DNA of 64,000 bases from Candidatus Nomurabacteria bacterium RIFCSPLOWO2_01_FULL_41_18. Lineage in GTDB: Bacteria; Patescibacteriota; Minisyncoccia; Phycocordibacterales; UBA9973. The notes below the pieces were generated by a model. It did not search any database and had not been told where the DNA came from. It worked only from the letters and a program-made list of their open reading frames with translations. A program made the position numbers and the translations under genes. The stretch lies in assembly GCA_001785865.1 (NCBI GenBank), contig MFUZ01000006.1, forward strand, positions 45,674-109,673, read 5' to 3'. Positions 1-64,000 of this stretch are shown here, piece after piece. Positions within the stretch are counted from its first letter, which is position 1, and every line of letters begins with the position of its first letter.

Positions 1-99
1 AATTTTTGCCGTGCAAAATAAAAGCCGAAGGTTCTAAACGCAGTCGAAGGACGCAAGTTATTTTTAATGAACCAGTCTTAGTCGCCGCGGGTCAATCCT

Positions 100-627
100 G
101 TGTCATCTTCGATGGGAATATTTGTCTTGGAGGGGGAGTTGTTGTATAATGAATGTATGATACAATTTTTTGCACAAAACAATGAGATTATTATAAGGTT
201 ATTGGTGGCGGTAGGACTAGGATTGTTAATAGGCGTAGAGAGAGCATTAGTTCACAAAGAAGCGGGAATGAAGACACACGCCTTGGTCTCTTTGGGATCT
301 GCGGTGTTTATAGTCGTTTCTCAAATGATATCTCTCAGGTATCCGAACGTGGTAGGGTTTGACCCTTCCCGCATCGCTTCTCAGGTAATTGTCGGCATAG
401 GTTTTCTCGGCGCAGGTTCGATAATCTTGCAAGGCAACAAGCTCCTCGGTCTGACCACAGCCGGCGGACTTTGGGTCACCGCTGCGGTCGGCATGGCCGC
501 TGGGTTCGGATTCTATGGCTTGGCGGTTGTTACCACCATTCTCGTGCTCCTAGTGCTCATCTTAGTTAATTTATTTGAAAACCCTATTAGAAAAATTACT
601 GGTGAAAGGGATCACAAAAAGGACTAG
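100..627 (+). CDS. MgtC/SapB-family membrane protein
   Basis: Motif GLLIGVERALVHKEAGMKTHALV matches the MgtC GxER...AG(L/M)(R/K)TH signature, followed by hydrophobic TM segments. The true start may be an internal Met. Confidence 0.65.
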   Translation: MSSSMGIFVLEGELLYNECMIQFFAQNNEIIIRLLVAVGLGLLIGVERALVHKEAGMKTHALVSLGSAVFIVVSQMISLRYPNVVGFDPSRIASQVIVGIGFLGAGSIILQGNKLLGLTTAGGLWVTAAVGMAAGFGFYGLAVVTTILVLLVLILVNLFENPIRKITGERDHKKD

Positions 628-641
628 AAATAAAAAGTTGT

Positions 642-2300
642 ATGCAATCAGATGAAATTAGGAAAAGATTTTTAAAATTTTTCGAACATAAGTCGCATGG
701 AGGACATAAAATAATTCCTCCATCTTCTCTTATTCCCGGAGATCCGACAGTGCTGTTCACGACTGCTGGCATGCAACAATTCAAGCCATATTATACAAAT
801 CCGCAAGACGCGGATAAAGACTTTGGTGGCAGAAATATAGCTACGGTGCAGAAATGTGTCCGCACGGGAGACATAGACGAAGTGGGCGATGCCACCCATC
901 TGACTTTTTTTGAAATGCTAGGCAACTTTTCCTTCGGAGGATATTGGAAGAAAGAGGCCATAGGGTATGCACATGAATTTATAACCAAAGAGCTTGGGCT
1001 CGTGATCGATTATGTGTCTATTTTTAAAGACGATACAACTCAAATTCCTGCTGATGAAGAATCAAGACAAATCTGGCAATCAATAGATAAAAATATAGTA
1101 ATAAAAGAACACAAAAAAGAAGATAATTTCTGGGGTCCGACTGGAGACGAAGGTCCATGTGGTCCAACGACAGAAATATATATAAATGGTGTTGAAATAT
1201 GGAATATAGTTTTTAATGAATTTTATAAAACCAAAGAAGGAAAATATAATCCGCTGTCTGTGAGAGGTATTGATACAGGTATGGGTTTAGAACGGCTTTT
1301 AGTGCAAGTGCAGAAGAAAGATAATGTCTATGAGACGGATTTGTTTGATAACGAAAAAACGAAAGAAGAAAGAATTGTTGCAGATCATGTAAAAGCATCA
1401 CTTTTCATGATTTCTGATGGTGTGGTTCCTTCCAATACCGGACGAGGGTACATTTTGCGTAGATTAATAAGGCGAGCAGTCAGATTTTCTAAACAACCAT
1501 TAGTTCAGGAAATTGAAAAAATGAAAAAAGTATATGAAGGAGTATATATATTAGATGGCAAAGGAGAGATAGAGAAAGAAGAAAATAAGTTTAGAGAAAC
1601 TCTTGAAAAAGGAATGAAAGAATTCGCTAAAGGGACTGACCCGTATGTTCTTTTCACTACTTATGGCTTTCCGCTAGAGTTGACGGAAGAATTAGCAAAG
1701 GAAAAAGGTGTAGGAATAGATAAAGTAGATTTCAATAAAAAAATGGCTGAGCATCAGAAACTTTCACAGACATCTTCAGCTGGCATGTTCAAGGGAGGTC
1801 TAGCAAATCACAACGAAAAGACAATTAAACTGCATACTGCTCACCACTTGCTCCTTGCGGGCCTGCAGGCCGTTCTCAGCCCCGAAATCAAACAAAGGGG
1901 GAGTAATATAACTGAAGAACGTTTAAGAATAGACTTTCTTTGCGATCATAAATTAACTGATGAAGAAAAAAAGAAAGTGGAAGATTGGGTGAATGATAAA
2001 ATTAAACAAGGTCTAAATGTTGTGCGTAAAGAGATGCCACTTACGGAGGCGCAAAAAATCGGCGCAGAAATGGAATTCGGCACCAAATATCCAGAAACTG
2101 TTTCCATCTATTTTATAGAAGACCAGAATGGCAATCCAATTTCCAAAGAATTCTGTGGTGGCCCGCATGTCGAGAACACTAGCGAATTAGCTAGTGTCCG
2201 AGATCCCGAGGGAAACTCGAGGGATAGTGGTCCATTTAAGATCCAAAAAGAAGAAGCAGTTGCGCAAGGAATTAGGCGCATAAAAGCTGCCTTAATATGA
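642..2300 (+). CDS. alaS: alanyl-tRNA synthetase, compact form (catalytic core plus editing HxxxH/CxxxH; no C-Ala domain)
   Basis: N-terminus IRKRFLKFFEHKSH...DPTVLFTTAGMQQFKP and GIDTGMGLERL are AlaRS class II motifs. The editing domain shows HTAHHLL and CGGPHV. At 552 aa it is much shorter than a typical ~870 aa AlaRS. Confidence 0.8.
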   Translation: MQSDEIRKRFLKFFEHKSHGGHKIIPPSSLIPGDPTVLFTTAGMQQFKPYYTNPQDADKDFGGRNIATVQKCVRTGDIDEVGDATHLTFFEMLGNFSFGGYWKKEAIGYAHEFITKELGLVIDYVSIFKDDTTQIPADEESRQIWQSIDKNIVIKEHKKEDNFWGPTGDEGPCGPTTEIYINGVEIWNIVFNEFYKTKEGKYNPLSVRGIDTGMGLERLLVQVQKKDNVYETDLFDNEKTKEERIVADHVKASLFMISDGVVPSNTGRGYILRRLIRRAVRFSKQPLVQEIEKMKKVYEGVYILDGKGEIEKEENKFRETLEKGMKEFAKGTDPYVLFTTYGFPLELTEELAKEKGVGIDKVDFNKKMAEHQKLSQTSSAGMFKGGLANHNEKTIKLHTAHHLLLAGLQAVLSPEIKQRGSNITEERLRIDFLCDHKLTDEEKKKVEDWVNDKIKQGLNVVRKEMPLTEAQKIGAEMEFGTKYPETVSIYFIEDQNGNPISKEFCGGPHVENTSELASVRDPEGNSRDSGPFKIQKEEAVAQGIRRIKAALI

Positions 2301-2410
2301 AACAAGGAGATAATTTCTATTATTCACAGCTCAATTTGTTAAAATCGGTAGGGGGAGTATACTTATAGTTAGTATTTAAAATTATTAATTTATTAGGTCT
2401 AATTAAATAT

Positions 2411-4645
2411 ATGAAAAAATATACTTTGTTTTTGTTTGCCTTTGCCTTCGTTCTAGGCCTTTTTAATATTAATGTGAATTCTGTGAGTGCGCAGACAACT
2501 AGCCCAACAATTAACTCATTCACTCCGGCTTTTGGTCCCGTTGGCACAACAATAAAAGTAAATGGAAGTGGTTTCGCTCCTTCCGCAATGGTATTTTTTA
2601 TGAGTGTAGAAGCTGGGGGCGGTCTTCAAGTTCCAGCAACTGTTGTAAGCAGTAGTGAAATTCAATTTGTCGCTGATATTGATCCTTATTCTCCTTTTGG
2701 AGCCTATTATATTGTTGTAGCTAATAATTATGGCAGTCCATTCGCTCGATCGTCAACCAATTTTATGCTAACGGAACTTAATCCTCAAATTGATTACGTT
2801 TATGATAGTCAGTTCGGAACCCTGGGTTTTAGTAATGGTGAATTCTATCTTCCATCCGCAGTCGCCTTAGATTCCTCAGGCAACATATATGTAGCAGATA
2901 AACGCCGTGTCCAAAAGTTCAACTCCTCTGGTGTTTACCAATCTCAATTCGGTACTGTAGGTTCAGGTAATGGGCAATTTAGTGAACCAGTTGCACTTGC
3001 CATAGATTCTTCAAATAATATTTACGTAGTGGATTTTTCACTAAATCGTGTCCAAAAGTTCAACTCCTCTGGTGTTTACCTTTCTCAATTCGGTAGTGCA
3101 GGTTCAGGTAATGGGCAGTTTAATCAACCATCCGATATCACTATCGATTCTTCAGGTAATATTTATATTGTCGAGACAGGCAACCATCGTGTCCAAAAGT
3201 TCAACTCCTCTGGTGTTTACCTTTCTCAATTCGGTAGTGCAGGTTCAGGCAATGGGCAGTTTAATCAAGGTGTGGGGATTGCTCACGACTCTTTGAATAA
3301 TATTTATGTCACTGACATGGCTAATAATCGTGTCCAAAAGTTCAACTCCTCTGGTGTTTACCTTTCTCAATTCGGTACTGCAGGTTCAGGTAATGGTCAG
3401 TTTAGTCAACCTACCGCAATTAATGTCGATTCCTCAGGTAATATTCTTGTGGCTGAATTTGGCAACCACCGTGTCCAAAAGTTTAACTCCTCTGGTGTTT
3501 ACCAATCTCAATTCGGTACTGCAGGTGCAGGTGACGGGCAGTTTGTTCAAGCGGTTGGGATGACTCTTGATTCTTCGGGTAATATTTATGTAGTTGATTT
3601 CGAATTAGGTCGTGTCCAAAAGTTTACTGTAACTCGTCCAACCGTCACCCTTACCTCATACATAAAAGGTACAGGTACTGGATCCATCTCATCCACCCCA
3701 GAATTAGGATCATGTAATTCAACAACCAAATCATGCAGTGTCACGGTACCAAAAGGTACTGTAGTAACACTCAAATCTGTGAACCTTCCAGCCAATTCTA
3801 CATTCGTTGGATGGTCAGGAGCATGTAGTGGTAAAAACACTTGTGCTGTTACTGTGAATGCAGATACTTCTGTCACTGCTACATTTAATCTTTTAAGGAC
3901 CATTCTGCCAACGGTAGAAATAACAGCATCACCAAATACCATCAGTGCGGGTGACAAATCAAACATTTCATGGACGTCCACAAACGCTACTGTTTGTAAT
4001 AGTTCAGGAAACTGGCCTGCTTCAAGATCTAATACAAGAGCAACATCTGGTTCTCTTTCAGTAAATCCAACAATTACTTCAACATATAGTTTGACTTGTA
4101 TTAATTCTGGAGGAACAGGTAAAACTGCTTCAACAACTGTGACGGTTACTCCAGTCATTCCAACTCCTCAACCAGTCAAAGTCTCACTTTCCATCCAAGG
4201 AGATGGCGAAATAACTTCAAGTTCAAATGTTCAATTTGTCTGCGATAATAGTACTGTTGGTTACACAAACTGCACCGCCTCAATTGTTCCTGGTACTTCA
4301 GTAACTTTCACCGAAAGTCATGATGCCGACAACAACATATTTGGTGGCTGGGGTGGAGGTATGTCTGGTTTTGAAGAAGGAACTAGTTGTTCTCAAACGA
4401 GGGAAAAAACATTTGACGCAACCTGCACTATCACTATTCCTAATGACCCTAACACTCTCATTATTGGTAACTTCATCCAAGCACCTACCAAATCAACCGC
4501 GCCTACTTCATCTCTCCAGAACTTCCTTGCTTCTGTTGTTTTAGTGGCAGGTATACCATGGACTTGGGTAATTGTCTTTATTGCTCTAATTATTATTTTG
4601 ATAATTAACTACGTGGTAGTTAACAGGAAAAAAGGGGGGAAATAA
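2411..4645 (+). CDS. secreted NHL-repeat surface protein with Ig-like and InlB-B-repeat-like modules and a C-terminal TM anchor
   Basis: Signal peptide (MKKYTLFLFAFAFVLGLF...SA). Six ~47-aa NHL-type repeats (G..NGQF..P.....DSSGNIYV.D..N.RVQKF). CxxC-containing beta-sandwich-like modules (GTVVTLKSVNLPANSTFVGWSGACSG..CAVTV). C-terminal hydrophobic helix followed by NRKKGGK. Confidence 0.8.
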   Translation: MKKYTLFLFAFAFVLGLFNINVNSVSAQTTSPTINSFTPAFGPVGTTIKVNGSGFAPSAMVFFMSVEAGGGLQVPATVVSSSEIQFVADIDPYSPFGAYYIVVANNYGSPFARSSTNFMLTELNPQIDYVYDSQFGTLGFSNGEFYLPSAVALDSSGNIYVADKRRVQKFNSSGVYQSQFGTVGSGNGQFSEPVALAIDSSNNIYVVDFSLNRVQKFNSSGVYLSQFGSAGSGNGQFNQPSDITIDSSGNIYIVETGNHRVQKFNSSGVYLSQFGSAGSGNGQFNQGVGIAHDSLNNIYVTDMANNRVQKFNSSGVYLSQFGTAGSGNGQFSQPTAINVDSSGNILVAEFGNHRVQKFNSSGVYQSQFGTAGAGDGQFVQAVGMTLDSSGNIYVVDFELGRVQKFTVTRPTVTLTSYIKGTGTGSISSTPELGSCNSTTKSCSVTVPKGTVVTLKSVNLPANSTFVGWSGACSGKNTCAVTVNADTSVTATFNLLRTILPTVEITASPNTISAGDKSNISWTSTNATVCNSSGNWPASRSNTRATSGSLSVNPTITSTYSLTCINSGGTGKTASTTVTVTPVIPTPQPVKVSLSIQGDGEITSSSNVQFVCDNSTVGYTNCTASIVPGTSVTFTESHDADNNIFGGWGGGMSGFEEGTSCSQTREKTFDATCTITIPNDPNTLIIGNFIQAPTKSTAPTSSLQNFLASVVLVAGIPWTWVIVFIALIIILIINYVVVNRKKGGK
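2906..3651. repeat. tandem 141-bp DNA repeats (six units) encoding the NHL repeats
   Basis: The anchor cgtgtccaaaagtt(c/t)aactcctctggtgtttacc recurs at 2906, 3047, 3188, 3329, 3470 and 3611, an exact 141-bp period with high nucleotide identity. This also generates spurious alternative-frame ORFs at 3048-3296 and 3306-3563. Confidence 0.8.
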
Positions 4646-4686
4646 AAGCTGTACTCATATAATTCACCTGTGGTATAATTACCGGA

Positions 4687-5886
4687 ATGGGAATTTTTTG
4701 GAATACTAAAAATAAAGGAGATCTAGCGCTGGTTTTTGATATCAGGTCTTGTTCGGTGGGAGCAGCGCTTTTTTTGACGAAAAAAAATGGGATTCCTAAG
4801 ATAATTTTTTCCATTCGGGAACCGATACCCATGGAAGAGAATGTGGAAACCGACAAATTTCTCTCTTCGATGATCAAGGCCTTAGAGAGGGCGGCGAAAA
4901 CGGTAGAGAATGCTCGCATGGGCGCGCCGAAGAGGATTTTTTGTGTTCTTGCTTCGCCCCTTCATTTCTCTCAGACCAGAGTCATAAGGCTTGAAAAGAA
5001 CGCACCCTTCATATTTACCGCGAAGCTAGCCAATGATCTCATTCAGAAGGAGATCTCGCTTTTCGAAGAGGAGCACTCATTGAAATATTCCAATGCTGGC
5101 AGCAAGCTCCGATCCATTGAATTTAAAAATATAAAGACAATGCTGAATGGCTATGAGGCGTCGAACCCGCTCGATCAAAAGGCAAAGGATCTCGAAATGA
5201 GCATTTTTATTTCTATGAGCGGAGAATCTGTTTTGCAGAAAATAGAGGAAACTATCTGCAAGCATTTCAATCAGAGAAAAATAACTTTTTCTTCTTCGCT
5301 GATGGCGTCTTTTGCCGTTGTGCGCGATATGTACATGCATAATGAAAATTTTCTTTTAACCGAGATCGGGGGTGAAGTGACTGATATCTCGATGATAAAA
5401 AAGAATATATTACGCGAATCGATTTCTTTTCCTTTAGGTTTTAATTCTATCGTCCGAGGACTTGCCGCCAGGTCAAACTCTTCTTTTGGCGAGGCTAAAT
5501 CTCTAATTTCTCTATTGAAAGATGAGCATGCCTCGAGTGCGGTGGCAAAAAATTCTGGGCCAGTCATAGATGATTTGAAAAAGGAATGGCTGCTTAAATT
5601 TCAAGAATCTTTATCGCATCTCTCAAACGATATTTCCATCCCGGCGACTATTTATCTAGTGGTGAACGGAGAGATGTCCGGTTTTTTTTCTGAAACGATC
5701 AAGGGCGAACAGTTCAATCAATATACTTTAACGGAATCCAAATTCACTGTTGTCTTTTTAGGTGCGGAAGTTTTTCATGGCATGGCGGTATTCGGAGAAA
5801 ACGTAGTTCGAGACGCGACTCTCGTTGTCGACGCCATCTATGTTAATAGGTTTTTAATTCATTCTCTGCCACCCGAGAAAATATAG
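4687..5886 (+). CDS. actin-fold ATPase-like protein (PilM/FtsA-like)
   Basis: N-terminal LALVFDIRSCSVGAALF (DxGS-like phosphate-1). Second actin-fold motif LLTEIGGEVTDISMIKKNILRESISFPLGFNSI resembles PilM/FtsA vDIGggtTdi...iGG. No ftsZ is adjacent, so PilM is favoured, but only weakly. Confidence 0.4.
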   Translation: MGIFWNTKNKGDLALVFDIRSCSVGAALFLTKKNGIPKIIFSIREPIPMEENVETDKFLSSMIKALERAAKTVENARMGAPKRIFCVLASPLHFSQTRVIRLEKNAPFIFTAKLANDLIQKEISLFEEEHSLKYSNAGSKLRSIEFKNIKTMLNGYEASNPLDQKAKDLEMSIFISMSGESVLQKIEETICKHFNQRKITFSSSLMASFAVVRDMYMHNENFLLTEIGGEVTDISMIKKNILRESISFPLGFNSIVRGLAARSNSSFGEAKSLISLLKDEHASSAVAKNSGPVIDDLKKEWLLKFQESLSHLSNDISIPATIYLVVNGEMSGFFSETIKGEQFNQYTLTESKFTVVFLGAEVFHGMAVFGENVVRDATLVVDAIYVNRFLIHSLPPEKI

Positions 5887-5890
5887 TCAT

Positions 5891-7189
5891 ATGCAAAAGA
5901 ATTTATTACAAGATATGGTCAGAATAAAACGCGCGAGGCAGGGGGTGCAAGCGGCGCCCGAGGTGGAAGTTCGACCCGAGCCACCTGAAAGGCCTAAAAA
6001 AGTTCTACCTATATTTACTACGAAATACAGAGCGAGAGAAGCAACTGATCCAGAAAAACCTGGATCCAAATACAAGCTTTGGTTGGTGGCGGGCGTATCG
6101 ATCATCTTTTTTCTTTTTAGCATTTCATATATTTTTATTAATGCGACGGTTACGGTAAACCCTAAAATAGAAAATTTGGTTCTAAATGAAAATATGACTG
6201 CCAGCTTAGATGGTGGCACAGAAGCACTACCTTTTGATCTAATAGTTATTTCTGGCGAAGAAAACAAGACATTGCAATCGAGCGGGGAAAAAGATGTCTT
6301 AGAAAAAGCTCGTGGAGTCGTCCTGATCTATAATAATTTCAGCACCGCTTCCCAGCGGCTAGATATAGACACCCGTCTCGAAGGGTCAAACGGCAAAATT
6401 TACAAAACAGAAAAACAGGTAATAGTAGGAGGCATAAAAGGTGGCATTCCTGGTTCCGTGGAAGTCGGCATATATGGGGCGCAGGAAGGGGAAGAATACA
6501 ACAGCGGTCCTCTCGACTTTACTATTCTCGGTTTTAAAGGGACGCCGAAATATTCTAAATTCTATGCAAGGTCCGAAGGCGAAATCACTGGGGGATTTAA
6601 AGGTAAAGCGCCCATCATTTCTTCCGCCGAGAAATCTGTTGCTGTAAGCGAGATGAAAACGACTCTAGAAACCAAACTTTTCGAACGAGCTTCTGACCAA
6701 ATTCCGGAAGGGTTTATTTTGTTCAAGGATGCGGTGTTTCTGGATATTAATGAAAATGATATTGATTCGACTCCAGTCAAAGATGATCTGATTTCTTTCG
6801 TCCTCAAAGGCACCTTGTATGGTTTTCTGCTTGAAGAGAGCAGGTTGGCTGAGGAAATCGCAGGAAGGAGGGTGGCGGGATACGACGGTAGCGCAGTGTA
6901 TATCCCAAATATCCGAGACCTGGTTTTATCGCTTTCAAATAAAGAAAATATTTCGGGAGAAGTGAAAAATATCCAATTCAATTTGAAGGGCGATGCAAAT
7001 ATTGTCTCAAAATTGGATGAAGATAAGCTTATAGCCGATCTCATAGGAAAATCCAAAAAAGACTTCAATCAGATTCTCTTAGAATATCCAAATATCATTT
7101 CTGCCAAATTAACCCTCCGGCCCTTCTGGAAAAGATCCTTTCCGGATGAAGCTAAAGATATAAAAGTGATCGTAAATTATCCGCAATGA
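5891..7189 (+). CDS. membrane-anchored hypothetical protein (N-terminal single TM; possible pilus-assembly partner)
   Basis: Basic N-terminus followed by a TM helix (LWLVAGVSIIFFLFSISYIFI) and a large extracytoplasmic domain. Assigned only by its position after the PilM-like gene. Confidence 0.35.
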   Translation: MQKNLLQDMVRIKRARQGVQAAPEVEVRPEPPERPKKVLPIFTTKYRAREATDPEKPGSKYKLWLVAGVSIIFFLFSISYIFINATVTVNPKIENLVLNENMTASLDGGTEALPFDLIVISGEENKTLQSSGEKDVLEKARGVVLIYNNFSTASQRLDIDTRLEGSNGKIYKTEKQVIVGGIKGGIPGSVEVGIYGAQEGEEYNSGPLDFTILGFKGTPKYSKFYARSEGEITGGFKGKAPIISSAEKSVAVSEMKTTLETKLFERASDQIPEGFILFKDAVFLDINENDIDSTPVKDDLISFVLKGTLYGFLLEESRLAEEIAGRRVAGYDGSAVYIPNIRDLVLSLSNKENISGEVKNIQFNLKGDANIVSKLDEDKLIADLIGKSKKDFNQILLEYPNIISAKLTLRPFWKRSFPDEAKDIKVIVNYPQ

Positions 7190-7230
7190 TTCTCTCTTGA
7201 CGGTTATTCCTAATTTTACTATAATACATA

Positions 7231-7476
7231 TTGTACATGAGTGAATTAAAAAATGAAAAATTGTCATCCGTCAGGGGAGTAGTGACCGAGGCATTGCCTA
7301 GCACCCTATTTAGAGTAGAAATAGAAAATAAAAACAGCACCGAAGAAAAAAAGGAAATTTTAGCATATCTGGCCGGCAAAATGAGGATGCATAGAATCAA
7401 AGTTTTAATTGGAGATTCCGTCGAAATCGTACTTGATCCCTACGGAGGCAAGGGCAGGATCGTCAAGAGGCTTTAA
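7231..7476 (+). CDS. infA: translation initiation factor IF-1
   Basis: GVVTEALPSTLFRVEIEN...GKMRMHRIKVLIGDSVEIVLDPYGGKGRIVKR aligns to the IF-1 S1-like fold. It carries a short insertion relative to E. coli IF-1. Confidence 0.85.
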   Translation: MYMSELKNEKLSSVRGVVTEALPSTLFRVEIENKNSTEEKKEILAYLAGKMRMHRIKVLIGDSVEIVLDPYGGKGRIVKRL

Positions 7477-7628
7477 AAAGTTGTGTTATTTCCGATAATG
7501 GTGTATTATATTAGTCAGGGTTTTTAAAAAGGAATAAATGTTTAAAAATAAGGGTTTTCTCCTTGTTTTTGCTTTTGTTCGTATAGGAAGGAACATTTTA
7601 CTTGGTTTATTATTTAATTTTTTATAAG

Positions 7629-7739
7629 ATGAAAATAAGATCGGCGGTAAAAAAAATTTGTGATAATTGCAAAATGGTTAGACGCCAAAGGCATTTAAGA
7701 ATAACTTGTTCAAACCCGAAGCATAAGCAAAAACAATAA
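7629..7739 (+). CDS. rpmJ: ribosomal protein L36
   Basis: Manually translated 36-aa [39 protein letters not shown], the L36 zinc-ribbon pattern. Absent from the ORF track because it is shorter than 60 aa. Canonical position between infA and rpsM. Confidence 0.85.
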
Positions 7740-7743
7740 TTTA

Positions 7744-8124
7744 ATGAGAATACTTGGAATCACAGTACCAAATGAAAAGAGATTAGAGATCGGGCTCACT
7801 TGCCTCTATGGTATCGGTGTTTCTACTGCTCGTAAAATTTTGGACAAAGTGGGGATCGATCGTGGCCACTATGCCAAGGACCTCACTTTGGATGAAGAAA
7901 ACAAGATCCGCCTATTGATAGAAGAGATACCGATAGAAGGAAATTTGAAAAGGGAGATCTCAGCTAATATCAAGAGATTGAAGGATATCAAAAGTTACCG
8001 AGGCGTTCGCCACATGAAAAGATTGCCGGTCCGCGGACAGAGGACAAAAACAAATTCGAGAACAGTCCGAGGTAATGTGAGAAAGACGATGGCATCAGGT
8101 AAGAGAAAAGAAAGTAAAACATAA
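7744..8124 (+). CDS. rpsM: ribosomal protein S13
   Basis: MRILGITVPNEKRLEIGLTCLYGIGVSTARKIL matches the S13 N-terminus. Basic C-tail. Confidence 0.9.
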   Translation: MRILGITVPNEKRLEIGLTCLYGIGVSTARKILDKVGIDRGHYAKDLTLDEENKIRLLIEEIPIEGNLKREISANIKRLKDIKSYRGVRHMKRLPVRGQRTKTNSRTVRGNVRKTMASGKRKESKT

Positions 8125-8135
8125 AAAAATAGCAA

Positions 8136-8585
8136 ATGGTAAAAGATAAAACAACAGAAGATAAAAAAGAAGATATAAAGAAAGAAACTGCTGTGGGAGT
8201 GGAGGTGAAGCTTGACGCTCCGAAGACACCAAAGAAGAAAGTAATTTCAGGCATTCTTTCCATTGATGCCACATTCAACAACACTAAAGTTCTTTTTGGG
8301 GACAAATCAGGCAATACGTTATTTTGGTCAAGTGCGGGAAGTTTGGGTTTTCGGGGAGCTAAAAAGGGGACCCCTTTCGCAGCTTCCAAAGTGGGCGATG
8401 TGATCGGCGGTAAAGCCGCTATACTCGGAGTCAAAGATGCGGAGGTGGTGGTCCTCGGAGTCGGCTCCGGACGAGAGCCGGCCATCAGAGCCTTCATGGC
8501 TCATGGGATAGAGATCACCGCTATCAGTGATGCGACCCCAGTGCCTCACAACGGACCGAAAGCTAAAAAGCCTAGACGAGTGTAA
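8136..8585 (+). CDS. rpsK: ribosomal protein S11 (with a Lys/Glu-rich N-terminal extension)
   Basis: GILSIDATFNNTKVLFGDKSGNTLFWSSAGSLGFRGAKKGTPFAA...AMAHGIEITAISDATPVPHNG is the S11 core. Confidence 0.9.
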   Translation: MVKDKTTEDKKEDIKKETAVGVEVKLDAPKTPKKKVISGILSIDATFNNTKVLFGDKSGNTLFWSSAGSLGFRGAKKGTPFAASKVGDVIGGKAAILGVKDAEVVVLGVGSGREPAIRAFMAHGIEITAISDATPVPHNGPKAKKPRRV

Positions 8586-8634
8586 AAGAGTCATAAAGTA
8601 GAAAGTTATAAAGTTCATAAAGTAAAAAGAAAAC

Positions 8635-9240
8635 ATGATAAGTAAACCAAAATTTAAAATTTGCAGAAGACTAGGTCCCGGAGTGTACGACAAGTGTCAG
8701 ACCTCCAAGTTTAGAACGGCCTCCACTAAAGGCGGACTTCCGGGCGCGCGCCGTCCAAAGGCGCCTTCTGAATACGGAGCCCAGCTTATTGAAAAACAAA
8801 AAATTCGCTTTTCGTATGGGATCACAGAGCGACAGCTGTCCAACTATGTTAAAAAAGCTTCTAATATCAAAGGTGCCGGTACCGTAGATAAATTTTACGA
8901 AGAGCTCGAGTGTCGCCTAGACAATGTGGTTTACCGAATGGGTCTCAGTCCTAGCCGCCGCGCTGCCCGCCAAATGGTTTCTCACGGGCATTTTATTGTT
9001 AACGACAAAAAGGTAACTATCCCGTCCTATGAATTGAAGGCAGGAGACGTCCTCAAGATTAAAGAAGGATCAAAGCCAAAAAAGTTATTTGCTAATATTG
9101 CGGAAAAGAACAAAGACTACAATCCTCCGGCATGGATCACTTTTGATACCGGCATTATGGAAGGCAAAATCGTAGACAGGCCAAAGAATACCGAGAGTTT
9201 CCTTGATTTGAATGCCGTGCTTGAGTTTTATAGTCGTTAA
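8635..9240 (+). CDS. rpsD: ribosomal protein S4
   Basis: KFKICRRLG...RQLSNYVKKA...S4 domain (GHFIVNDKKVTIPSYELKAGDVL). Confidence 0.9.
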   Translation: MISKPKFKICRRLGPGVYDKCQTSKFRTASTKGGLPGARRPKAPSEYGAQLIEKQKIRFSYGITERQLSNYVKKASNIKGAGTVDKFYEELECRLDNVVYRMGLSPSRRAARQMVSHGHFIVNDKKVTIPSYELKAGDVLKIKEGSKPKKLFANIAEKNKDYNPPAWITFDTGIMEGKIVDRPKNTESFLDLNAVLEFYSR

Positions 9241-9314
9241 TTTATTATTAAAAATTTCCGCTTTAAGCGGAAACTGTGTGCAGAACAAATTAAAAGCTAA
9301 CTTTATATAAAATT

Positions 9315-10298
9315 ATGTCAGAATACAAAATAGTTATGCCTTCCAAGCCTCGTGTCGTGATGGAGGAAGAAAATAAAGGAGTATTCGAAATAGACGGTCT
9401 TTACCCGGGGTATGGCCATACTCTCGGTAATAGCCTGCGCAGAATAATCCTTTCTTCTCTGCCGGGCGCTAGTTTGACCTCTATCAAGATCGACGGCGTA
9501 AACCACGAATTTCAAACTCTTGAAGGGATCAAGGAAGACGTAATTGTTATGATTTTAAATTTGAAGAAGACTCGCTTTAAAATGTTGTCCGATGAACCAC
9601 AGACAGTCACTCTTTCCGTCAAAGGTCCGAAGGAAGTGACCGCGGGGGACATAAAGACAGGTGGACAAGTAGAAATCTTAAACCCAGAGCTCCATATCGC
9701 CGAAGTTACAGGCAAGATAAATTTAAATATTGAAATGAAAATCGAAAAAGGCCTTGGATTCATCTCCAAAGAAGTCTTTCAAAAAGAAAAAGTCGATGTC
9801 GGCACCATCGCTGTCGACGCTATCTTTACCCCGATTCGTCGAGTCTCCTATGAGGTTGAAAACATGCGTGTCGGAGACAAGACCAACCATAATCGTCTAC
9901 GAATCTCGATCGAAACCGATGGCACTCTCACTGCTCGTGAAGCTCTGTCCCGCTCGATTGAGATCATGATCAATCAGCTCAAAGCCATTATTGATTTCAA
10001 AGAGCCTGAAGAAGAAGTAAAGACCAAGAAAGTTGCCAAGGAAGATAGCAAGGCGGGGGAAGCTGAAGAGAGCGAAAAGAAAGGAGCTGATTTTGCAGAT
10101 GTGCTCAAAACCAGAACGGATAGCCTGGACCTCTCCACGAGGACTTTGAATGCGCTTACTTTTGCAAATATCCGCACATTGGGAGGACTCGCCCGAAAGA
10201 AGAGGGAAGACCTGCTCGAAGTCGAGGGTATCGGAGAGAAAGGAATCACTGAGATTAAAAAGGTGCTTGGCAAGTTTGGCTTGAACTTAAAAGAATAA
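9315..10298 (+). CDS. rpoA: DNA-directed RNA polymerase alpha subunit
   Basis: N-terminal dimerisation domain (GYGHTLGNSLRRILLSSLPG) and alpha-CTD (LDLSTRTLNALTFANIRTLGGL). Canonical position after rpsD. Confidence 0.9.
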   Translation: MSEYKIVMPSKPRVVMEEENKGVFEIDGLYPGYGHTLGNSLRRIILSSLPGASLTSIKIDGVNHEFQTLEGIKEDVIVMILNLKKTRFKMLSDEPQTVTLSVKGPKEVTAGDIKTGGQVEILNPELHIAEVTGKINLNIEMKIEKGLGFISKEVFQKEKVDVGTIAVDAIFTPIRRVSYEVENMRVGDKTNHNRLRISIETDGTLTAREALSRSIEIMINQLKAIIDFKEPEEEVKTKKVAKEDSKAGEAEESEKKGADFADVLKTRTDSLDLSTRTLNALTFANIRTLGGLARKKREDLLEVEGIGEKGITEIKKVLGKFGLNLKE

Positions 10299-10301
10299 TA
10301 T

Positions 10302-10655
10302 ATGCGACACGGAAATAACAAAAGAAAATTTGGCAGAGTCAGAAAAGTTCGCAAGGCGCTCATGAATTCGCTCGCGCTCAATCTGATAGTGCGCGGCAAA
10401 ATCAAGACCACAGAGCCGAAGGCAAAAGAGTTGCGCCCTTTTATTGAAAAATTGGTAACCGGAGCCAAAAAAGGAGATACTGCTACTCGCAGATTGATAA
10501 TTTCTAAGCTCTCAAATAGGCGCCCAGAGGTTAAAAAGCTTTTTGAAGTTATAGCTCCGAAGTATAAGGGTAGAAGCGGGGGATATACGAGAGTTTTGAA
10601 GCTGGGTGCTAGGAAATCAGACGGCGCAAAAATGGCCATCATAGAATTTGTGTAA
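10302..10655 (+). CDS. rplQ: ribosomal protein L17
   Basis: MRHGNNKRKFGR...L17 signature. Follows rpoA. Confidence 0.9.
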   Translation: MRHGNNKRKFGRVRKVRKALMNSLALNLIVRGKIKTTEPKAKELRPFIEKLVTGAKKGDTATRRLIISKLSNRRPEVKKLFEVIAPKYKGRSGGYTRVLKLGARKSDGAKMAIIEFV

Positions 10656-10683
10656 TTTCGGGAAATAAACTAGTATAAGAAAA

Positions 10684-11055
10684 ATGAAAACAAACGAAAA
10701 TAAAACCAAAAACATTAAGATCATAGATGCGGAGAACCGCACTTTAGGAAGAGTCGCCTCTGAGGTGGCGATGTCGCTTATGGGTAAGACCAAGGCAACG
10801 TTTGAAAGAAATACTTATTCCGGTATGCCTGTCGAAGTCATCAATGCTTCCAAACTGCGCATTACCCCGAAAAAGCTGGAGAGCATTTATCACACTAGGT
10901 ATTCAGGAATTCCCGGAGGTTTGCGTATCTTGAAGGGTACGGAAACAGCCGAGAAGAAAGGGCTATCAGAATTGATCAAGCTCGCCACATACCAGATGTT
11001 ACCTTCTAATAAATTACGAAGAGTGATGCTGAAACATTTAACGGTCAAGGAATAA
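10684..11055 (+). CDS. rplM: ribosomal protein L13
   Basis: IIDAENRTLGRVASEVAMSLMGK matches the L13 N-terminal motif. Confidence 0.9.
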   Translation: MKTNENKTKNIKIIDAENRTLGRVASEVAMSLMGKTKATFERNTYSGMPVEVINASKLRITPKKLESIYHTRYSGIPGGLRILKGTETAEKKGLSELIKLATYQMLPSNKLRRVMLKHLTVKE

Positions 11056-11062
11056 AATTTTT

Positions 11063-11488
11063 ATGGATAAAGAAACAACCACAAAATACATCGAAGCAGT
11101 AGGCAGAAGAAAGACTTCCGCTGCGAGGGTGCGCATTAGAGAGGCAAGCAAGGCCAGCTTTACCGTAAACGGCCGAGATGCAAAAGAATATTTTAAAACA
11201 GAAGGTGAACGTCGTTTGATTTTAGATCCAATGATAAAGGGACAAAAGACAGGAGAAGGGAAGGTGGCTCTCAAATGGAATGTGGAAGTGCATGTGAAGG
11301 GCGGAGGAATACATTCCCAATCCGAAGCCATCCGCCATGGGCTCTCTCGTGCGCTCGCAGAATTTAATCCGGAAAATCGCGGAGAACTTAAAACTTTAGG
11401 ATTTTTGAAACGTGACCCTCGCGCCAAAGAGCGCCGAAAATTCGGTCTCAAAAAAGCTCGCAAGGCACCACAATGGTCCAAACGTTAG
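11063..11488 (+). CDS. rpsI: ribosomal protein S9
   Basis: GRRKTSAARVRI...HVKGGGIHSQSEAIRHGLSRAL...C-terminal KKARKAPQWSKR. Confidence 0.9.
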   Translation: MDKETTTKYIEAVGRRKTSAARVRIREASKASFTVNGRDAKEYFKTEGERRLILDPMIKGQKTGEGKVALKWNVEVHVKGGGIHSQSEAIRHGLSRALAEFNPENRGELKTLGFLKRDPRAKERRKFGLKKARKAPQWSKR

Positions 11489-11492
11489 TTCA

Positions 11493-11520
11493 AAAAATCC
11501 CCTTTTCAAAGGGGATTTTT
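11493..11520 (+). terminator. Rho-independent terminator after rpsI
   Basis: Hairpin AAAATCCCC-ttttcaa-GGGGATTTT followed by a T-run. Confidence 0.7.
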
Positions 11521-11537
11521 TATGTTAAATTACTAGC

Positions 11538-12194
11538 ATGAATGACGATAAAACATCCGCCGACCCTGAAAAAGAAGAAACTGAACCCCTAGAGGCTACT
11601 GGGGTCATCAGCTCTGAGGAAGCTCAGGCTCGAAGAGGTGATTCTGCTGAATCAGATACTTCTGAAGTTTTAGAATTTGAGTTCAATGAAGATGGGGAAG
11701 AGGACTTGAAGAAAACTTTGAAGAAATTCAGAGCGGACTTAAAGAAATGTAAAGCTGAAAAAGAGGAATATCTGACCGGCTGGCAGAAGGAGCGAGCAGA
11801 ATTTGCGAATTATAGAAAAGGGGAAGACGACCGCAAGGCCATGCTCTCCGAATCCATGCGCGAGCGGATATTGAATCGTTTTCTCTCGGTGATGGATAGT
11901 TTCAATATGGCTTTCGCCCACAAAGAATCATGGGACAAGGTGGATGAAAATTGGAGAAAAGGAGTGGAGTATATTTACGGACAGATGAATACTATCTTTG
12001 AAGAATACGGTGTAAAAGCGATCGGAGTCGAGGGAGAAATTTTTGATCCGAATATTCATCAGTCCATGGAGCTAGTGGCGACAGACAAAAAAGAGCTTGA
12101 TCATACAATCGCCACTGTGATCCAGAAAGGTTATAAGCTCGGGCCACGAATAATGCGGGCGGCGCGGGTAAATGTGTATGAGTATAAGGAATAA
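11538..12194 (+). CDS. grpE: nucleotide exchange factor GrpE
   Basis: Acidic N-terminus. Coiled-coil KAEKEEYLTGWQKERAEFANYRK. C-terminal beta-domain FDPNIHQSMELVATD resembles GrpE FDPnlHeA. Confidence 0.8.
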   Translation: MNDDKTSADPEKEETEPLEATGVISSEEAQARRGDSAESDTSEVLEFEFNEDGEEDLKKTLKKFRADLKKCKAEKEEYLTGWQKERAEFANYRKGEDDRKAMLSESMRERILNRFLSVMDSFNMAFAHKESWDKVDENWRKGVEYIYGQMNTIFEEYGVKAIGVEGEIFDPNIHQSMELVATDKKELDHTIATVIQKGYKLGPRIMRAARVNVYEYKE

Positions 12195-12225
12195 AATCTA
12201 TTCTAATATTCTATAGAATTATAGA

Positions 12226-13881
12226 ATGAAAAATGAAAGACAAATTTGTGAACATTGTAAGCAAAACTTCGAAATATCGGAGGAGGAATTAAATTTATAT
12301 AAAAAAGTGGGAATTGAATTACCCACGTTGTGTTTTTTTTGCAGAATAAAATTGCACTTATCTTTTTGGATGTTTGGAAAATTTCGCAAAGGGAAGTCTG
12401 ATCTTTCTGGGGAAAGCTTGATCACTGTTTTACCCGCAAGCACTAGGTATCCTATTTATACTCTTACTGAATGGCACAGCGATAAATGGGATGCTATGGG
12501 TTACGGGGTAGATTATGATCCTAATGTTCCATTTTTCAAACAGTTGCAAGAACTACAAGAAAAAGTTCCTCACCCACACCAAAATGGCACCAAAAATACA
12601 AAATGCGATTGGTGTGATGATGTTTGGAATTCTAAAAATTGCTATCTGTCTCGTTCAATGGAAGAATGTGAGGATTTGTTTTATTCATATAGAAATGTAA
12701 AGGTAAAAAATTCCATCGATGCGACCATTTGTTTCAATTGCGAGAAGTGTTATGACTGTGGAGATTGTCACAATTCTTACAAGCTTTTTTACTCAAGACA
12801 TTCTAGAGATTGTATAGAATCAAGCTTTTTATACGATTGTAGGAATTGTCAGAACTGTTTTATGAGTTGGAATCTTCGCAATAAGTCCTATTGTATAGAA
12901 AATGTTCAATATACCAAAGAAGCCTATCAAGAAAAACTAAAATCTTTTCAACTAAATTCATATAAATCTTTACAAACTTTCAAAAAACGTTTTGAGGAAT
13001 TAGCACAAAAAGAAGCAGTTCATAGAGAAAATTTCAATTTTAAGGCACATAATTCTAACGGAAATTATTTATCAGATGTAAAAAATTGCCACAATTGCAA
13101 TACAATAAATGATTCTGAGGACAGTTATAATTGTATTAGGGGAATGAAACATAAATCAAACATAGATGCCAATGGTTGTTGGTATGTCGAATTGATAGGA
13201 AATTGTGCCAATTGTGTAAATTCTTATGCGCTCAAATACAGTAATTGGTCTTCTTCGCGGTATTCGGAATATTTAGATGTATGCATTGAGTGTGATTATT
13301 GTTTTGGTTGTGTTGGGCTTAAGAAAAAGAAATACTGTATTTTAAATAAACAATACACAAAAGAAGAATATGAGGTCTTGAAAGATAAAATTATTGAAGA
13401 TATGAAAAAAAGAGGGGAATATGGAAAATTCTTGCCATATTCTATGAGTGCTGGACCTTTTAATTTTTCAAACGGATTTTTCTACTTTCCAGAAACTAAA
13501 AAGGAAGGCGTTTTAAAATTAGGGGGTTATTGGGAAGATGTCGATGAAAGTCATATAGAAGGAATGCAGACAAATGAATTACCAGACTCTATAAAAGATG
13601 TTCCTGACACCATCATTACTCAAGCACTCATCTGTCCAGAGACTGGTTGGCGTTTCAATATAGCTCAGAATGAACTTTCTTTTTACAAAGCAAACAATAT
13701 TCCACCGCCCAGATATCATTTTGATGTCAGGACCAAAAATCAGTTAAAATATTTAACTGTTCTTCAATCTTACCCATATAAATGTTTTTACTGTAAAAAA
13801 GATATAATGGCTTATTATCCGAGCGAATGGGGATATGAGAAAATAGCATGCGAAGAGTGTTATAAACAAAATATAGCTTGA
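12226..13881 (+). CDS. cysteine-rich multi-zinc-ribbon protein, paralog 1 (zf-trcl-like termini plus central Cys ladder)
   Basis: N-terminus CEHCKQNFEISEEELNLYKKVGIELPTLCFFCR fits the zf-trcl pattern C-x2-C...F..FY....P..C-x2-CR. Central CxxC/CxNC repeats (CFNCEKCYDCGDC, CRNCQNCF, CANCVNSY, CIECDYCFGCVG). C-terminal ribbon ELSFYKANNIPPPRYHFDVR and CEECY. One of five paralogs in the window. Confidence 0.6.
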   Translation: MKNERQICEHCKQNFEISEEELNLYKKVGIELPTLCFFCRIKLHLSFWMFGKFRKGKSDLSGESLITVLPASTRYPIYTLTEWHSDKWDAMGYGVDYDPNVPFFKQLQELQEKVPHPHQNGTKNTKCDWCDDVWNSKNCYLSRSMEECEDLFYSYRNVKVKNSIDATICFNCEKCYDCGDCHNSYKLFYSRHSRDCIESSFLYDCRNCQNCFMSWNLRNKSYCIENVQYTKEAYQEKLKSFQLNSYKSLQTFKKRFEELAQKEAVHRENFNFKAHNSNGNYLSDVKNCHNCNTINDSEDSYNCIRGMKHKSNIDANGCWYVELIGNCANCVNSYALKYSNWSSSRYSEYLDVCIECDYCFGCVGLKKKKYCILNKQYTKEEYEVLKDKIIEDMKKRGEYGKFLPYSMSAGPFNFSNGFFYFPETKKEGVLKLGGYWEDVDESHIEGMQTNELPDSIKDVPDTIITQALICPETGWRFNIAQNELSFYKANNIPPPRYHFDVRTKNQLKYLTVLQSYPYKCFYCKKDIMAYYPSEWGYEKIACEECYKQNIA

Positions 13882-13924
13882 TACACATTTCAGCCATGGC
13901 GTAAATGTGTAAATTAAAAAAAAT

Positions 13925-15655
13925 ATGGAAACAAAAAGTGAAAATAGAATATGCAAAAACTGCAAAAAAGATTTTACGATAGAATCTGAGGATTTTAATT
14001 TTTACGAAAAGATAAAAGTTACACCGCCTACGTGGTGTGTAGATTGTAGGCAGCAAAGGAGATATGCTTGGAGAAATGAGCGAACTTTATATAGGAGAAA
14101 TTGTGATCTTTGCGGTAAAAGTACTGTGACTATTTATTCCTCCAATAAACATTACAAAGTTTATTGTAATGAGTGCTGGTGGGGAGATGGCTGGGATCCT
14201 GCCTCGTACGGTCGGGATTTTGATTTTACCAGGCCGTTCTTCGAGCAATTTGCAGAATTACAGCGCGATGTCCCGCGCATGGCACTTTTGAATAAAAGAA
14301 GTGTTAATTCCGAATATACAAACCATTCGGGGGATACTAAAAATTGCTATCTTTCTTTTGTGGCTTGGGAAAGTGAAAATATAATGTATAGCAATTGGGT
14401 TCAAAAATCGCGCGACTGCATGGATTGTGCTTATGTTCGAGAAAAGGGGGAACGTCTCTATGAAACTATTGATTCTAGAACCTCCTATCAATGTCAATAC
14501 AGTACCTTCTTAAAAGATTGTTCAAATTGCTATTATTGTTACGATTGTCGTGGATGCAATAATTGTTTTATGTCTTCAAATTTGCGTAATAAAAGCTATG
14601 TATTTAAAAATAAACAATATACTCGGGAAGAATATTTAGAAAAAATGAAAGAATACGAAATGTCTTCTTTTGTTGTTCGTGAAGGATTAAAAAAAGAATT
14701 TACAGACTTGCTAAAACAAGATAGTATTCATCGCTATGTTTTTAGTGAAAGAAGTATAAATTCTAATGGTTCTCTACTCTTTGATTGTAAAAAAGTTGCA
14801 AAGTCTTTTGAAGTTGATAAAAGTGAAGATTGTAAATATATTTACGGAGCTACTGAAATCAAAGATTCCATGGATGTATATCACATAGGTTTAAATACAA
14901 CTGAGCTTTGTTATGAACTTCAAGGGTGTACAAGGACGTCAAACTGCCAATTTTGCCACCTTTGTTATGACAACATGAATGTGATGTATTCTGACACTTG
15001 TCAAAATAGCCAGAATCTTTTTGGATGTGTCTCGGTGAAAAAGGGAGACTATATGATTTTTAACAAAAAATATAGTAAAACAGATTATGAAATATTAAAA
15101 AATAAGATTATTGAACATATGAAGAAAACAGGGGAGTATGGAGAATTTTTCCCTCCACAAATTGCGCCAGTTTATTATAATGAAACGCAGGGCAATCTAT
15201 ATATGCCGATGACGAAGGAAGAAGTGCTGGCAAAAGGCTGGCAATGGGAGGATAATATTCCCGGAACTTTTGGCAAGGAAACGATATCCAGTGGCTCTAT
15301 GCCAGATAAAATAGAAGACGTACCAGATAATTATTTAAATGAAATTTTTTCTTGTATGGAATGTTCCAAGAATTATAATATCACCAAAAATGAGCTTCTT
15401 TTCTATCGAAAGGAAAATTTACCGTTTCCAAGGCGATGCCCGAATTGCCGTTACAAGCGGAGGTTTGACATGCGTCCCGCCAGAAGATTATGGCATCGGA
15501 CTTGTATGTGTAGTCAAAATCATATTGGCCACAGTGGGTCCCCTCGCCTAGAAACAGGCGGGGCAAGTTGCCAAGTCGAATTTGAGACGTGCTACGCGCC
15601 CGAAAGACCAGAAAAAGTTTATTGTGAAAGCTGTTACAATAAGGAAGTATATTAG
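13925..15655 (+). CDS. cysteine-rich multi-zinc-ribbon protein, paralog 2
   Basis: ICKNCKKDFTIESEDFNFYEKIKVTPPTWCVDCRQQRR (zf-trcl-like), followed by a second ribbon CDLCGKS...CNECW. Central CSNCYYCYDCRGCNNCF. C-terminus CMECSKNYNITKNELLFYRKENLPFPRRCPNCRYKRR ... YCESCYNKEVY. Confidence 0.6.
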   Translation: METKSENRICKNCKKDFTIESEDFNFYEKIKVTPPTWCVDCRQQRRYAWRNERTLYRRNCDLCGKSTVTIYSSNKHYKVYCNECWWGDGWDPASYGRDFDFTRPFFEQFAELQRDVPRMALLNKRSVNSEYTNHSGDTKNCYLSFVAWESENIMYSNWVQKSRDCMDCAYVREKGERLYETIDSRTSYQCQYSTFLKDCSNCYYCYDCRGCNNCFMSSNLRNKSYVFKNKQYTREEYLEKMKEYEMSSFVVREGLKKEFTDLLKQDSIHRYVFSERSINSNGSLLFDCKKVAKSFEVDKSEDCKYIYGATEIKDSMDVYHIGLNTTELCYELQGCTRTSNCQFCHLCYDNMNVMYSDTCQNSQNLFGCVSVKKGDYMIFNKKYSKTDYEILKNKIIEHMKKTGEYGEFFPPQIAPVYYNETQGNLYMPMTKEEVLAKGWQWEDNIPGTFGKETISSGSMPDKIEDVPDNYLNEIFSCMECSKNYNITKNELLFYRKENLPFPRRCPNCRYKRRFDMRPARRLWHRTCMCSQNHIGHSGSPRLETGGASCQVEFETCYAPERPEKVYCESCYNKEVY

Positions 15656-15697
15656 AAATACTTATAACTCTGCTATCGCAGAAACATAAGTAAAATT

Positions 15698-17410
15698 ATG
15701 GAGTATAAAAACGCAAACAAAATATGTCAAAGTTGTCAGAAAAATTTTACGATAGAACCTGATGATTTTGGGTTTTACAAAAAGATAAAAGTCCCTCCGC
15801 CGACTTTTTGCCCGGAGTGTAGAAGAATGCGACGTTTTGCTCTCACAAATGAAACTGTGCTTTATAAGCGTAAATGTGATTTAACAAGGAAAGACATTTT
15901 TAGCATGTATCCTGAAAATACATTATTCCCAGTTTATGAGACAGATGCTTGGTATTCGGACGAGTGGGATCCGTATGAATACGGAATGGATTTTAATGAA
16001 AATAAACCGTTTCTCGAACAGATCCTAGAGCTCCAAAGTAAAGTACCTAGAATGTCGCTTGTGCGACAAGGTATGGCAGTAAATAGTCCTTATAATCATA
16101 GAGTCTCTGATCCAAAGAATTCTTATATGACTTTCCGGGCTTCTTATCCAGAAGATTGCTTATATTTGTATAATGGTAAATATACAAAAGACTGTGTTGA
16201 CTGTGCTTGGATCTTTGATTCTGAGCTTTGTTATGAATGTGTGAATGTTGAAAATTGTTATAATGTTAAATTTAGCCAAGAAAGTAAAGATTGTCGAGAT
16301 TCGTATTTCATTTATGCATGTAAAAATTGTTCAAATTGTGTTGGTTGTGTCAACCTTGTTAGTCAAGAATATTGTATTTGGAATCAGCGTTATTCTAGAG
16401 AGGAATATTTTAAAAAATTGGAAGAACTTAAATTAAATACTAGCTCAGGGATCAAAGAAATAGAAAAAAAATTACAAGAATTTAGGAAAAAACTTCCTCA
16501 ACGATACATGAGAACTGGAAAATCTGAGAATGTATCTGGAAATTGGTTTTCTAGTTGCAAAAATGTCCATGAGTCTTTTGATTGTGTTGACGTAAAAGAT
16601 GGCAAGCATTTATTTATGGTTTTTGGAGCTGAAGATTGCATGGATTATTACGAATGGGGTAATAAGGCTGAGCAGATTTATGAATCAGTGAATTGTGGGC
16701 TCAATATCACTCGGCTTTATTTTTGCAATCAATGCTGGATGGGGGCGACGGATTTGTATTACTGCAATACTTGCCCTGGAGCACGGAATTGTTTTGGCTG
16801 TGTTGGTCTTAAAAAGGGGGAGTACTCAATTTTAAATAAAAAGTATAGTAAACAGGAATATGAGACATTAAAAGAAAAAATAATTAAACAAATGAAAGAG
16901 GTGCCTTTCATAGACAAGCGTGGTTTGAAATATTATTTCGGAGAGGGTTTTCCGGAAATGTTTTCCGATTTTGCTTACAATGAGACTATTGCTAACTATC
17001 ATTTTCCATTATCTAAAGAAGAAGCTTTGTCGCGGAGATATACATGGAGAGATGTAGACAAAAAAGATTATAAAATAACCATAAAATCAAAAGATTTATC
17101 CGAGACTATTAAAGAAGTGGATGATTCTGTATTGAATGAGATTATAGAGTGTGAGGATAAAAAAAATACAGAATCCGTAGGGGCTTTTCGAATTACACAA
17201 AATGAATTAAATTTTTATAAGAAAATGAATTTACCTCTACCTAAAGCTTGTTTTAATATTCGTCATTTACGCCGGATGAACAAACGTCCACCTCTACGGA
17301 TGCTTAAAAGGAATTGTTCCAAATGCGAGATAGAGACTGAAACAGTCTATGACGAAAATTATGCACCGATAATTTATTGTGAACAATGCTATCAGCAAGA
17401 AGTTTACTAG
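15698..17410 (+). CDS. cysteine-rich multi-zinc-ribbon protein, paralog 3
   Basis: ICQSCQKNFTIEPDDFGFYKKIKVPPPTFCPECRRMRR. Central CKNCSNCVGCVN and CFGCVGLKKGEY. C-terminus ...YCEQCYQQEVY. Confidence 0.6.
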   Translation: MEYKNANKICQSCQKNFTIEPDDFGFYKKIKVPPPTFCPECRRMRRFALTNETVLYKRKCDLTRKDIFSMYPENTLFPVYETDAWYSDEWDPYEYGMDFNENKPFLEQILELQSKVPRMSLVRQGMAVNSPYNHRVSDPKNSYMTFRASYPEDCLYLYNGKYTKDCVDCAWIFDSELCYECVNVENCYNVKFSQESKDCRDSYFIYACKNCSNCVGCVNLVSQEYCIWNQRYSREEYFKKLEELKLNTSSGIKEIEKKLQEFRKKLPQRYMRTGKSENVSGNWFSSCKNVHESFDCVDVKDGKHLFMVFGAEDCMDYYEWGNKAEQIYESVNCGLNITRLYFCNQCWMGATDLYYCNTCPGARNCFGCVGLKKGEYSILNKKYSKQEYETLKEKIIKQMKEVPFIDKRGLKYYFGEGFPEMFSDFAYNETIANYHFPLSKEEALSRRYTWRDVDKKDYKITIKSKDLSETIKEVDDSVLNEIIECEDKKNTESVGAFRITQNELNFYKKMNLPLPKACFNIRHLRRMNKRPPLRMLKRNCSKCEIETETVYDENYAPIIYCEQCYQQEVY

Positions 17411-17447
17411 TATCTCTAATTCGCGCGAATAGGCGAATAGTTTAAAC

Positions 17448-19190
17448 ATGAATCAAGAAACCAGAAATTGTCAAAACTGCAAAAAAGATTTCACGATAGA
17501 GCCAGATGATTTTGGATTTTACACAAAGATCAAAGTCCCTCCGCCCACTTTTTGTCCTGAGTGCCGGAAAATTCGGCGGCTAGTGTGGCGCAACGAACGG
17601 GCATTGTATCGAAACAAATGTGATCTTTGTAAAAAAAATATTATTGCAATGTACAATGAGTCTGTACCTTTTCCTGTGTATTGTCACGCCTGCTGGTTAG
17701 GGGATGGATGGGATCCGCTTTCCTTCGGGCAGGATTATGATTTTTCACGTACATTTTTTGAACAATACAAGAAATTTTCCAAAATTGTGCCGAGAATAGC
17801 TCTTTGGCAGAGAAATTCTATAAATTCGGATTATTCGAATATGGTAGGTGAGTCCAGGAATGTTTACTTGTCTGTTTCCGTAGTGAAAGGATCTGAAAAT
17901 GTTTTTTATTCAAAATCTACAGATAAGTCTAAGGACATAATAGATTCTCTGAATATTATTGGGTCTGAAAATTTATATGAAAACATCGAAGGGCAAAGCA
18001 ATTATAATTCTCAATATCTTTTGCTTTGTCGGAGCTGTATAGATTCTTATTATCTGATCGATTGCGTAAACTGCAGCAATTGTGTCTTATCGAATAATTT
18101 ACGCAATAAACAGTTCTGTATTCGCAACGAGCAGTATACCAAAGAGGAATATCAAAAAAAGATTGATAAATTAAACTTAAAAAGCAGAGCTTCACGCGAG
18201 AAGCTCTGGAGAGAATTTGAAGAGGTGAGGGGCCACGCTATTTATCGTTTTGCCAATTTTACTAAATGTGTAAATGTTACAGGGAATAATCTTTTAAATG
18301 CAAAAAATTGCCAAAATTGTTTTGATGCTTATAACACAGAGAATATAAAATATGGCTACAGGGCGTTTGATTTAAAGGATTGCATGGATCTGGATTATGC
18401 AGCGTGGTCGGAGTTGCTATATGAATATACAACGGGCTCTTTGAATGACTATGATGTTAAGTTTTCTTACTCCGCAATGGATTCGGTGAGAAATGCTGAC
18501 TATACGGAGTTTTGTCGCAACTGCGTCAATATTTTCGGTTGTATTTCTCTCAACAATAAAGAAAATGCGATTTTTAATAAAGTTTATTCCAAAGAAGAAT
18601 TTGAAAAACTGCGCAACGAAATTATCAAGCAAATGAATGATTTACCATATAAAGACAAAGGAGGGAGGATTTATAGGTATGGTGAATTTTTTCCGATTGA
18701 GCTTTCTCCTTGGGCTTATAATGAAACTACAGCGCAGGAAGTCGCTCCTATTACCAAAGATTTTGCGGAAAGGAATGGATTTCCTTGGCGAGAACCGGAA
18801 GTTAAAAATTTTAATATTACGATTCCCGCAGAAAAAATTCCAGACAATATAGAAAAAGTAAATGAGAGTATTTTACAAGAAGTTCTGGAATGTGCTCATA
18901 AAGGAAAATGTGACCAACAATGCAACACAGTGTTTCGTTTGACTGATTATGAACTGAAGTTTTACAAACAACACAAGATTCCGTTGCCGATTCTTTGTCC
19001 GAATTGCCGTTATTATGAAAGAATCAAAATTATACCAGCATTTAAATTATTCGACAGGAGATGTATGTGTGATAAATATAACCATTTTCATGGAGCAGAG
19101 AAATGCACTTTAGAATTTGAAACTCCCTACGCGTCAAACCGGCCGGAAATAGTCTATTGCGAAAAATGTTATCAGCAGGAGGTGTATTAG
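17448..19190 (+). CDS. cysteine-rich multi-zinc-ribbon protein, paralog 4
   Basis: CQNCKKDFTIEPDDFGFYTKIKVPPPTFCPECRKIRR. Central CVNCSNCV. C-terminus LKFYKQHKIPLPILCPNCRYYER ... YCEKCYQQEVY. Confidence 0.6.
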   Translation: MNQETRNCQNCKKDFTIEPDDFGFYTKIKVPPPTFCPECRKIRRLVWRNERALYRNKCDLCKKNIIAMYNESVPFPVYCHACWLGDGWDPLSFGQDYDFSRTFFEQYKKFSKIVPRIALWQRNSINSDYSNMVGESRNVYLSVSVVKGSENVFYSKSTDKSKDIIDSLNIIGSENLYENIEGQSNYNSQYLLLCRSCIDSYYLIDCVNCSNCVLSNNLRNKQFCIRNEQYTKEEYQKKIDKLNLKSRASREKLWREFEEVRGHAIYRFANFTKCVNVTGNNLLNAKNCQNCFDAYNTENIKYGYRAFDLKDCMDLDYAAWSELLYEYTTGSLNDYDVKFSYSAMDSVRNADYTEFCRNCVNIFGCISLNNKENAIFNKVYSKEEFEKLRNEIIKQMNDLPYKDKGGRIYRYGEFFPIELSPWAYNETTAQEVAPITKDFAERNGFPWREPEVKNFNITIPAEKIPDNIEKVNESILQEVLECAHKGKCDQQCNTVFRLTDYELKFYKQHKIPLPILCPNCRYYERIKIIPAFKLFDRRCMCDKYNHFHGAEKCTLEFETPYASNRPEIVYCEKCYQQEVY

Positions 19191-19207
19191 GGATAAAATA
19201 ACTTAGT

Positions 19208-19241
19208 AACGTAATAGCAACGGCCGTTGCTATTACGTTAT
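19208..19241. terminator. bidirectional terminator between convergent genes
   Basis: Perfect palindrome TAACGTAATAGCAACGG|CCGTTGCTATTACGTTA followed by a T-run. Lies between the + gene ending at 19190 and the - gene ending at 19256. Confidence 0.7.
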
Positions 19242-19255
19242 CTTGTTTTTTTACT

Positions 19256-19762
19256 TTACTCCCCAAAAGTTTCAAATAGAAATTTTTTGGTTTCATCATC
19301 TACAAATTCTGTGACTATTATCATCATCTCGGTTGTTAGTCCCAGATCCTTTTTTATGTTCGTAAAGAGATGTTCAAATGGGAAAGGGGATATCCATGCA
19401 GAATTTTTGAGGCAAACAAAGCCAGCTTTTTTCAAAAGATAACGCAAGCTCTCGCGTTCAGGTTTTCTCTCTTCCGGCAGGTCAAGGAGGATTATCCGCC
19501 AAAACCCATCCCAATTGGTATTCACTAGGTTTGTCTCGCCGTCCAGCATCAAGCTATTCAATTTGTTTTTCCCTTTCACTGTGATTTTGGCGTAGCTTTG
19601 TCTTTCAGATCTATAAATTTCAGCGCAGTTTTCTTTTACTAGGTTTTTTAGGGAACGCGAAAGAGCATAAGCGGTTTTTGCGTCCCCTTCTTTCAGATTG
19701 TATAGAGAAACTGCCGGACTTTCGGCTAGTTTTTTGAGTATTTTCTTTGAATTGCTTGACAT
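19256..19762 (-). CDS. PaaX-family-like transcriptional regulator
   Basis: C-terminal region WDGFWRIILLDLPEERKPERESLRYLLKKAGFVCLKNSAWISPF resembles the PaaX_C motif W.G.W.lv.ydiPe..r..Rd.lr..L...GfG.l.nSvWisP. The N-terminal half is compatible with a winged helix. Divergent from dnaK. Confidence 0.5.
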   Translation of the reverse strand: MSSNSKKILKKLAESPAVSLYNLKEGDAKTAYALSRSLKNLVKENCAEIYRSERQSYAKITVKGKNKLNSLMLDGETNLVNTNWDGFWRIILLDLPEERKPERESLRYLLKKAGFVCLKNSAWISPFPFEHLFTNIKKDLGLTTEMMIIVTEFVDDETKKFLFETFGE

Positions 19763-19849
19763 AGATACATCCTATCATATATACTCTCTTTATACAAGTA
19801 TTTAGTGGTCGCGAAAAAATAGTAAATTATTAAAATAACCAATAAAAAT

Positions 19850-21775
19850 ATGAGCAAAATCATAGGTATAGATTTAGGTACGACAAATTCGGCAGTTGCC
19901 ATCATCGAGGGCGGTGCACCGAAAATTATAGAAAATATCGAAGGAAATCGCACTACGCCTTCTGTGGTAGCGACTGCAAAAAATGGTGACCGCGTAGTCG
20001 GGCTTTTGGCCAAGAGACAAGCGGTGACTAATCCGGAAAATACGATTGCCGAAGTAAAGCGCCTGATGGGGCATCGTTTCGATGATCCGGAAATACAAAA
20101 AGACCGCACAACTTCGCCGTTCAAGATCGACGCGGGAGACGGAGGTGGAGTCAAAGTAAAAATGTTGGATAAATTTTATCGACCGGAGGAAATTTCTGCA
20201 ATGATCCTGCAGAAAATAAAGACTGATGTCGAAGCAAAATTGGGAGAAAAAATAACCGAAGCGGTCATTACCGTGCCAGCATATTTCAACGATGCACAAA
20301 GAAAAGCCACGAAGGATGCTGGAGCTATTGCAGGACTTGATGTGAAGCGCATTATAAACGAACCGACCGCGGCAGCTTTGGCTTATGGATTTGATAAGAA
20401 GAAAAATGAAAAAATTGTAGTTTACGATTTCGGCGGGGGAACTTTTGACGTATCAGTGCTAGAAATCGGAGATGATGTCATCGAAGTGAAGTCTACAGAC
20501 GGAGACAGCCACATGGGTGGAGGAGATATCGACCGAAAAATAATAAGGTGGATAGCGGAGGAATATAAAAAGGAATCCGGAATTGATGTGACCAAGGACC
20601 CACTCGCGCACCAGAGACTCCGAGAAGCAGCTGAGAAAGCTAAACACGAGCTTTCTACCACAATGGAAGCAGAAATAAACATCCCATTTATCACTTCAGA
20701 TGCTGGAGGTCCAAAACATCTGCTCATGAAAATGTCTAGGGCGACACTGGAAACGCTTACCAAAGATCTGATCGATCGCTCTATCGAGATTACCAAGCGA
20801 GCATTAGCAGCTTCTCCATTCAAGATGAACGAAATTAATGAGATAATCATGGTCGGAGGGCAGACCAGAATGCCAGCAATCGTTTCTGCGGTAAAGAATC
20901 TTTTTAATAAGGAGCCGAATATGTCCATCAACCCGGATGAAGTCGTGGCGCTCGGAGCCGCCGTCCAGGCAGGAGTATTGCAGGGAGATGTGCGAGATGT
21001 GCTCTTACTCGATGTCATACCGCTATCTCTCGGAATTGAAACTCTAGGAGGAGTGGCTACGAAATTGATCGAAAGGAATACTACTATTCCGTCCAGCAAA
21101 TCTCAGATATTCTCGACCGCAGCCGACAATCAAACTTCAGTAGAAATACATATTGTGCAAGGAGAGCGCCCGATGGCTTCCGACAACAAATCTCTCGGAA
21201 GATTCATCTTGGATGGTGTTCCACCAGCACCACGTGGCATGCCACAGATCGAAGTAGCCTTTGATGTAGATGCGAATGGCATACTGAATGTGACCGCGAA
21301 GGATAAGGCTTCTGGCAAAACTCAATCGATCAAAATAGAGGCTAGCTCTGGACTTAAAGATGAGGAAATTAAAAAGATGCAGAAAGATGCGGAACTGCAC
21401 GCGGAGGAAGACAAAAAGAAAAAAGAAGTTGTGGATATAAAGAATACTGCTGAAATGATTATTTATACTGCTGAAAAAGCATTGAAAGACAACGAAGCAA
21501 AGATCCCTGCGGAACTCAAAGACAGTGTAAATGCAAAAATCACTGCGCTCCGAACTGCAAAAGATGGCACTGATGCGGAGGCAATCAAAAAAGCTACAGA
21601 AGAACTTTCTTCTGAAATGTCCAAAATAGGCCAAGCCATGAATCAAAATGGCGCAGGTGCTGAGCCAACTGGCGAAGCAGGGGGAAATAAAACTCCCGAA
21701 GAACAGCCCGCCGAAGTCAAAGACGCCGAATTCAAGGAAGCAAAGAAGGACGAAGGTGAAACACCTAGGTCGTAA
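19850..21775 (+). CDS. dnaK: molecular chaperone DnaK (Hsp70)
   Basis: [23 protein letters not shown] and the full Hsp70 architecture at 641 aa. Confidence 0.97.
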
Positions 21776-21789
21776 AATTACTAAAAACT

Positions 21790-21813
21790 AAAAGCCCTCG
21801 CAAAGGGGCTTTT
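21790..21813 (+). terminator. Rho-independent terminator after dnaK
   Basis: AAAAGCCC-tcgcaaag-GGGCTTTT followed by a T-rich stretch. Confidence 0.6.
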
Positions 21814-21846
21814 AGTTTTGCCCATTTTATTGTAAAATAGTGCTAT

Positions 21847-24027
21847 ATGGATTTTCCAGACATACCTACCAATAAGGAGATAACTTATCTTGGAATTACC
21901 ACTTATCGGGACAAGAACCAGCTTTTTGGTATCAAGCGCAAAGACAGGCGCCAGCATGTTTATATTCTCGGAAAGTCCGGTACCGGTAAATCTGTGCTCA
22001 TGTTCAACATGATAATACAGAATATTAAGAATGGCGACGGAGTCTGCATGGTTGACCCGCACGGAGAAAATGTAGAAGCCATACTTTCGGCTATTCCTCC
22101 ACATCGCGTAAAAGACGTGGTTTACTTCAATCCTGCCGATGCAGACCATCACATAGGCTTCAATGTCCTCGAATTGATCGACCCCCAGTACAAGCATCTG
22201 GTAGCTTCTGGGTTGATGGGCATCTTTACGAAGATCTGGGCGAACGCCTGGAGCGCGAGAATGGAATACATTTTGAACAATGCGATCTTGGCCCTCCTCG
22301 ATACTCCGGGCACGACTCTTCTTGGTATTCCCAGAATGTTGGTGGACAAAGATTATCGGCAGAAAATAATTTCAAATCTGAAGGATCCGGTTATCAAGGC
22401 CTTCTGGGTGCATGAGTACGAAGCTTGGCAGGATAAATTCAGGAATGAAGCTATCGCTCCGATCCAAAACAAAGTCGGCCAGTTTCTTTCTACTTCCATT
22501 ATACGAAACGTCGTCGGTCAATCGAAGAGTACGATCAATATCTTTGACATGATGAACGAGGGCAAGATCTTTCTTGTGAATGTGTCAAAAGGGCGTATCG
22601 GCGAAGACAACTCGAGCTTACTCGGAGGCATGATTATCACCAAGATCCAGCTAGCCGCCATGGAGCGCGTGCGTATTCCGGAAGAATCTCGTAAAGACTT
22701 TTATCTTTATGTTGACGAATTCCAAAACTTCGTGACGGATGCTTTTGCTGGTATTTTATCTGAGGCTAGAAAATACAGGCTGAATTTGACTGTGGCGCAC
22801 CAGTACACTGCTCAGCTGGTGGTGGATAAAAGTTCGGCAGTGCGTGATGCAGTGTTTGGCAACGTCGGTACCATGATCGTGTTTCGGGTGGGCTCGGATG
22901 ATGCGGAATTTCTCGAATCAGAATTCGATCCCGAGTTCACTCCGCAGGACATAGTGAATCTGCCGAACTACAAGGTTTATCTGAAACTCATGATAGATGG
23001 CGTGACGTCCCGTCCTTTTTCAGCAAAAACTCTGCCGCAAATGGTGAAGTCTGGAAACAGGGAAATAGAAGAAGAAGTGATACGATCTTCTCGCGCGCTG
23101 TATTGCCGAAGCAAGGAAATCGTGGAGAGAGAGATAAATGACTGGAGCGGGATGTCGCTCGGCAATGATACCGACATGGGAAGCGGAGCTTTGGAGAAAT
23201 TTCCCGTAATTTGTTCCAATTGCAAAAAAGAAACAACCGTGCCTTTTAAGCCCGAACCAGGACGTCCAGTTTATTGCAAAGAATGTATTGCAAAAATAAA
23301 GTCTGGGGAAATAAAAGTTACAAAAGGTTCTGAAAATCAGATCAAGCATGACGAAACCACTTTTTTCCAGCCTCTCGCTGATTTAGGCATAGAGTTCCAG
23401 CAGAAAGACAGGGTGAAGGGTGAAGAAAAGGAAAGGTACCCGGAAAGAGTCGAGAAAAAAAAGAGCCCGACTTTTTCTGCTTCTCCTCTGCCGAACAAGT
23501 CGTTAGCCTCGGAAGCATCTCAAAGCAAACCGGGCCTATTTAGAACGATTAAAAAAGTTTTCAATAAAAGCGCCCCGTCCGTGCCGGCGAGTACTGCTCC
23601 AAAAGGAGGAGAGCCGCGAACTTTACCAGCACCCGCAAAAATTTTCCAAAGATCAGAGAGGCCTAATCAACCAAATACCAAGGAAAATGTCGCCTTGAGA
23701 GAAATATTAAATAAAGTGGTTGCCAAACCGCCTACTCAAAATGCGAACCAGCCTGTTTCAGCTCCTGTGCCCCCTCCTGCACCGGCTCCAGTTTCGCTCG
23801 ATACTCTTAAAAACCTGCCTGCGCAGGCAGGTAAAATTCTTAATCTGCCTTCTAAAGATCGCGCAGCGAGTTCTGAAGATATGAATAAGCTGAAGAACCT
23901 TATCCTAGAGAAAGAAAAAACTCCTACTCCTACTACCCCTGGCCCCGCACCCGCTTCGGCTTCTACTCCTATTCCTCAAAAACCAAAAGAAGTTCCGGAA
24001 GATGTTTTAAGAAAAATTTTGGAGTAA
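21847..24027 (+). CDS. soluble T4CP-like (VirD4/TraG/TraD-family) P-loop ATPase with C-terminal zinc ribbon and Pro/Ala-rich tail
   Basis: Walker A YILGKSGTGKS, then MVDPHGE (the DPKGE-like motif of coupling proteins). Walker B region YLYVDEFQNF, then ARKYRLNLTVAHQYTAQL (TraG-D_C-like HQ..xQL). No N-terminal TM. The C-terminus carries ICSNCKKETTVPFKPEPGRPVYCKEC plus a low-complexity P/A/T-rich tail. Confidence 0.6.
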   Translation: MDFPDIPTNKEITYLGITTYRDKNQLFGIKRKDRRQHVYILGKSGTGKSVLMFNMIIQNIKNGDGVCMVDPHGENVEAILSAIPPHRVKDVVYFNPADADHHIGFNVLELIDPQYKHLVASGLMGIFTKIWANAWSARMEYILNNAILALLDTPGTTLLGIPRMLVDKDYRQKIISNLKDPVIKAFWVHEYEAWQDKFRNEAIAPIQNKVGQFLSTSIIRNVVGQSKSTINIFDMMNEGKIFLVNVSKGRIGEDNSSLLGGMIITKIQLAAMERVRIPEESRKDFYLYVDEFQNFVTDAFAGILSEARKYRLNLTVAHQYTAQLVVDKSSAVRDAVFGNVGTMIVFRVGSDDAEFLESEFDPEFTPQDIVNLPNYKVYLKLMIDGVTSRPFSAKTLPQMVKSGNREIEEEVIRSSRALYCRSKEIVEREINDWSGMSLGNDTDMGSGALEKFPVICSNCKKETTVPFKPEPGRPVYCKECIAKIKSGEIKVTKGSENQIKHDETTFFQPLADLGIEFQQKDRVKGEEKERYPERVEKKKSPTFSASPLPNKSLASEASQSKPGLFRTIKKVFNKSAPSVPASTAPKGGEPRTLPAPAKIFQRSERPNQPNTKENVALREILNKVVAKPPTQNANQPVSAPVPPPAPAPVSLDTLKNLPAQAGKILNLPSKDRAASSEDMNKLKNLILEKEKTPTPTTPGPAPASASTPIPQKPKEVPEDVLRKILE

Positions 24028-24037
24028 ATTTGTTGAA

Positions 24038-25708
24038 ATGAATCAAGAAACTAAAAATTGTAAAAAGTGCAAGCAAGATTTTGTCTTAGATCAGAATGAT
24101 TTAGGTTTTTATGAAAAAATGAAAGTGCCCGTACCAAAAATTTGTCCGAACTGCCGTTTCAAGATGCGGGCGATGTTTAGAAATGAAACCACACTTTATT
24201 CTGGACGCAAATGCGCACTTTGTAATAATAATGTTATTTCAATGTATAATCCAAAATCTCCTTATGCTATCTATTGCTATAGATGTTTTTATTCTTCCAA
24301 GTGGGAAGCGAGGGATTATGCGATGGATTATGATGAAAAGAGATCTTTTATAGAACAGTTTGGTGAGTTACTCAAAAAAGTTCCCAAAATTACAACTTTC
24401 TTGTCAACTGGTTATGGTCTTAATGTAAATAGCGAATATTCGAATATGGCGAGTGGTTGCAAAAATTGCTATTTAGTTTTTAACACTGGGCCAGCGGAAG
24501 AAGTCTTGTACGCCCGGGGAATTAGAGATTGTCGTGACTGTGTTGATATGTATTTCGGAGTAAATGATGAACGTTGTTATGAATGTATAAATGTCCACCA
24601 GTCTTCCGGTATCCTCTCCGGTAAAAATGTTAATGGATCTGTAGATTGCTGTTTTGTGTTAAATTGTCGAAATGTGATGAATTGTTTTGGATGTGTGAAT
24701 TTAAATAATAAATCACACCATTTTTTAAATCAACCGATGTCGGGAGAAGAATACAAGAAAAAAGTAAGTGAAATTTTAGGTAGCTATAAAAAAACTGAAG
24801 AATTTAGAAAACAATTTGAAAAATTTACATTACAATTTCCAATGCGTGAGAATAATAATATAAAAACTACTAATTCAACTGGAGATTATTTGTTTGAGTG
24901 TAAAAATGTAAGAGATTCTTTCGAAATTACGAAAAGCGAAGATTGTCGCTACTTGTATTCTTCTAAAGAAATTAGGGATTCTGTTGGCACTATCGGTTAT
25001 GGGGTAAATTCGGAATGCTTATTGGAGGTAGTGGCTTCTGGACAATCCAGTAACTGCATAGGTTCTTATGGCCTCGAACACTCCAGTGATATTTTATATG
25101 GATTTTATACTTCCAAATGCCAAGACTGCATTGGTTGTGATGGGCTGAAAAATGGAAAATATTTTATTTTAAATAAACAATATGAACAAGCTGAATACGA
25201 GAGGCTCAGAGAAAAAATTATTCAAGAACTAAAAGAAAAAGATTTATATGGATTGATGATACCGCCAGAACTTGCCCCCTTTGCCTACAATGAAACGATT
25301 GCGCAAGACAGTATGCCTCTCACCAAGGAAGAAGCTTTGGCGCAGGGTTTTCGTTGGGAAGAAGACATACAAAAGACAGAAGGAAAGGAAACAGTTGATC
25401 CGGAAAACATTTCGGACCATATAAAAGATGTAAAAGATTCTATAACCAACGAGATTTTAAGATGTATAGATTGCAATAGAAACTATAAAATCATAGATCA
25501 AGAGCTTATGTTTTACAGGAAAATGAATATTCCGCTTCCTAGAAAGTGTTTTTATTGTAGGCACCGGGATCGTATTGTCAAACGTGGCCCATACAAATTC
25601 TGGAATAGGAATTGTGCAAAATGCAATATGGAGATTATGACAAATTATTCACCTGAAAGACCAGAAATTGTATACTGCGAGAAATGTTATCAGCAGGAAG
25701 TTTATTAG
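24038..25708 (+). CDS. cysteine-rich multi-zinc-ribbon protein, paralog 5
   Basis: CKKCKQDFVLDQNDLGFYEKMKVPVPKICPNCRFKMR. Central CRNVMNCFGCVN and CIGCDGLKNGKY. C-terminus LMFYRKMNIPLPRKCFYCRHRDR ... YCEKCYQQEVY. Confidence 0.6.
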   Translation: MNQETKNCKKCKQDFVLDQNDLGFYEKMKVPVPKICPNCRFKMRAMFRNETTLYSGRKCALCNNNVISMYNPKSPYAIYCYRCFYSSKWEARDYAMDYDEKRSFIEQFGELLKKVPKITTFLSTGYGLNVNSEYSNMASGCKNCYLVFNTGPAEEVLYARGIRDCRDCVDMYFGVNDERCYECINVHQSSGILSGKNVNGSVDCCFVLNCRNVMNCFGCVNLNNKSHHFLNQPMSGEEYKKKVSEILGSYKKTEEFRKQFEKFTLQFPMRENNNIKTTNSTGDYLFECKNVRDSFEITKSEDCRYLYSSKEIRDSVGTIGYGVNSECLLEVVASGQSSNCIGSYGLEHSSDILYGFYTSKCQDCIGCDGLKNGKYFILNKQYEQAEYERLREKIIQELKEKDLYGLMIPPELAPFAYNETIAQDSMPLTKEEALAQGFRWEEDIQKTEGKETVDPENISDHIKDVKDSITNEILRCIDCNRNYKIIDQELMFYRKMNIPLPRKCFYCRHRDRIVKRGPYKFWNRNCAKCNMEIMTNYSPERPEIVYCEKCYQQEVY

Positions 25709-25732
25709 GTTTTATGTTAAAATAATCCCTAT

Positions 25733-27277
25733 ATGCCAAAGCCAAATCGAGTCCAAATAATCAAATACGGACCGCCGCCGCCAGAGCTGCCCGTGTTCGG
25801 CAAGGTCAAACCGGAGGAAGTTTCTTTTATTGGACGGACCAACTACGTAGCAGCTCTCGAGGAAAAGAAATTTATTTTCGGAATCAAGAGAATAGACCGC
25901 AGACGCCATCTATATATTATCGGTAAGTCCGGCGTGGGCAAGACCAAGCTTCTAGAGTTAATGCTCCGCCAAGACATCACCTATGACCACGGGCTTTGCT
26001 TGATCGACCCACACGGGGACGTGATAGAGGCGATGCTCGACTATATTCCCAAAGAACGCATCGATGATGTCTGTATCATCGACCCTACTGATCTTGATTT
26101 TCCGGCGTCTTTCAATCCACTTGCCAATGTGGACCCATTATTTAAGTTTCAATTGACCCAAGGCCTGATCGAGGTCTTCCAGAAGCAATTCGGGGCAAAT
26201 TGGACACCACGTCTCGAACACGTCTTTCGCTTTACCTGTCTCGCTCTGCTCGACTATCCGCACGCCACCATGCGGGGAATGATTTCGATGCTGACCGATC
26301 GAAACTACCGACAGAAAGTGGTGGAATATATCACCGACGACATGGTCAAAAGATTCTTCGCAATCGAATTTGCCGATTGGTCGGAGAAATTCGACACCGA
26401 CGCCATCATTCCTTTGGTGAACAAGCTCGGGCAATTCCTATCTGATCCCTTACTACGAAACATATTCGGACAGAAGCAGAACAAGATAGATATAAGTAAA
26501 TTAATGAATGAGGAAAAGATTGTCCTCATCAATCTCTCAAAGGGCCGCTTGGGCGAAGAAAATTCTTCATTTCTCGGTTCCATATTCCTGACAAAAATAA
26601 AACAGGCCGGAATGGAGCGTGCCGCTATACCCGAGAAGGACCGTAAGGATTTTTATATCTATGTCGACGAGTTCCAAAACGTAGTGACTCAGACTTTTGA
26701 AAATATTTTGTCGGAGGCGAGAAAGTACGGGCTCAACCTCACCATGGCTCATCAGTATGTGGGGCAGATCATTACCAAAGTCCACCAAGCGGTGCTCGGA
26801 AACTGTGGTAGCATTATCACTTTCCGCGTCGGCGGAGAAGATGCGGTGAAATTGAAGCCGGAATTTGCACCCCTGTTTGATGTGAAGGATATGATCAACC
26901 TTGCGGTAGCGGAATTTTATATCAAGATGACCATCGATGGAGAGTCTTACGATCCATTTTCAGCTGAGACACTCCGAGTCTTGCCACCGACGCATCCTTC
27001 ATATAGAAAAGAAATAATCGATGCTTCTCATAAAAAATATTCAATATCCAAACATGATGCCGCGAGGCTGATCGCTGAAGAAGAGGCGACAATAATCAGA
27101 AGCGCAGAAGAAAAAGCGATAATTGAAGGAAGAGCGAAAAGAAAGGAAAAAGAAGCTAAATCCAGCGAAGCTGGATCGCCCGACGATTCTGAAGAATCGT
27201 TTAGGGAAAATGAAACTGTAGAAAAACGAAAGACGAAAGAGAATAAAACTTCCCAAGAGGCCGAGCCTATGATATAA
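25733..27277 (+). CDS. soluble T4CP-like P-loop ATPase, paralog 2 (charged C-terminal tail)
   Basis: YIIGKSGVGKT, LIDPHGD, YIYVDEFQNV, ARKYGLNLTMAHQYVGQI. Paralogous to the 21847-24027 gene. Lys/Glu-rich C-terminal tail. Confidence 0.6.
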   Translation: MPKPNRVQIIKYGPPPPELPVFGKVKPEEVSFIGRTNYVAALEEKKFIFGIKRIDRRRHLYIIGKSGVGKTKLLELMLRQDITYDHGLCLIDPHGDVIEAMLDYIPKERIDDVCIIDPTDLDFPASFNPLANVDPLFKFQLTQGLIEVFQKQFGANWTPRLEHVFRFTCLALLDYPHATMRGMISMLTDRNYRQKVVEYITDDMVKRFFAIEFADWSEKFDTDAIIPLVNKLGQFLSDPLLRNIFGQKQNKIDISKLMNEEKIVLINLSKGRLGEENSSFLGSIFLTKIKQAGMERAAIPEKDRKDFYIYVDEFQNVVTQTFENILSEARKYGLNLTMAHQYVGQIITKVHQAVLGNCGSIITFRVGGEDAVKLKPEFAPLFDVKDMINLAVAEFYIKMTIDGESYDPFSAETLRVLPPTHPSYRKEIIDASHKKYSISKHDAARLIAEEEATIIRSAEEKAIIEGRAKRKEKEAKSSEAGSPDDSEESFRENETVEKRKTKENKTSQEAEPMI

Positions 27278-27292
27278 TGGCTAAATAACCTT

Positions 27293-28402
27293 ATGAATAA
27301 AGACTATTACAACATTTTAGGTGTAAATAAAAGCGCTTCCAAAGACGAAATAAAAAAGGCTTTTTATAAGCTGGCACACAAATATCATCCTGATAAAAAG
27401 GAGGGTAACGAATCAAAATTCAAGGAAGTGAATGAGGCTTATCAGGTGCTTTCGGACGAAGGGAAACGGGCAAAATATGATCAATTCGGATCAGGTTTTG
27501 AGAATGCGCAAGGGTTCGGCGGAGGGCAAGGAGGATTTGGAGGCTTCGACGGGGCAGGCTTTGGAGGATTTCAAGGTGCAAATGTGGATTTTGATTTCGG
27601 AAACCTGAATGATATCTTTAGCGATTTCTTTTCCGCCGGAGGCGGACCAGCCTCTGGCTGGGGAGGTAATAAGGCTCGTCGCGGCCGAGACATCTCGACC
27701 GAGATCCAGATTTCTTTTTCTGATTCTATTTTTGGCATAAGCAGAAAAATTCTTATCACTAAGACATCTAATTGTCTTACTTGCCACGGTTCTAGCGCGA
27801 AGGCGGGTTCGGGAATGGTAACTTGTAAAACTTGCAATGGTCAAGGACAGATTCGTGAATCAAAAAGAACAATATTTGGAAATATTGCGAATACAAAGAT
27901 TTGTGAGGCTTGTCTAGGTGCTGGTGAAGTGCCGAAGGAGGCTTGCGAGACCTGTCGCGGCAAAGGAGTCATGCGCCGGGAAGAAGAAGTTGATATCAGC
28001 ATCCCTGCCGGTATACGAGACGGAGAGATGATCCGGATGTCGGGTTATGGCGAGGCTGTTTCCAAAGGAACAGCAGGAGACCTTTATATCAAGATAAACG
28101 TTGCCCCGCACCCTGTCTTCAAACGCGATGGCCACGACATCGTAATGAATCTGAATTTGAAACTTTCTGACGCACTCCTCGGGACAAAATATCCAATAGA
28201 AACTCTGGATGGACATATCGAAGTGACTATTCCTGAAGGCGTGGGGATAAACGAAGTTCTTCGAGTGAAAGGCAAAGGTGTGCCGATGGGGGCGAAAAAT
28301 AAGCGCGGCGACCTCCTTATCAAACTCAACATCAAACTTCCTTCAAAAATTTCTCGCAAATCTCGCGAACTTATAGCTGAACTCAAAAAGGAAGGAATAT
28401 AG
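27293..28402 (+). CDS. dnaJ: co-chaperone DnaJ
   Basis: J-domain (DYYNILGV...HPD), G/F-rich linker, four CxxCxG(x)G zinc-finger repeats and a C-terminal domain. Confidence 0.92.
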
Positions 28403-28406
28403 CTCC

Positions 28407-28979
28407 ATGCTACCAGAGAATATTATATATATCGGGGTGGTGGTAGGTCTAGTATCCATCTTTCTTTACATTAAAAATATTTTTTTTGGCACTACTCGAC
28501 CAAATCTAGTTTCTTGGACTCTATGGCTACTCGGCCCATTTCTCGGTGTATTTTTTCAACTTAAAGCCGGAGCAGGGCTCTCGGTATTGCCTGTGTTCAT
28601 GGCTGGCTTTGGACCATTGCTGGTAGTTATATTTTCAATTTTTAGGAAAAACTCCTACTGGAAACTGAGTACGTTTGATATATTTTGCGGAATATTTTCT
28701 ATACTTGCATTAGTATTGTATGCATTGACTCACAATCTAGCAGTATCAATTATTTTTGCAATACTAAGCGATCTATTGGCCTTTGTACCTACTTATATAA
28801 AAGGGTGGAAATTTCCAGAATCTGAAACATCTTCTGTTTACATCACAGGTCTTTTTAATAATATTTTAGGTTTACTAATTATCAAAAATTGGTCTTTTAC
28901 CATCTATTCGTTCGGTTTGTATCTAATAATTGCGAATATTGTAATGATTTACTTTTTATATCGCAAAAAGATTTTTTAA
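28407..28979 (+). CDS. polytopic membrane protein, unknown function
   Basis: About six hydrophobic helices. No recognisable motif. Confidence 0.35.
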   Translation: MLPENIIYIGVVVGLVSIFLYIKNIFFGTTRPNLVSWTLWLLGPFLGVFFQLKAGAGLSVLPVFMAGFGPLLVVIFSIFRKNSYWKLSTFDIFCGIFSILALVLYALTHNLAVSIIFAILSDLLAFVPTYIKGWKFPESETSSVYITGLFNNILGLLIIKNWSFTIYSFGLYLIIANIVMIYFLYRKKIF

Positions 28980-29011
28980 ACAACAATTTCTCCGTAATCT
29001 GTTTTTACCCC

Positions 29012-29069
29012 CTAAAACACCCTAATCCTGTAAGAATCGTGCTGATTTTGATGGGATAGGGTGATTTTT
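29012..29069. repeat. intergenic repeat element, copy 1 (~58 nt)
   Basis: ctaaaacaccctaatcctgtaagaatcgtgctgattttgatgggatagggtgattttt is about 80% identical to copy 2 at 33112-33167. The 20-mer gctgattttgatgggatagg is identical in both. Contains an internal inverted repeat CACCCTAATCC / GGGATAGGGTG. Confidence 0.6.
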
Positions 29070-29158
29070 GCAGAGAGTTCCGTGTTGACTTTCTTGTAGG
29101 CAATGCTAGATTATCAATAAGAAACCGTTCAAAAAACCAAAACGAAAGGCAATGTTCT

Positions 29159-30085
29159 ATGAAAATTTTAGATGTTGGCCCAGGCCAGATCGGGAATGAG
29201 CTTGCCTTACAGGCTCACGGAAGGGGTCACACGACCTCTTTCTTCGGACGAAACGATCCGAAAAACACATTCCGCCAGAGAGCGGAGGAGAGTGATGTCG
29301 TGGCTATCACAATCCCTAGCGAAGGTGGGGGTGACGATGAAGTTTTCTACGCACTTGAAAGTCTTGCGGCGGGCAAACCTGTTGCAATCGCGGCAAAGTG
29401 TGCAAATGCTTACCAGTCTGAAAAGATCAAACCCCATCTTTCGCAAATGGGTATAACCACCACAGCGGGAGGGCCGAGTGGAATGCTTAACCTTATCTTG
29501 ACGCCACAGCTTGGCCTCAGGAAGATCGTGACAATTCCAAACGGAACCCTTTGCTTCATGTTCAGCCGAACAGCAGAGGGGGTGCCTTGGGAGCAGGCTT
29601 TGGAAGAGGCTACCAAGGAAGGGCTTACCGAGGGTGGATCTGGTTTGGAAGAAGTGTTCCGTGGAGAGACATGGGATACGATCTTGAAAACGTCAGGCAT
29701 CGGAAATCTTGCAGGGATCTTTCGAGAGCCTTTGATTCCGGACGAGTTCAGCACTTCGATACTTAGCAAGACGGAAATCTTGCGATTACTCGGAGCAAAA
29801 AAATTCCGTTTCATCGTACGGATGGTTAAACAGCCAAGAAGCAAAACCTATTCGTGCTTTCCGGGATTTTATGTTCGGAAAGAAGGTTGGGACATCATTG
29901 GTGAATTCGCGGAGCCGGATCAGTCTGAGTTTCTTGGCAATGTTCCGTGTGGCAAGCAAAACACGCTCATCACCTGGAACTACGCTGGCAGGAACCAAAT
30001 CACCGGCGACGGCGCCGGAATCAAAGCAACTGCGAGTACATTGCTCGGAGAGCTCGAGTGGCTTCATGCAAATCGAAAAAACTAA
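29159..30085 (+). CDS. homoserine dehydrogenase-like NAD(P)-binding protein (GC-rich gene)
   Basis: N-terminal GxGxxG (VGPGQIG). ALESLAAGKPVAIAAKCA resembles HSDH ALeaGkhVVTANKA. IPNGTLCFMFSRTAEGVPWEQALEEATKEGLTE resembles ILNGTTNfIL..M...g.sf.eaL.eAq.lGyaE. GC is visibly higher than in flanking genes. No thrB or thrC nearby. Confidence 0.45.
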   Translation: MKILDVGPGQIGNELALQAHGRGHTTSFFGRNDPKNTFRQRAEESDVVAITIPSEGGGDDEVFYALESLAAGKPVAIAAKCANAYQSEKIKPHLSQMGITTTAGGPSGMLNLILTPQLGLRKIVTIPNGTLCFMFSRTAEGVPWEQALEEATKEGLTEGGSGLEEVFRGETWDTILKTSGIGNLAGIFREPLIPDEFSTSILSKTEILRLLGAKKFRFIVRMVKQPRSKTYSCFPGFYVRKEGWDIIGEFAEPDQSEFLGNVPCGKQNTLITWNYAGRNQITGDGAGIKATASTLLGELEWLHANRKN

Positions 30086-30241
30086 CAACAACATCAGCTA
30101 ACAACAAAACCTTAACGAAAGGAGGATAACATCATGTACAAAAAACTATCAGCACGTTTGCGCCAGAAAAATCGGCGCAAACATGCTTGGATCTCCGCCT
30201 TGCGAAAGGCTGGAGAAAAGGCTAGAAGTTTCAATTAGCCT

Positions 30242-30275
30242 AAAGGGGGCGCTCGAACATTTGGGCGCCCTTTTT
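30242..30275. terminator. terminator between convergent genes (HSDH-like gene and cysS)
   Basis: AAAGG-GGGCGC-tcgaacatttgg-GCGCCC-TTTTT. Confidence 0.6.
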
Positions 30276-30279
30276 AATT

Positions 30280-31668
30280 CTAAATCCTAGAAACTTTCTG
30301 CCCATCTCCTGTATCTTTTATCTCATACCCCAGATAATTTATTTCTTTTCGTAGTTCATCGGACTTTTGGAAATCTTTATTTTTGCGGGCTTCTTCTCTT
30401 GCTTTTATTAGTTTTGAAACTTCTTCTGGTATACTAATTTCTTTTGCTTCTTTTAAATCTGCAAAGCCTAATCCAAGTACTTTATCAAAATCCAAAACTG
30501 TGGCTTTTTTGTCAGCAGGAGAAATACTTTCGTTTTTTAAGACATCCCAAAGTACGGTAAGCGCGCGCGGAGTATCGAGATCATCTGTGATGAATCCTTT
30601 GAATTTATGCTGGGATTCGTGGTGTATCTGTCCTATTTCATCTCCTAGCTCCAAATAGAGGTTAAAAAGGCGTTTTAGGGCTGTTTCTGCGCCTTCCAGA
30701 GCTTCCCAGACGAAGTTTACCTTGGTCCGGTAACTAGCCATTAACAGCCAAAAGCGGTAGGTTGTGGGGCTTATATTTTTTTCGCTTAGGCTATCTAACT
30801 TGAGGAAATTACCCGCTGATTTGGACATTTTTTCCGAGCCAGTATCGACAAATTCATTATGCATCCAGAATCTGACAAAAGGTTTTTTTCCGGTTGCGCA
30901 TTCTGATTGAGCTATCTCGTTGGTATGGTGTGTCGGAATAAGATCAATGCCTCCGGTATGGATATCGAACTGCTCTCCCAAGAATTTGAGGCTCATCGCC
31001 GAGCATTCAATATGCCAGCCGGGGAAACCCTTGCCCCAAGGAGACTCAAAGCCGATTTTTTCATTAAACTTCCAGAGAGCAAAATCTTCAGGATTTTTTT
31101 TCTCCTTGTTTTCGGCGATTCTGGCATGGTCTTCATTTCTTTCTCTTTTTCCTCCCCAAAGCACTCCATAGTCAGGCATCTTGGACGTGTCGAAATAAAT
31201 CCCGTCATTCGTTTTGTATGTGTATTTATTTTCTTCGAGCTTTCCTATCAACTCGGTATCTTCTTTTATATGATCGCTTGCGAAATAAATATGACTGGGT
31301 ATTTTTATATTGAGTTTGTTCAGATCTTCCTTAAATTTTTCCGTGTAGAATTCCGCGAGCCCTCTCATATTTTTTAAATTCAATTCTTTTCCTTCCCGCA
31401 GGAGTCCTTTTGTCATTTTGTCATCGCCCGAATCCGCATCGCTCGAAAGATGCCCGATGTCGGTGATATTCATGACCCTTTTTACTTCATAACCCGAATA
31501 CTCTAAAGTTTTTTGCAATACGTCAGCAAAAACATAGGCTCGCAGATTACCAATGTGGGTGTAATTGTAGACCGTCGGTCCGCAGGTATACATCCGAACT
31601 TCTTTCTTGTGAATAGGGGAGAAGTTCTCTTTCTTTCGGGATAAAGTATTATAAAATTTAACTGACAT
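30280..31668 (-). CDS. cysS: cysteinyl-tRNA synthetase
   Basis: MYTCGPTVYNYTHIGNLRAY (HIGH), KMSKSAGN (KMSKS), and a Cys-binding class I architecture. Confidence 0.92.
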   Translation of the reverse strand: MSVKFYNTLSRKKENFSPIHKKEVRMYTCGPTVYNYTHIGNLRAYVFADVLQKTLEYSGYEVKRVMNITDIGHLSSDADSGDDKMTKGLLREGKELNLKNMRGLAEFYTEKFKEDLNKLNIKIPSHIYFASDHIKEDTELIGKLEENKYTYKTNDGIYFDTSKMPDYGVLWGGKRERNEDHARIAENKEKKNPEDFALWKFNEKIGFESPWGKGFPGWHIECSAMSLKFLGEQFDIHTGGIDLIPTHHTNEIAQSECATGKKPFVRFWMHNEFVDTGSEKMSKSAGNFLKLDSLSEKNISPTTYRFWLLMASYRTKVNFVWEALEGAETALKRLFNLYLELGDEIGQIHHESQHKFKGFITDDLDTPRALTVLWDVLKNESISPADKKATVLDFDKVLGLGFADLKEAKEISIPEEVSKLIKAREEARKNKDFQKSDELRKEINYLGYEIKDTGDGQKVSRI

Positions 31669-31670
31669 AT

Positions 31671-32702
31671 TTATTGAGGCAAACCGGGAGCTTGGCTGAA
31701 TTCATTCTTATAAATTGAAATGAGGGTATACAAGAGACTAACTGCGAGCGGCCCTACCAGGATGCCTATTGGTCCTAAGGTAGCGATGCCTCCCAACACG
31801 GAAAATAGGATGAGAAGCGGAGGTATGTTGATCTTACTGCCGACGATGATGGGATTCAAGAAATTATCAACCATGCCTACCACGACAACAGACCAGATAA
31901 GGAAGCCCAAGGCTCCGAGCTCATTTCCGGTCGCAAAAAGGAAAATCATGGCTGGTACGGAGACGAAGGCGGTGCCCACCATGGGAACTAGAGATGCGAT
32001 CGCAGCCACTGTGCCCCAGAGCGCTCCGTTTGGAATTCCAAAAATGGAAAATCCGACGCCCATCAATATTCCTTGGATAATTGCGATGACAAAATATCCC
32101 TTAAGGACGCCATTTACGGCCCGCTCCAGCCTAGAAATTATTTTCTTGTCGTCTTTGTCGGCGAGCGGGCTTAGTTCTATTATAGCTTGTCTCCATTTCG
32201 CGCCATCTTTGAGGAAATAAAAAATTGACAAAAATATAAGCACCAGAGAGAAAAAAGCGGAAAGTGTGGCGCTGAATATCTTTGCCACATTATTAGAAAT
32301 AAAAAACGTAAAATCCGAAATCTTTTCTTTGGCGTCAAAGGCAACCCCAGCAGGAAGTATTTTGTGGATGGTACTGTCAATGGACTCGATAAATGAACCG
32401 ACGCTTTGTTCGCCCACGACCGCCTGATATACTCCTTGGCTCTGATTGAATACCAGAACCCCGATGCCGGAAATTGGCCCCAAAAGGACTATTGCAAATA
32501 TTATTACGGTAAAAAGGCTCGACAGCCAGCTCGGTAAGCTCCTTCTCATGAACCATTCATATACAGGATACAGGACTATGGAAAAGGAAATGCTTAGAAC
32601 GATGACTATCCAGAGGGGACGGAAGATGAAAAAGGTGAAAACGAAGGTTGCTAATAGTAGCCCAAAGAAAAAATACCTTTCAATAATTTTTGTTTGCATC
32701 AT
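31671..32702 (-). CDS. AI-2E family (PerM/UPF0118) transporter
   Basis: Eight predicted TM helices. Conserved C-terminal region ...GMVDNFLNPIIVGSKINIPPLLILFSVLGG. The start is trimmed to MMQTK at 32702, because the upstream 57 codons of the ORF run into the rplU promoter region. Confidence 0.7.
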   Translation of the reverse strand: MMQTKIIERYFFFGLLLATFVFTFFIFRPLWIVIVLSISFSIVLYPVYEWFMRRSLPSWLSSLFTVIIFAIVLLGPISGIGVLVFNQSQGVYQAVVGEQSVGSFIESIDSTIHKILPAGVAFDAKEKISDFTFFISNNVAKIFSATLSAFFSLVLIFLSIFYFLKDGAKWRQAIIELSPLADKDDKKIISRLERAVNGVLKGYFVIAIIQGILMGVGFSIFGIPNGALWGTVAAIASLVPMVGTAFVSVPAMIFLFATGNELGALGFLIWSVVVVGMVDNFLNPIIVGSKINIPPLLILFSVLGGIATLGPIGILVGPLAVSLLYTLISIYKNEFSQAPGLPQ

Positions 32703-32759
32703 GTAACTATTATAACAAACTCTTGCCTTTTTGTGAAATATCGTATAATATAAGCCAAT

Positions 32760-33098
32760 ATGAACGCACAGGAATTTGCAGTAATACAAACAGGCGGAAA
32801 GCAATACAAGGTCTCCAAGGGGGATGTTGTTTCTATTGAAAAAATAAAGGGTGGAAAGTCTGGTGAATACCAAAAAGGGGAAAAAGTTTCATTTGATAAG
32901 GTCTTGCTAGTTGATGATGGAAAAGACACCACGATAGGCACTCCGTATATCACAGGCGCAAAAGTAGATGCTGAAATCGTAGAAATCGGACGCGCCCGCA
33001 AAATTCTCGTAGTAAAATATAAACAAAAGTCTCGCTATCTACGCAGAAATGGCCACCGTCAGCCATTTTTCAAGGTAAAAATCACTGAGATAAAATAA
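32760..33098 (+). CDS. rplU: ribosomal protein L21
   Basis: FAVIQTGGKQYKVSKGDVV...KILVVKYKQKSRYLRRNGHRQPFFKVKITEI. Confidence 0.9.
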   Translation: MNAQEFAVIQTGGKQYKVSKGDVVSIEKIKGGKSGEYQKGEKVSFDKVLLVDDGKDTTIGTPYITGAKVDAEIVEIGRARKILVVKYKQKSRYLRRNGHRQPFFKVKITEIK

Positions 33099-33111
33099 AG
33101 AGGTTTTAGCT

Positions 33112-33167
33112 CAAAAACACCCCTAATCTAGCAAAATCGAGCTGATTTTGATGGGATAGGTGGATTT
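33112..33167. repeat. intergenic repeat element, copy 2
   Basis: caaaaacacccctaatctagcaaaatcgagctgattttgatgggataggtggatttta. See copy 1. Confidence 0.6.
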
Positions 33168-33216
33168 TACCTTCTTTTTATGGTTGATTGTTAACCATTT
33201 GTGATATAATCAATCT

Positions 33217-33612
33217 ATGGGTGAAAAATTTGGAGGGACAACTATTGCTCCTGAAGAAGAGATGCCTCCAGAAAAGGCAGATTATGCAGGCGATGCAGAA
33301 AATAACTTAGATAATGTAGATAATACAGATAAGACAGAAAGAGAAAGGACAGATGATGATGTCGCCGTTGATCTTGCGGAGCAGATGTATCATGATTCTA
33401 TTCAGTGGCTTTTGAGTCCTGAAGAACGGGTAGTAATAGAAAGACTCATTGAAATAATTCGAGGAGATAAGAAAAAAGGGAAAAATAATAGCATTACTCT
33501 TGATGTTGTGGAAAAGATCTTTCAAGATTCTATTAAATGGAAATTAACAACTCCTCCTGCAGACCGCAGGGTTATTGAAGAACTTATTAAATTAGCTCGA
33601 AAAAAAGAATAA
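33217..33612 (+). CDS. acidic hypothetical protein with an internal duplicated helix motif
   Basis: Two similar segments: HDSIQWLLSPEERVVIERLIEIIRGDKKKG and QDSIKWKLTTPPADRRVIEELIKLARKKE. No family recognised. Confidence 0.35.
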   Translation: MGEKFGGTTIAPEEEMPPEKADYAGDAENNLDNVDNTDKTERERTDDDVAVDLAEQMYHDSIQWLLSPEERVVIERLIEIIRGDKKKGKNNSITLDVVEKIFQDSIKWKLTTPPADRRVIEELIKLARKKE

Positions 33613-33614
33613 TT

Positions 33615-34241
33615 CTACTGCCTATTTTTTAGCGCGTTTTTGATAGTATCGTTGTCTGAATACTCTAGTTCGGTGCCGGTGGAAAGGCCTTTACCTAAAG
33701 AAGATATTTTTATGCCTGCCCCGTCTTTGGCGGGGTTTTGGGCTATGTCTTTTAGCTGTTCTCGGACATATTGGTCAGTATGGTCACCTTGGGGACTTAG
33801 TGAAAATGCTAGAATTACTTCTTTTAAACTTTTTTCTTCTTTTCTTATTTTATTTTTCAACTCGTCAATTCTGATTCTGCTTTTAGTTGTTTTTTCAACT
33901 ATAGGCACGAGTCCGCCTAAAATAAAATATTTACCACTATACACTCTGCTTTTCTTTATACTTTCCAAATCAGAATCTTTTTCTACTACCAAGAGGGTAG
34001 AGGAGTCTATATTTGTATTACTACAAATGTCGCACAGCTTCTCATTTTTAGACAAAATAAAAAATCTAAAACACTCTTTACATTGCGCCACTTCTTTTTT
34101 TAAATCTGTTATCAGACTAGACAAATTTTCACTATACGCGGGAGTTCTCCCCATCAAGAAATAAACAAAGCGCCTTGCTTGCCTTTCTCCAATACCTGGA
34201 AATTCCTTGAAGACTTCAGCTAGCTTGTCTATGATGTCCAT
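33615..34241 (-). CDS. recR: recombination protein RecR
   Basis: HhH (FKEFPGIGERQARRFVYFLM), C4 zinc finger (CKEC...CDIC) and a Toprim region. Confidence 0.88.
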   Translation of the reverse strand: MDIIDKLAEVFKEFPGIGERQARRFVYFLMGRTPAYSENLSSLITDLKKEVAQCKECFRFFILSKNEKLCDICSNTNIDSSTLLVVEKDSDLESIKKSRVYSGKYFILGGLVPIVEKTTKSRIRIDELKNKIRKEEKSLKEVILAFSLSPQGDHTDQYVREQLKDIAQNPAKDGAGIKISSLGKGLSTGTELEYSDNDTIKNALKNRQ

Positions 34242-34256
34242 TTCTTGATTCTAGCA

Positions 34257-35687
34257 TTAAAATGCATCTAAATCTCCTCTGACTTTTGATGGAGCGAATT
34301 CACTAAGGTTGCTTTTTTCCAGAGTTTGGAATGTGGTTGTTTTTTCATCAAAATAAAGTTCTATTTTTCCAATCGGACCATTTCGGTGTTTTTCAATCAA
34401 AATTTCAACAATGTTCGTTTTTTCTGATTCATCTTTTCCTTTGTCATCTCTATGCAGAAACATCACGACGTCTGCATCCTGTTCTATGGATCCTGAATCG
34501 CGAAGATCGGACAGTCTAGGCTTACCACCGCGAGACTCTACTGCGCGAGAAAGTTGAGAAAGCGCAAGCACTGGCACGTCCAGCTCTTTTGCAAGACTTT
34601 TCAATGATCTACTTATTTCTGTAACCTGATTTACCATAGAATCATAATTTTTAGAAGTTGTCATGAGTTGTAAATAGTCTACGACAATGAGGTCAAGGCC
34701 TTTTTCTGCCTTCAGTCTGCGAGAGAGCGCTTTCATTCTCACTATTGAGTTTCCGGCCTGGTCATCAATGTAAATTTTCGCTTTTGCGAGTTTGTCGAGC
34801 GAATTTTGAAGTTTAGTAAAATCTCCTTTTTCGTCAGAAATGCGTCCCGTACGTAAATTCCACGCATTCACCCGGCTTTCAGCAGAGAGCATTCTGTCCA
34901 CTAGTTGTTGAGAAGACATTTCAAGAGAAAATATCACCACAGATTTATCATGAGTCGTGGAAGTCATACGTGCAATATCGAGTGCGAGAGTGGTCTTACC
35001 CATGCTTGGACGCGCAGCGATGATTATTAAATCAGATTTTTGTAATCCAGAAAGCATATTATCTAAATCTTTGAATCCCGTCGGAAGTCCGCGAAGCATA
35101 CCCTTGTGTTCGTGTAATTTTTCCAATCGTTCGTAGGCTTCTGGTAATGCATCTTTCATATTTACAAATTTCTGATTCTTTGGAGATGATACGACGCTGA
35201 AAATTTTCTTTTCGGCTAGGTCCAGTATGTCATCCATGTGGTCATCGCCTTCTTCAAAAGCGAGCTCGGACACGTAGTCTGCCGCTTCGATTAGGCTTCT
35301 CAAGACATATTTCTTTTGCACGATATCCGCGTAATGTTTGACATTGGTAGAAGAAGGAACAACATTCACTATTTCCGCAAGATAAGCATTGCCTCCGACG
35401 CTTTCAAGCAATTTTTGTTCGCCGAGCTTGGTGGAGAGCGACAGCATATCTATCGGCTCGTTCTTGTTTGCGAGATCGAGCATAGCTTGGAATATTTTTC
35501 TATGCTTTTCCGAATAAAAAGATTCTGGCGTCACCATGTCTTCCACTTCATGCATTGCGTCTTTGCGGAGCATTATAGATCCGAGTACCGCTTGTTCCGA
35601 TTCTAGACTCTGAGGAGGGATCCGTAGATTATTTTTTTTGCCATTTGGCTCAATTTTTTTTTCTGTTTTCGGCACCAGTTTGACCAT
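34257..35687 (-). CDS. dnaB: replicative DNA helicase DnaB
   Basis: N-terminal PQSLESEQAVLGSIML. Walker A ARPSMGKTTLALDIA. RecA-like C-domain. 476 aa. Confidence 0.92.
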   Translation of the reverse strand: MVKLVPKTEKKIEPNGKKNNLRIPPQSLESEQAVLGSIMLRKDAMHEVEDMVTPESFYSEKHRKIFQAMLDLANKNEPIDMLSLSTKLGEQKLLESVGGNAYLAEIVNVVPSSTNVKHYADIVQKKYVLRSLIEAADYVSELAFEEGDDHMDDILDLAEKKIFSVVSSPKNQKFVNMKDALPEAYERLEKLHEHKGMLRGLPTGFKDLDNMLSGLQKSDLIIIAARPSMGKTTLALDIARMTSTTHDKSVVIFSLEMSSQQLVDRMLSAESRVNAWNLRTGRISDEKGDFTKLQNSLDKLAKAKIYIDDQAGNSIVRMKALSRRLKAEKGLDLIVVDYLQLMTTSKNYDSMVNQVTEISRSLKSLAKELDVPVLALSQLSRAVESRGGKPRLSDLRDSGSIEQDADVVMFLHRDDKGKDESEKTNIVEILIEKHRNGPIGKIELYFDEKTTTFQTLEKSNLSEFAPSKVRGDLDAF

Positions 35688-35799
35688 AGGGCTATTCTAC
35701 CACAGCCGGCGAATTGTAAAACTCCCGAAAGTGCTTAAAACTGTTATTAATATGTGGACAAGATCGCAAAAAGAAGGTTTTTATGCTAAAATAACCAGG

Positions 35800-36750
35800 A
35801 TGAATAAAAAAATATCTTTATCGGGAATTCAGCCTTCAGGGAGACCTCACATCGGGAATTATTTTGGCATGATGAAGCAACTCATAAGCCACCAGGAGGA
35901 ATTCGACGTTTATGCTCTGATTGTGGACTATCATGCCATGAAATCAGTGCGCAATCCAGCAGAAATGAAGGAGAATATAATAAATGTCGTGCTTGACTAT
36001 TTAGCTTTGGGTCTCGACTCGAAAAAAGTCACTTTTTTTAAGCAATCGGATGTGTCGGAGCACACCGAGCTTTGTTGGATTTTTGACACTATTACCACTA
36101 TGCCTTACCTCATGCGCGCCCATGCCTTCAAAGATGCACAAGCGAAAAATAAAGAGATTGATGTGGGGACCTTCAATTATCCGGTTTTGATGGCGGCTGA
36201 TATTTTGCTTTACAATCCGGACATAATTCCTGTCGGCGCCGATCAGAAGCAACATGTGGAAATTTCCCGGAACATAGCCGAAAAATTTAACAATACTTTT
36301 GGGGAAACCTTCAAATTGCCAGAGGCGATGATCATGAAAGAGATGGCGGTCATCCCGGGAACGGACGGGCGCAAGATGTCGAAGAGTTACAACAATACCA
36401 TCCCGCTTTTCGCCGAATATGAAGAGATAAAGAAATGCGTGATGAGCATCGTGACTGATTCTGGAGGGGGAATTCCACAAAATGTGTTTGCTATACACAA
36501 GCTTTTTCGTAATGAAAATGAATTAAAGAAAATTTATGAGGAAAAAGCGGGGAAATATAAAGAGCTCAAAGAAATGCTTATAGAAGATCTGGAGAAATTT
36601 ATAGCACCACTACGTGAAAGGCGAAAAGAATTTGCCAAGGATATTCCAAAGGCCCTCGCGGTATTAAGAGAGGGAGGGGAGAAGGCTAAAAAAGTCGCCT
36701 CAAAGAAGATGGATGAGATAAGAGAGAAAATCGGGGTGAAAGTTTATTAA
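35800..36750 (+). CDS. trpS: tryptophanyl-tRNA synthetase
   Basis: SGIQPSGRPHIGNYFG (HIGH-like) and KMSKS. The start is set at MNKKISL, because the upstream part of the ORF overlaps the dnaB N-terminus. Confidence 0.88.
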   Translation: MNKKISLSGIQPSGRPHIGNYFGMMKQLISHQEEFDVYALIVDYHAMKSVRNPAEMKENIINVVLDYLALGLDSKKVTFFKQSDVSEHTELCWIFDTITTMPYLMRAHAFKDAQAKNKEIDVGTFNYPVLMAADILLYNPDIIPVGADQKQHVEISRNIAEKFNNTFGETFKLPEAMIMKEMAVIPGTDGRKMSKSYNNTIPLFAEYEEIKKCVMSIVTDSGGGIPQNVFAIHKLFRNENELKKIYEEKAGKYKELKEMLIEDLEKFIAPLRERRKEFAKDIPKALAVLREGGEKAKKVASKKMDEIREKIGVKVY

Positions 36751-36753
36751 AAT

Positions 36754-37050
36754 ATGAAACATATTAGTAAAAAAATTCCAGAATACAAACAGGAACTGGT
36801 TGAAGTTTTTTCTAAGATTCATGGGGATAAAAATCTCATGAAAGAATTTTTAACAGATGTTCTAACACCAGCAGAATTTGAAGGTTTAGCTTTGCGCTGG
36901 CAAATAGTTAAGAAATTAAATAAAGGCGAGACTCATCGGTCGGTAGCAGGGGATTTAGGTTTAGGTATAAGTACCGTAACTCGTGGCTCTCGGGAGCTTC
37001 GCAATAAAAATGGAGGTTTCCACTTAATGTTGAAGAAACTAAGTAAATAA
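36754..37050 (+). CDS. TrpR-family (YerC/YecD-like) DNA-binding protein
   Basis: LTPAEFEGLALRWQIVKKLNKGETHRSVAGDLGLGISTVTRGSRELRN matches the TrpR-like HTH pattern (..R..I...L..G.sqR.i...LGvs.aTItRGS..L). Confidence 0.7.
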   Translation: MKHISKKIPEYKQELVEVFSKIHGDKNLMKEFLTDVLTPAEFEGLALRWQIVKKLNKGETHRSVAGDLGLGISTVTRGSRELRNKNGGFHLMLKKLSK

Positions 37051-37087
37051 AGAATTAACACCCTACAGTTTTATAAAAGTTATCCCC

Positions 37088-37135
37088 AATGCAATTTGCA
37101 TTATTTTTTTACTATGTTATCATGTACTAGTACAT
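37088..37135. promoter_or_regulatory. two perfect palindromes (AATGCAAtTTGCATT and ATGTACTAGTACAT); candidate TrpR-type operator
   Basis: 37088-37102 is a 15-bp perfect palindrome and 37122-37135 a 14-bp perfect palindrome. The second contains GTACTAGTAC, whose ACTAGT core matches the E. coli TrpR operator half-sites (CGAACTAGTTAACTAGTACG). They lie directly downstream of the TrpR-like gene and about 240 nt upstream of the TrpE-like gene. Confidence 0.45.
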
Positions 37136-37376
37136 AGATACAGAGGTAAGGGTGTTTATGTGAGAAAATATAAAAACATGAAAAACAAATTTCAAATAAA
37201 CAAAACAAGGAAGGGGAAGTCATGGTGGGGCGTAAAAAGCTTAAGTTTTTCGGCTTTTGCGTCTGTCTGTTGATTTCTTTTTACTCTATTTAAAACAAGG
37301 AATCCATTGAGTGGCGCACGAGCGTCATTTTTAGTTCTTTGATAGTAAACCTTAACAATTCAACAACAGGAGAGTT

Positions 37377-38876
37377 ATGAAAACTAATTCAATTGAAATT
37401 TTTCCGAGCTTGGAAGAGTTTCGGAATTTGTCGGTGAAAGGTAACCTTGTGCCAGTGTTTGCGATACTAAGTTCTGATAACGACACCCCTGTCCAAGTGT
37501 TTCAGAAACTTCGGACGGAGTATTCTTTTCTTCTTGAGTCTGCAGAACGGACGGGACAAATGGGGCGGTACTCATTTGTGGGTAGGAATCCGGTCGTTAT
37601 TTTTCGCAGTAGTGGAAAGACTATCACTATTACCGAAGGGGGAAACATTCAGACTTTTGAAGTGAAGGATGATCCTCTTTCGGAATTAGAACGTTTCATG
37701 AGTCGGTATCGTTACGTGCCCATTACTGGTCTGCCTCAATTTACTGGAGGGGCAGTTGGTTATTTGGGTTACGAAGCCGTTTGTTCCTTTGAACCCAAGA
37801 AACTCAAGGTAGCGAAAAATGACGTTCTAGCGACTCCAGAGAATATCTTCATGATTGCAGAGCAAGTAGTGTGCTTCGATCATTTAGAGCGTCGCTTGTA
37901 TCTCATCTCCAACGCTTCCATTGCAGATGGAGATGTCGCTGGAGCATACGAGAAGGCTTGCCGGGAAGTGGTGGAGCTTGCAAATAGTCTACAGAAGCCC
38001 CCAAACTTACCTTATGTTTCGTATCAAAACAAAATTCCTGAAATTAGTTTTAAAAGCAATCTCACAGAAGGACGATTCAAGGAAATGGTGGGAGAGGCGA
38101 AAAAGTTAATTCTCTCTGGGGATATAATACAAGTTGTCTTGTCTCAAAGGTTTGAAGTGGAATACACAGGAGATCCTCTTCATCTTTATCGGACACTGTG
38201 GATGGTCAATCCTTCGCCCTATATGTTTTGCATTACTTTTGGAAATGAACTTTCGATTGTCGGAGGTTCTCCTGAAGTGCATGTGAAATGCATAGACGGC
38301 AAAGTGCAGATACGTCCTATCGCTGGAACAAGAAAACGGGGTGAAACTCCCGAAAAAGATGCGGAGCTTGCAGTAGAGCTTCTCGAAGATCCAAAGGAGC
38401 AAGCAGAACATGTGATGCTTCTTGATTTGGCACGCAATGACATTGGCAGAATCGCAAAATATGGATCAGTTAAGGTGACCGAGAAATTCCAGATTGAGAG
38501 ATTTAGTCATGTCATGCACATCGTGTCAAACGTTGTTGGGGAGAAATTAGATGGTCTTAGTTCATACGATGTTATGCGAGCTAGCTTTCCTGCAGGTACT
38601 GTTTCTGGAGCACCCAAAGTTCGTGCAATGCAGATCATAAGCGAGCTTGAGCTAGACAAGAGGGGTGTCTATTCAGGAGCTGTCGGGTACTTTGGTTTTG
38701 ACGGCAATCTTGATTCCTGTATTGCACTTCGCACTGTTGTCATAAAAGATGGCAAGGCATATGTGCAGGCTGGAGCTGGAATTGTTCATGAATCAACACC
38801 CGAGGGTGAATTTGAGGAAACTCGAAACAAAGCTCGGGGAATGTTGCTCGCCATCGCTCGAGCAAATGCAATGTGA
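37377..38876 (+). CDS. anthranilate synthase component I family (TrpE/PabB-type chorismate-utilising enzyme)
   Basis: LLEDPKEQAEHVMLLDLARNDIGRI matches the AEHxMLVDLxRND motif. PYMFCITFGNELSIVGGSPE, IRPIAGT.KRG and GAGIVHESTPEGEFEETRNKA are also present. GC is visibly higher than in neighbouring genes. Confidence 0.8.
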   Translation: MKTNSIEIFPSLEEFRNLSVKGNLVPVFAILSSDNDTPVQVFQKLRTEYSFLLESAERTGQMGRYSFVGRNPVVIFRSSGKTITITEGGNIQTFEVKDDPLSELERFMSRYRYVPITGLPQFTGGAVGYLGYEAVCSFEPKKLKVAKNDVLATPENIFMIAEQVVCFDHLERRLYLISNASIADGDVAGAYEKACREVVELANSLQKPPNLPYVSYQNKIPEISFKSNLTEGRFKEMVGEAKKLILSGDIIQVVLSQRFEVEYTGDPLHLYRTLWMVNPSPYMFCITFGNELSIVGGSPEVHVKCIDGKVQIRPIAGTRKRGETPEKDAELAVELLEDPKEQAEHVMLLDLARNDIGRIAKYGSVKVTEKFQIERFSHVMHIVSNVVGEKLDGLSSYDVMRASFPAGTVSGAPKVRAMQIISELELDKRGVYSGAVGYFGFDGNLDSCIALRTVVIKDGKAYVQAGAGIVHESTPEGEFEETRNKARGMLLAIARANAM

Positions 38877-38896
38877 TTAGCGATGAAAAAATTGGG

Positions 38897-38923
38897 GGCG
38901 TTGCGCGATATTCGCGCAACGCC
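38897..38923. terminator. GC-rich hairpin after the TrpE-like gene
   Basis: GGCGTTGCGCGA-tat-TCGCGCAACGCC, a 12-bp perfect stem. The U-tract on the + side is weak; there is an A-run upstream. Confidence 0.45.
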
Positions 38924-38966
38924 TACCCAATATTAGTATTATTAAAATCTAATAAAACATAAATTT

Positions 38967-39656
38967 ATGAAAACTGTAGGAATAATTGGTGGTCTTGGAC
39001 CAGAAACAACGTCTGAATTTTATTTAGAACTAATTTTCTCGTGTCGAAAAATAAATCGAATTAATTATCCACATATTTTAATAAATAGTATTCCTTTACC
39101 ATTTAACATAGAAGAGAGTGCAATTGCTGAGGGAGTGGGAGAGGAAAAATGTTTACCATATCTTATTGATTCCGCAAAGAGCTTAGAAAAAGCTGGTGCT
39201 AATTTTTTAGTACTACCATGTAACTCTCTACATGTATTTATAAATGATATTAGAAATGCAGTAAAAATTCCTGTTTTGAGTATTTTAGAGGAAACTGCTA
39301 AATTTCTGAAAAATGAAGGAGTAGGAAAAGTTGGGATTATAGCCACTCCGATAACAATTAGAAATAAACTATATGAAAAATTCTTAACAAGGGGTGGAAT
39401 TAGACAAATAACGCCTGACAGTCTTCAGCAAGCCAAAATAGGAAAATTAATTCACAATCTTGTTTCAAATAGATATGACAATAGAGATAGAGAGCTATTA
39501 ATAAAAATAATTGAAGATTTTGCTAAAGGAAAAGTTGAGCATGTTATTTTAGCTTGCACAGATTTGCAATTATTAATGCCTCAACATAATGATATAAAAA
39601 TCTATGACACAATGAAAATTTTAGCTGATGCAACAGTAAAGAAAATTGTGTCGTAA
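38967..39656 (+). CDS. Asp/Glu racemase family protein (aspartate racemase-like)
   Basis: GIIGGLGPETTSEFY, LVLPCNSLH and ILACTDLQLL correspond to the two catalytic Cys motifs of PF01177. Confidence 0.75.
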   Translation: MKTVGIIGGLGPETTSEFYLELIFSCRKINRINYPHILINSIPLPFNIEESAIAEGVGEEKCLPYLIDSAKSLEKAGANFLVLPCNSLHVFINDIRNAVKIPVLSILEETAKFLKNEGVGKVGIIATPITIRNKLYEKFLTRGGIRQITPDSLQQAKIGKLIHNLVSNRYDNRDRELLIKIIEDFAKGKVEHVILACTDLQLLMPQHNDIKIYDTMKILADATVKKIVS

Positions 39657-39806
39657 AAATCCTTGCATTTTTGTGTGGATATGCTATATTCTAACCGTGA
39701 ATAAAAACATACAAGCAAATAGTTATTTCTTTTTCGGCTTTAGCCACAACTTTAGAAGGCTGATATTTGCGCTGTAAAAATACTTAAAACAAAAACTTAC
39801 AACTCA

Positions 39807-39844
39807 AACACCAGCCTTCGGAAGGGCTGGTGTTCTCGTTTTGC
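39807..39844 (+). terminator. Rho-independent terminator
   Basis: AACACCAGCC-ttcggaag-GGCTGGTGTT followed by ctcgTTTT. Confidence 0.6.
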
Positions 39845-39892
39845 GGGGATAGTAGTACAACAATAAACTTGGTCGTTGAAAACAAAAAACTT

Positions 39893-40192
39893 ATGCCTAT
39901 TAGCAACAGACTACTCAGTGGACCCTCGTTTGGTATTTTGACAGATGTGAGGGTGAAAAAGAAAAGCATCTCTACAACACCCAGGCCAGAAAAATTCAAG
40001 CTCGTCGCGGATTTTAAAACAGGAAGTGGGGTAACGGTCAAACGAGACACGATCGGTATCTCTATTCCACATAAACCGCAGGATTGGATGACGGTTGCTG
40101 TGTGGGTGCCAAAAGATTTTGTCAGGCTTAAAATTCCCTGCAAGCCTGGAGAAATCGTTATTCGACGAGTTTTGGTTGAGTCAGTGGCTTAA
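39893..40192 (+). CDS. small hypothetical protein
   Basis: An ORF bracketed by two + strand terminators. The start is set at MPISNRLL, because the upstream GTG-initiated part overlaps the terminator hairpin. The competing - strand ORF 39784-40143 was rejected. Confidence 0.3.
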   Translation: MPISNRLLSGPSFGILTDVRVKKKSISTTPRPEKFKLVADFKTGSGVTVKRDTIGISIPHKPQDWMTVAVWVPKDFVRLKIPCKPGEIVIRRVLVESVA

Positions 40193-40230
40193 CCAAATGG
40201 CTACAATATCGCGTCCATAGCCAGACGCAA

Positions 40231-40267
40231 AACGGCGGACGTTCTCATTGAGAGCGCCCGCCGTTTT
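40231..40267 (+). terminator. Rho-independent terminator
   Basis: AACGGCGG...CCGCCGTT followed by TTTATTTTTAT. Confidence 0.55.
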
Positions 40268-40315
40268 ATTTTTATACTGTTTTTATTTTAAAGTTTGTGA
40301 TAAACTATTTTTAAT

Positions 40316-41650
40316 ATGCAAAACAGAATATATATTAAAGATTTAAAGGAAAATACAGGTAAAGAAATCATTATTGCTGGGTGGGTGGACGTGAGAAGGG
40401 ATCAGGGGAAAATGGTGTTTTTTGATATGCGAGACATGACTGGAAAGGTGCAATGTGTGGCATTGCCTAGCAGGGCGGAAGTGATAGAAAAAGCAAAAGA
40501 AATTCGCCCTGAATGGGTTTTGAAAATTACTGGTCTTGTGAATAAACGTCCACCGAAAAATGTAAAAGCTGGGGCATTAAATGGGGATGTGGAGTTGGAA
40601 GTGACTGGGATTGAAGTTCTCTCAAAGACTACTGAGATACCTTTTGAACTTAATGAATCAGTGAACCTAGATACTCACCTCGACAATCTTCCATACACGA
40701 TACGTTCAGAACGTTCAAAAGATATTTTTACTATGCAATCCAGCATTTTAGAAGCATATCGTTCTTCACTTCGTTCTCAAGGATTTACTGAATTTATGTC
40801 TCCGGGGATTGTGGGAGGGGATGCTGAAGGCGGGTCTGCTGTTTTTAAAGTGGATTATTTTAAGGATCATAAAGCATATTTGGCGACGAGTCCGCAGTTT
40901 TATAAACAAATAATGGTTGGTGCTTTTGAACGTGCATGTACTATTGCTAAAGTATTTCGTGCTGAAAAAAGTGCAACGACTAGACATTTGAGTGAAATAA
41001 CTCAGATGGATTTTGAAATGGGTTTTGTTGAAAACGAGAGAGATGCTATGAAAGTTCTTGAGAATGCTGTTCGCGATACTGTGAATACTGTAGGGAAATT
41101 GCATAACGATATTTTTACGCGTTTTAATACGACTGTACCTCTAATTCCTGCTGAAATTCCAATATTTACTTTAGCTGAAGCACAAGATCTTGTTGCGAAA
41201 GAATTTAATCGCACTATTGAAGACACTAACGATATGTCACCGGAAGATGAACGTCAACTTTGTGAATACGTAAAGAAAAATCTTAAATCTGATTTTGTTT
41301 TTATCACTAGATTTCCCACAAAGAAGCGCGCTTTTTATACTTACGAAGAACCAAGTGAAGCACCTTTTTCTCGCGGTTTCGACTTGCTTTTCCGAGGATT
41401 GGAAATAAACAGCGGAGCGCAACGAATACATAATCATGAAGACCTCGTAAGACGTATCGTAGAAAGGGGCATGGATCCAGAAAAGTTTTCATATTATCTA
41501 CAAACATTCAAAGTTGGTATGCCTCCGCACGCTGGGTCATCTACTGGCTTGGAACGTTTTACTGCTAGGATGCTTGAGGTTACTAATGTCAAAGAAGCGA
41601 CGGCGTTTCCTAGAGACATGACTCGCATAGATACTAGGCTTTCAGAGTAA
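40316..41650 (+). CDS. aspS: aspartyl-tRNA synthetase, archaeal/eukaryotic type (possibly non-discriminating)
   Basis: Class IIb enzyme, 444 aa. Motif 2 region FRAEKSATTRHLSEITQMDFEMGF resembles archaeal AspRS FRAEehnTrRHLnE...IDiEmsF rather than AsnRS. Motif 3 GMPPHAGSSTGLERF. Confidence 0.7.
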   Translation: MQNRIYIKDLKENTGKEIIIAGWVDVRRDQGKMVFFDMRDMTGKVQCVALPSRAEVIEKAKEIRPEWVLKITGLVNKRPPKNVKAGALNGDVELEVTGIEVLSKTTEIPFELNESVNLDTHLDNLPYTIRSERSKDIFTMQSSILEAYRSSLRSQGFTEFMSPGIVGGDAEGGSAVFKVDYFKDHKAYLATSPQFYKQIMVGAFERACTIAKVFRAEKSATTRHLSEITQMDFEMGFVENERDAMKVLENAVRDTVNTVGKLHNDIFTRFNTTVPLIPAEIPIFTLAEAQDLVAKEFNRTIEDTNDMSPEDERQLCEYVKKNLKSDFVFITRFPTKKRAFYTYEEPSEAPFSRGFDLLFRGLEINSGAQRIHNHEDLVRRIVERGMDPEKFSYYLQTFKVGMPPHAGSSTGLERFTARMLEVTNVKEATAFPRDMTRIDTRLSE

Positions 41651-41690
41651 ATATACGTATTCGTATACGTATATAAATAAGTATAAGTAA

Positions 41691-42032
41691 ATGAATTATA
41701 TAATTAAGGGTATTGTTATAATAGGTGATGGATACGGCAGAAAAATTGGATTTCCGACAGTGAATTTGGAAACTGAACAAGAGGGGATTTATGCGGAAGG
41801 AGTCTACTCAGGGAGTGCTATATTAGATGGAAAGAAATACAAAGCGGGAATTGTGATAGGGCCCAAAATTGAATCAAAGAATAAAGTAGAAGCACATTTG
41901 ATAGGGTATAGTGGAGATGCATATGGAAAAGAAGTGACTTTAGAAACAAAAAGTTTTTTGAGAGAATACAAAAAATTTTATACAGAGTCAGAATTAATAG
42001 CGCAGATTAAAGAAGATTTAAAATTATGTTAA
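41691..42032 (+). CDS. stand-alone riboflavin kinase domain protein
   Basis: GIVIIGDGYGRKIGFPTVNL matches the GFPTANL flavokinase motif. 113 aa with no FAD-synthetase domain. Confidence 0.7.
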   Translation: MNYIIKGIVIIGDGYGRKIGFPTVNLETEQEGIYAEGVYSGSAILDGKKYKAGIVIGPKIESKNKVEAHLIGYSGDAYGKEVTLETKSFLREYKKFYTESELIAQIKEDLKLC

Positions 42033-42952
42033 AAGATTACACAGGTCCTATTTTTATTTTAATTGCAGCGACGCTTTGGGCGTTTGATGGGCTGATTCGT
42101 CAACATTTATATTCACTACCGCCAATTACTATAATATTCTTCGAGCATTTGATTGGCTTAATAATTTTATCTCCATTTGTTTTTAAGTATGTTTTCAAAA
42201 CCAAACTTTCCAGCCGAGAATGGTGGCTCGTTGTTTTAATTGCAATTTTGAGTGGGCTTTTTGGGACATTGTGGTTTACAACTGCTCTTGGCAAAGTACA
42301 TTTTATTTCTATTTCAGTGGTGTTTCTTTTACAAAAACTTCAGCCCATATTTGCCATCACTACAGCAAGAATCTTTTTGAAAGAAAAGCTCGACCAGAGA
42401 TACATAAAATGGGCAGTGCTTGCGTTAGTAGCTGCTTATTTTGTGACATTCAAAAATGGATATGTGAATTTTGCAACAGGTGAGGGGACTATTATCGCCG
42501 CCCTGTATGCCCTCGGTGCGGCCTTTGCTTGGGGGTCTTCCACTACATTTTCCAAAATGCTTTTAGGAAAAGTGGATTTCAAAGTCAGTACTTTTTACAG
42601 ATTTCTGATTACTCTAGTTGTTGCTTTGCCACTTTTATTTTTATTTGGACATAATGCAGAAGTTGCAAGTTTGGCCATTCCAAATATTTCTCAATTTGGA
42701 TTTTTAGCACTTATCGCTGTATCTACAGGCATGGTTGCGCTTCTTATTTACTACAAAGGACTTGCAAAAACCCCTGTACATATTTCCACAATTTTGGAGC
42801 TAACTTTTCCTTTTGTAGCTATTTTATTAGATTTTATTGTAAATCACACAATACTTTCTGTCACCCAATGGATTGCGGCAATAGTGCTCGTATTTAGTAT
42901 TTATCAAATTGCTAGATTGCGAGAGAATTTTTCAAATGGATCTACTCAATAA
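42026..42952 (+). CDS. DMT superfamily (EamA-like) transporter
   Basis: About ten TM helices in two halves. 308 aa. Confidence 0.55.
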   Translation: MLKDYTGPIFILIAATLWAFDGLIRQHLYSLPPITIIFFEHLIGLIILSPFVFKYVFKTKLSSREWWLVVLIAILSGLFGTLWFTTALGKVHFISISVVFLLQKLQPIFAITTARIFLKEKLDQRYIKWAVLALVAAYFVTFKNGYVNFATGEGTIIAALYALGAAFAWGSSTTFSKMLLGKVDFKVSTFYRFLITLVVALPLLFLFGHNAEVASLAIPNISQFGFLALIAVSTGMVALLIYYKGLAKTPVHISTILELTFPFVAILLDFIVNHTILSVTQWIAAIVLVFSIYQIARLRENFSNGSTQ

Positions 42953-43292
42953 AAAATGTGTGCCGTGTGAAGGGGGAGCGAAGCCTTTAAATCATGAGGA
43001 GATTTTGAATTATATGAGTGAGGTATCTGGCTGGAAATTGACAGAAGATCAGAGTCCAAATTCCCAGAAATTTGGCTTAGGCGCAAAAATTTCTAAGGAA
43101 TTTAAATTTAAAGATTTTATAGGAGCGATAAATTTTGTTAATTCTGTATCCGAAATTGCCGAATCAGAAGGCCACCATCCAGATATTCATATACATTACA
43201 ACAAAGTTCTGCTCGAACTTTCCACTCACGCTATAGGCGGACTTTCCGAAAATGATTTTATTCTTGCGGCGAAGATTGATGTAAGTAAATAA
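42936..43292 (+). CDS. pterin-4a-carbinolamine dehydratase (PCD/DCoH) family
   Basis: EGHHPDIHIHYNKVLLELSTHAIGGLSENDFILAAKID fits [EDKH]-x3-H-[HN]-P-x5-[YW]-x12-H-x7-10-[LI]-[ST]-x2-D. The start is set at MDLLNKK. Confidence 0.7.
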   Translation: MDLLNKKCVPCEGGAKPLNHEEILNYMSEVSGWKLTEDQSPNSQKFGLGAKISKEFKFKDFIGAINFVNSVSEIAESEGHHPDIHIHYNKVLLELSTHAIGGLSENDFILAAKIDVSK

Positions 43293-43295
43293 AGT

Positions 43296-43862
43296 ATGAA
43301 ATCTGATGAATTAAAAAATGTAGAAGAAGAAAATTTCAAGATAGAAGATGCGAAGCCTGAAGACGTAGAAGCGATAAGAGCTATTGTGAAAGATGCTTGG
43401 CTTGAGATTTATCCAAATGAAAAATATGGGATCACGACTGAAGATATTTCTGCTATCGATTGGTTTAATTCAGAAAGTTTGGCGACAAGGAGAAAAGAAA
43501 TTATTGAAAATAAAGATACTGTACATACTTTTGTTTTTAAAAATGATAAAAAAGAAATCGTTGGATTTTGTAAAGTTTTGAAATTTAAAGATTATGGAGA
43601 AATAGATGCGATGTATGTAATACCAGAGCTCCAAAGACGTGGTTTAGGTAAAAAACTATTGCTAAAAGGACTTGAATGGTTAGGGTCAGATTTAAGTATT
43701 AGGTTGGTAGTTGTAAAATACAATTTTAATGCAATTGAATTTTATAAAAAATTTGGTTTCAAAGAAACTGGAAATAAAGTTGTTTACGAGGGAACACAAC
43801 TTTCAAGCGGGAAAGATATCCCTAGAATTGAAATGATAAAAAAAGCTACTTTAGTCAACTAA
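43296..43862 (+). CDS. GNAT-family N-acetyltransferase
   Basis: RRGLGKKLL (R/Q-x-x-G-x-G/A acetyl-CoA motif). 188 aa. Confidence 0.65.
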   Translation: MKSDELKNVEEENFKIEDAKPEDVEAIRAIVKDAWLEIYPNEKYGITTEDISAIDWFNSESLATRRKEIIENKDTVHTFVFKNDKKEIVGFCKVLKFKDYGEIDAMYVIPELQRRGLGKKLLLKGLEWLGSDLSIRLVVVKYNFNAIEFYKKFGFKETGNKVVYEGTQLSSGKDIPRIEMIKKATLVN

Positions 43863-43942
43863 AGTAAAGAGTGAGGTGTGGATAACTTTAATTAATTAAA
43901 ATAAGTGTATTTGAAAGATTAAAAATCTTATAGATAAAAAAT

Positions 43943-43974
43943 AAAAAGAGCGGGCCATTCTGTTTGGCCCGCTC
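43943..43974 (-). terminator. Rho-independent terminator for pepN (- strand)
   Basis: GAGCGGGCC-attctgttt-GGCCCGCTC, followed on the - strand by a T-run. Confidence 0.65.
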
Positions 43975-44144
43975 ATGATTGGATCACATCCATTTTATCG
44001 TCGACCGATACCGGAGCGGCGAATACAGGGAGTGACATGTTGGTAAGTCATAACCCAAAACCTTTTGTCGTGAATTAAGACCCTTTGTCATGTTTCGCCT
44101 GTATCAGGAGACCCAAAATCATCTTACTTTTTAATGACATAATG

Positions 44145-46661
44145 TCAATTTTTATTCAAAAACTTCTCTATTTCCCTCCCATCCCTTTTAAGCCATGCGA
44201 CGTTGCCTTCGAGGTGCTCTAGGACTTGCTGGATTGAACGTTTGGCGCCGGGGGCATCGTGGGTGGTAAAGAATTTTTTAAAAGATTTTAGATGCTTTTC
44301 CTCTGCACTGCCAGCTATGGCTTTGACTAGTCGCGCGAGCGTATGCCCGCCGTCGCCATAACGCGTTACAAGCGTTTTCCAATTTTTTTGCACAAAGTTT
44401 AGCCAGATATCCCGTCCCATAGGATTTACTCCCACAGATGAGAGGATACCGATGGTGTCTTGGGTCCGCACATCATTGCTGAAGGCGAATTCACAGGTGT
44501 GTTTTAATATCTTTTTATCTCGGAAATCTCCCAATGAGCCGCCGATCCTGTTTTTCTCTTCATGTAGAGTTTCTTTCTTGTATTTTTTAATGAATATATC
44601 GTACTCTTTTTTTGCGCTAAATTTGGCGATAATTAAATATACAGCTCTACGGATATCTGGATGTACATGTATATTTTTTTGCATTTTAACAAAGATTTTT
44701 TTTGCTTCATTTATTATTTTTTTATTGCCAGCGAGTCCAGCGCGAGAAATTGCAAGTGAACGAAGTAGGGTGTCAGTATGCATTTCATTTTTCTTCTTTT
44801 TCCAGCCTAATTTTATAGCCAGGGGAGAGAATAAATTTAAAATAAATCTATTCAAATTTCCCCGAAGACCGTCTTCGGGGAGGAGAGCTTCAATACGTCC
44901 GAGGCCCATTGCAAGCTCCAGCCAGACAGTGTAATTATCTTCTTTTTTATACGCCGACAAGAATTCTAGTGCATCCGTGGTAGGAATAGTCCCTGCTTCA
45001 GCAAGGGCAAAAAGGTCTCTAATAATACCAAGCCTATCGCGAGCAGACAGTGATTTATTTTCTACTGGTATTTTTAATTTTTCTAAAAGTTCTTTAGAAT
45101 ATGCCGTGCGATAAAAACCCGCTTCGCCAAAATTTACTTTATTTTGTTTAAAAATTATTGGAATTTCCCATTTAGTTTTACTTGCCCCGCTATGGCGTGG
45201 GTCTTTTGATTTTTTTGCTGATATCGGACTTGCAAAGAATCTTTTTTGAGAGAAATTTATTTTGCCTTTTATCATTTCTGCATGCACTACAGGATAGCCT
45301 GGCTTGCTCGTCCAATTATGCATCATCTGTGCAACAGGTTTTTTGGAAATTTTCTCAAAAGCTTGCCAAAGGTGCACAGTCTCAGTATTTTTGTAACTAT
45401 GTTTTTTTAAATAATATCGCAAGCCGTTTCTGAAATCTTTTTCTCCCAAGTAATCTGCAAGCATTCGGATAACTGACGCTCCTTTGGAATAAGAAACTTC
45501 ATCAAATATTTCGCCAATTTCATCAGGATGATGCACTGGTATTTCTATCGGATGAGTATGAAGAAGAGAATCTAGTCTAAGAGCTGTGCCGAGCTCGTTT
45601 GTGGAGAATTGGGTCCAGATGTCCCATTTTGGGAAAAGTTTATCTATAGCTAGATATTCTATATATGAAGCGAAGCCTTCATTGAGCCACAAGTGCGTCC
45701 ACCACTCCATCGTTACTAAATTACCGAACCATTGATGAGCTATCTCGTGGGCGATGACCAATGCCACCCATTGTTTATTTGAGAGGGAAGAATGATCTTC
45801 ATCAACCAAGAGCGCAGATTCGCGGTATGTGATTGCGCCCCAGTTTTCCATTGCTCCAGAAGTGAAGTCTGGAATGGCTATCATGTCGAGGACTGGCAGG
45901 GGATAAGGTATGTCAAAATATTTATCATAAAATTCTAAAGTTTTTACAGCGCAGTCAAGGGCAAATTTTGCTTGGTGTTTTTTACCCGGAGTGGTGAAAA
46001 CGCGGACTTGCACGTTGTTTTTTGTTTTAGATTCTAAATATTCAAAGTCACCAATAATAAATGCCAAAAGATAAGTGGACATTTTAGGAGTTGGGGAAAA
46101 TTTTATAATCTCATATCCAGCATCATGTTCACCAATCGAAACTGGTAAAGTATTTGAAATGGCTGTTTTGCCCTTTGGAACTATGAGTGAGACGTGGAAG
46201 ACTGCTTTTTGCGCCGGCTCGTCAAAACAAGGGAAAGCCCTCCGCGCATCTGTGGCTTCAAATTGCGTCGTGGCCATGTGGTATTCTTTTTCTGAAATAT
46301 TGTATTTACTTCTGTAAAACCCTCGCATTTTGTCATTGAGAATACCCTTAAAAACTAAAGTTAATTTTATTTTCCCTTTAGCAATATTTTTTTGGAATAA
46401 AAAAGTTGCTGTTTCTTTTTCTTCATCATAAGAAATTCTGCCGAAAACTTTCTCTTTATTAATTAAAACTTCTACTGTCTCAATTTCTAGTTCTTTTGAG
46501 TGGAGGGTTAATGATTTAGTAGGTTTTAAGATAGAAATATTTATCGTTTCAATACCTTGAAATGTGAAGTTGTGTAAATCTGGTTTCAACTGTATGTCGT
46601 ATTCTATAGGAACAACATTTCTAGACAATCGGACGTTCTTGGCAGTATTTTTCTTTTGCAT
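44145..46661 (-). CDS. pepN: aminopeptidase N (M1 family)
   Basis: GAMENWG and HEIAHQWFGNLVTMEWWTHLWLNEGFA (HExxH-x18-E). 838 aa. Confidence 0.9.
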   Translation of the reverse strand: MQKKNTAKNVRLSRNVVPIEYDIQLKPDLHNFTFQGIETINISILKPTKSLTLHSKELEIETVEVLINKEKVFGRISYDEEKETATFLFQKNIAKGKIKLTLVFKGILNDKMRGFYRSKYNISEKEYHMATTQFEATDARRAFPCFDEPAQKAVFHVSLIVPKGKTAISNTLPVSIGEHDAGYEIIKFSPTPKMSTYLLAFIIGDFEYLESKTKNNVQVRVFTTPGKKHQAKFALDCAVKTLEFYDKYFDIPYPLPVLDMIAIPDFTSGAMENWGAITYRESALLVDEDHSSLSNKQWVALVIAHEIAHQWFGNLVTMEWWTHLWLNEGFASYIEYLAIDKLFPKWDIWTQFSTNELGTALRLDSLLHTHPIEIPVHHPDEIGEIFDEVSYSKGASVIRMLADYLGEKDFRNGLRYYLKKHSYKNTETVHLWQAFEKISKKPVAQMMHNWTSKPGYPVVHAEMIKGKINFSQKRFFASPISAKKSKDPRHSGASKTKWEIPIIFKQNKVNFGEAGFYRTAYSKELLEKLKIPVENKSLSARDRLGIIRDLFALAEAGTIPTTDALEFLSAYKKEDNYTVWLELAMGLGRIEALLPEDGLRGNLNRFILNLFSPLAIKLGWKKKKNEMHTDTLLRSLAISRAGLAGNKKIINEAKKIFVKMQKNIHVHPDIRRAVYLIIAKFSAKKEYDIFIKKYKKETLHEEKNRIGGSLGDFRDKKILKHTCEFAFSNDVRTQDTIGILSSVGVNPMGRDIWLNFVQKNWKTLVTRYGDGGHTLARLVKAIAGSAEEKHLKSFKKFFTTHDAPGAKRSIQQVLEHLEGNVAWLKRDGREIEKFLNKN

Positions 46662-46683
46662 AAAGAAATGTTAACATATAAGG

Positions 46684-47427
46684 GTGGAAAGCCAAAATAA
46701 TCAGAGTTATACAATAAAAACGACCGGTTTCGAAGGGCCGTTTGGGCTACTTTTGGAGTTGATTGAAAAGCGTAAGCTTTTTATTAATGACGTTTCGCTT
46801 GCGATGGTGACAGAAGATTATCTCAAGCGTATGAACGAATTGGGTGGCTCTAATTCGATTCCTCCCGCGGAGATTGCTAGTTTTGTCCTTGTGGCTTCGA
46901 CTTTGATTTTGATTAAATCGAAATCACTTTTGCCGAATTTGGATCTAACAACAGAAGAACAGAGTGATATAAAAAGTCTGGAAGAGAGATTGCGTTTGTA
47001 CGAACTTTTTACAAAATTAGGAATAAATATAAAAAGCAATTTTGGAAAGAAAATAATTTTTGCGCCACTCGAAAGAAAGAACTCAACTTTAGTATTTTTA
47101 CCGGATGAGCAAATTACCAAAGACAGCATGATGATTTTCGCTCGCGATGTGTTAGGGGCTATGCCTAAAAAAGTATTTTTACCGGAAGTGGAAGTGCGAA
47201 AAGTCATCAGCATAGAAGAAATGCTGGATAAATTAGCAGATAGAATTAAAAATAGTTTAAAAATGAGTTTCAGAGAGTTTACAGGCAGTAGCAACAATAA
47301 AGAAGAAAAAGTCACTATGATAGTTGGTTTTCTTGCTATGCTAGAGCTTGTCAGGCAGGGGATTATGGATGCTACCCAAAGTGAAAATTTCCATGACATT
47401 ATGTTAGAAAAACGAGAAGAAATTTAA
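46684..47427 (+). CDS. scpA: segregation and condensation protein A
   Basis: FEGPFGLLLELIEKRKLFINDVSLAMVTEDYLK, the ScpA N-terminal motif. Confidence 0.8.
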   Translation: MESQNNQSYTIKTTGFEGPFGLLLELIEKRKLFINDVSLAMVTEDYLKRMNELGGSNSIPPAEIASFVLVASTLILIKSKSLLPNLDLTTEEQSDIKSLEERLRLYELFTKLGINIKSNFGKKIIFAPLERKNSTLVFLPDEQITKDSMMIFARDVLGAMPKKVFLPEVEVRKVISIEEMLDKLADRIKNSLKMSFREFTGSSNNKEEKVTMIVGFLAMLELVRQGIMDATQSENFHDIMLEKREEI

Positions 47428-47433
47428 AAATTT

Positions 47434-47979
47434 ATGAATATAGAAAAAAAGATAGAAGCAATATTATTTTGGAAAGGGGAGCCTGTTTCTTTAAAGAGAC
47501 TTCAGGATATTTTGAAAGTTTCAAAAGAAGAAATTCTTGAAGCTGTTGCAAATTTGAAAGAAAATCTAGCGAATAGGGGAATAACGTTGCAAGAAAAGGA
47601 TAACGAAATAACGCTGGGTACTGCGCCAGAACTTTCTAAACTCATTGAGGATTTACAAAAAGAAGAATTAAATAAAGAACTTTCAAAGGCAAGCTTGGAA
47701 ACACTTTCCATCGTACTTTATAAAAATGGAGTGAGTAGGGCGGAGATTGATTATATCAGGGGAGTGAATTCTAGTTTTACTTTACGAGCTTTATCTGTTC
47801 GTGGATTAATAGAAAGAATTGTTGATCCAAAAGACAATAGACGTTTTATCTATAAGCCAAGTTTTGAACTCTTGTCTTATATGGGCATAAAGGGAGTAGA
47901 AGAATTGCCGGATTACGCTGAAGTTGCTAGTTCTATAAACGTTGCTGCTAAAAGTTTAGAGGAAGAAAATGAAATATAA
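47434..47979 (+). CDS. scpB: segregation and condensation protein B
   Basis: IEAILFWKGEPVSLKRLQDIL, winged-helix ScpB. Immediately follows scpA. Confidence 0.8.
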   Translation: MNIEKKIEAILFWKGEPVSLKRLQDILKVSKEEILEAVANLKENLANRGITLQEKDNEITLGTAPELSKLIEDLQKEELNKELSKASLETLSIVLYKNGVSRAEIDYIRGVNSSFTLRALSVRGLIERIVDPKDNRRFIYKPSFELLSYMGIKGVEELPDYAEVASSINVAAKSLEEENEI

Positions 47980-47994
47980 AATATGAAATAACCT

Positions 47995-48016
47995 AATGGC
48001 AACGGCCGTGGTCATT
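47995..48016. terminator. hairpin between convergent genes (scpB and the M15 peptidase gene)
   Basis: AATGGCAACGG-CCGTGGTCATT with one mismatch. Shares the core CAACGGCCGT with the 19208-19241 palindrome. Confidence 0.4.
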
Positions 48017-48075
48017 GTGTTATTAGATAAAAATCTGAACACAGCAATAACAGACGGCCGTCCACTAATGCTAAA

Positions 48076-48933
48076 TCAAATACAGTCCGGATTGATAGCT
48101 AAAACATAGTTGTTGATTAAATCAACAGAGGAAACATACTCATCTCCTAAAAATCCTTTTAAGTCTTCTTCTTTTATTAATTCTTTATATCTTTTTGTAA
48201 AATCTTTTGCGAGAGGCAGATATGACCAATGCCATTTTTCTTCATTGTAGCCTGTTGATCTGATATTTCCTCTCGAATTATATGTCTGACAGAATCCAAA
48301 TAGGGGAGCATTTTTGACAAGCCATGCATACACCTTTTTCCCCTCTGAAGATCTGAAATAAGTAAGGTTTGCGTTATTTATATCTATATCTGTACCCCAA
48401 TGGTGGCGAGATGTCCCAGGCACAGCACTATATTCCAGTATTTTCTTAAATCTTTCTAATTCATCAGGTATGCTTTTTAATAAATTTTTTCCATCAATAA
48501 TTGTAATGCCTGTCCACTGATTATCCCAAAGTTCTTTTTGATAATCAAAATTCCTAGTTGCTGAAGCTATTTTTAAATCTATTTTGTCAAAACTAGCGAC
48601 ACTTTGCATTTGTAAATATGCGGTGTATGTTTCTTTTCTTAAATACAACTGATATTGATCCATTTGATCTATCGTGTATTCAGGTGGTATCAGGATAAAA
48701 TCTTCTCTTTGTGAGGGATCAAATTTACCAGTTAAATAAATTTTGTCTTCAGCTTCTTTTATTTTTCTAAGAGCTTCTTCCCTTAAAAATTTTTGATAAT
48801 TTTCTTCATTTTCTCGTTCTTGTCTTATATCCAAGAAATCTGTTGTGAAATAAGGTGTAAATATGAGGAATATCAAAGAAAATACTATCAAAGATAATAG
48901 AAAGTTTAAAATATGTTTTTTTGCGCTATTCAC
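48076..48933 (-). CDS. membrane-anchored peptidase M15 (VanY/D-Ala-D-Ala carboxypeptidase-like)
   Basis: N-terminal TM. SRHHWGTDIDI (SxHxxGxAxD) and EKWHWSY (ExWHxxY) are zinc-ligand motifs of the M15/LAS family. Confidence 0.65.
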   Translation of the reverse strand: MNSAKKHILNFLLSLIVFSLIFLIFTPYFTTDFLDIRQERENEENYQKFLREEALRKIKEAEDKIYLTGKFDPSQREDFILIPPEYTIDQMDQYQLYLRKETYTAYLQMQSVASFDKIDLKIASATRNFDYQKELWDNQWTGITIIDGKNLLKSIPDELERFKKILEYSAVPGTSRHHWGTDIDINNANLTYFRSSEGKKVYAWLVKNAPLFGFCQTYNSRGNIRSTGYNEEKWHWSYLPLAKDFTKRYKELIKEEDLKGFLGDEYVSSVDLINNYVLAINPDCI

Positions 48934-49041
48934 TTGAAAACAATAGCATATTGGTGTGTTTTAATCAAAAAAATGCTATTATTGGCAACGAGTGAGGAAT
49001 AATAAGCTCGATTATTATTCCGAGGGAGTGAACCAATAACA

Positions 49042-50118
49042 TTGTATAAGTTATATATTAGACAAATGTATTTGAGCTTAATCAAAATTTTTTTGCCGAC
49101 TACTATTGCCTTTTTTTTAGGACTATTTCTCACTCCGATCGCTACCCATTTTTTCTATAAATACAAAATGTGGAAAAGGCATTCGAGGACCGAGACGACT
49201 ACTTCTGATTTTCAAAAAATTCATAATGAAAATGCGGAACTCCATACTCCGCGGGTCGGGGGAATGATCATCTGGATTTCCGTTCTTTCAACCACGCTAC
49301 TTTTTTTTCTAGTTTCCAGTTTATTTCCATCCGAGAACAGCTCCAAATTGAATTTTTTAAGCCGTAATCAGACCTTGATACCGGTTTTTACTCTGCTTTT
49401 CGGATCTCTTATCGGGCTTTGGGATGATCTCATCCAGATATATGGCACCGGTAAATTTGCTCGCGACGATAAGGCTTGGCGCAAGTGGAAAGTCCTTTTG
49501 GTCACCAGCATGGCTCTCATGATCGGCGCCTGGTTTTTTTATAAATTAGGTATGACCTCCGTCCAAATCCCATTTATTGGGGAAATGTATTTGGGCATTC
49601 TGATCATTCCATTTTTTGTGATCGTCGCGCTCGCGACTTTTTCCGGTGGGGTCATAGACGGTATCGACGGGCTCTCGGGGGGAGTGCTCGCGTCCATTTT
49701 TGCCGCATATTCTGCCATAGCATTTGCCAACAATCAGATAGACATCGCTGCTTTCTCCGGAGTGATCACTGGGGCAGTTTTGGCGTTTCTCTGGTTCAAC
49801 ATTCCTCCCGCCAGGTTTTATATGGGAGAGACCGGCATGATGGGTCTTCTCATAACCTTGGCTACGCTCGCATTTCTGACGGATTCAGTTTTCATTCTGC
49901 CGATTATCGCTATGCCGCTCGTCATCACATCGCTCTCTGTAATCCTACAGATAGCTTCAAAAAAAATGAGAGGGGGAAAAAGATTGTTCCGGCTAGCGCC
50001 GCTCCACCATCACTTTGAGGCCATGGGATGGTCGCGCTACAAAGTCACTATGCGTTTTTGGATTCTGTCGATTGTGTTTGCGATTATAGGCATAATTTTA
50101 GCAATTATTAGCCGATGA
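49042..50118 (+). CDS. mraY: phospho-N-acetylmuramoyl-pentapeptide transferase
   Basis: Polytopic membrane protein. GGVIDGIDGLSGG and WDDxxQ motifs of the MraY/WecA family. Precedes ftsW and murG. Confidence 0.85.
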   Translation: MYKLYIRQMYLSLIKIFLPTTIAFFLGLFLTPIATHFFYKYKMWKRHSRTETTTSDFQKIHNENAELHTPRVGGMIIWISVLSTTLLFFLVSSLFPSENSSKLNFLSRNQTLIPVFTLLFGSLIGLWDDLIQIYGTGKFARDDKAWRKWKVLLVTSMALMIGAWFFYKLGMTSVQIPFIGEMYLGILIIPFFVIVALATFSGGVIDGIDGLSGGVLASIFAAYSAIAFANNQIDIAAFSGVITGAVLAFLWFNIPPARFYMGETGMMGLLITLATLAFLTDSVFILPIIAMPLVITSLSVILQIASKKMRGGKRLFRLAPLHHHFEAMGWSRYKVTMRFWILSIVFAIIGIILAIISR

Positions 50119-51248
50119 CCCTTCATGAAATGAAAGGTAAAAAGATAGACAGATTTTTTTTGATAATTGTCGGACTATTGCTTGCTATTGGAGTTGCCAT
50201 ATTTATCTCTGCTTCCTTGGGGGATTATGCGAAAAATAAGGACCTTTTTCGTTCTATTCTCTATAGCCAGTTGGTTCTTGGTCTCGGCATCGGACTAATA
50301 GGGATGTTTATTTGCTCCAAGATCAATTATAAGTTTTGGAGAAAATTTTCTCTGTTCTTCTTTATTATCTCAATCCTTCTCACCATTGCTGTCTTCATAC
50401 CCGGACTCGGCACAAACCAGAACACTGGGGCGACCAGATGGATCTCTGTCTTCGGATTTTCTTTCCAACCGGTAGAATTTCTAAAATTTGGTTTCATTAT
50501 TTATTTTGCTTCCTGGCTGTCTTGGGCAAAAAACAAAACCAATGATTTTAAATATAAGATCTTGCCTCTTGGCATAATTCTTTTATTTATCGCAATAATT
50601 CTGCGTTTCCAACCCGATCATAAAAGCATCATTTTGATCTCTATGACCGGAATTTTCATGCTTTATATCTCCGGTGCTTCCCTAAAATATCTCCTCGGGA
50701 CCGGGGCGATCCTGGTCATCGCCCTGGGCTCTCTAGTTTTTTTCACGCCTTATCTCCAGGAGCGGGTGAAGACGTTTGTCGATCCATCTTTGGACCCGAG
50801 GGGATCTTCTTATCAAATCCAGCAGTCTCTCATCGCGATCGGTTCTGGAGGGATCTTCGGACGTGGCTATGGCCAAAGTATTCAAAAATTCAACTATCTT
50901 CCCGAGTCGCAAGGAGATTTTATTTTTGCTGTACTAAGCGAGGAGCTCGGTTTTATCGGAGCGTTTGGCACCATATTTCTTTATCTACTTTTTACTCTCC
51001 GCGGATTTCGCATTGCCAACAATTCTCCAGATGCCTTCGGTAGACTTTTGGTCTCCGGAATTGTTATACTAATTGCGGTGCAATCCTTCATGCACATAGC
51101 CTCCGTCACCGGAGTTTTTCCGCTGACGGGAGTGCCGTTGGTGTTTATGAGCCAAGGTGGTACTGCGCTCATGATATATCTTGCGGCAACAGGTATAATA
51201 TTAAACGTATCGAAGTTTGCCACTCGAAGCGGGAGAGGAGAGGCCTAA
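50115..51248 (+). CDS. ftsW: SEDS-family peptidoglycan polymerase FtsW/RodA
   Basis: ...QPVEFLKFGFIIYFASWL...PESQGDFIFAVLSEELGFIGA..., the FtsW/RodA pattern. Lies between mraY and murG. Confidence 0.8.
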   Translation: MTLHEMKGKKIDRFFLIIVGLLLAIGVAIFISASLGDYAKNKDLFRSILYSQLVLGLGIGLIGMFICSKINYKFWRKFSLFFFIISILLTIAVFIPGLGTNQNTGATRWISVFGFSFQPVEFLKFGFIIYFASWLSWAKNKTNDFKYKILPLGIILLFIAIILRFQPDHKSIILISMTGIFMLYISGASLKYLLGTGAILVIALGSLVFFTPYLQERVKTFVDPSLDPRGSSYQIQQSLIAIGSGGIFGRGYGQSIQKFNYLPESQGDFIFAVLSEELGFIGAFGTIFLYLLFTLRGFRIANNSPDAFGRLLVSGIVILIAVQSFMHIASVTGVFPLTGVPLVFMSQGGTALMIYLAATGIILNVSKFATRSGRGEA

Positions 51249-51271
51249 AAAGTTAATTTATATAAGATCAT

Positions 51272-52417
51272 ATGAAAATAGTTTTTACAGGTGGCGGAAC
51301 AGGGGGACATTTTTATCCCATTATTGCTGTCGCTCAAAAAGTAAATCAGATAGTGGATAATGAAAACATAACGAGCGTCAAGCTCTATTATGTTTCGGAC
51401 AGCCCTTATGACAAGGAAATGCTTTTTGAAAATAGACTCATCTACGAAGAAATAAGTGCCGGCAAGATGCGGACTCGTACCTCATTCAAAGGTCGTTTCT
51501 TGAATTTTTTGGACATTTTTAAAATTTTTTTTGGCACAGTAAACGCTATTTACAAGATGTTCTCGATATTCCCCGATGTTGTTTTTGGCAAAGGTGGCTA
51601 TGCTTCATTCCCGGCGATCTTTGCTGCCAGACTTTTGCGTATCCCCGTCGTCATCCACGAATCCGATTCAGCTCCCGGTAGAGTGAACAAATGGGCAGGA
51701 CATTTCGCTAAAAAGATCGCAGTCTCATTTATCGAAGCGGCGGAATTTTTCCCAAAAAAAGGCATTGCCTGGACAGGGCAACCGACTAGGACCGAGATTG
51801 AAAATCCGGCTTCGAGAAATGAGGCTCTAGAGTACTTCAAGCTGGAGTCTAGCTTACCCGTCATCCTAGTCTTGGGTGGCTCTCAAGGTGCGGAACTTAT
51901 CAATAATACTGTCTTGGATGCATTGCCGAGACTCCTCCTAAATTATCAGGTTATTCACCAGACCGGAGTGAGAAATTATAAAATGGTCGTGGATCGGGCG
52001 GAAGTCGTGCTTTCGAGGAATCCAAACAAACTTCGATATGTATCTACTGCTTTCTTAAATCCGCTGTCTATGAAAATGGCTGCCGGAGCGGCGACTATTG
52101 TCATATCCCGCGCTGGATCGATGCTCTTTGAAATAGCATCTTGGGGTGTGCCGTCTATTCTAATACCGATAACCAATACGAATATGGACCACCAGAAAAG
52201 AAATGCTTTCAATTACGCCCGTGCTGGAGCGTGCAGTGTCGTAGAAGAAATGAATATGACTGCAAATATCCTAAGTTCGGAGATAGAAAGAATAATAGAA
52301 GACAAAGAGGGATATAAAATGATGAGAGAGAATGCCAAGGCTTTCCATAAGCCGGATGCCGCCATGAAAATAGCTAGAGAATTGGTGGATATTGCTTTGA
52401 GTCACGAGTCCCGTTAG
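51272..52417 (+). CDS. murG: UDP-GlcNAc:lipid I N-acetylglucosaminyltransferase
   Basis: MKIVFTGGGTGGHFYP. GT28 N- and C-domains. Confidence 0.88.
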   Translation: MKIVFTGGGTGGHFYPIIAVAQKVNQIVDNENITSVKLYYVSDSPYDKEMLFENRLIYEEISAGKMRTRTSFKGRFLNFLDIFKIFFGTVNAIYKMFSIFPDVVFGKGGYASFPAIFAARLLRIPVVIHESDSAPGRVNKWAGHFAKKIAVSFIEAAEFFPKKGIAWTGQPTRTEIENPASRNEALEYFKLESSLPVILVLGGSQGAELINNTVLDALPRLLLNYQVIHQTGVRNYKMVVDRAEVVLSRNPNKLRYVSTAFLNPLSMKMAAGAATIVISRAGSMLFEIASWGVPSILIPITNTNMDHQKRNAFNYARAGACSVVEEMNMTANILSSEIERIIEDKEGYKMMRENAKAFHKPDAAMKIARELVDIALSHESR

Positions 52418-52468
52418 AAATAAATTTTAATGTTGCGTAAAAGATTGTCTTTGATATAATAGAAGCAT

Positions 52469-52810
52469 ATGAAGAAAAAAATCGAAACTAAAAAAATGAC
52501 AATTGATAAGTTGGCTATTATGATGAATAATGGTTTTGAAAGTATTGAATCAAGAATGGCAACAAAAGATGACATTAAAGGTCTCAAAAATGAAATTGAA
52601 GGTGTAAAGAAAAATGTGAATGATATTAGGAAAGATGTTTCTAGTAATACCAAGGTTTCAAATTTAATGCTGAAAGAAATTTCAGCTATTCATGAGGACA
52701 ACAAACGTTTCAGAGAAACTGTCGCAAGTTTAAATATGGATGGGGTATCTTACAATAGAAGGATAGAAAATCTAACTATTCGTGTAGAAAAATTAGAAAT
52801 AAAGAAATAG
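52469..52810 (+). CDS. small coiled-coil hypothetical protein
   Basis: Heptad-like charged sequence. No family recognised. Confidence 0.35.
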   Translation: MKKKIETKKMTIDKLAIMMNNGFESIESRMATKDDIKGLKNEIEGVKKNVNDIRKDVSSNTKVSNLMLKEISAIHEDNKRFRETVASLNMDGVSYNRRIENLTIRVEKLEIKK

Positions 52811-52851
52811 TTAAACAATATGCAATATGTTCAAAATTTTAAGCACGAATC

Positions 52852-52876
52852 GAGAGAGAGAGAGAGAGAGAGAGAG
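52852..52876. repeat. (GA)12 dinucleotide microsatellite
   Basis: gagagagagagagagagagagagag, 25 nt, a perfect tract. It sits between an ATG at 52820 (frame 2) and a long frame-1 ORF. Confidence 0.95.
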
Positions 52877-53187
52877 TAAAAGCTCCCTCTAAAAATAGAT
52901 TTTCAAATTCACAAAAACTTTTACACACCTTCATCTTTGGAATAATTTTAATTACTCCTTTCTTTTTTGCTTCACAGGCATTTGCAGCAACCCTAGATCC
53001 TGATTTTCCAATAACCACTTGCGGAGAGATTGAAGCTCTCGGCACCTACACTCTCGGAGAAAACATCGGAGATGGAGAAGGAACTGAGGGCCCTCTTGAT
53101 CCTCTCGGACCGACGGACACTTGCATTACCGTAAACTATGCCGATGGTGATGTTGATATAGACAACAATGGATTCACAATAACAGGA

Positions 53188-55059
53188 TTGGTGAGTTTTG
53201 AGCTTGGGACTACTATCGCTGATACCTTTACTGGTGATGCGGTTTTTAATGGAAATAGTGTTTTTCTTGGCGAAGGTGATAGCGTTATTACCGGTAATGT
53301 CACCTTTAACGATGATTCGAGAGCCGGCAATGATCCTTCCAATCCCCCCGAAGTAGTTGGAAATGTTATTTTTGATACGGAGAGTCTTTTCTCCACAAAT
53401 ATCATAGTAAGTGGCACAGCTACATACATGAATGTAACGGGTACAACGACTATGACCATACCGGATTTACCAGGACCTTTGTATTTTGGAGTAATTGCCA
53501 CTGGTGCCAAAAATGCAGAGGACGAAGATATCATCAATTGGGTCTTTAACGGCACGGGTGAAAACAGTACAAACAACCAAGGAGCGGTATTGGGTGACGC
53601 AGAATTCAACGGGGTCAGTTTCAATTCTGATTATGCCCCGGGTATGATAATTGAAGGCAATGCTACCTTCAACGACCAAAGCTACAACAATGGTGAAGTC
53701 ACCGGCCAAGCCAAATTCACCTACACAGACGGGTCGGGAACTATTACTATTGGCTTTAATATGCAGTGGGGAGCGGGTACAGCAGGAACAATAGTGGGGG
53801 CAAGTGACGAGCCAATTACTGACTGGGTATTTGTCGACTCTAGTAATTATGGGGAGATTACGGCAGACACTGTTTCTTTTTCTGGAACAGAGGGTTTGGG
53901 AGGTTCCAATCAAGGGCCAATTACTGCTAACTTGGTTACATTTAATAGTCTTACTAGTAATACTAATAATATTACAGGTGACGTTGTATTTAATGGTGAC
54001 AGTAATAACGAAGACGGAACAACCATTACCGGAGATGCCACTTTCACCGGCGACCTCTCCGAAAATAACGGAACCGTCTCCGGCACCCTCACCCGCCGCT
54101 ACACCTCAGCCACCAGCCCCACTCGCGACTTCACCGCTACACCTTGGACCGTCCTAGTTGACGGAGCCGAAGTAGATGTTAGTGGTGCCACATATGATGA
54201 AACTACAATTTTCTCATCAGAGAACAGCGGCTGTTTTATTGGAGGTCCGACACCAGCGTGTGTCATCCCCACCGTCACCACTCCCACATCTACATCAGTC
54301 ACTGAAACCACCGTCACCTTGGGAGGAAATGTCACCTCTCTCGGCCTTCCTACCTCCATCTCCGCTCGTGGTACATGCCTTGACACCACTTCATCACCAG
54401 TGACAAATTGTGTTGCCGAAGGAGGCACTACCACAGGAGTCTTCACCCAAGCTCGTACCGGGCTCACTGCCGGAACTTTGTATTACTATCGCGCCTATGC
54501 CACGAACGATACTGGTACCGCCTATTCGGCGGATGGTACGTTTACGACGAGTGAAGCTACATCTTCCTCTGGTAGTGGTGGTAGTAGCAGAAGAAACACA
54601 ATAGCTCCGCCTCCACCAAACATCATACCTCCAGCCTGCCAAGCGGGGGATATCTTTAGCGCTGTAACTGGCTTGTCTTGCGTTTCAACTCCTCCCGCCG
54701 TCTGTCCAATTGGGGATCTCTTCAGCGCTGTGACTGGACTGCCTTGCACCACGCATATTGTTCTGCCTTTCAGTCCAGCTGTTCCTGAGAACATTCCAGG
54801 AAGTCCACCTCTGCAGACAGGAAACGAGAACACTCCTTCCTACAATTTCGGTCTGGCCACTCTTAAGAATGGAGGTAGTGGCATAGCAGTTACAGATCTT
54901 CAAAGATTCTTGAATGCCAAACTGAACCTCAGTTTAATTCTTGATGGAAATTTCGGCCCAAAAACCAAAGCTGCCGTTATTTTGTTCCAGATCGAGAACG
55001 GACTCGTTCCGGACGGCATCGTGGGACCCTTGACGAAGGAGAAAATGAATGGGATCTAA
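53188..55059 (+). CDS. secreted beta-helix-like repeat protein with C-terminal PG_binding_1 domain; 5' end out of frame with its start (see findings)
   Basis: The ORF-track start is a TTG. The same frame is open upstream to 52843 and encodes a signal peptide (LLHTFIFGIILITPFFFASQAFAAT), but that frame has no Met. Body: repeated GDxxFNG/TFN(D/G) units, an Fn3/Ig-like segment, and two CxxGDxFSAVTGLxC repeats. C-terminus: GIAVTDLQRFLNAKLNLSLILDGNFGPKTKAAVILFQIENGLVPDGIVGPLT, a peptidoglycan-binding domain. Confidence 0.6.
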   Translation: MVSFELGTTIADTFTGDAVFNGNSVFLGEGDSVITGNVTFNDDSRAGNDPSNPPEVVGNVIFDTESLFSTNIIVSGTATYMNVTGTTTMTIPDLPGPLYFGVIATGAKNAEDEDIINWVFNGTGENSTNNQGAVLGDAEFNGVSFNSDYAPGMIIEGNATFNDQSYNNGEVTGQAKFTYTDGSGTITIGFNMQWGAGTAGTIVGASDEPITDWVFVDSSNYGEITADTVSFSGTEGLGGSNQGPITANLVTFNSLTSNTNNITGDVVFNGDSNNEDGTTITGDATFTGDLSENNGTVSGTLTRRYTSATSPTRDFTATPWTVLVDGAEVDVSGATYDETTIFSSENSGCFIGGPTPACVIPTVTTPTSTSVTETTVTLGGNVTSLGLPTSISARGTCLDTTSSPVTNCVAEGGTTTGVFTQARTGLTAGTLYYYRAYATNDTGTAYSADGTFTTSEATSSSGSGGSSRRNTIAPPPPNIIPPACQAGDIFSAVTGLSCVSTPPAVCPIGDLFSAVTGLPCTTHIVLPFSPAVPENIPGSPPLQTGNENTPSYNFGLATLKNGGSGIAVTDLQRFLNAKLNLSLILDGNFGPKTKAAVILFQIENGLVPDGIVGPLTKEKMNGI

Positions 55060-55067
55060 CTCGACAT

Positions 55068-55086
55068 ACGGAGGCAACGCCTCCGT
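55068..55086 (+). terminator. hairpin after the surface-protein gene
   Basis: ACGGAGGC-aac-GCCTCCGT. Confidence 0.45.
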
Positions 55087-55132
55087 AAGGAGAATAATAC
55101 AAGGGGGTTGAGTTTTGTGTTATTATGTAAGC

Positions 55133-56416
55133 ATGTCCGACATAAAAGTTGTAACTAGATTTGCGCCGTCGCCGACGGGATTTATGCATGTGGGAGGGGT
55201 GCGAACCGCCCTTTATGCCTGGCTTTTGGCTCGTAAAAACCAGGGTACTTTTATATTACGTATTGAAGACACTGATAAAGAAAGGGAGGTGGAAGGTTCA
55301 ATTGAGCATATTAAAGAATCACTAAAATGGCTCGGCTTGAATTGGGATGATTTTTGTATTCAATCAGAACGCTTGGATATTTATAAAAAATACGCGGACA
55401 GACTTTTGGAAAAAGGTTTCGCATATTCGGACGGAGGAGCTTTAAGATTCAAAATTATCGAAAAGAAACGCACGCAGTGGCATGATCTGGTGTGGGGAGA
55501 CCTTTCGGCGGGTGAAGAAGCTTTGGAGGATTTTATTCTGATCAAGAGCGACGGCTATCCGACATACAATTTTGCGCATATTGTCGATGATATCGAAATG
55601 GGGGTGACCCATGTGGTGCGGGGCCAGGAATTTATTTCTTCAACTCCGAAATTTTTATCGGTATACGAAGCGCTAGGCATCACTCCGCCTTTTTTTGTTA
55701 CGACTCCTCCAATACTTGGAGAAAAAGGAACAAAAAAATTAAGTAAAAGAGATGGTGCGAAAGATATTTTGGATTACAAAAAAGAAGGATATTTGCCTGA
55801 AACGATGATAAATTATTTGGCATTTCTTGGTTTCAACCCGGGAGGGGAAAGGGAAGTGTATACACCAGAAGAATTAATAAAAGTTTTTGACTTAAGCAAA
55901 ATCCAGCGTTCGGGTGCCAAGTGGAGCGATGATAAATTGAACTGGATGAATAAAGAGCATATGAAATTGCTTCCGCTAAAAGAAATTGAAAAAAATATTT
56001 TCGAATTTTTGAGCGAGGACATGAGAAATCCGAAATTAGTCCCAATAATCTTTGAAAGAATTTCAAAATGGGGAGAAGTGAAAGACATGGTAGAAAGGGG
56101 AGAGCTAGATTTCTTTTTCAATCTACCTTCTGTGCCTAAAGAAAAATTAGTGTACAAGAACTCTACTCCAGAAAAAACTACCAGCAATTTAAAATTGGCA
56201 GTCCAAGCCCTCCAAAATATCGATGAGGATAACTTTACCGCGGAAAATGTCAAAAGCGCTCTGATGCTGATCGCAGAAACGCTTCCGAAAAGGGGAGAGC
56301 TGCTCCATCCAGTACGCTATGCCTTATCCGGACTCGACAATTCACCCGATCCGTTTATTATCGCCTATATTTTAGGAAAAAATGAAACATTATCTAGATT
56401 ACAAAAGGCTTTTTAG
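55133..56416 (+). CDS. gltX: glutamyl-tRNA synthetase
   Basis: RFAPSPTGFMHVGGVRTALYAWL (HIGH region) and KLSKRDG (KMSKS). The start is set at the ATG (MSDIKVV); the ORF track begins at an upstream TTG. Confidence 0.9.
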   Translation: MSDIKVVTRFAPSPTGFMHVGGVRTALYAWLLARKNQGTFILRIEDTDKEREVEGSIEHIKESLKWLGLNWDDFCIQSERLDIYKKYADRLLEKGFAYSDGGALRFKIIEKKRTQWHDLVWGDLSAGEEALEDFILIKSDGYPTYNFAHIVDDIEMGVTHVVRGQEFISSTPKFLSVYEALGITPPFFVTTPPILGEKGTKKLSKRDGAKDILDYKKEGYLPETMINYLAFLGFNPGGEREVYTPEELIKVFDLSKIQRSGAKWSDDKLNWMNKEHMKLLPLKEIEKNIFEFLSEDMRNPKLVPIIFERISKWGEVKDMVERGELDFFFNLPSVPKEKLVYKNSTPEKTTSNLKLAVQALQNIDEDNFTAENVKSALMLIAETLPKRGELLHPVRYALSGLDNSPDPFIIAYILGKNETLSRLQKAF

Positions 56417-57686
56417 CTCTGTATTTTTTGCAGGACTATTGTTGATTTTAGGCTTGATTCCTTTTGTTTTTTTACATGCAGAAACAGCCGGGGAAATAAG
56501 GAATAAGATCGAACAAAAAAGCGCAGATATAGAAAAATTAGAGGCAGAAATACGGGCTTATCAGCTCGAACTAGAAGGATTAGGAAAACAGAAAGATTCC
56601 TTAAGTGTCTCACTAAAACAGCTTGATATCACCAAAAAGAAATTGAACGCGGATATTTCTGTAACACAAAATAAAATAGACAAGACAAGCCTACAGATAC
56701 AAAATCTAACTAGCGACATCGGAGATAAAGAAAGCTCCATCATAGTCAATACGGATTCGATCGAGCTCGACATGCGGAAAATAAATGAGTTAGAGAGCGA
56801 GAGCTTTGTCGAGAAGATTCTTTCCAACGAAGATTTTACCATTATTTGGAACGATATCGAAAATATGGTCACGGTGCGTGAAAGTATCAGAGATAATATC
56901 AAAATGCTCCGGAACACAAAAGTAGTTTTAGAAGATACCCGCGGACAAACCATCGAGGCCAAGAACGAACTTACCAGACTGAAGGCCCAACTGGTAGACC
57001 AGCAAAAAATTGTCATCCAGAACACTAATGAGAAAAATAAGCTTTTAGCTCAGACAAAGAACAGCGAAGCAAATTATCAGAAGCTGGTCCAGGAACAGTT
57101 GGCAAAGAAATTAGCTTTTGAGAAAGAATTGCGTGATTTTGAATCGGAGCTTCAATTTATTCTCGATCCGTCTAAGCTTCCTAATGCAGGAGTCCTCTCT
57201 TGGCCACTTGCTAGAGTCTTTGTCACCCAGGAATTCGGAGCAAAAACCGGGCCTCATAGGACCTATGCTAGCGGTCACAGCGGCACTGATTTCAGGGCGC
57301 GGACTCCACTACCTGTCTTTGCCATGGCAGATGGCGTAGTCAAAGGGATAGGGGATACGGATGGCATCTGTCCAGGGGTTTCTTTCGGGAAATGGGTTTT
57401 TATTGAATACAACAACGGGCTTTCTAGCACTTTTGGACACTTATCTCTCATAAAAGTGTCAGAAGGTAAAAAAGTGCGGCGTGGAGAGGTTGTAGCCTAT
57501 ACCGGAGGCACTGGAAGGGTCACTGGACCTCATTTACACGTCTCCTTGTATGTGTCAAGCGGAGTGAATGTATCTACTGTGCCTAGTATATCTTGCCTTG
57601 GAAAGATCCTAAAACAGCCTATAGCAGCTACAAACGCTTATCTTGACCCGATGTATTATTTGCCTTTTTATGTACCGCAACCTTAA
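56382..57686 (+). CDS. M23-family (LytM-like) peptidase with N-terminal TM and coiled-coil region
   Basis: HSGTDFRA...GHLS...GPHLHVSLY (the HxxxD...HxH LytM motifs). A long coiled-coil lies upstream. The annotated start overlaps the gltX end by 35 nt. Confidence 0.75.
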   Translation: MKHYLDYKRLFSSVFFAGLLLILGLIPFVFLHAETAGEIRNKIEQKSADIEKLEAEIRAYQLELEGLGKQKDSLSVSLKQLDITKKKLNADISVTQNKIDKTSLQIQNLTSDIGDKESSIIVNTDSIELDMRKINELESESFVEKILSNEDFTIIWNDIENMVTVRESIRDNIKMLRNTKVVLEDTRGQTIEAKNELTRLKAQLVDQQKIVIQNTNEKNKLLAQTKNSEANYQKLVQEQLAKKLAFEKELRDFESELQFILDPSKLPNAGVLSWPLARVFVTQEFGAKTGPHRTYASGHSGTDFRARTPLPVFAMADGVVKGIGDTDGICPGVSFGKWVFIEYNNGLSSTFGHLSLIKVSEGKKVRRGEVVAYTGGTGRVTGPHLHVSLYVSSGVNVSTVPSISCLGKILKQPIAATNAYLDPMYYLPFYVPQP

Positions 57687-57707
57687 AATGTGTGATAAAA
57701 TATATCT

Positions 57708-57947
57708 ATGCAAAATAATAATATAAAAATACCAGGGAGAGGCTGGTCCGCCTACGGCGGAAAAAATAAGAACGGCGGTTTTTTACAGCTTATAATAATT
57801 ATTATAGTTGTCCTCTTTCTGATGCGTTATTTCGGCGTTACCTTTTCCGGAATTTTATCTTTCTTCAATCTTACTTGGGTAGAGATAATAAATTGGCTCA
57901 AAGACGCCTGGGAATGGTTCCTGGATCTATTTAATAGTGTGAAGTAG
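57708..57947 (+). CDS. small membrane protein, hypothetical
   Basis: One TM (FLQLIIIIIVVLFLM) and a Trp-rich C-terminus. Confidence 0.3.
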   Translation: MQNNNIKIPGRGWSAYGGKNKNGGFLQLIIIIIVVLFLMRYFGVTFSGILSFFNLTWVEIINWLKDAWEWFLDLFNSVK

Positions 57948-58096
57948 GTAAACTGTATAAAGTACGACATTTTATGCTCGTACAACCCGCGCTTGTTTGA
58001 GATGCTTTATAGTGTCTCAAACATATATTGTGCGACATGCATCTTATATTCATTTCGGTACCTTCCCTAGCGTTACCATCTGTAAAAAGATTCTCT

Positions 58097-58429
58097 CTAG
58101 AAAATCAAATGCAAGAAAAAATTTACTCCGAGCACGAAGTATAAGACCTTTGAAAAGAATTTGAGCTGCCAACTATCGGATCCTATTTCCGGCTTCCAGT
58201 CACTTGCCATCGAATACAGATCCATCAAGAGTACTGTCGGTGCTATGAATACCGCCAGAAAAAGGGTTAAAAAGCTCATCGGATCCCCTTCGTCTGTCAA
58301 ACCATGAGTGAATCTCCAGACTTCTTGTCCCAAAAAGTAACATGTGAGAAATATCGGGATGATTACATTTATTGTGAGATATTTAATATGATTTTTTTCT
58401 TGCTCAAGCATAAATTTGATTTTTATCAA
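58097..58429 (-). CDS. small membrane protein, hypothetical
   Basis: Two or three TM helices. No motif. Confidence 0.3.
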   Translation of the reverse strand: MIKIKFMLEQEKNHIKYLTINVIIPIFLTCYFLGQEVWRFTHGLTDEGDPMSFLTLFLAVFIAPTVLLMDLYSMASDWKPEIGSDSWQLKFFSKVLYFVLGVNFFLHLIF

Positions 58430-58435
58430 TCATGT

Positions 58436-58822
58436 CTATCTACATGAGCTCGAAAGCTCATATCCGGCGTTTTCGGCCTGCTCTTTGGTGGCGAAGTAAA
58501 CCCTATTTTCTTGCTTGATAGTTTTTCCCCCAGAACATCCTACAGAATAATATTTCTTTCCCCTGTTTGAAGCGAAGAAATTTTTAGCAGTTGGATTTAA
58601 AACTGTAGGAGAAATTTTCGTATTTTCTAATAAGCTGGAAGTTTCTACGGCAGAAATGACGCTGGCTTCCTGCGACGGATACTCTATTTTTATGCCTGAA
58701 GAGGCACTATCTTTGGACAGCCGGCCAAGCTCAAATGAGCCCAAACCTACCAAAATAACGATAATAATTACCATTATATCCTTCCCTTTCTCACTCTGTA
58801 CAAATTGCTTGATTTTTTCCAT
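58436..58822 (-). CDS. membrane-anchored hypothetical protein with degenerate Ada-like metal-binding C-terminal motif
   Basis: N-terminal TM. The C-terminus YYSVGCSGGKTIKQENRVYFATKEQAENAGYELSSSC resembles the Ada_Zn-binding-like module (...ENrvwF.s..eAe.aGY.pC), but only two Cys are present. Confidence 0.3.
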   Translation of the reverse strand: MEKIKQFVQSEKGKDIMVIIIVILVGLGSFELGRLSKDSASSGIKIEYPSQEASVISAVETSSLLENTKISPTVLNPTAKNFFASNRGKKYYSVGCSGGKTIKQENRVYFATKEQAENAGYELSSSCR

Positions 58823-58840
58823 GTCCTGATATATAGTTAT

Positions 58841-58870
58841 TACGTAATAGATTACGTAATCTATTACGTA
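58841..58870. promoter_or_regulatory. 30-bp perfect palindrome made of three TACGTA hexamers
   Basis: TACGTAATAGATTACGTAATCTATTACGTA. Verified base by base as a perfect inverted repeat. Located 19 nt from the start of the - gene at 58822 and 23 nt upstream of the rpmA start. Confidence 0.5.
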
Positions 58871-58892
58871 TTTATTCTAACATAAAAACAAT

Positions 58893-59165
58893 ATGGCACA
58901 TAGAAAAGCTGGCGGTACCGCCAAAAATTTAAGAGACTCAAACCCGCAATACCTAGGTATTAAGCTTTATGATGGCGAAAAGGCTCAATCTGGGGCTATT
59001 ATCGTCAGACAGCGTGGTACGACCGTTTTAGCTGGTACAAACGTCGGTATGGGCAAAGATCACACCTTATTTGCCCTAAAAGACGGCATAGTCAAATTTG
59101 GCTCAAAACGCAAAACTTCATTCAACGGCAAAGGCAAGGTCAATAAAATAGTTAATTTGGTGTAG
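58893..59165 (+). CDS. rpmA: ribosomal protein L27
   Basis: [24 protein letters not shown]...RQRGT... Confidence 0.92.
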
Positions 59166-59239
59166 CTAGCTTTTAACTAAAACTCGTGTAATATGTAAGT
59201 GAAGTAAACAAGTTCAACCCCTAACCAAAGGAGTTTGTT

Positions 59240-59584
59240 GTGATTAAGCCAATATGCGATCTTGTCGCTTGCATGAAAGAATTGATGCAGTATGGTGCGA
59301 TTCTTGTGGGACCGCGGACGAAAAAAGGAAAAGCAAGAAAGCAACACGTCTGCTGTCCTTCATGCTACAAGAAAATCAAGAGTCAACGCGGTTTCTTTCG
59401 TTCAATCATTGGAGCAGAAATACGTGGTCCAATCTTGCTCGGTCCGCCAGGGAAAAGTGGAAAAGGAATGGTGGATAGATACGACATCTCTGTTGCATTC
59501 TACGAAAAGTTGCAACGTCGTTTCTTCCAGCGACCCAAGAAGAAAAGGAAAAGACAACAGCCTCATTCCTTGTATCACGCTTAA
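59240..59584 (+). CDS. small basic hypothetical protein (GTG start, strong RBS)
   Basis: AAGGAG lies 8 nt upstream of GTG. Cys-containing basic protein (CCPSCYKK, KKKRKRQQ). GC is locally elevated. A weak hairpin plus T-run follows at about 59598-59640. Confidence 0.35.
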   Translation: MIKPICDLVACMKELMQYGAILVGPRTKKGKARKQHVCCPSCYKKIKSQRGFFRSIIGAEIRGPILLGPPGKSGKGMVDRYDISVAFYEKLQRRFFQRPKKKRKRQQPHSLYHA

Positions 59585-59683
59585 GAAAGGAAAAACTCAC
59601 CACCCGACACGAAGCCATGCTCGTTTGGGTGGTTTTCGTTTCTATGTCAAATCTGCAAACTTTAGTTGAGTAAAGTGATTATA

Positions 59684-60427
59684 TTATTGTGTTATTAAAA
59701 AATCAGTTATTGTCTTTAGCATTTCCTTAAAATTATTTTCCTCCTCGTAGCGGTGATTTGCTCCCTCGACTACTTTCAATTTTGCGTTGGGGATTATTTT
59801 TACTAATTTTTTGCTTTGACTTACAGGTACAGTTTCATCAGCACCGCTGTGTATTATCATGGTAGGTATTTTTATTTTCTTTGCAGATTTGTAAGCATCG
59901 TATTTTAAATAGTCTTCTACGAATGAATAATCAAGTATTAATCCTACATTGGGTAATGAAGAATTTGTTTTTTTAGCTTTCCATTCTGCAATACCAGCCT
60001 TACCATATTTATTTAAATAGACCTCGTGGTAATCGCTAACTGGAGATTTTAGGACTAAAGCATATATATCCTTAGACTTAGATGCAGTGATTGTCGAACT
60101 TAATCCGCCAAAACTACTTCCCAATAAAATTATTTTCTTGAAACCTTTTTCTTTAACTAATTTTATAGCTTGTAACGTGTCATCAATACTTTCAGATAAA
60201 TCTGACTCTTCAAATTTTCCGTCGCTTTCACCGTTCCCATAAAAATCAAAACGTAAAGTAGAAATACCTTTTTTGTTTAAAATGGGCACCAAATTCTCAA
60301 AAGATTTATTGTGTTTTCCGCTCGAGTGCCCATGGCAAAGGACAGCTATTTTGTCTTTTCCAACATCGGAAAGCAATCCAGCAAGATTCTCTCCTTTTGA
60401 ATTCTGAAAAATTGTCTTTTCTTCCAT
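59684..60427 (-). CDS. alpha/beta-hydrolase fold protein
   Basis: HGHSSGK (oxyanion HGxxG-like) and GSSFGG (GxSxG nucleophile elbow). 247 aa. Confidence 0.65.
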   Translation of the reverse strand: MEEKTIFQNSKGENLAGLLSDVGKDKIAVLCHGHSSGKHNKSFENLVPILNKKGISTLRFDFYGNGESDGKFEESDLSESIDDTLQAIKLVKEKGFKKIILLGSSFGGLSSTITASKSKDIYALVLKSPVSDYHEVYLNKYGKAGIAEWKAKKTNSSLPNVGLILDYSFVEDYLKYDAYKSAKKIKIPTMIIHSGADETVPVSQSKKLVKIIPNAKLKVVEGANHRYEEENNFKEMLKTITDFLITQ

Positions 60428-60430
60428 GAG

Positions 60431-60874
60431 CTAGATTCTCTCCACCACAAGTTTAAACGAAGACTTTTTACCTTTTATGGAGATGGGGATTTCAAATTCC
60501 CCTATTTGTTTGATCGGTTTTTCGAGGACGATAAATTCCTCGCTGATTTCCGCATGATTCTGCTTGCTCATCGCTTCCTTAATTTCTTTTTTGTGAACTT
60601 GGGCAAAGAGATGCCCTTTTTCGTCAGCTTTTTCTTTTATAGTGATAGTTTTGCCTTTTATAGCTTCCAGATTTTTTAAAAGTAAGCTTTCTTGCACTTC
60701 CCTTTCAATCGCGATTTCTTTCTTGCGCATTTCTAGCTCTGCTAGCGCTCCTTTGGTGGCGGTGATGGCGAGCTTCCTTGGTAATAGGAAATTCATGGCA
60801 TAACCATCGTTCACTTCTTTTGTCTCGTATTTTTTTCCCACTCTTGGTACATCATGTAAAAAAATTACTTTCAT
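60431..60874 (-). CDS. rplI: ribosomal protein L9
   Basis: [36 protein letters not shown] matches the L9 N-domain. Confidence 0.88.
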
Positions 60875-60877
60875 ATT

Positions 60878-62092
60878 TTATTTCCAATTACGCAATAACT
60901 CTACAGCTTTATCCATTTGCGGATCTTTTTTTGCTTCTCGATCTTCCTTGGTGATCTCGACAGCATAATCAGGGGTCAGGCCCTTGTCTGAAATAGAAGT
61001 TCCGTTCGGGGTCAGCCATTTTGCGACGGTGATCTTGAGCAGAGTGTCCGGCGTGATCTTTATTGCTTCCTGGACGGAGCCCTTGCCGAAGCTCTGGCTA
61101 CCGACGAGCTTGGCTCGTCCGTGGTCCTGCATGGCACCAGCGACGATTTCGGAAGCTGAAGCAGAGCCCTCGTTTATCAGGATTACAAATTTCAGATTTT
61201 CACTAAATTTATTGACACCTCGGCTCCGGAATATTTCTGGCTCCCTGTCCTCACCATAGTCTTCGGTGACAATAATCTTTCCGTTTGGCAAGAACCAGCT
61301 CGATATATTTACCGCCGAATTAAGATATCCGCCAGGGTTGCCTCGCAAGTCCAGCAATAATTTGTCGGTTTTAGATTCGGCAAATTTTCTGACCGCGTTG
61401 TAGAAAAGATTGGTAGAGTTTGCAGAAAAGCTGTAAAGTTTGATCACGAAAATGCCATCAGGCCGTAGCTCGGTATCGAGTGTGGGAATATTGATGACAT
61501 CTCGCACTATCTTTATCTCAATCGGTTCTTCCTCTCCCTCGCGAATAATAGTGAGCGTGACCGTAGTGCCTTTTTCTCCTCGTATTAGTTTGATGGCTTT
61601 TTCAAGGCTCAAGTCGGTGGTGATAGTATCATCTATCTTGAAGATCTTGTCGCCGGGTTTTATATTTGCGCGGTAGGCCGGAGTACCTTTGAGAGGGGCA
61701 ATAACAGTGAGGATCTTGTCTTTCAGGGCGACTTCCATGCCGACTCCAATGAAATTACCCGATATTTCCTCCTCAAAAGACTTTGCCTCTTCTGGGCTGA
61801 AAAATACGCTGTACGGGTCTTCTAGCGAGCCTACAAGGCCGGAAATAGCCCCGTAAATCCTTGCTTGGTCGGTGGTTTTGTCGGCTCCGGGATATTTTTC
61901 ATTAATTGCATTCCAGACTTCCCAAAACGGAGAAAAATCAGCTTCAGTTGCAACTTCAGTTTCCTTATTCGCAAGCGAAATCTTATCTATATAAGGAGCA
62001 TTGATTGCTCCTACATGAATACCGCCCCAAAAGGCTCCAAAAATGACGAGGACGATAATTATATTTTTTGTTTTATTTGAAAAATTTTGCAT
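60878..62092 (-). CDS. C-terminal processing peptidase (S41 family), N-terminal TM
   Basis: PDZ domain, then LDLRGNPGGYL...SASASEIVAGAMQDHGRAKLVGSQSFGKGSVQ (S41 Ser/Lys dyad region). Confidence 0.82.
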   Translation of the reverse strand: MQNFSNKTKNIIIVLVIFGAFWGGIHVGAINAPYIDKISLANKETEVATEADFSPFWEVWNAINEKYPGADKTTDQARIYGAISGLVGSLEDPYSVFFSPEEAKSFEEEISGNFIGVGMEVALKDKILTVIAPLKGTPAYRANIKPGDKIFKIDDTITTDLSLEKAIKLIRGEKGTTVTLTIIREGEEEPIEIKIVRDVINIPTLDTELRPDGIFVIKLYSFSANSTNLFYNAVRKFAESKTDKLLLDLRGNPGGYLNSAVNISSWFLPNGKIIVTEDYGEDREPEIFRSRGVNKFSENLKFVILINEGSASASEIVAGAMQDHGRAKLVGSQSFGKGSVQEAIKITPDTLLKITVAKWLTPNGTSISDKGLTPDYAVEITKEDREAKKDPQMDKAVELLRNWK

Positions 62093-62128
62093 ATGTTTAG
62101 GTCTAGTTTTATAAGGAGTAATTCAGGC

Positions 62129-62368
62129 TTAGTTAGTTGTTTCGTCTGTTGCTTCTCCGCCCTTAAAATTATTTTCTGAAAAATTATCGAAGGTAGTCTC
62201 CTTCTTGATTCCCTGCGTTTTAAAATCCCGATACAGCATAAAGCTCGCAACAATAAGTGCGATTCCAGAAAGAGACGTCAGGATATCTTGCCATGAATAC
62301 GGAAAGCCAAGATGTGGCAGTACAGCCAGCCATATACCCGAAATCAAAAATATATACGCTTTGCCCAT
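62129..62368 (-). CDS. small membrane protein, hypothetical
   Basis: Two TM helices. Confidence 0.3.
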   Translation of the reverse strand: MGKAYIFLISGIWLAVLPHLGFPYSWQDILTSLSGIALIVASFMLYRDFKTQGIKKETTFDNFSENNFKGGEATDETTN

Positions 62369-62392
62369 AGGGGTATTGTATAAAAATAAAAC

Positions 62393-63484
62393 TTAATAAG
62401 CAATAGCGTTTGCAGAAAGAGAGCTTGCTGGCACCTGTGTATCTTTGTGGAGCATCCTGATGTTCACGAACAATAAGACGAAGATAATAGCCATGAGGCC
62501 GATACCCCTTGCTACCATGAACGGATGAGCCCTTTCTGCCTTGATAAACATGATGAGAAGCAAGGCCAAGATAACGAGGAGCACTATGCCTGCAAAAGTG
62601 TAGGTCACATATTCACGGGGCGAAGTCAGGACTTTTTGGATAAAGGATTTTATTTGAGATGGCGCGGCCACACTCTCCACCTTCACCTCTCTCGATTCTT
62701 CACCCAAGACTTGGATCGTGGTCGGAGCCACGACTACAGCTGTTTCAGCTGGGGTGACTTCAGGCTCGCTTGTGGGAGGAAGTGTGATTGGAAGGTTGGA
62801 AGGAGCGGGAGCAGGCGGGAGAGTTTGCGGTTCTAGTTCTGGCGCGGGCTCCGGAGTCACAGCTACGAGTGTAGGTGGTACTGGGGCAGGCTCGATGGTG
62901 GGAGCGGTCACTATGGCCGGTGTGCCGAATAATTGCGCCACGAAGACTGTATCTCTGCCTTTATATACCCCGCTCGCTATGCCAATGCCTATTTCTTTAT
63001 AATTTGCTTTAATTATATTTTCACGATGTGACGGCGAATCCATCCAGGCTTCCGCAACATCGCTCGATTCAAAAAAATTAACTGCCAAATTTTCTCCCGC
63101 CGAAGTGTAACGATAGCCTACTTGCTCAAACCAATACCATGGAGTTTTTCCGTCCGGACTGGTATGGGCAAAATATCCATTAGTCGCCATGTCTTCTGCT
63201 TTCATTTGAGCCGCGCGATTCAGGAGTTCGTTCTGTGTGAGTGGCGGGACATCATTTTCCGCGCGTTTTTCGTTGGTGAGTGTCGTGAGCACTCCAGGCA
63301 GGACTGCGGCGAGGAAATTTGTTTTATCAAAGACGATAAATACTTGCGCTAGAAATGTTATCTCGATAATTAGAATCACGATGATAGATATCAGCATGGA
63401 TTCGTGGCGGAGAAAATGAGGCCGAAATTCATTGTGTTCGTGCGGAATGAAATATTTTTTTAACCACTTTGAAAGTTTTTGCAT
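62393..63484 (-). CDS. CAP-domain (SCP/PR-1-like) membrane protein with Pro-rich linker
   Basis: N-terminal TM. CAP core NEKRAENDVPPLTQNELLNRAAQMKAEDMATNGYFAHTSPDGKTPWYWFEQVGY...AGENLA...WMDSPSHRENIIKANYKEIGIG. PxP-rich linker. C-terminal TM helices. Confidence 0.65.
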   Translation of the reverse strand: MQKLSKWLKKYFIPHEHNEFRPHFLRHESMLISIIVILIIEITFLAQVFIVFDKTNFLAAVLPGVLTTLTNEKRAENDVPPLTQNELLNRAAQMKAEDMATNGYFAHTSPDGKTPWYWFEQVGYRYTSAGENLAVNFFESSDVAEAWMDSPSHRENIIKANYKEIGIGIASGVYKGRDTVFVAQLFGTPAIVTAPTIEPAPVPPTLVAVTPEPAPELEPQTLPPAPAPSNLPITLPPTSEPEVTPAETAVVVAPTTIQVLGEESREVKVESVAAPSQIKSFIQKVLTSPREYVTYTFAGIVLLVILALLLIMFIKAERAHPFMVARGIGLMAIIFVLLFVNIRMLHKDTQVPASSLSANAIAY

Positions 63485-63585
63485 GTCTATATATTATACA
63501 CTAATTAAGGGTAAAAGTCAACAAGAAACTAACTTATTTGCTCCTATTCATTTTAATCCATTCTAACCCACATATGCCAAAAAAC

Positions 63586-63611
63586 AAAACCCTGCTTTGA
63601 GGCAGGGTTTT
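63586..63611 (-). terminator. Rho-independent terminator for the - strand gene at the window end
   Basis: AAAACCCTGC-tttgag-GCAGGGTTTT, with a T-run on the - strand side. Confidence 0.7.
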
Positions 63612-63638
63612 GTCGGTATTCACTAGATTCCTCTAAAA

Positions 63639-63998
63639 TTAAAGCTTAGAAGGAACGTTTCGTAGGTTTTGGCTCCAGTTGATAAGATCCGTCGGGATAG
63701 GAAGATTTCCATATTCTGCCGGACACATCAATCTCTTTGCCTCTGCCAAGGATGTCTTGTAGAAGATGCCCGTCGGCTCGGTGATACCCCAAGGTTTGAG
63801 AATATTATCCTTTCTAGCGAGTTGAAAGGCTCGAACCGCGTTCTCTGTCTCGATTCCATATATTCCGTTTATGGCAAGTCCTCTGTTCATGTAGCTATTT
63901 AGGAAGCTCTGAAGAAGTTGTACTTGAGCAGGAACATTTCTGTGTCCAAGCCGCATATAGGTCTCTGTCGCAAGGCAGATATCTGTCGCTGCACCCAA
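63639..63998 (-). CDS. C-terminal part of a PG_binding_1-domain protein (gene continues beyond the window end)
   Basis: VQLLQSFLNSYMNRGLAINGIYGIETENAVRAFQLAR matches the peptidoglycan-binding domain pattern. The ORF is open to the window edge. Confidence 0.5.
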   Translation of the reverse strand: MGAATDICLATETYMRLGHRNVPAQVQLLQSFLNSYMNRGLAINGIYGIETENAVRAFQLARKDNILKPWGITEPTGIFYKTSLAEAKRLMCPAEYGNLPIPTDLINWSQNLRNVPSKL

Positions 63999-64000
63999 AA

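Follow-up and report, generated by a model that had tools for sequence, protein, structure and literature searches.

Why are the chaperone genes of a bacterium with a tiny genome interleaved with motor ATPases of the conjugation type and with members of a large undescribed protein family? This arrangement, an interesting one that recurs in many related genomes, was found in 64,000 nucleotides (the window) of the chromosome of a Candidatus Nomurabacteria bacterium (Patescibacteria). Five Cys-rich paralogs, P1 to P5, and two paralogous ATPases, A1 and A2, lie there among grpE, dnaK and dnaJ. The original prediction was of a soluble cytoplasmic module, and we infer, as it did, a possible client/chaperone or translocation function. 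All ten ORFs were found, on the + strand, exactly where they had been placed and with the spacings given, and Pfam confirmed the three chaperone genes. The features of the region are as follows.

11500 to 11514: hairpin upstream of grpE
11538 to 12194, + strand: grpE, Hsp70 nucleotide-exchange factor, opening the grpE-P1-P4 unit (Pfam GrpE, E 2.7e-36)
12226 to 13881, + strand: P1, 551 aa, the paralog that diverges most; of its ribbons, the second N-terminal and the first C-terminal are degenerate
13925 to 15655, + strand: P2, 576 aa, the modelled paralog
15698 to 17410, + strand: P3, 570 aa; second N-terminal and first C-terminal ribbons degenerate
17448 to 19190, + strand: P4, 580 aa, with all four ribbons intact
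19206 to 19241, no strand: bidirectional terminator-like hairpin, 16-bp stem
19256 to 19762, - strand: PaaX_M (Cas2-like) domain protein, 168 aa (Pfam PaaX_M, E 2.8e-19)
19756 to 19785, + strand: promoter-like site TTGACA-18-TATACT, upstream of dnaK
19850 to 21775, + strand: dnaK (Hsp70; Pfam HSP70, E 1e-246)
21784 to 21819, no strand: palindromic attenuator- or terminator-like hairpin, 14-bp stem, between dnaK and A1
21847 to 24027, + strand: A1, 726 aa, TrwB/VirD4-like P-loop ATPase (by Pfam) with a zinc ribbon (TIGR04272)
24038 to 25708, + strand: P5, 556 aa, between A1 and A2
25733 to 27277, + strand: A2, 514 aa, TrwB/VirD4-like P-loop ATPase (by Pfam, fold and PDB profile)
27293 to 28402, + strand: dnaJ, with J domain, CXXCXGXG zinc domain and C-terminal domain (Pfam, E 2e-43)
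28407 to 28979, + strand: multi-pass membrane protein, 190 aa, starting 4 nt after dnaJ

The gaps from grpE through P1, P2 and P3 to P4 are 31, 43, 42 and 37 nt, and those from dnaK through A1, P5 and A2 to dnaJ are 71, 10, 24 and 15 nt. The hairpin after P4 is predicted to terminate two converging units, grpE-P4 and the PaaX-like ORF. The hairpins that follow P4 and dnaK suggest a more complex organisation than a single simple operon. GC3 is ordinary in the P genes (0.27-0.35) and raised in the chaperone and ATPase genes (0.41-0.52), and so the levels of expression probably differ between them. The PaaX_M protein, whose gene is divergent from dnaK and keeps its position in 18 loci, is a candidate regulator. 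The promoter-like site matches 11 of 12 consensus positions and was recognised by this match alone.

No transmembrane segment or signal-like N-terminus was seen in the sequences of P1 to P5, A1 and A2, where the 19-aa Kyte-Doolittle hydropathy maximum does not exceed 1.17. The expectation of a soluble module holds for this window. However, relatives of the ATPases, distant ones among them, follow a membrane-anchored protein of ~430 aa or are fused to it in roughly half of the loci centred on an ATPase. The 190-aa membrane protein has no Pfam match. Its homologs occur in 13 loci, including two (L042 and L044) where it sits within the paralog array and dnaJ is absent, hinting at a possible membrane partner of the module.

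Recurrence of the locus in relatives

The neighbourhood is not unique to this contig but recurs in dozens of species, and the order grpE-P(n)-dnaK-A1-P(n)-A2-dnaJ is repeated in many related ones. Positional orthologs of P1 follow grpE in at least 11 loci (56-81% identity), orthologs of P5 occupy the equivalent position in L002, L014, L016, L030, L040 and L106, and close A2 orthologs are bordered by P genes and dnaJ. The Hsp70 genes, two ATPases and five P proteins make up a module that is conserved in the chromosomes of Paceibacteria-type Patescibacteria and appears to be undescribed. Among 80 P-centred loci an ATPase was present in 31 and a chaperone gene in 24, and clustering of the ORFs of P-centred loci gave no other recurrent partner. 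Cassettes of A2-P(n)-A1 also exist without chaperone genes, and for most of the distant ATPase homologs no P gene lies nearby.

The module had been described as wired into the Hsp70 operon. The adjacency is indeed recurrent, but it is clade-restricted, and many P arrays and ATPases are not close to any chaperone gene. It could be that the P and ATPase genes just occupy a stable, highly expressed region and that their interleaving with Hsp70 genes is inherited synteny with no functional tie to Hsp70, in which case a link between P and ATPase may still be real. One clade shows the strongest Hsp70 linkage, neither an ATPase nor a chaperone gene is near in 17 of the 44 P-centred loci of at least 15 kb, and a chaperone gene is present in just 12 of the 46 ATPase-centred loci of at least 8 kb; the hairpins that set dnaK apart and the lower GC3 of the P genes point the same way. 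However, Hsp70 adjacency takes at least three arrangements: that of the window; dnaJ-TM-TM-A2-P in L104, which has a separate Hsp70 adjacency in a different arrangement; and P arrays-A2-dnaJ in L038, L060 and L072. In L150 an hrcA-like-grpE-dnaK-x-dnaJ operon lies ~4.5 kb upstream of the ATPase in divergent orientation, with secDF, a sigma-like gene and a TM gene between them. The very short gaps, 10-24 nt from A1 to dnaJ and 31-43 nt from grpE to P4, also speak against mere proximity, which we regard as unlikely while allowing it some weight.

Architecture of the cysteine-rich proteins

P1 to P5 match one another over their full lengths at 30-40% identity (E 1e-71 to 1e-153, far beyond chance), contain 31-37 Cys each and are anciently diverged members of one very large undescribed family. 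This family is unannotated and comprises 5,490 clusters at 50% identity; profile, fold and defence-model searches placed the paralogs in no characterised family, as predicted, and Foldseek with a whole P protein gave no significant PDB match (TM <= 0.23). The shared motifs are present, except that in P1 and P3 the cysteines of the second ribbon at the N-terminus and of the first at the C-terminus are gone, and a terminal EVY in all five was incorrect because P1 ends ...CYKQNIA. The assignment of the end ribbons to the zf-trcl type was borne out in the family, where zf_Tbcl and zf_Tbcl_2 match 21 and 33 of 79 members, but the window copies score under the Pfam gathering cut-offs. The zf_Tbcl_2 ribbon is common to A1 and the P proteins.

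The confident AlphaFold model of P2 (pLDDT 91) has two zinc-ribbon pairs (residues 1-90 and 476-576) around two beta-helices with 12-residue turns (I, 118-232; II, 268-382), with helices at 233-267 and an ordered mid segment at 403-475. On this model the central Cys ladder is a predicted beta-helix and not the string of zinc ribbons first proposed. The interior of the helices would be lined by Cys, Ser and small aliphatic residues, and the every-third-residue pattern of the ladder tracks the strand pattern of the well-packed model, with the ladder side chains presumably facing inward. In the family as a whole, the ladder cysteines are not kept as sets; Ser, Val, Ile, Leu or Ala takes the place of individual ones, and no ladder pair in the family alignment co-varies at r >= 0.5. 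The ribbon cysteines co-vary all-or-none (r 0.8-1.0) in the fashion of a metal site.

It may be asked whether the P proteins are exported substrates, held unfolded by Hsp70 and fed by the ATPases to a membrane channel independently of Sec, with the ladder oxidising outside the cell to staple a narrow beta-helix like that of the beetle antifreeze protein. The membrane protein fused to or preceding the relatives' ATPases, the small multi-pass membrane gene that travels with the cassette and the conserved P C-terminus would fit, and the Bartonella virD4-bep locus offers a parallel for tandem paralog arrays beside a coupling protein. There is also an enrichment of CPR genomes for an MdbA-like disulfide oxidoreductase (PMC6744442). 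However, a signal peptide is absent, four zinc ribbons of intracellular type are conserved per protein, Cys pairs at i, i+6 (the TmAFP disulfide spacing) show depletion, not enrichment (z -4.8), and no ladder pair reaches the co-variation threshold given above. Orthologs are conserved about as strongly as GrpE, unlike typical effectors, and no T4SS component, VirB4 or relaxase was matched among the Pfam-scanned ORFs of the window. We regard export as improbable.

Nor is it probable that the P proteins buffer, store or deliver Zn, Cu or Fe with Hsp70 and the ATPases helping to load and unload them, loosely as HscA/HscB act on IscU. The high Cys content would suit such a role, as would a last rung of beta-helix I that reads CxxCxxCxxC in 66 of 124 members, ladder conservation of 0.85-1.0 within the P2 orthogroup and metal-homeostasis genes near a minority of 160 loci (CutA1 12, CopA-like 5, Nramp 3, CsoR-like 2). 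Against this, the ladder cysteines are replaced one by one, their spacing is that of the beta-helix strands with side chains inferred to face inward, quartet enrichment is weak (z 3.3, from a statistic that ignores phylogeny), and metal genes are seldom neighbours, so that in genomes this small their presence may be coincidence.

The paired ATPases and a proposed hub

A1 and A2 are paralogs, as predicted (46% identity over 425 aa), in which Walker A and Walker B are both intact and a helical insert resembles the all-alpha domain of coupling proteins. The quoted motifs GKSGTGKS/GKSGVGKT, DPHGE/D, YVDEFQN and ARKY.LNLT[VM]AHQY are present, although the residue before YVDEFQN is L in A1 and I in A2, not Y. 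A1 has its Walker A at aa 42-49 (nt 21970-21993), a CxxC-x17-CxxC zinc ribbon at aa 451-483 (nt 23197-23295) and a long P/A/S-rich tail. In A2, whose orthologs are 84-93% identical, the Walker A is at aa 64-71 (nt 25922-25945), the insert at approximately aa 135-245, and the charged tail, of low confidence in the model, ends in EAEPMI-COOH. Short C-terminal motifs are conserved beyond the hypervariable tails: EVPEDVLRKILE in A1, [EQ]P[ML][IV] in A2 and E[VI]Y in the P proteins.

Pfam matches to A1 were TrwB_AAD_bind (5e-10), DUF87 (1e-8), T4SS-DNA_transf (2e-6), TraG-D_C (3e-5) and zf_Tbcl_2 (3e-13), with TIGR04272 at 3.5e-14. TrwB_AAD_bind, T4SS-DNA_transf and TraG-D_C were above the Pfam cut-offs on the ATPases. 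Foldseek with the A2 model (pLDDT 73.5, moderate confidence) gave TrwB as the top match (E 9e-14; TM 0.56-0.63 on TrwB) and HerA as a close second (E 4e-11), and TrwB was the sole match to A2 among PDB profiles. By Pfam, PDB profile and predicted fold the ATPases are thus nearest to the coupling protein TrwB/VirD4, in agreement with the original prediction, and are not better matched to FtsK/HerA.

Such matches raise the doubtful prospect that the ATPases translocate DNA or RNA, like TrwB, HerA and FtsK, with the P proteins as binding partners whose basic ribbon pairs are spaced by a rigid beta-helix. The top fold matches are TrwB, HerA and DndH, the ribbon ends are basic (pI ~8.8-9.0), and a Sigma70_r4 + HARE-HTH protein is repeatedly encoded upstream of ATPase homologs (23 loci); CxxC-x17-CxxC proteins have been discussed as possibly transcription-related (PMC12704099). 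Nevertheless, the repeated adjacency to Hsp70 genes would be left unexplained, whole P proteins are near neutral, the charge of their beta-helices is that of neither DNA binders nor DNA mimics, and no nuclease, relaxase or competence protein was matched among the window's Pfam-scanned ORFs.

The reading that we tentatively prefer, at somewhat under an even chance, is a coupling-complex-like ATPase hub working with Hsp70. A1 and A2 would form this hub, released from a type IV secretion system, and their flexible tails and zinc ribbon would recruit the P proteins. Conserved ends together with beta-helix bodies that are the most variable region across the family, and yet conserved equally with the ribbons within the P2 orthogroup, suit specificity adaptors acting as a set, or else dedicated cargo or clients. 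DnaK, DnaJ and GrpE would hand over or receive unfolded polypeptide, and the hub may act at the membrane, because in relatives a membrane protein is joined to this type of ATPase or encoded ahead of it. The scheme is similar to that of the coupling protein DotL, on whose tail adaptors and chaperones assemble, and of SecA, whose zinc-finger tail docks SecB. The mechanism is drawn wholly from gene order and domain sharing.

Patescibacteria carry about two VirD4-like genes per genome, almost none near virB4, and exaptation has been left possible (PMC12102498). Counted against the hub were the long P-centred loci with neither ATPase nor chaperone gene, the distant ATPase homologs without P, the clade-bound Hsp70 linkage, the hairpins, the pLDDT of A2, the near-equal fold match to HerA and the coupling-protein homolog of a cultured Saccharibacterium, which is dispensable for epibiotic growth (PMC12102498).

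Relation to known systems

Like the type IV coupling proteins (TrwB of R388, VirD4, TraD, Cagbeta, DotL), A1 and A2 combine a P-loop domain with a helical insert, score above cut-off for three of their Pfam families and have C-terminal extensions ending in short conserved motifs. Their tails resemble those of TraD, which docks TraM, and DotL, which carries adaptors. Unlike coupling proteins they have no N-terminal transmembrane domain and no match to VirB4, a relaxase or another T4SS component among the window's Pfam-scanned ORFs, reach ~50 bits against NCBIfam equivalog cut-offs of 250-650 for TraD/VirD4, and form a conserved pair in the core chromosome beside Hsp70 genes, A1 with a zinc ribbon. 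With the HerA/FtsK-type hexameric translocases (HerA-NurA, defence HerA, DndH) they share the ATPase superfamily, DUF87 above the Pfam cut-off, the fold match and weak PADLOC hits to HerA and mad8. However, coupling-protein models and TrwB outscore these on every measure, and neither NurA, Sir2, DUF4297 nor other known HerA partner families were matched among the Pfam-scanned ORFs of the window. The P proteins matched no defence model.

With the narrow beta-solenoids (Tenebrio molitor antifreeze protein, curli CsgA, ryegrass ice-binding protein) the P proteins share a predicted beta-helix whose coil takes 12 residues and whose cysteines form a stacked ladder. However, 5-11% identity indicates no sequence relationship, the P proteins have no signal peptide or conserved i/i+6 Cys pairs, and their helices are alpha-helix-capped and embedded between zinc ribbons. 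Their ends, and aa 451-483 of A1, match zf_Tbcl (PF13451) and zf_Tbcl_2/CxxC-x17-CxxC (PF23477, TIGR04272), although the window copies are atypical in falling below the gathering cut-offs and, in P1 and P3, in missing some cysteines. The CxxC-x17-CxxC domain binds zinc experimentally in small stand-alone proteins of M. mazei (PMC12704099), whereas the P ribbon pairs bracket a ~400-aa beta-helix core.

For the hub, the Legionella coupling complex DotL-DotM-DotN-IcmSW-LvgA and SecA-SecB serve as working analogies only. Here the chaperone is the general Hsp70 system and no secretion channel is encoded nearby; the likeness drawn is not one of homology between the partners but of a translocation ATPase whose C-terminal extension, including a zinc-binding element, recruits adaptors or chaperones.

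Gene content and composition of the chaperone locus

The original prediction placed ten genes in this locus, five of them cysteine-rich paralogs (P1 to P5) and two of them P-loop ATPases (A1, 726 aa, and A2, 514 aa) interleaved with grpE, dnaK and dnaJ. Each of the ten was reproduced by ORF listing on the plus strand with unchanged coordinates, and three signals were located by consensus matching.

Features of the locus (genes from ORF listing, with Pfam where named; signals from consensus matches)
11538-12194, plus, grpE (Pfam GrpE)
12226-13881, plus, P1
13925-15655, plus, P2
15698-17410, plus, P3
17448-19190, plus, P4
19206-19241, strong hairpin closing the grpE-P4 run
19756-19785, near-consensus promoter-like site 5' of dnaK
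19850-21775, plus, dnaK (Pfam HSP70)
21784-21819, palindromic hairpin between dnaK and A1-P5-A2-dnaJ
21847-24027, plus, A1
24038-25708, plus, P5
25733-27277, plus, A2
27293-28402, plus, dnaJ (all three DnaJ domains in Pfam)

Neighbouring genes are 31-43 nt apart from grpE to P4 and 10-71 nt apart from dnaK to dnaJ. Full-length alignments (30-40% identity, E 1e-71 to 1e-153) established the five-fold paralogy, and the sequence motifs quoted for the proteins were found in them, apart from small corrections. Each P paralog contained 31-37 cysteines, and A1 and A2 were 46% identical across 425 residues. No further copy of either family was found elsewhere in the window. A hypothetical protein of Candidatus Nomurabacteria bacterium RIFCSPHIGHO2_01_FULL_42 matched P2 at 100% identity.

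Otherwise the window carries ordinary core-chromosome genes: alaS, ribosomal protein genes and rpoA just upstream of the locus, then cysS, dnaB, aspS, scpAB, mraY-ftsW-murG-type genes and gltX. The Pfam-scanned ORFs of the 64-kb window gave no match to a T4SS, relaxase or phage family, and scans for tRNAs and Rfam families also came out empty. The P genes have a low GC content (33-36%) because of their amino-acid composition, which is reflected in a low GC1. Their GC3 (0.27-0.35 in all five) equalled that of the housekeeping genes alaS and aspS, so that they do not look foreign, and a foreign origin was ruled out. GC3 was raised to 0.41-0.52 in grpE, dnaK, A1, A2, dnaJ and rpoA, which suggests a codon usage typical of highly expressed genes for the ATPases and not for the P paralogs. 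The window also encodes an NHL-repeat beta-propeller protein of 744 aa (2411-4645, plus). Behind it come a 399-aa ORF that is weakly FtsA-like (4687-5886, plus) and a 432-aa ORF unmatched in Pfam (5891-7189, plus), and 15-16 related loci show synteny for these two ORFs.

No CIRCE/HrcA operator was present in the window when three mismatches were allowed, nor was there an hrcA-like ORF among the Pfam-scanned ORFs or those listed in 9000-31000. Divergent from dnaK lies a gene for a 168-aa protein with the PaaX central Cas2-like domain (19256-19762, minus), and a PaaX_M-like ORF keeps this position in 18 related loci. Since operator and hrcA-like ORF are both missing there, local control of heat shock may fall to the PaaX-domain protein. 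A 190-aa multi-pass membrane ORF without a Pfam match (28407-28979, plus) begins 4 nt past dnaJ; homologs occur in 13 loci, two of which (L042 and L044) have it inside P arrays with dnaJ absent.

Family, fold and cysteines of the P proteins

The homology search for the P family was saturating, with more than 6,000 matches by word-indexed search. An exhaustive profile search gave 5,490 clusters (50% identity) at E <= 1e-3 and 2,282 at E <= 1e-30, and every source-given name was 'hypothetical protein'. The original prediction had assigned the central Cys ladder to no characterised family, and no Pfam or NCBIfam model covers the central 400 residues. The zf-trcl ribbons expected at the ends were recovered as zf_Tbcl_2 in 33 and zf_Tbcl in 21 of 79 family members (E <= 0.01), and as weak matches in the window copies, below the gathering score (16.6-18.4 bits for P2 and P5 versus Pfam cut-offs of 24-27). 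Two CxxC pairs at the family spacing were present at both ends of P2, P4 and P5 and also in A1; in P1 and P3, two of the four ribbons are without their cysteines. A plain sequence search of P2 against the PDB gave no match, and the P-family profile gave marginal LIM-finger matches.

Up to at least 11 copies were found per genome (one MAG, on two contigs with 5 and 6), and conservation of the P proteins was comparable to that of GrpE. PADLOC matched no defence model to them. A scan of viral contigs returned a single partial match, and this near absence argues that P is not a phage family. The sole P locus with a phylum label outside Patescibacteria was L061, a 2.6-kb contig labelled Ignavibacteria (JBHEKU010000072.1), which is probably a binning contaminant; several other P loci are labelled just 'bacterium' or 'uncultured bacterium'.

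An AlphaFold model of P2, built on an alignment of 124 diverse members, was confident (pLDDT 91.2, pTM 0.91).

Domains of the P2 model (576 aa; AlphaFold)
Residues 1-90, two ribbons, then a short helical link
Residues 118-232, beta-helix I, then a helical cap
Residues 268-382, beta-helix II, then a helical cap
Residues 403-475, ordered extended segment
Residues 476-576, two more ribbons

Foldseek against the PDB gave generic beta-helix matches only (TM <= 0.23). The idea that the beta-helix might be a DNA mimic was ruled out, as the P proteins are near neutral.

The cysteines of the ribbons appear to behave as metal sites: C63/C81/C84 and C480/C505/C508 were jointly present or absent (r 0.8-1.0). 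The same type of ribbon domain binds zinc experimentally in M. mazei proteins (PMC12704099). Whether the central ladder of CxxC-rich periodic cysteines forms a metal-stapled solenoid had been put as a question. The model shows a beta-helix there, and across the family the ladder cysteines form no co-varying sets. They occupy every third beta-helix position, a period that suggests that they face inwards. Across the family they are present at 15-90% per site, being replaced by Ser, Val, Ile, Leu, Ala or Thr, and no pair reached a correlation of 0.5. Adjacent pairs and quartets showed a weak excess only, counted on alignment columns, and i/i+6 pairs were depleted (z -4.8). The only well-conserved rung was the last of beta-helix I (C208/C211/C214/C217). 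Within the P2 orthogroup (120 orthologs) the ladder cysteines were conserved at 0.85-1.0. In our reading they would mainly be small residues lining a very narrow beta-helix in a paralog-specific pattern, and paralog-specific metal sites among them are possible. A role of the P proteins in metal handling is rated improbable.

Family-wide, conservation was highest in the ribbons and links and lowest in the bodies of the beta-helices and in the first cap; in the P2 orthogroup the beta-helices were conserved equally to the ribbons. Orthology was also positional across species, with P1 after grpE, P2 next and P5 after A1. Since the orthologs keep their position and conserve their beta-helices, the P paralogs are ancient and subfunctionalised genes under purifying selection and not fast-evolving conflict genes.

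ATPases A1 and A2 and the neighbourhoods of both families

Both ATPases have the FtsK/HerA-superfamily P-loop domain with Walker A (GKSGTGKS / GKSGVGKT) and Walker B (YVDEFQN). Their motifs had been compared with those of type IV coupling proteins, and the comparison was upheld: three of the Pfam models expected, TrwB_AAD_bind, T4SS-DNA_transf and TraG-D_C, were above cut-off for A1 and A2 alike. DUF87, the HerA central domain, also exceeded its cut-off (35.5 and 24.3 bits), and the coupling-protein models were consistently better than HerA. The NCBIfam cut-offs for TraD and VirD4-like CD1115 (250-650 bits) were not reached, the best scores being 49.5-51.1. The AlphaFold model of A2 was of moderate confidence (pLDDT 73.5) and contains a helical insert resembling an all-alpha domain at about aa 135-245. 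Its best Foldseek match was TrwB (E 9e-14, TM 0.56-0.63 normalised on TrwB, 400-430 aligned columns), followed by Cagbeta, HerA (E 4e-11) and DotL. TrwB was also the sole match in a PDB profile search with A2 orthologs and A1 (E 0.006), and a plain sequence search of A2 against the PDB found none. Because the Pfam cut-offs were passed and TrwB came first in the profile and fold searches, A1 and A2 are coupling-protein-like, with HerA a close second. Both kinds of relative leave room for nucleic-acid handling by the ATPases and P proteins, to which we give a low probability. PADLOC, applied for known anti-phage systems, gave weak mad8 and HerA matches for the ATPases, with the partner components absent.

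The ATPases were said to be soluble, and a hydropathy scan found no membrane segment: there is no N-terminal TM anchor, Walker A starting at aa 42 in A1 and aa 64 in A2, with maximum hydropathy <= 1.13. No hydrophobic segment compatible with a TM helix or a signal peptide was found in any of the seven proteins, P1-P5 included. That the P proteins are exported cargo would suit a coupling-protein-like motor, and there seems only a small chance of it.

A1 contains a CxxC-x17-CxxC ribbon (residues 451-483) matching zf_Tbcl_2 (E 3e-13, 49.6 bits versus a gathering cut-off of 27) and TIGR04272 (E 3.5e-14), and a long P/A/S-rich tail follows it. A2 orthologs were 84-93% identical over many species, similar to DnaK. 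The ATPase tails are hypervariable among the orthologs of L001-L160 and of low complexity, with fixed extreme C-termini. In the window A1 ends in EVPEDVLRKILE (nt 23989-24024; ortholog consensus E[VI]PEDVLRKILE) and A2 in EAEPMI (nt 27257-27274; consensus [EQ]P[ML][IV], with EPLI as another form). A P-family terminus E[VI]Y was present in 130 of 231 copies (EVY 109, EIY 21). A fixed end motif beyond a variable tail is a sequence pattern typical of tethered docking motifs, which these ATPase ends may be.

Neighbourhoods were compared in 80 P-centred loci from species-representative genomes and 80 ATPase-centred loci from metagenomes. The P-centred loci hold 211 P copies, with two or more in 54 loci and tandems of up to seven. 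The gene order is not unique to the contig, as grpE-P(n)-dnaK-A1-P(n)-A2-dnaJ is found again among Nomurabacteria and in MAGs related to them. An ATPase was present in 31/80 P-centred loci and a chaperone gene in 24/80; 12/80 had an ATPase without a chaperone gene, and in a further clade the A2-P(3-7)-A1 cassettes stand without any. Mere synteny with the Hsp70 genes is considered rather improbable. Apart from syntenic ribosomal genes and the PaaX_M-like ORF, ORF clustering brought out no recurrent partner. Of the 160 loci, a minority have metal-homeostasis genes near the cassettes (CutA1 12, CopA-like 5, Nramp 3, CsoR-like 2), among others in L033, L042, L044, L085, L090-L094, L110, L112 and L114.

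In the ATPase-centred loci, close A2 orthologs had P genes and dnaJ as neighbours and more distant A1-like homologs were mostly without P genes. A protein of about 430 aa with an N-terminal membrane anchor was encoded directly 5' of the ATPase, or fused to it, in 41/80 loci, and 14 loci have a second, smaller membrane protein (180-240 aa) after it. Neither had a Pfam or NCBIfam match, and neither has a homolog in the window. Examples of the larger protein among L081-L160 are L150 8704-10002 and L104 4496-5821, with a fusion in L131 (8891-12022). A Sigma70_r4 and HARE-HTH protein of about 350 aa is encoded upstream of the membrane-protein/ATPase pair in 23 loci (L094-L156; for example L150 7573-8619), usually preceded by secD/secF. 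Hsp70 genes are also nearby in other arrangements. L104 has dnaJ-TM-TM-A2-P; in L150 about 4.5 kb separate an hrcA-like-grpE-dnaK-x-dnaJ operon from the secDF-sigma-like-TM-ATPase run, which is oriented divergently to it.

Possible function and comparison with known systems

Patescibacteria form a large share of bacterial diversity. Their genomes measure about 1 Mb or less, and a good part of their core biology has no assignment. In a survey from 2025, 5,713 VirD4-like genes were recorded over 2,918 Patescibacteria genomes; just 148 of these genes lie near virB4, and the authors allowed that the orphans might be exapted (PMC12102498). A1 and A2 are divergent members of a known superfamily, whose orphan status in Patescibacteria had been noted and not explained. 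Earlier literature left such ATPases as just unexplained, possibly exapted genes (PMC12102498). Here the P family is found to form a recurrent module with the ATPases and the Hsp70 genes, to which a confident fold and concrete candidate docking motifs are added, and an anonymous block of 'hypothetical proteins' becomes a testable system. In the libraries and papers searched, the P family was nowhere described, nor were its fold arrangement, its scale and its link with the ATPase pair and with Hsp70; the literature also gave nothing on a VirD4-DnaK link in Patescibacteria.

Gene content, folds, family sizes and recurrent linkage are observations, and the mechanism that we draw from them is tentative. 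A1 and A2 would be a hub of the coupling-complex type that works with no T4SS, the P proteins would be drawn in by the ATPase tails and ribbon as paralog-specific adaptors or as dedicated cargo, and Hsp70 would supply or receive unfolded chains. We regard this hub as quite possible, while stopping short of an even chance. It may act at the membrane, because relatives of the ATPases are membrane-anchored. If the coupling idea is true, it would be a new reuse of a conjugation motor and a new class of partner for Hsp70.

A more specific version of the coupling hub is doubtful. It would have conjugation coupling proteins of Paceibacteria-type Patescibacteria turned into a T4SS-independent, Hsp70-coupled machine, whose tails and ribbon engage the P proteins, each paralog recognising a different client or site, and which threads or delivers unfolded polypeptide at the membrane, all at a cost of about 2% of the genome. 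If true, it would represent a new class of chaperone-linked translocase. There is also a real chance that what we describe as a coupling-protein-based system is something more distinct.

Among known systems, Hsp70 co-chaperones and redox-switch holdases (J-proteins, Hsp33, Ruc) were compared with the P proteins; Pfam and NCBIfam revealed no J domain, Hsp33 domain or other known chaperone domain in these or in 79 family members. The Tenebrio molitor antifreeze protein shares with the P model a 12-residue beta-helix coil; however, it has a disulfide pair (i, i+6) per coil and is secreted, whereas the P proteins are depleted in i/i+6 pairs and have no signal peptide. Type IV coupling proteins, finally, differ from A1 and A2 in their N-terminal membrane anchor and their linkage to a T4SS.

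Follow-up and report, generated by a model that had tools for sequence, protein, structure and literature searches.

The window, a 64,000-nucleotide stretch of DNA, codes for two soluble ATPases resembling type IV coupling proteins (T4CPs) and, as an earlier note on this DNA had counted, five Cys-rich paralogs (par0 to par4). The note had also described a zinc ribbon in the first ATPase (ATPase1) and had taken it as sequence evidence that ATPases and paralogs form one system. The locus thus raises the question of what this ribbon is and whether it links the motor to its neighbours. Our answer, to which as a whole we assign a probability of about 0.6, is that a canonical ribbon follows the NTPase core, that its fusion to the ATPase is ancestral, that its likeness to the paralog ribbons is at the family level and that it may serve as part of a tether.

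ATPase1 (21847-24027, + strand) has 726 residues and is, according to Pfam, a P-loop ATPase of the VirD4/TrwB-like kind; it is predicted to be soluble. Its core (residues ~10-430) precedes the ribbon, after which comes a disordered tail. The Pfam matches TrwB_AAD_bind (39.1 bits), DUF87 (35.5 bits), T4SS-DNA_transf (27.5 bits) and TraG-D_C (24.4 bits) are all above their cut-offs, and the Pfam alignment covers the AAD region. The Walker A motif GKSGTGKS (residues 42-49; 21970-21993, + strand) is invariant in alignment A1, and the orthologue alignment indicates a Walker B-like motif, FYLYVDE (residues 285-291; 22699-22719, + strand). No transmembrane segment was found in ATPase1, its 19-residue hydropathy maximum being 1.13, with no value above 1.6. 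The protein has >8000 homologues, the best 120 of which share 68-80% identity with it; its core is nearly invariant, chromosomal and duplicated. A PDB sequence search with ATPase1 returned TrwB, around Walker A, as the sole match to solved structures, and an AF2 prediction from an 11-sequence alignment gave an unusable model (pLDDT 40, pTM 0.24).

Beyond the ribbon lies a motif that is nearly invariant in 11 orthologues, GEIKV..NQIK.DE..F.PLADLGIEF (23305-23397, + strand). It is followed by a low-complexity tail (23398-24027, + strand), in which the orthologue alignment reveals conserved islands, all on the + strand: IKKVF (23548-23562), EN.ALRE.LNK (23683-23715), VSLD.LK (23791-23811), SKDRAAS.EDMNKLK.LI (23851-23904) and, at the C-terminus, EVPEDVLRKILE (23989-24024). 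A low-complexity tail had been noted before and is indeed present; by composition it is Pro/Lys/Ala-rich. The ribbon had been placed C-terminally, but ~240 residues come after it.

The existence of the ribbon after the NTPase core was borne out. It spans residues 451-483 (23197-23295, + strand), within a segment (23158-23301, + frame of the ATPase1 ORF) whose translation is ...EKFPVICSNCKKETTVPFKPEPGRPVYCKECIAKIK, and its Cys core, CSNC-x17-CKEC, occupies residues 456-480 (nt 23212-23286, + strand). It scored 49.6 bits (E=3e-13) with the Pfam model PF23477 (zf_Tbcl_2), with exact x17 spacing, and 52.2 bits with the NCBIfam model TIGR04272, the curated cut-offs being 27 and 36 bits, respectively. 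Comparison with generic PF23477 ribbons by hhalign gave 99.45% (E=4e-22), and between the knuckles ATPase1 agrees with the VPFKP ... [RK]PVYC signature of the consensus of 246 generic ribbons. All readable orthologous loci (79/79) retain the motif (one more, in which it is masked by N, was left out), and PF23477 is present in 120/120 of the best database homologues of ATPase1. The four Cys residues, VPF, P469, R473 and Y476 are invariant across the orthologue alignment, and orthologues bear the automatic database name 'CxxC-x17-CxxC domain-containing protein'. On its profile scores, the ribbon is thus an ordinary, canonical member of a catalogued and widespread domain family, and it is predicted to bind one zinc ion via its four Cys residues. 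Minus-strand ORFs over the segment (e.g. 23020-23349) were judged spurious because the + frame is conserved as a protein in thousands of homologues.

The paralogs par0 (12226-13881), par1 (13925-15655), par2 (15698-17410) and par3 (17448-19190), all on the + strand, have an A-B ... A-B ribbon layout in which certain knuckles are degenerate. Immediately 3' of ATPase1, par4 (556 residues; 24038-25708, + strand), which is 100% identical to protein P0121 of a Candidatus Nomurabacteria bacterium, was recognized by its ribbon pattern and by weak Pfam matches (PF13451, 17.0 bits; PF23477, 17.7 bits; both below cut-off). Its ribbons are A_N (x24; 24059-24154), B_N (x17; 24212-24286), A_C (x24; 25463-25558) and B_C (x17; 25613-25687), all on the + strand. 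The A ribbons of the paralogs (N-terminal and third) resemble PF13451 (zf_Tbcl), with weak matches, and the B ribbons (second and last) are divergent members of PF23477; hhalign between A and B profiles reached 28% at most. A Foldseek search of the PDB with a model of par4 gave no match at E<=0.001, and a further homologue search with a paralog profile returned the same par4-like set.

According to the earlier note, the ATPase ribbon and the N-termini of the paralogs follow almost the same pattern, a likeness that did not withstand comparison. Like PF13451, the ATPase ribbon has two CxxC knuckles, the first of which is similar (CxNCKK.F.I). However, the N-terminal ribbon of the paralogs is of the type CxxC-x24-CxxC and contains an F.FY.K helix as an insert, plus a PPxxCxxCR motif, features of PF13451 that are not found in the x17 ribbon of the ATPase. 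A profile built from ~195 paralog N-terminal ribbons matched the ATPase segment in fragments only (7.3 + 2.6 bits), and hhalign of the ATPase ribbon with the paralog A ribbons yielded 13.8% for the N-terminal one, over 11 columns comprising the first CxxC knuckle only, and 1.8% for the other. As 77 orthologue ribbons scored only 5.5 +/- 1.6 bits with the N-terminal profile, the local 'CSNCKK' likeness is peculiar to the present sequence.

In contrast, the ATPase ribbon aligned end to end with the second (96.6%) and the C-terminal (93.1%) ribbons of the paralogs, over 29 columns each. ATPase1 scored 17.9 and 14.8 bits with the profiles of these two ribbons, compared with 14.4 +/- 5.7 and 13.7 +/- 5.0 bits for PF23477 ribbons of unrelated proteins, and 27% and 44% of generic ribbons, respectively, scored at least as high, so that, by the refuting test that the earlier note itself had set, the paralog profiles do not lift the ATPase segment above the generic background. 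The identity of the ATPase ribbon outside the Cys residues is 38% to generic ribbons, which are the best hits to an ATPase ribbon query, versus 13-19% to paralog ribbons, and the VPFKP signature is missing from the latter. The similarity between ATPase and paralog ribbons is therefore, by these scores, at the family level only, and it concerns the second and last ribbons, not the N-terminal one. What remains of the claim of a common ribbon is the homologous family, PF23477; the N-terminal ribbon is not its counterpart. Because the ATPase ribbon is no nearer to the paralogs than other family members are, it is not evidence that these genes cooperate, and reading it as proof that motor and clients form a system would be wrong. 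Before small zinc modules that proteins have in common are counted as evidence for an interaction, a control with generic family members is required. Recent domain exchange or gene conversion between the two types of ribbons was rejected, since a blastn search of the window with the ribbon DNA gave chance matches of 10-15 nt only.

The distribution of the ribbon in other lineages gives the age of the fusion. Among more distant Patescibacteria ATPases, 56/65 keep the tail ribbon, in one to three copies, and ribbon-less tails bear KKKRKRKRKK-type patches instead. In the immediate surroundings of distant ATPase loci, paralogs were found in 2/30 cases, Hsp70 genes in 1/30 and ATPase2 in 0/30. The frequent retention of the ribbon by these ATPases and the scarcity of paralogs next to them indicate that the fusion is ancestral to the ATPase family and older than the paralog neighbourhood. 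The identity of the ribbon to the consensus is 0.86 in paralog-free loci versus 0.85 in those with paralogs.

The ribbon family at large numbers at least 2406 cluster representatives, for the most part small proteins in which 2-5 ribbons stand in tandem, joined by linkers rich in Lys, Arg and Gly; RGG/GRG motifs are present in 67/111 family proteins, and many have Lys/Ala-rich, H1-like tails. The mean charge of generic ribbons is +0.7, and the basic residues of the stand-alone proteins lie mostly in the linkers, an observation that counts against the ligand role proposed below. ICP-MS has shown zinc binding in the family for small CxxC-x17-CxxC proteins of Methanosarcina mazei only (PMC12704099). 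A PDB sequence search with a five-ribbon protein gave no match, we found no solved structure of the family, and our literature search retrieved no paper on PF23477, PF13451, TIGR04272 or zf-trcl. A possible Csl4/S1-ribbon fusion, P0331, was unconfirmed by Pfam and was dropped as evidence.

As to function, the ribbon, carried on a disordered tail with basic and short conserved motifs, could form a flexible tether that catches an adaptor or some polyanionic ligand, nucleic acid being the likeliest, and passes it to the presumably ring-shaped motor, in a manner parallel to the C-terminal extensions by which coupling proteins recruit substrates. We propose this role tentatively, with odds a little short of even. 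The ligand would probably be nucleic acid, because basic linkers, RGG/GRG motifs and H1-like tails occur in the ribbon family, because ribbon-less ATPase tails have basic patches and the net charge of the ribbon in ATPase1 is +4.1 over 33 residues, and because FtsK/HerA/T4CP motors work on nucleic acids and T4CP tails recruit partners, as exemplified by TraD-TraM and DotL.

The gene neighbourhood offers other readings. In the cluster, grpE (11538-12194, + strand; Pfam GrpE, 125 bits) is followed by par0 to par3, a gene for a 168-residue PaaX_M-domain protein (19256-19762, - strand), which lies divergently next to dnaK and is conserved there, and dnaK itself (19850-21775, + strand). A terminator- or attenuator-like hairpin (21784-21819) separates dnaK from ATPase1. 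After par4 come ATPase2 (25733-27277, + strand) and dnaJ (27293-28402, + strand) at the end of the cluster, which is closed by the gene for a conserved membrane protein of 190 residues (28407-28979, + strand). ATPase2 is a duplicate of ATPase1 without the ribbon: it shares 46% identity over the core, has a Glu/Lys-rich tail, as the earlier note had seen, and the x17 motif was found in 0/63 of its orthologues. In genomes of the Nomurabacteria type, the grpE-dnaK-dnaJ operon houses a pair of soluble T4CP-like ATPases, with 0-4 paralogs at each site, in the order grpE...dnaK-ATPase1-(par)-ATPase2-dnaJ. Where dnaK was seen, it lies <=2.6 kb upstream in 66/68 loci; 53/73 loci have a paralog as the next gene 3' of ATPase1, and 46/61 have one or more paralogs between the ATPases. 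Thus, ATPases, paralogs and Hsp70 genes are linked in this clade by gene order, not by the ribbon, and synteny together with the 10 and 24 bp gaps around par4 makes a single system plausible, independently of the ribbon. Our literature search found no paper on ATPases and Cys-rich proteins embedded in an Hsp70 operon. Given the location in the grpE-dnaK-dnaJ operon, beside zinc-rich proteins, a protein client would be as good a fit as a nucleic-acid ligand.

A module in which the ribbon brings ATPase1 and the paralogs into contact, ribbon to ribbon or across a bridging metal, or in which both bind a common ligand as one system, as the earlier note had suggested, would account for PF23477-type ribbons on both protein types, for the adjacency and narrow gaps just described and for paralogs that adjoin the ATPase in two other lineages (L096 and L162), with Hsp70 genes not in view. 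We nevertheless consider it unlikely: the N-terminal ribbon, the one named, fails to match, the B ribbons are no closer than unrelated PF23477 ribbons and lack the signature, DNA-level similarity is absent, and lineages and loci that have no paralogs nearby keep the ribbon; the two protein types may nonetheless have a ligand in common. Slightly less likely still, an undescribed machine might have settled in the grpE-dnaK-dnaJ operon, made of two soluble T4CP-like motors, one of them keeping the ancestral ribbon tail, and of a rapidly expanding family of internally duplicated, Cys-rich four-ribbon proteins of ~560 residues. The PF23477-type ribbons of motor and clients would then bind the same ligand, e.g. 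nucleic acid, for chaperone-coupled loading or translocation; if true, this would bear on the reduced, host-dependent lifestyle of Nomurabacteria-type Patescibacteria. Less probable again is that the ribbon couples the ATPase to Hsp70, either as a switch that senses zinc or redox state or as a docking element for chaperones, on the model of the zinc centres in DnaJ or Hsp33. The conserved gene order with dnaK close upstream and the conserved Cys4 site favour such a coupling, but distant lineages retain the ribbon with hardly any Hsp70 neighbours, the family consists mostly of small basic proteins unrelated to chaperones and the hairpin intervenes between dnaK and ATPase1. Finally, Cys pairs are frequent and the tail around the ribbon is of low complexity, but a structurally meaningless chance CxxC...CxxC pattern is ruled out for practical purposes by the PF23477 and TIGR04272 scores, by the invariant residues and by Cys-fixed shuffles, which reached the score with the paralog second ribbon in 0/5000 cases and that with the C-terminal ribbon in 8/5000.

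The preferred reading, an ancestral ribbon on a putative tether, can be set against the closest known systems. ATPase1 shares with the type IV coupling proteins TrwB, VirD4 and TraD the P-loop core with Walker A and B motifs and the Pfam matches above cut-off, and its long C-terminal extension could recruit partners as those of TraD and DotL do. In contrast to them, it has no N-terminal membrane anchor, and it is chromosomal, nearly invariant, duplicated and located inside an Hsp70 operon. Among the ORFs of the window that were annotated, a subset of all, we found housekeeping genes (AlaRS, rpoA, grpE, dnaK, dnaJ, DnaB and others) and no VirB4, other T4SS or relaxase genes or domains; neither Rfam nor a tRNA scan gave a match in the window. 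The NCBIfam T4CP models all scored far below their cut-offs with ATPase1 (best, SXT_TraD, 49.5 versus 366; CD1115, 37.1 versus 250). In Patescibacteria, just 148 of 5713 T4CP-like homologues are near virB4 (PMC12102498). For these orphan ATPases, of which there are ~2 per genome and which ancestrally carry a ribbon on a disordered tail, the ribbon provides a concrete handle (Zn, nucleic acid or adaptor) on their role; in one clade they are embedded, with a variable set of Cys-rich proteins, in the Hsp70 operon.

HerA/FtsK-type ATPases belong to the same P-loop superfamily, as reflected in the DUF87 match, but NurA or a defence partner is absent here and the PADLOC HerA models found no full-length match. 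Since PADLOC gave weak mad8/HerA matches only, no defence system is indicated. Within the CxxC-x17-CxxC domain family, ATPase1 shares the exact x17 spacing and the VPFKP...RPVYCxxC signature and passes both cut-offs; it differs from most members, which are small and have tandem ribbons, in having a single copy, which is embedded in a large ATPase's tail.

The window, part of the chromosome of a Candidatus Nomurabacteria (Patescibacteria) bacterium, encodes at 21847-24027 of the + strand a T4CP-like ATPase of 726 residues (ATPase1), which begins with a VirD4/TrwB-like P-loop core of 430 residues. This core matches the Pfam families TrwB_AAD_bind (39.1 bits), DUF87 (35.5 bits), T4SS-DNA_transf (27.5 bits) and TraG-D_C (24.4 bits), and it harbours the Walker A and B motifs GKSGTGKS and FYLYVDE. 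Downstream of it, as the earlier note had observed, lies a Cys4 ribbon: the + frame at 23158-23301 reads LGNDTDMGSGALEKFPVICSNCKKETTVPFKPEPGRPVYCKECIAKIK, with a CxxC-x17-CxxC pattern at residues 456-480 (nt 23212-23286). Residues 451-483 score above the cut-offs of both Pfam PF23477 (zf_Tbcl_2; 49.6 bits, E=3e-13, cut-off 27 bits) and NCBIfam TIGR04272 ('CxxC-x17-CxxC domain'; 52.2 bits, cut-off 36 bits). The ATPase1 ribbon belongs to this already known family, every feature of which that can be tested in the sequence is present. Zinc binding has been measured for members of the CxxC-x17-CxxC ribbon family (PMC12704099). The ribbon is not C-terminal, as had been proposed, but is followed by ~240 residues. 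This tail is Pro/Lys/Ala-rich, but its 'low-complexity' sequence (23305-24027) contains six short islands nearly invariant in orthologues, including the extreme C-terminus EVPEDVLRKILE, which look like short linear docking motifs.

ATPase1 resembles coupling proteins in how its core works, whereas three of their other defining features fail. Coupling proteins have a membrane anchor, while no transmembrane segment was found in ATPase1; its ribbon sits on the flexible tail of a soluble ATPase. Neither T4SS nor relaxase genes were found among the annotated ORFs of the window, and every NCBIfam T4CP model scored far under cut-off. The absence of a T4SS context agrees with a 2025 survey that reported 5713 VirD4-like homologues in 2918 Patescibacteria genomes, 148 of them near virB4, and left exaptation open (PMC12102498). 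Our literature search found no paper on PF23477, PF13451 or the arrangement of ATPase, paralog and Hsp70 genes.

The window also codes for five Cys-rich paralogs (par0-3 at 12226-19190, par4 at 24038-25708), all of which comprise an A ribbon (CxxC-x24-CxxC, with an F.FY.K insert and PPxxCxxCR), a B ribbon (CxxC-x17-CxxC) starting ~18 residues after it, two Cys-rich blocks, and a further A-B pair at the C-terminus. The A and B ribbons weakly match PF13451 and PF23477, respectively (21/40 and 20/40 family members at E<=0.01). All five paralogs show an internal duplication, with hhalign probabilities of 99.5% between N- and C-terminal ribbon pairs and 99.4% between blocks 118-262 and 268-402, and every copy has the C-terminus ...YC.xCYQQEVY. 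A Candidatus Nomurabacteria bacterium has a protein, 'hypothetical protein A2738_01815', that is 100% identical to par4. The AF2 model of par4 (pTM 0.81) is confident at the ends and of low confidence in the middle, and Foldseek retrieved nothing from the PDB at E<=0.001 (best E 2.3).

Ribbon profiles were built from the five window paralogs, and then from 204 paralogs of related genomes (~195-200 ribbons per type). The earlier note had likened the ATPase1 ribbon to the N-terminal paralog ribbon, but that A profile scored it only in two fragments (7.3 + 2.6 bits, 10.5 in all; reached by 35/5000 Cys-fixed shuffles), with an hhalign probability of 13.8% against ATPase ribbons, over just 11 columns of the first knuckle. 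The C-terminal A profile gave 1.3 bits (1067/5000 shuffles; hhalign 1.8%). In contrast, the B profiles aligned end to end over 29 columns, at 17.9 bits for the N-terminal copy (0/5000 shuffles; hhalign 96.6%) and 14.8 bits for the C-terminal one (8/5000; 93.1%), while A and B profiles matched each other at 28% at most. On 77 orthologue ribbons, with the consensus CSLCKK, the A profile gave just 5.5 +/- 1.6 bits; across these sequences, the local likeness of 'CSNCKK' to A ribbons is confined to this single ATPase1. At the DNA level, matches between the ribbon and other parts of the window are 10-15 nt long and no more than chance; one of 11 nt lies in two paralog N-terminal ribbons. The observation is thus partly confirmed: the ribbon is real, and the named homologue is wrong.

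When 1.84 billion cluster representatives were searched with the 43-residue segment (HMMER), at least 2406 proteins matched at E<=0.001, and PF23477 was present in all of the best 150. From 111 matches that are not ATPase tails we drew 240 generic ribbons, which scored 14.4 +/- 5.7 and 13.7 +/- 5.0 bits against the N- and C-terminal B profiles. Since 27% and 44% of them, respectively, equal or beat ATPase1, which hence does not rise above the generic CxxC...CxxC background, the refuting criterion that the earlier note had set, its similarity to the paralog B ribbons is, on these scores, not specific. The ATPase1 ribbon is rather a typical PF23477 member (hhalign 99.45%, E=4e-22 against the generic set) with the signature VPFKP...RPVYC, which is entirely missing from paralog ribbons. 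Its non-Cys identity is 13% and 19% to the N- and C-terminal B ribbons and 38% to the generic set, the latter value being inflated because that set was picked as best matches to the ATPase1 query.

ATPase1 has over 8000 matches in protein databases. The best 120 are 68-80% identical to it and all have PF23477; several already go by the name 'CxxC-x17-CxxC domain-containing protein' or 'type IV secretion system DNA-binding domain-containing protein'. The core is nearly invariant. Among 80 species-level genomes, the ribbon motif occurs in 79/79 readable orthologues (one further is masked by N), versus 0/63 copies of ATPase2 (25733-27277, +), which is 46% identical to ATPase1 and looks like a diverged copy from which the ribbon was lost. 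Starting from a distant relative, a scan of metagenomes yielded 66 'far' ATPases (50-65% identical). One to three x17 ribbons are found at the same position in 56/65 complete tails, and the nine ribbon-less tails mostly have KKKRKRKRKK-type patches. Where flanks reached at least 8 kb, paralogs were found in only 2/30 loci, dnaK or dnaJ in 1/30 and ATPase2 in 0/30. As distant tails keep the ribbon where paralogs are so rare, the ribbon tail is ancestral, and its link with paralogs and Hsp70 genes is later and clade-specific. In 34/66 loci (L086 7371-9128 and 33 more among L083-L162), the gene directly upstream of the 'far' ATPase (median gap 4 bp) codes for a ~555-aa protein that has membrane helices at its N-terminus and matches no Pfam family, and a Sigma70_r4 + HARE-HTH protein often lies farther upstream; the window has no homologue of either.

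The ribbon, together with basic and conserved tail motifs, would serve the motor by capturing a ligand. The tail is comparable to the C-terminal extensions with which TraD and DotL recruit substrates in how it would work, not in family membership. Nucleic acid is the favoured ligand, with a probability of about 45%. Related motors within the superfamily work on nucleic acids, the ribbon of ATPase1 has a strongly positive net charge (+4.1 per 33 residues), and ribbon-less ATPase tails bear poly-Lys/Arg patches instead. In addition, PF23477 proteins are chiefly small and basic, with two to five tandem ribbons and non-ribbon sequence of 12% Lys, 10% Arg and 9% Gly; RGG/GRG motifs occur in 67/111 non-ATPase members and Lys/Ala-rich H1-like tails in many. 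Many small PF23477 proteins among the search matches P0241-P0390 combine an RG-rich N-terminus, two ribbons, a short helix F..LN.KLDKIL and a Lys/Ala-rich histone-H1-like tail.

An unlikely alternative, put forward in the earlier note, is that ribbons mediate contact between ATPase1 as motor and the paralogs as clients. Gene order is in its favour: a paralog lies directly downstream of ATPase1 in 53/73 loci, and in two further lineages (L096, L162) the ATPase has paralogs as neighbours in loci that show no Hsp70 genes. However, 7/49 full loci have no paralog and conserve the ribbon equally (identity to consensus 0.86, versus 0.85 with paralogs), so the ribbon is not evidence of linkage. The functional link between ATPases and paralogs in this clade is supported by gene order; both have ribbons of one family, but a likeness at this general level is no demonstration of a single system, which leaves that interpretation only partly supported. 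Less probable still is a zinc, redox or chaperone-docking role linked to the Hsp70 operon, in which ATPase1 lies here, and dnaK or dnaJ is rare beside its distant relatives. A chance CxxC...CxxC pattern is practically out of the question, the ribbon behind the core being far beyond chance.

More interesting than the ribbon is the clade-specific placing of two T4CP-like ATPases and variable four-ribbon Cys-rich proteins in an Hsp70 operon. The canonical grpE-dnaK-dnaJ operon (11538-28979) is interrupted by four paralogs, a PaaX_M-like gene, both ATPases and the fifth paralog, in the order grpE (11538-12194), par0-3, the divergent 168-aa paaX-like gene (-), dnaK, a hairpin, ATPase1, par4, ATPase2, dnaJ and a 190-aa membrane protein, with gaps of 10, 24, 15 and 4 bp from ATPase1 to the cluster end. 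This backbone is kept across Nomurabacteria-type loci, and the number of paralogs differs between loci at three constant positions. Zero, one, two, three and four paralogs are found in 10, 9, 19, 4 and 0 loci between grpE and the paaX-like gene, in 15, 15, 23, 7 and 1 between both ATPases, and in 46, 5, 1, 0 and 0 after dnaJ. The other annotated ORFs of the window are housekeeping genes (AlaRS, rpoA, rpsD, DnaB); a 744-aa NHL/beta-propeller repeat protein (2411-4645), unrelated to the ribbon, adjoins AlaRS. Several related genomes have, between dnaK and ATPase1, a ~70-aa ORF that carries another Cys4 motif, CPKCGYTTA...x24...CKKC (L004 2072-2281, L005 9461-9745, L010 9392-9604, L016 9714-9926, L023 3415-3618, L027 9262-9471); the window lacks this ORF, and the gap here is 71 bp. 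The gap contains a 14-pair palindromic hairpin flanked by T and A runs (21784-21819), 28 nt upstream of the ATPase1 start, which may act as an attenuator or as a terminator in both directions.

Follow-up and report, generated by a model that had tools for sequence, protein, structure and literature searches.

A probable two-layer tryptophan switch, with a TrpR operator and a leader-peptide attenuator, ahead of a lone trpE gene in Candidatus Nomurabacteria

Two-layer control of tryptophan synthesis, by an operator for the repressor TrpR and by the leader trpL, is known from the trp operon of Escherichia coli (PMC7755916). In Chlamydia trachomatis, the intergenic region between trpR and trpBA is 348 bp long and has its own promoter, and the annotated TrpL is atypical and has been doubted (PMC7755916). 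In Sinorhizobium meliloti, only the first pathway gene, trpE(G), stands behind a leader-peptide attenuator (PMC6614838). In genomes from the candidate phyla radiation (CPR), a TrpR gene linked to a tryptophanyl-tRNA synthetase gene was reported in 2017, and regulation by tryptophan was suggested (PMC5370408).

The DNA analysed here, a window of 64,000 nucleotides, comes from Candidatus Nomurabacteria, a small groundwater bacterium of the CPR. Amino-acid biosynthesis is usually said to be missing from bacteria of this radiation, and, to our knowledge, hardly anything is known of how they regulate their genes. We found no description of the regulatory elements of this locus in the literature that we searched. 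We consider it likely, from the sequence and its comparison with relatives, that a lone trpE gene lies here behind an E. coli-style switch with two layers, namely a TrpR operator and an attenuator whose leader peptide carries two adjacent tryptophans (WW). The first-pass annotation of this DNA, which described a mini-regulon of a TrpR-like repressor and a TrpE/PabB-like enzyme, was half right, and it overlooked the main feature: a leader-peptide attenuator fills most of the spacer besides the operator, and control would therefore be two-layered.

The locus begins with a pair of genes:

35797–36750, plus strand: trpS, tryptophan--tRNA ligase, which leads the trpS-trpR pair (TIGR00233 at 293 bits, cutoff 177)
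36754–37050, plus strand: trpR, a 98-aa protein of the Trp-repressor family (PF01371)

Because trpR starts 3 nt past the trpS stop, the two genes are probably co-transcribed and translationally coupled, and the pair is kept in nearly all of 80 related loci. The profile match and the 3-nt gap bear out the earlier claim of a TrpR-family ORF right after trpS, and the spacer between trpR and trpE measures 326 nt, with two palindromes at 37088–37102 and 37122–37135, exactly as annotated. A tblastn search with all ORFs from about 160 related loci found no trpG, trpD, trpC, trpF, trpB, trpA or aro gene in the window, and the 10 kb to its left likewise yielded none. The absence of trpG, trpD, trpC, trpB and trpA that had been noted for the window thus holds over this longer stretch as well.

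The 98-aa protein scores 63.1 bits with the Pfam profile PF01371 (gathering score 27). It fails the cutoff of the equivalog model TIGR01321, “trp operon repressor” (48.4 bits against 67.25), and should therefore be called a divergent TrpR, not an automatic equivalog; its score with the YerC/YecD model is lower than this (28.3 bits, cutoff 42.2). The top match among PDB chains is E. coli TrpR (E=5e-7), which ranks above the YerC/YecD-like “TrpR-like” chains 3g1c, 3kor and 3frw. When the protein is aligned to 1tro/6f7f, the E. coli residues T44, R54, R69, I79, T81, T83, R84, G85 and S86, which we take to be those that bind L-tryptophan and DNA, correspond to T38, R48, R62, I72, T74, T76, R77, G78 and S79, and these positions are invariant or nearly so across the TrpR alignment of the relatives. 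All 336 close homologues belong to Nomurabacteria or Patescibacteria, and NCBI lists the record OGI68585.1 as “hypothetical protein”, while UniRef calls it “Transcriptional regulator”. From such comparisons we infer a co-repressor role for tryptophan, and the transcription start and the termination efficiency discussed below are predictions of the same kind.

The spacer downstream of trpR opens with the following sites:

37079–37088, plus strand: GTTATCCCCA, one mismatch from GTTATCCACA, a motif that relatives conserve at this place
37095–37123, plus strand: sigma-70-type promoter-like site from a consensus scan (TTTGCA, 17-nt spacer, TATCAT)
37122–37135, no strand: predicted TrpR operator ATGTACTAGTACAT with the core GTACTAGTAC; it takes in the final 2 nt of the -10 box as well as the expected transcription start

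The promoter-like site has 9 of 12 consensus matches together with TG at 37115–37116 (extended -10), and its -35 and -10 hexamers line up and are conserved across related loci. Every one of 72 related loci has a palindrome centred on ACTAGT 23–125 nt past the trpR stop, and its core is symmetric without exception (GTACTAGTAC in 51, ATACTAGTAT in 11, GCACTAGTGC in 9 and ACACTAGTGT in 1). The site also co-varies with the repressor: an outer G is accompanied by Arg at the equivalent of E. coli Arg69 (52/52), an outer A by Gln, Val, Ala or Thr there (13/13), and GCAC...GTGC by a change of the Ile79 equivalent to Met (9/9), although these three operator/TrpR classes may reflect just two evolutionary events. 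A distant clade has a pair of CTAG blocks with a distance of 8 bp between them, an arrangement shared with the E. coli trp operator. The window contains 11 perfect 14-nt palindromes and 11 perfect 7+1+7 palindromes, compared with about 5–6 in shuffles, and the 10-mer GTACTAGTAC occurs in it once; it is this uniqueness and the conservation in relatives, not palindromy itself, that make the site significant. The overlap with -10 and +1, the occurrence in every related locus and the co-variation support the earlier proposal that this palindrome is a TrpR operator, through which the TrpR-family repressor very probably controls the promoter ahead of trpE. As for the motif upstream, GTTATCCACA is the DnaA-box consensus; 44 of 60 distinct loci have TTATCCACA right before the -35 hairpin, and no enrichment of it was seen at other places in the window.

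The other palindrome overlaps the promoter:

37088–37109, plus strand: palindrome 1, AATGCAATTTGCATT (37088–37102), and a run of seven T; a small hairpin then a U-run, with the 3' arm forming the -35 box of the next promoter

This palindrome had been taken for a second operator, and one could suppose that trpE is under TrpR control only, exerted at two operator palindromes, with trpE being a recently transferred gene of a GC-rich island. Both palindromes are indeed real, but what is conserved of the first is its hairpin potential and T-run, not its sequence. A hairpin whose 3' arm lies in TTGCNN is retained under differing sequences (GGTGC/GCACT, GGCGC/GCGCT, GGAGGC/GCCTCC and others), its dG is -2 or lower in about 71% of 55 loci, its mean dG is -3.2 kcal/mol against -1.6 in shuffles, and a T-rich stretch lies downstream of it in relatives. 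Conservation of complementarity and T-run without that of sequence fits a small terminator hairpin; palindrome 1 is thus probably not a second operator, and it is most likely a putative weak intrinsic terminator of trpS-trpR. Control by TrpR alone would also leave unexplained a conserved WW leader and its alternative hairpins, to which we now turn:

37178–37273, plus strand: trpL-like leader ORF of 31 codons, beginning with ATG, MKNKFQINKTRKGKSWWGVKSLSFSAFASVC and stop, with tandem TGG TGG at 37223–37228
37229–37263, plus strand: hairpin 1:2, formed by segment 1, GGCGUAAAAA (37229–37238), and segment 2, CUUUUGCGUC (37254–37263)
37258–37318, plus strand: antiterminator, in which UGCGUC of segment 2 (37258–37263) pairs with GGCGCA of segment 3 (37313–37318) around B:C
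37269–37307, plus strand: hairpin B:C, in which GUUGAUUUCUU, with the leader stop codon, pairs with AAGGAAUCCAU; nested in the antiterminator
37309–37340, plus strand: attenuator terminator, segments 3:4, with the stem 37309–37317/37322–37330, the loop ACGA and then UUUUAGUUCUUU

Related leaders have WW in 36 of 41 cases and one Trp codon in 5. The leader stop, TGA at 37271–37273, sits within the invariant GTTGATTTCTT, and it is in frame throughout the relatives despite a distance of 36, 39 or 48 nt between the Trp codons and the stop. By entropy, the third codon position is the most variable (1.22 bits against 0.72 and 0.91). No clear Shine-Dalgarno sequence precedes the leader ORF in the window; AAGGA or GAGGA does so in some relatives.

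Segment 1 begins directly after the tandem Trp codons. Among 41 distinct leaders, on which the covariation analysis is based, hairpin 1:2 is paired in 87% of cells, with double changes in 7 of 10 pairs, and it is found in the minimum-free-energy (MFE) fold of the leader. Hairpin B:C is paired in 95.7% of cells and shows compensatory changes at columns 67/109 (CG 38, UA 3) and 59/117 (GU 22, GC 10, UA 4, AU 3); for the antiterminator pairing 2:3 the value is 98% (columns 53/123: CG 28, UG 8, UA 5), and for the whole antiterminator conformation, again with compensatory changes, 96.7%. The terminator 3:4 is paired in 93% of cells, pair 122/139 being UA in 18 and CG in 17 leaders and pair 121/140 taking five pair types, and the terminator conformation as a whole reaches 88% of cells with double changes in 13 pairs, a level attained in 0 of 500 shuffles. 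RNAalifold independently recovers 1:2, B:C and 3:4, and the z-score of the leader MFE is -3.2. A terminator scan also reports 37309–37330 followed by TTTTAGTTCTTT; this terminator is modest, with nine pairs including G-U and an interrupted U-run, and in the related locus L001 the U-run is poor (CCCUGUUCUU).

With 37209–37242 masked to mimic a ribosome that occupies the Trp codons, and with an RNA ending at 37321, the fold flipped to 2:3 plus B:C, and this antiterminator was the MFE structure at -16.7 kcal/mol, compared with -11.1 kcal/mol for the terminator. In the full-length equilibrium fold, the terminator is present even under the stalled-ribosome mask, and the switch must therefore be kinetic. 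The attenuator switch of E. coli is kinetic, too. A covariance model of the leader matches 37211–37340 (103 bits, E=5e-16) as its sole copy in the window and more than 50 sites after trpR in Nomurabacteria loci; it found no match in 19 TrpE loci from other phyla. Taken on these sequence features, the spacer contains a predicted classical ribosome-mediated Trp attenuator.

It might be objected that the leader is an untranslated RNA sensor, binding tRNA-Trp in a T-box-like way or bound by a TRAP-like protein, and that the WW ORF is incidental. T-boxes are tRNA-sensing riboswitches that are common upstream of trpS and trpE in Firmicutes. The objection could draw on the lack of a strong ribosome-binding site before the ORF in the window and on several nucleotides that are invariant beyond the needs of pairing, for example, GGAAUCCA and GUUCUUUG. 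However, Rfam, including the T-box, gave no window match at the gathering score, and between 36700 and 37500 even E<=10 brought only chance miRNA and snoRNA matches and no T-box; nor did we see TRAP-type (G/U)AG triplet repeats. An incidental ORF would hardly have nearly invariant TGG codons, a stop kept in frame over hairpins of different length and a codon-position periodicity in its variability, and a design that senses the ribosome needs segment 1 directly past the Trp codons and the stop within segment B, which is where they are placed. We regard the untranslated sensor as very improbable. The leader would work like trpL, yet it forms a separate sequence family outside the curated Rfam leader families.

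In the two-layer switch that we favour, the trpS-trpR co-transcript would end at the weak hairpin and T-run overlapping the next -35 box. A TrpR dimer loaded with L-tryptophan would, judging from sequence and comparison, bind ATGTACTAGTACAT, and since both the start site and the end of the -10 box lie within this palindrome, binding would block initiation. For the second layer, sequence, covariation and folding suggest that transcripts that do start would bear the 31-codon leader with its TGG TGG. When charged tRNA-Trp is scarce, the ribosome would stall at these codons and cover segment 1, upon which the 2:3 antiterminator would form around the constant B:C and RNA polymerase would enter trpE. 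When charged tRNA-Trp is plentiful, the ribosome would reach the UGA in segment B and cover segments 2 and B, and the 3:4 terminator would form, followed by its U-rich run. With no translation at all, 1:2 would form and 3:4 would terminate again.

Beyond the attenuator lie three further features:

37377–38876, plus strand: trpE, anthranilate synthase component I (TIGR00564), with the Shine-Dalgarno sequence AGGAG at 37368–37372 and no trpG downstream
38897–38923, no strand: GC-rich 12-bp hairpin after trpE, likely the trpE transcript end, with a clean T-run on the minus strand only
38967–39656, plus strand: amino-acid racemase of the Asp/Glu type (TIGR00035, 180 bits)

An enzyme of the anthranilate synthase component I family, with an AEHxMLxDLxRND-type motif, had been recognized at 37377–38876, and TIGR00564 and the motif AEHVMLLDLARND confirm this; the record OGI68584.1 bears the name anthranilate synthase component I. 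Could it be an aminodeoxychorismate synthase (PabB, of the folate branch) or another chorismate-utilising enzyme instead? In the PDB search, a Bacillus-type PabB chain (E 1e-94) scores almost as well as the best matches, which are TrpE chains (E about 1e-100), and the motif PIAGT is common to both enzyme types. On the other hand, the TrpE equivalog model trpE_most (TIGR00564) is the only one passed (542.2 bits, cutoff 517.7); PabB models give 232–315 bits against cutoffs of 328–622, and the isochorismate-synthase and salicylate-synthase models are likewise far below their cutoffs. Aligned to the mycobacterial TrpE 7bvd, the protein has LLES, NPSPYM, PIAGT, AEHxML (as AEHVML) and GAGIV, which we take to be the catalytic and feedback motifs of TrpE, LLES and NPSPYM being those of the Trp feedback site, and its gene is wired to two predicted Trp sensors. 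A PabB or another such enzyme is, in our judgement, exceedingly improbable. The mini-regulon first described therefore stands in one part, the very probable control of the trpE promoter by TrpR, and has to be amended in the other, as the enzyme is TrpE and not PabB. With dN/dS of 0.07–0.08 against loci L001 and L115, the gene appears from its sequence to be a bona fide trpE under purifying selection.

No TrpG homologue is adjacent or fused to this TrpE, and none is present in the window or in the 10 kb to the left; in L002, the nearest TrpE outside the group, trpG overlaps the trpE stop. Ammonia-dependent formation of anthranilate is a known property of isolated TrpE, and an intact, constrained TrpE without TrpG would most likely convert chorismate to anthranilate with ammonia.

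The other half of the alternative in which TrpR acts alone, the recent transfer of trpE, can now be weighed. The GC content of trpE (0.443) is higher than those of its two neighbours, trpR (0.354) and the racemase (0.301), and to this extent the gene is GC-rich, as annotated; among the 52 genes of the window, however, it ranks only 12th (z=0.91) and 27th in GC3 (z=0.18), its GC equals that of dnaK, rpoA and rpsD, and its codon-usage distance ranks 8th of 31 long genes. With the gene not deviant in these measures, composition lends no support to the recent horizontal acquisition that had been suggested. In favour of transfer, no more than 3 of about 60 distinct loci have trpE after the cassette, and the most similar TrpE proteins from outside the group, at 49–53% identity, come from Verrucomicrobia, Kiritimatiellia and other PVC bacteria. 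Against this, its identity to the TrpE of L001 (77%) equals that of trpS, and any transfer must therefore be old. TrpR control alone over a newly acquired trpE thus seems very improbable to us, and the two-layer switch remains our preferred reading.

The conserved unit is trpS-trpR plus the cassette of operator and leader, which occurs all through this clade of Nomurabacteria, in dozens of relatives, with differing and frequently Trp-related genes downstream: trpBA, trpDCF-trpB, trpE-aro or unrelated genes, including small unknown ORFs. The racemase recurs beside the cassette in relatives: it lies directly past the operator in loci L113 and L127, and in L104 it comes after a second leader cassette. 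In the window, it is a possible member of the regulon. One may ask whether the cassette is itself the product, with the attenuated leader RNA or peptide, or both, acting in trans (cf. rnTrpL and peTrpL of Sinorhizobium) and trpE interchangeable and possibly dispensable. The cassette is far better conserved than the genes downstream, the cargo does vary, and a trans-acting trp attenuator RNA has a precedent in Sinorhizobium (PMC6614838). But many cargo genes belong to the Trp pathway (trpE, trpDCF, trpB, trpBA), the selection on trpE is strong, and an action in trans would supplement cis-attenuation, not replace it. We give such a cassette little chance, and the two-layer switch acting in cis on trpE is again the reading that we prefer.

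More speculatively, trpS-trpR with the operator and WW leader might be a fixed “tryptophan-hunger socket” of Nomurabacteria whose cargo is swapped from population to population, the pathway being split between episymbionts and hosts and anthranilate serving as a signal or going to a partner that would complete the synthesis; we think this rather unlikely. If it were true, the cargo would comprise fragments of the Trp pathway (trpE alone, trpE+aro, trpDCF+trpB, trpBA), the racemase and unknown genes, swapped at the conserved GTTCTTTG boundary just past the attenuator, and on tryptophan starvation the organism of the window would make anthranilate rather than tryptophan itself.

The two-layer reading gives a readable circuit of sensor protein, operator, promoter, leader peptide and RNA switch, with comparative support from dozens of uncultured relatives, including a correlation between protein and DNA specificity (TrpR and operator). 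It would imply coupled transcription and translation and the sensing of charged tRNA-Trp in these organisms. The covariance model and the operator motif are a starting point for annotating Trp-responsive genes in Patescibacteria, and an intact, constrained TrpE with neither TrpG nor a visible pathway over 74 kb, together with the scattered fragments in relatives, bears on the metabolic dependence between episymbionts and hosts.

In other words, this is a known mechanism in a new lineage, with unusually modular cargo. [quoted passage not shown] The Nomurabacteria leader differs in having no sequence or Rfam similarity to that of E. coli and in the extra constant hairpin B:C inside its antiterminator. 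Moreover, the operator of the window contains a single CTAG block in place of two 8 bp apart, trpR is immediately upstream and fused to the trpS operon whereas E. coli trpR is unlinked, a lone trpE is regulated rather than trpEDCBA, and the organism is a CPR bacterium. With C. trachomatis, the locus has in common a trpR directly upstream of a partial trp pathway (trpBA in Chlamydia), an intergenic region of about 330–350 nt with its own promoter, and a reduced genome with host-dependence; in Chlamydia, however, the TrpR operator lies upstream of trpR and YtgR controls the intergenic region, whereas here the operator and a canonical WW leader share the spacer. S. meliloti has no TrpR, its TrpE is fused to TrpG and the remaining pathway lies elsewhere in the genome. 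Trans-activity of the attenuator RNA was shown there (PMC6614838), whereas for Nomurabacteria we predict a role in cis. In the CPR case of 2017, trpR comes first, with an archaeal-type TrpRS-A and tRNA-Trp, and neither operator nor leader peptide nor attenuator was described (PMC5370408); here the gene order differs, and all three are predicted in the 326 nt between trpR and trpE.

The window has a GC content of 40% and carries dnaK, dnaJ, genes for ribosomal proteins, several aminoacyl-tRNA synthetase genes, and genes for five paralogous zinc-ribbon proteins, and it looks like part of a candidate-phyla-radiation genome. These five paralogues (12226-19190 and 24038-25708; about 550-580 aa, N-terminal CxxC...CxxC zinc-ribbon, MNQETRNCQNCKKDFTIEPDDFGFY...) have a low GC content (0.33-0.36), and four of them stand in tandem. 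When the genes of the trp locus were re-derived from the window, the coordinates of trpS, the TrpR-family ORF, the 326-nt spacer, and TrpE in the first-pass annotation were all found to be correct:

35797-36750, trpS
36754-37050, TrpR-family ORF of 98 aa (trpR), starting 3 nt past the trpS stop
between trpR and trpE, a spacer of 326 nt
37368-37372, Shine-Dalgarno sequence of trpE (AGGAG)
37377-38876, trpE, encoding a 499-aa protein
38897-38923, GC-rich hairpin, probably the end of the trpE transcript

The enzyme is a TrpE: it passes the NCBI trpE equivalog model (542 bits, cutoff 518), the PabB, isochorismate-synthase, and salicylate-synthase models all score it far under their cutoffs, its closest solved structures are TrpE chains, and the motifs LLES, NPSPYM, PIAGT, and AEHVML are present. 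The gene is intact and constrained, with a dN/dS of 0.07-0.08 against two related loci (L001 and L115) and a dN the same as that of trpS. The TrpE and TrpR of the window are identical to the public entries OGI68584.1 and OGI68585.1 (Candidatus Nomurabacteria bacterium, contigs up to 313 kb). Neither the window nor the adjoining 10 kb to its left contains trpG, trpD/C/F/B/A, or aro genes. TrpE can work with ammonia without TrpG.

A scan of reference genomes with TrpE gave one close relative, Candidatus Nomurabacteria Ike-100m-2 (L001, 77% identity), and the next-best matches came from Verrucomicrobia, Kiritimatiellia, Lentisphaerae, and other PVC bacteria (49-53% identity), with no TrpR near the PVC TrpE loci. 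At the locus of the nearest TrpE outside this group (L002), the end of trpE is overlapped by trpG. For TrpR there are 336 close homologues, the best 120 of which are 80-95% identical, and the source names among these 120 listed homologues are all Nomurabacteria, Parcubacteria, or Patescibacteria. Across the 80 metagenome loci taken with the TrpR alignment, the trpS-trpR pairing is nearly invariable; trpE follows the pair only in the window, L001, and L115. In four loci (L087, L114, L124, and L126), the TrpS before trpR is just 34-37% identical to that of the window, compared with 70-86% elsewhere; here trpS has apparently been swapped for a different TrpRS type, with trpR and the operator retained.

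The putative TrpR operator of the window (37122-37135) extends over the final two positions of the -10 hexamer and the expected start near 37130 of a promoter-like site, TTTGCA-17-TATCAT with an extended-10 TG, and the -35/-10 hexamers align across the loci. Palindromes of such a length are by themselves no rarity in the window, which has 11 perfect ones of each type where shuffles have about 5-6, and the case for an operator therefore rests on comparison with relatives. Wherever trpR is followed by 115 nt or more, which is so in 72 loci, there is an ACTAGT-centred palindrome, 23-125 nt (median 69) past the trpR stop. The perfect palindromes are typically of 12-18 bp, and the 10-mer cores are all symmetric: GTACTAGTAC in 51 loci, ATACTAGTAT in 11, GCACTAGTGC in nine, and ACACTAGTGT in one. 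On the protein side, the equivalents of E. coli TrpR T44, R54, R69, I79, T81, T83, R84, G85, and S86 are all kept in the TrpR of the window, and the operator classes correspond to classes of the protein:

operator with G at the outer position (GTAC... or GCAC...): Arg at the Arg69-equivalent, 52/52
operator ATACTAGTAT: Gln, Val, Ala, or Thr at the Arg69-equivalent, 13/13
operator GCACTAGTGC: Met at the Ile79-equivalent, 9/9, and Met in place of Glu81, 8/9

In the 1988 crystal structure of TrpR with its operator, the only direct base contact is reportedly that of Arg69 with the G in GTACTAG, which has the same relative position as the variable outer base here. Such tracking would be expected of a real protein-DNA pair, and the classes may represent only two evolutionary events.

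The operators of a distant clade (L154-L166) contain CTAG twice, in blocks spaced by 8 bp (ACTAGCATACTAGT, ACTAGTATACTAGT), and in this they are like the E. coli trp operator quoted in the first-pass annotation. Five members of this clade (L157, L159, L162, L165, and L166) carry a second CATACTAGTATG site, located 34-54 nt ahead of trpR in the gap after trpS, which suggests autoregulation of trpR in the distant clade and not in the window. Elsewhere in the window, three ATTACGTAAT-type palindromes about 11 bp apart (58840-58875), which lie between rpmA (L27) and a divergently oriented gene and upstream of both, look like a candidate operator array.

The other palindrome of the spacer, AATGCAATTTGCATT (37088-37102), had also been taken for an operator. 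The comparison across loci shows that its sequence is not kept. What is kept is a 4-6-bp hairpin with the -35 box as its 3' arm and, after it, a T-rich stretch (T7 in the window); the arms differ by locus and are still complementary (GGTGC/GCACT, GGCGC/GCGCT, GGAGGC/GCCTCC, AGCA/TGCT). The hairpin has a dG of -2 kcal/mol or lower in about 71% of 55 loci, with a mean of -3.2 as against -1.6 in shuffles. The second-operator reading was dropped, and with moderate confidence we regard this palindrome as a putative weak intrinsic terminator of trpS-trpR, with bases in common with the promoter that follows. Next to the -35 hairpin, on its upstream side, 44 of 60 distinct loci (L087-L166) have GTTATCCACA, a sequence that includes the DnaA-box consensus TTATCCACA; the window version is GTTATCCCCA (37079-37088). 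No enrichment of this motif or of AGTTCTTTR was found over the rest of the window, nor does cumulative GC skew indicate an origin at 37079-37088. The conserved motif may be a site of DnaA or of another regulator.

The palindromes had been noticed correctly in the spacer at the first pass, but the attenuator was missed. It consists of a leader ORF with two adjacent Trp codons and of alternative helices, in which hairpin B:C is nested inside the antiterminator formed by segments 2 and 3:

37178-37273, leader ORF MKNKFQINKTRKGKSWWGVKSLSFSAFASVC, with TGG TGG at 37223-37228
37229-37238 with 37254-37263, hairpin 1:2
37269-37279 with 37297-37307, hairpin B:C
37309-37317 with 37322-37330, terminator 3:4, followed by UUUUAGUUCUUU

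The leader ORF recurs in about 45 distinct loci with the consensus MKNNFKINKLMKSWWGAK..AFA.FC. Its stop, the TGA within the invariant GTTGATTTCTT, stays in frame even though it lies 36, 39, or 48 nt from the Trp codons depending on the locus, and in its N-terminal part the third codon positions vary most (1.22 bits vs 0.72 and 0.91). The helices were judged on an alignment of 41 distinct leaders (A2). In the terminated conformation, 88% of cells are paired and 13 pairs have changed on both sides, a result reached in none of 500 shuffles; one terminator pair (columns 122/139) is UA in 18 leaders and CG in 17. In the alternative conformation, a helix of segments 2 (UGCGUC) and 3 (GGCGCA) that encloses B:C, 96.7% of cells are paired, with compensatory changes at columns 53/123 and 67/109. 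RNAalifold independently returned 1:2, B:C, and 3:4, together with a pair (59/117) that has four pair types. Helix A:B (GAAAUC before the Trp codons with GAUUUC) shows 83% pairing and almost no covariation and is treated as optional, and a long-range pairing, I3 (37267-37283 with 37353-37369, near the trpE Shine-Dalgarno sequence), was dropped, being unconserved in relatives.

The fold of the window leader beats all 200 shuffles (z=-3.2). When 37209-37242 are masked to mimic a ribosome at the Trp codons and the RNA is cut off ahead of segment 4, the MFE structure is exactly 2:3 plus B:C (-16.7 kcal/mol); the terminator alone has -11.1 kcal/mol. The fold with no ribosome has an extended 1:2 (-26.8 kcal/mol) and leaves segment 3 free. 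When the same mask was applied to the full-length equilibrium fold, no switch was seen and the terminator still formed; the switch appears only in the co-transcriptional fold. Because the equilibrium fold retains the terminator despite the mask, the choice must be kinetic, as in E. coli. A covariance model built from A2 has a single match in the window (37211-37340, 103 bits, E=5e-16) and more than 50 matches after trpR in Nomurabacteria loci; the 19 TrpE loci from other phyla gave no match. Rfam gave nothing relevant over the whole window, nor in the spacer at E<=10, and the T-box and the known Trp leaders were therefore rejected as families of this leader.

We consider it likely, from the sequence comparisons, that trpE is regulated in two layers, by a TrpR operator and by an attenuator. 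At high tryptophan, TrpR would cover the promoter, and transcripts that escape would end at about 37340, because the ribosome would reach the UGA and cover segments 2 and B. At low tryptophan, the operator would be unoccupied and ribosomes would stall at TGG TGG, covering segment 1, so that the 2:3 helix could stack on B:C and the antiterminated polymerase would continue into trpE.

The genes that follow this cassette (the operator/promoter and the leader attenuator after trpS-trpR) differ among the relatives:

L001, 7789-13095: trpE, aroA-aroK fusion, aroQ-aroE fusion, DAHP synthase, aroB
L106, 4316-8037: trpD-trpC-trpF triple fusion, then trpB
L104: small ORF, trpB and trpA (1132-3794), then a second leader, another small ORF, and a racemase
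L144: IGPS (trpC) and a gene of the class-V aminotransferase fold (kynureninase-like)
other loci: racemase, PEP-utilising enzyme, unknown 430-480-aa proteins, small ORFs

It is therefore the sensor cassette that is conserved as a unit, and in the window it can be read as driving a TrpE able to use ammonia without TrpG. An Asp/Glu-type racemase recurs with the cassette, right after the operator in L113 and L127, after the second leader in L104, and after trpE in the window (38967-39656); it could be a Trp-related (D/L-aromatic?) racemase. Right after the attenuator terminator, GTTCTTTG (37330-37341) is conserved beyond the needs of a U-run, and a second AGTTCTTTAACAA lies further downstream in L001, L101, L115, L119, L149, and L164. 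These sequences might mark a boundary for the exchange of cargo.

It had also been proposed that trpE is GC-rich and possibly horizontally acquired. Its GC content (0.443) is indeed higher than that of trpR (0.354) and the racemase (0.301), but within the window it ranks only 12th of 52 genes (z=0.91), and dnaK, rpoA, and rpsD have the same GC content. Its GC3 ranks 27th of 52 (z=0.18), and its codon-usage distance is 8th among the 31 long genes. GC, GC3, and codon usage are thus all negative, and the compositional case for a recent transfer of trpE fails. A 308-aa ORF with a weak homoserine-dehydrogenase-like match (29159-30085) has the highest GC content of the window (0.504), and its codon usage deviates the most; a foreign origin is more plausible for this ORF than for trpE.

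The layout of the locus in the window, in which a spacer of about 330 nt separates trpR from a partial pathway, resembles that of Chlamydia trpRBA; the Chlamydia system differs in that its intergenic region is under YtgR and its annotated TrpL is doubtful (PMC7755916). For Patescibacteria, the candidate phyla radiation, and Nomurabacteria, our literature search on TrpR and on attenuation found only the report of Mukai et al. (2017, PMC5370408), in which a trp repressor gene heads the TrpRS-A operons of Microgenomates; neither a TrpR operator nor a Trp attenuator was found described for Patescibacteria in the searchable literature. The mechanism itself is textbook; new are the lineage, the link with trpS, the nesting of hairpin B:C, and cargo that is interchangeable.
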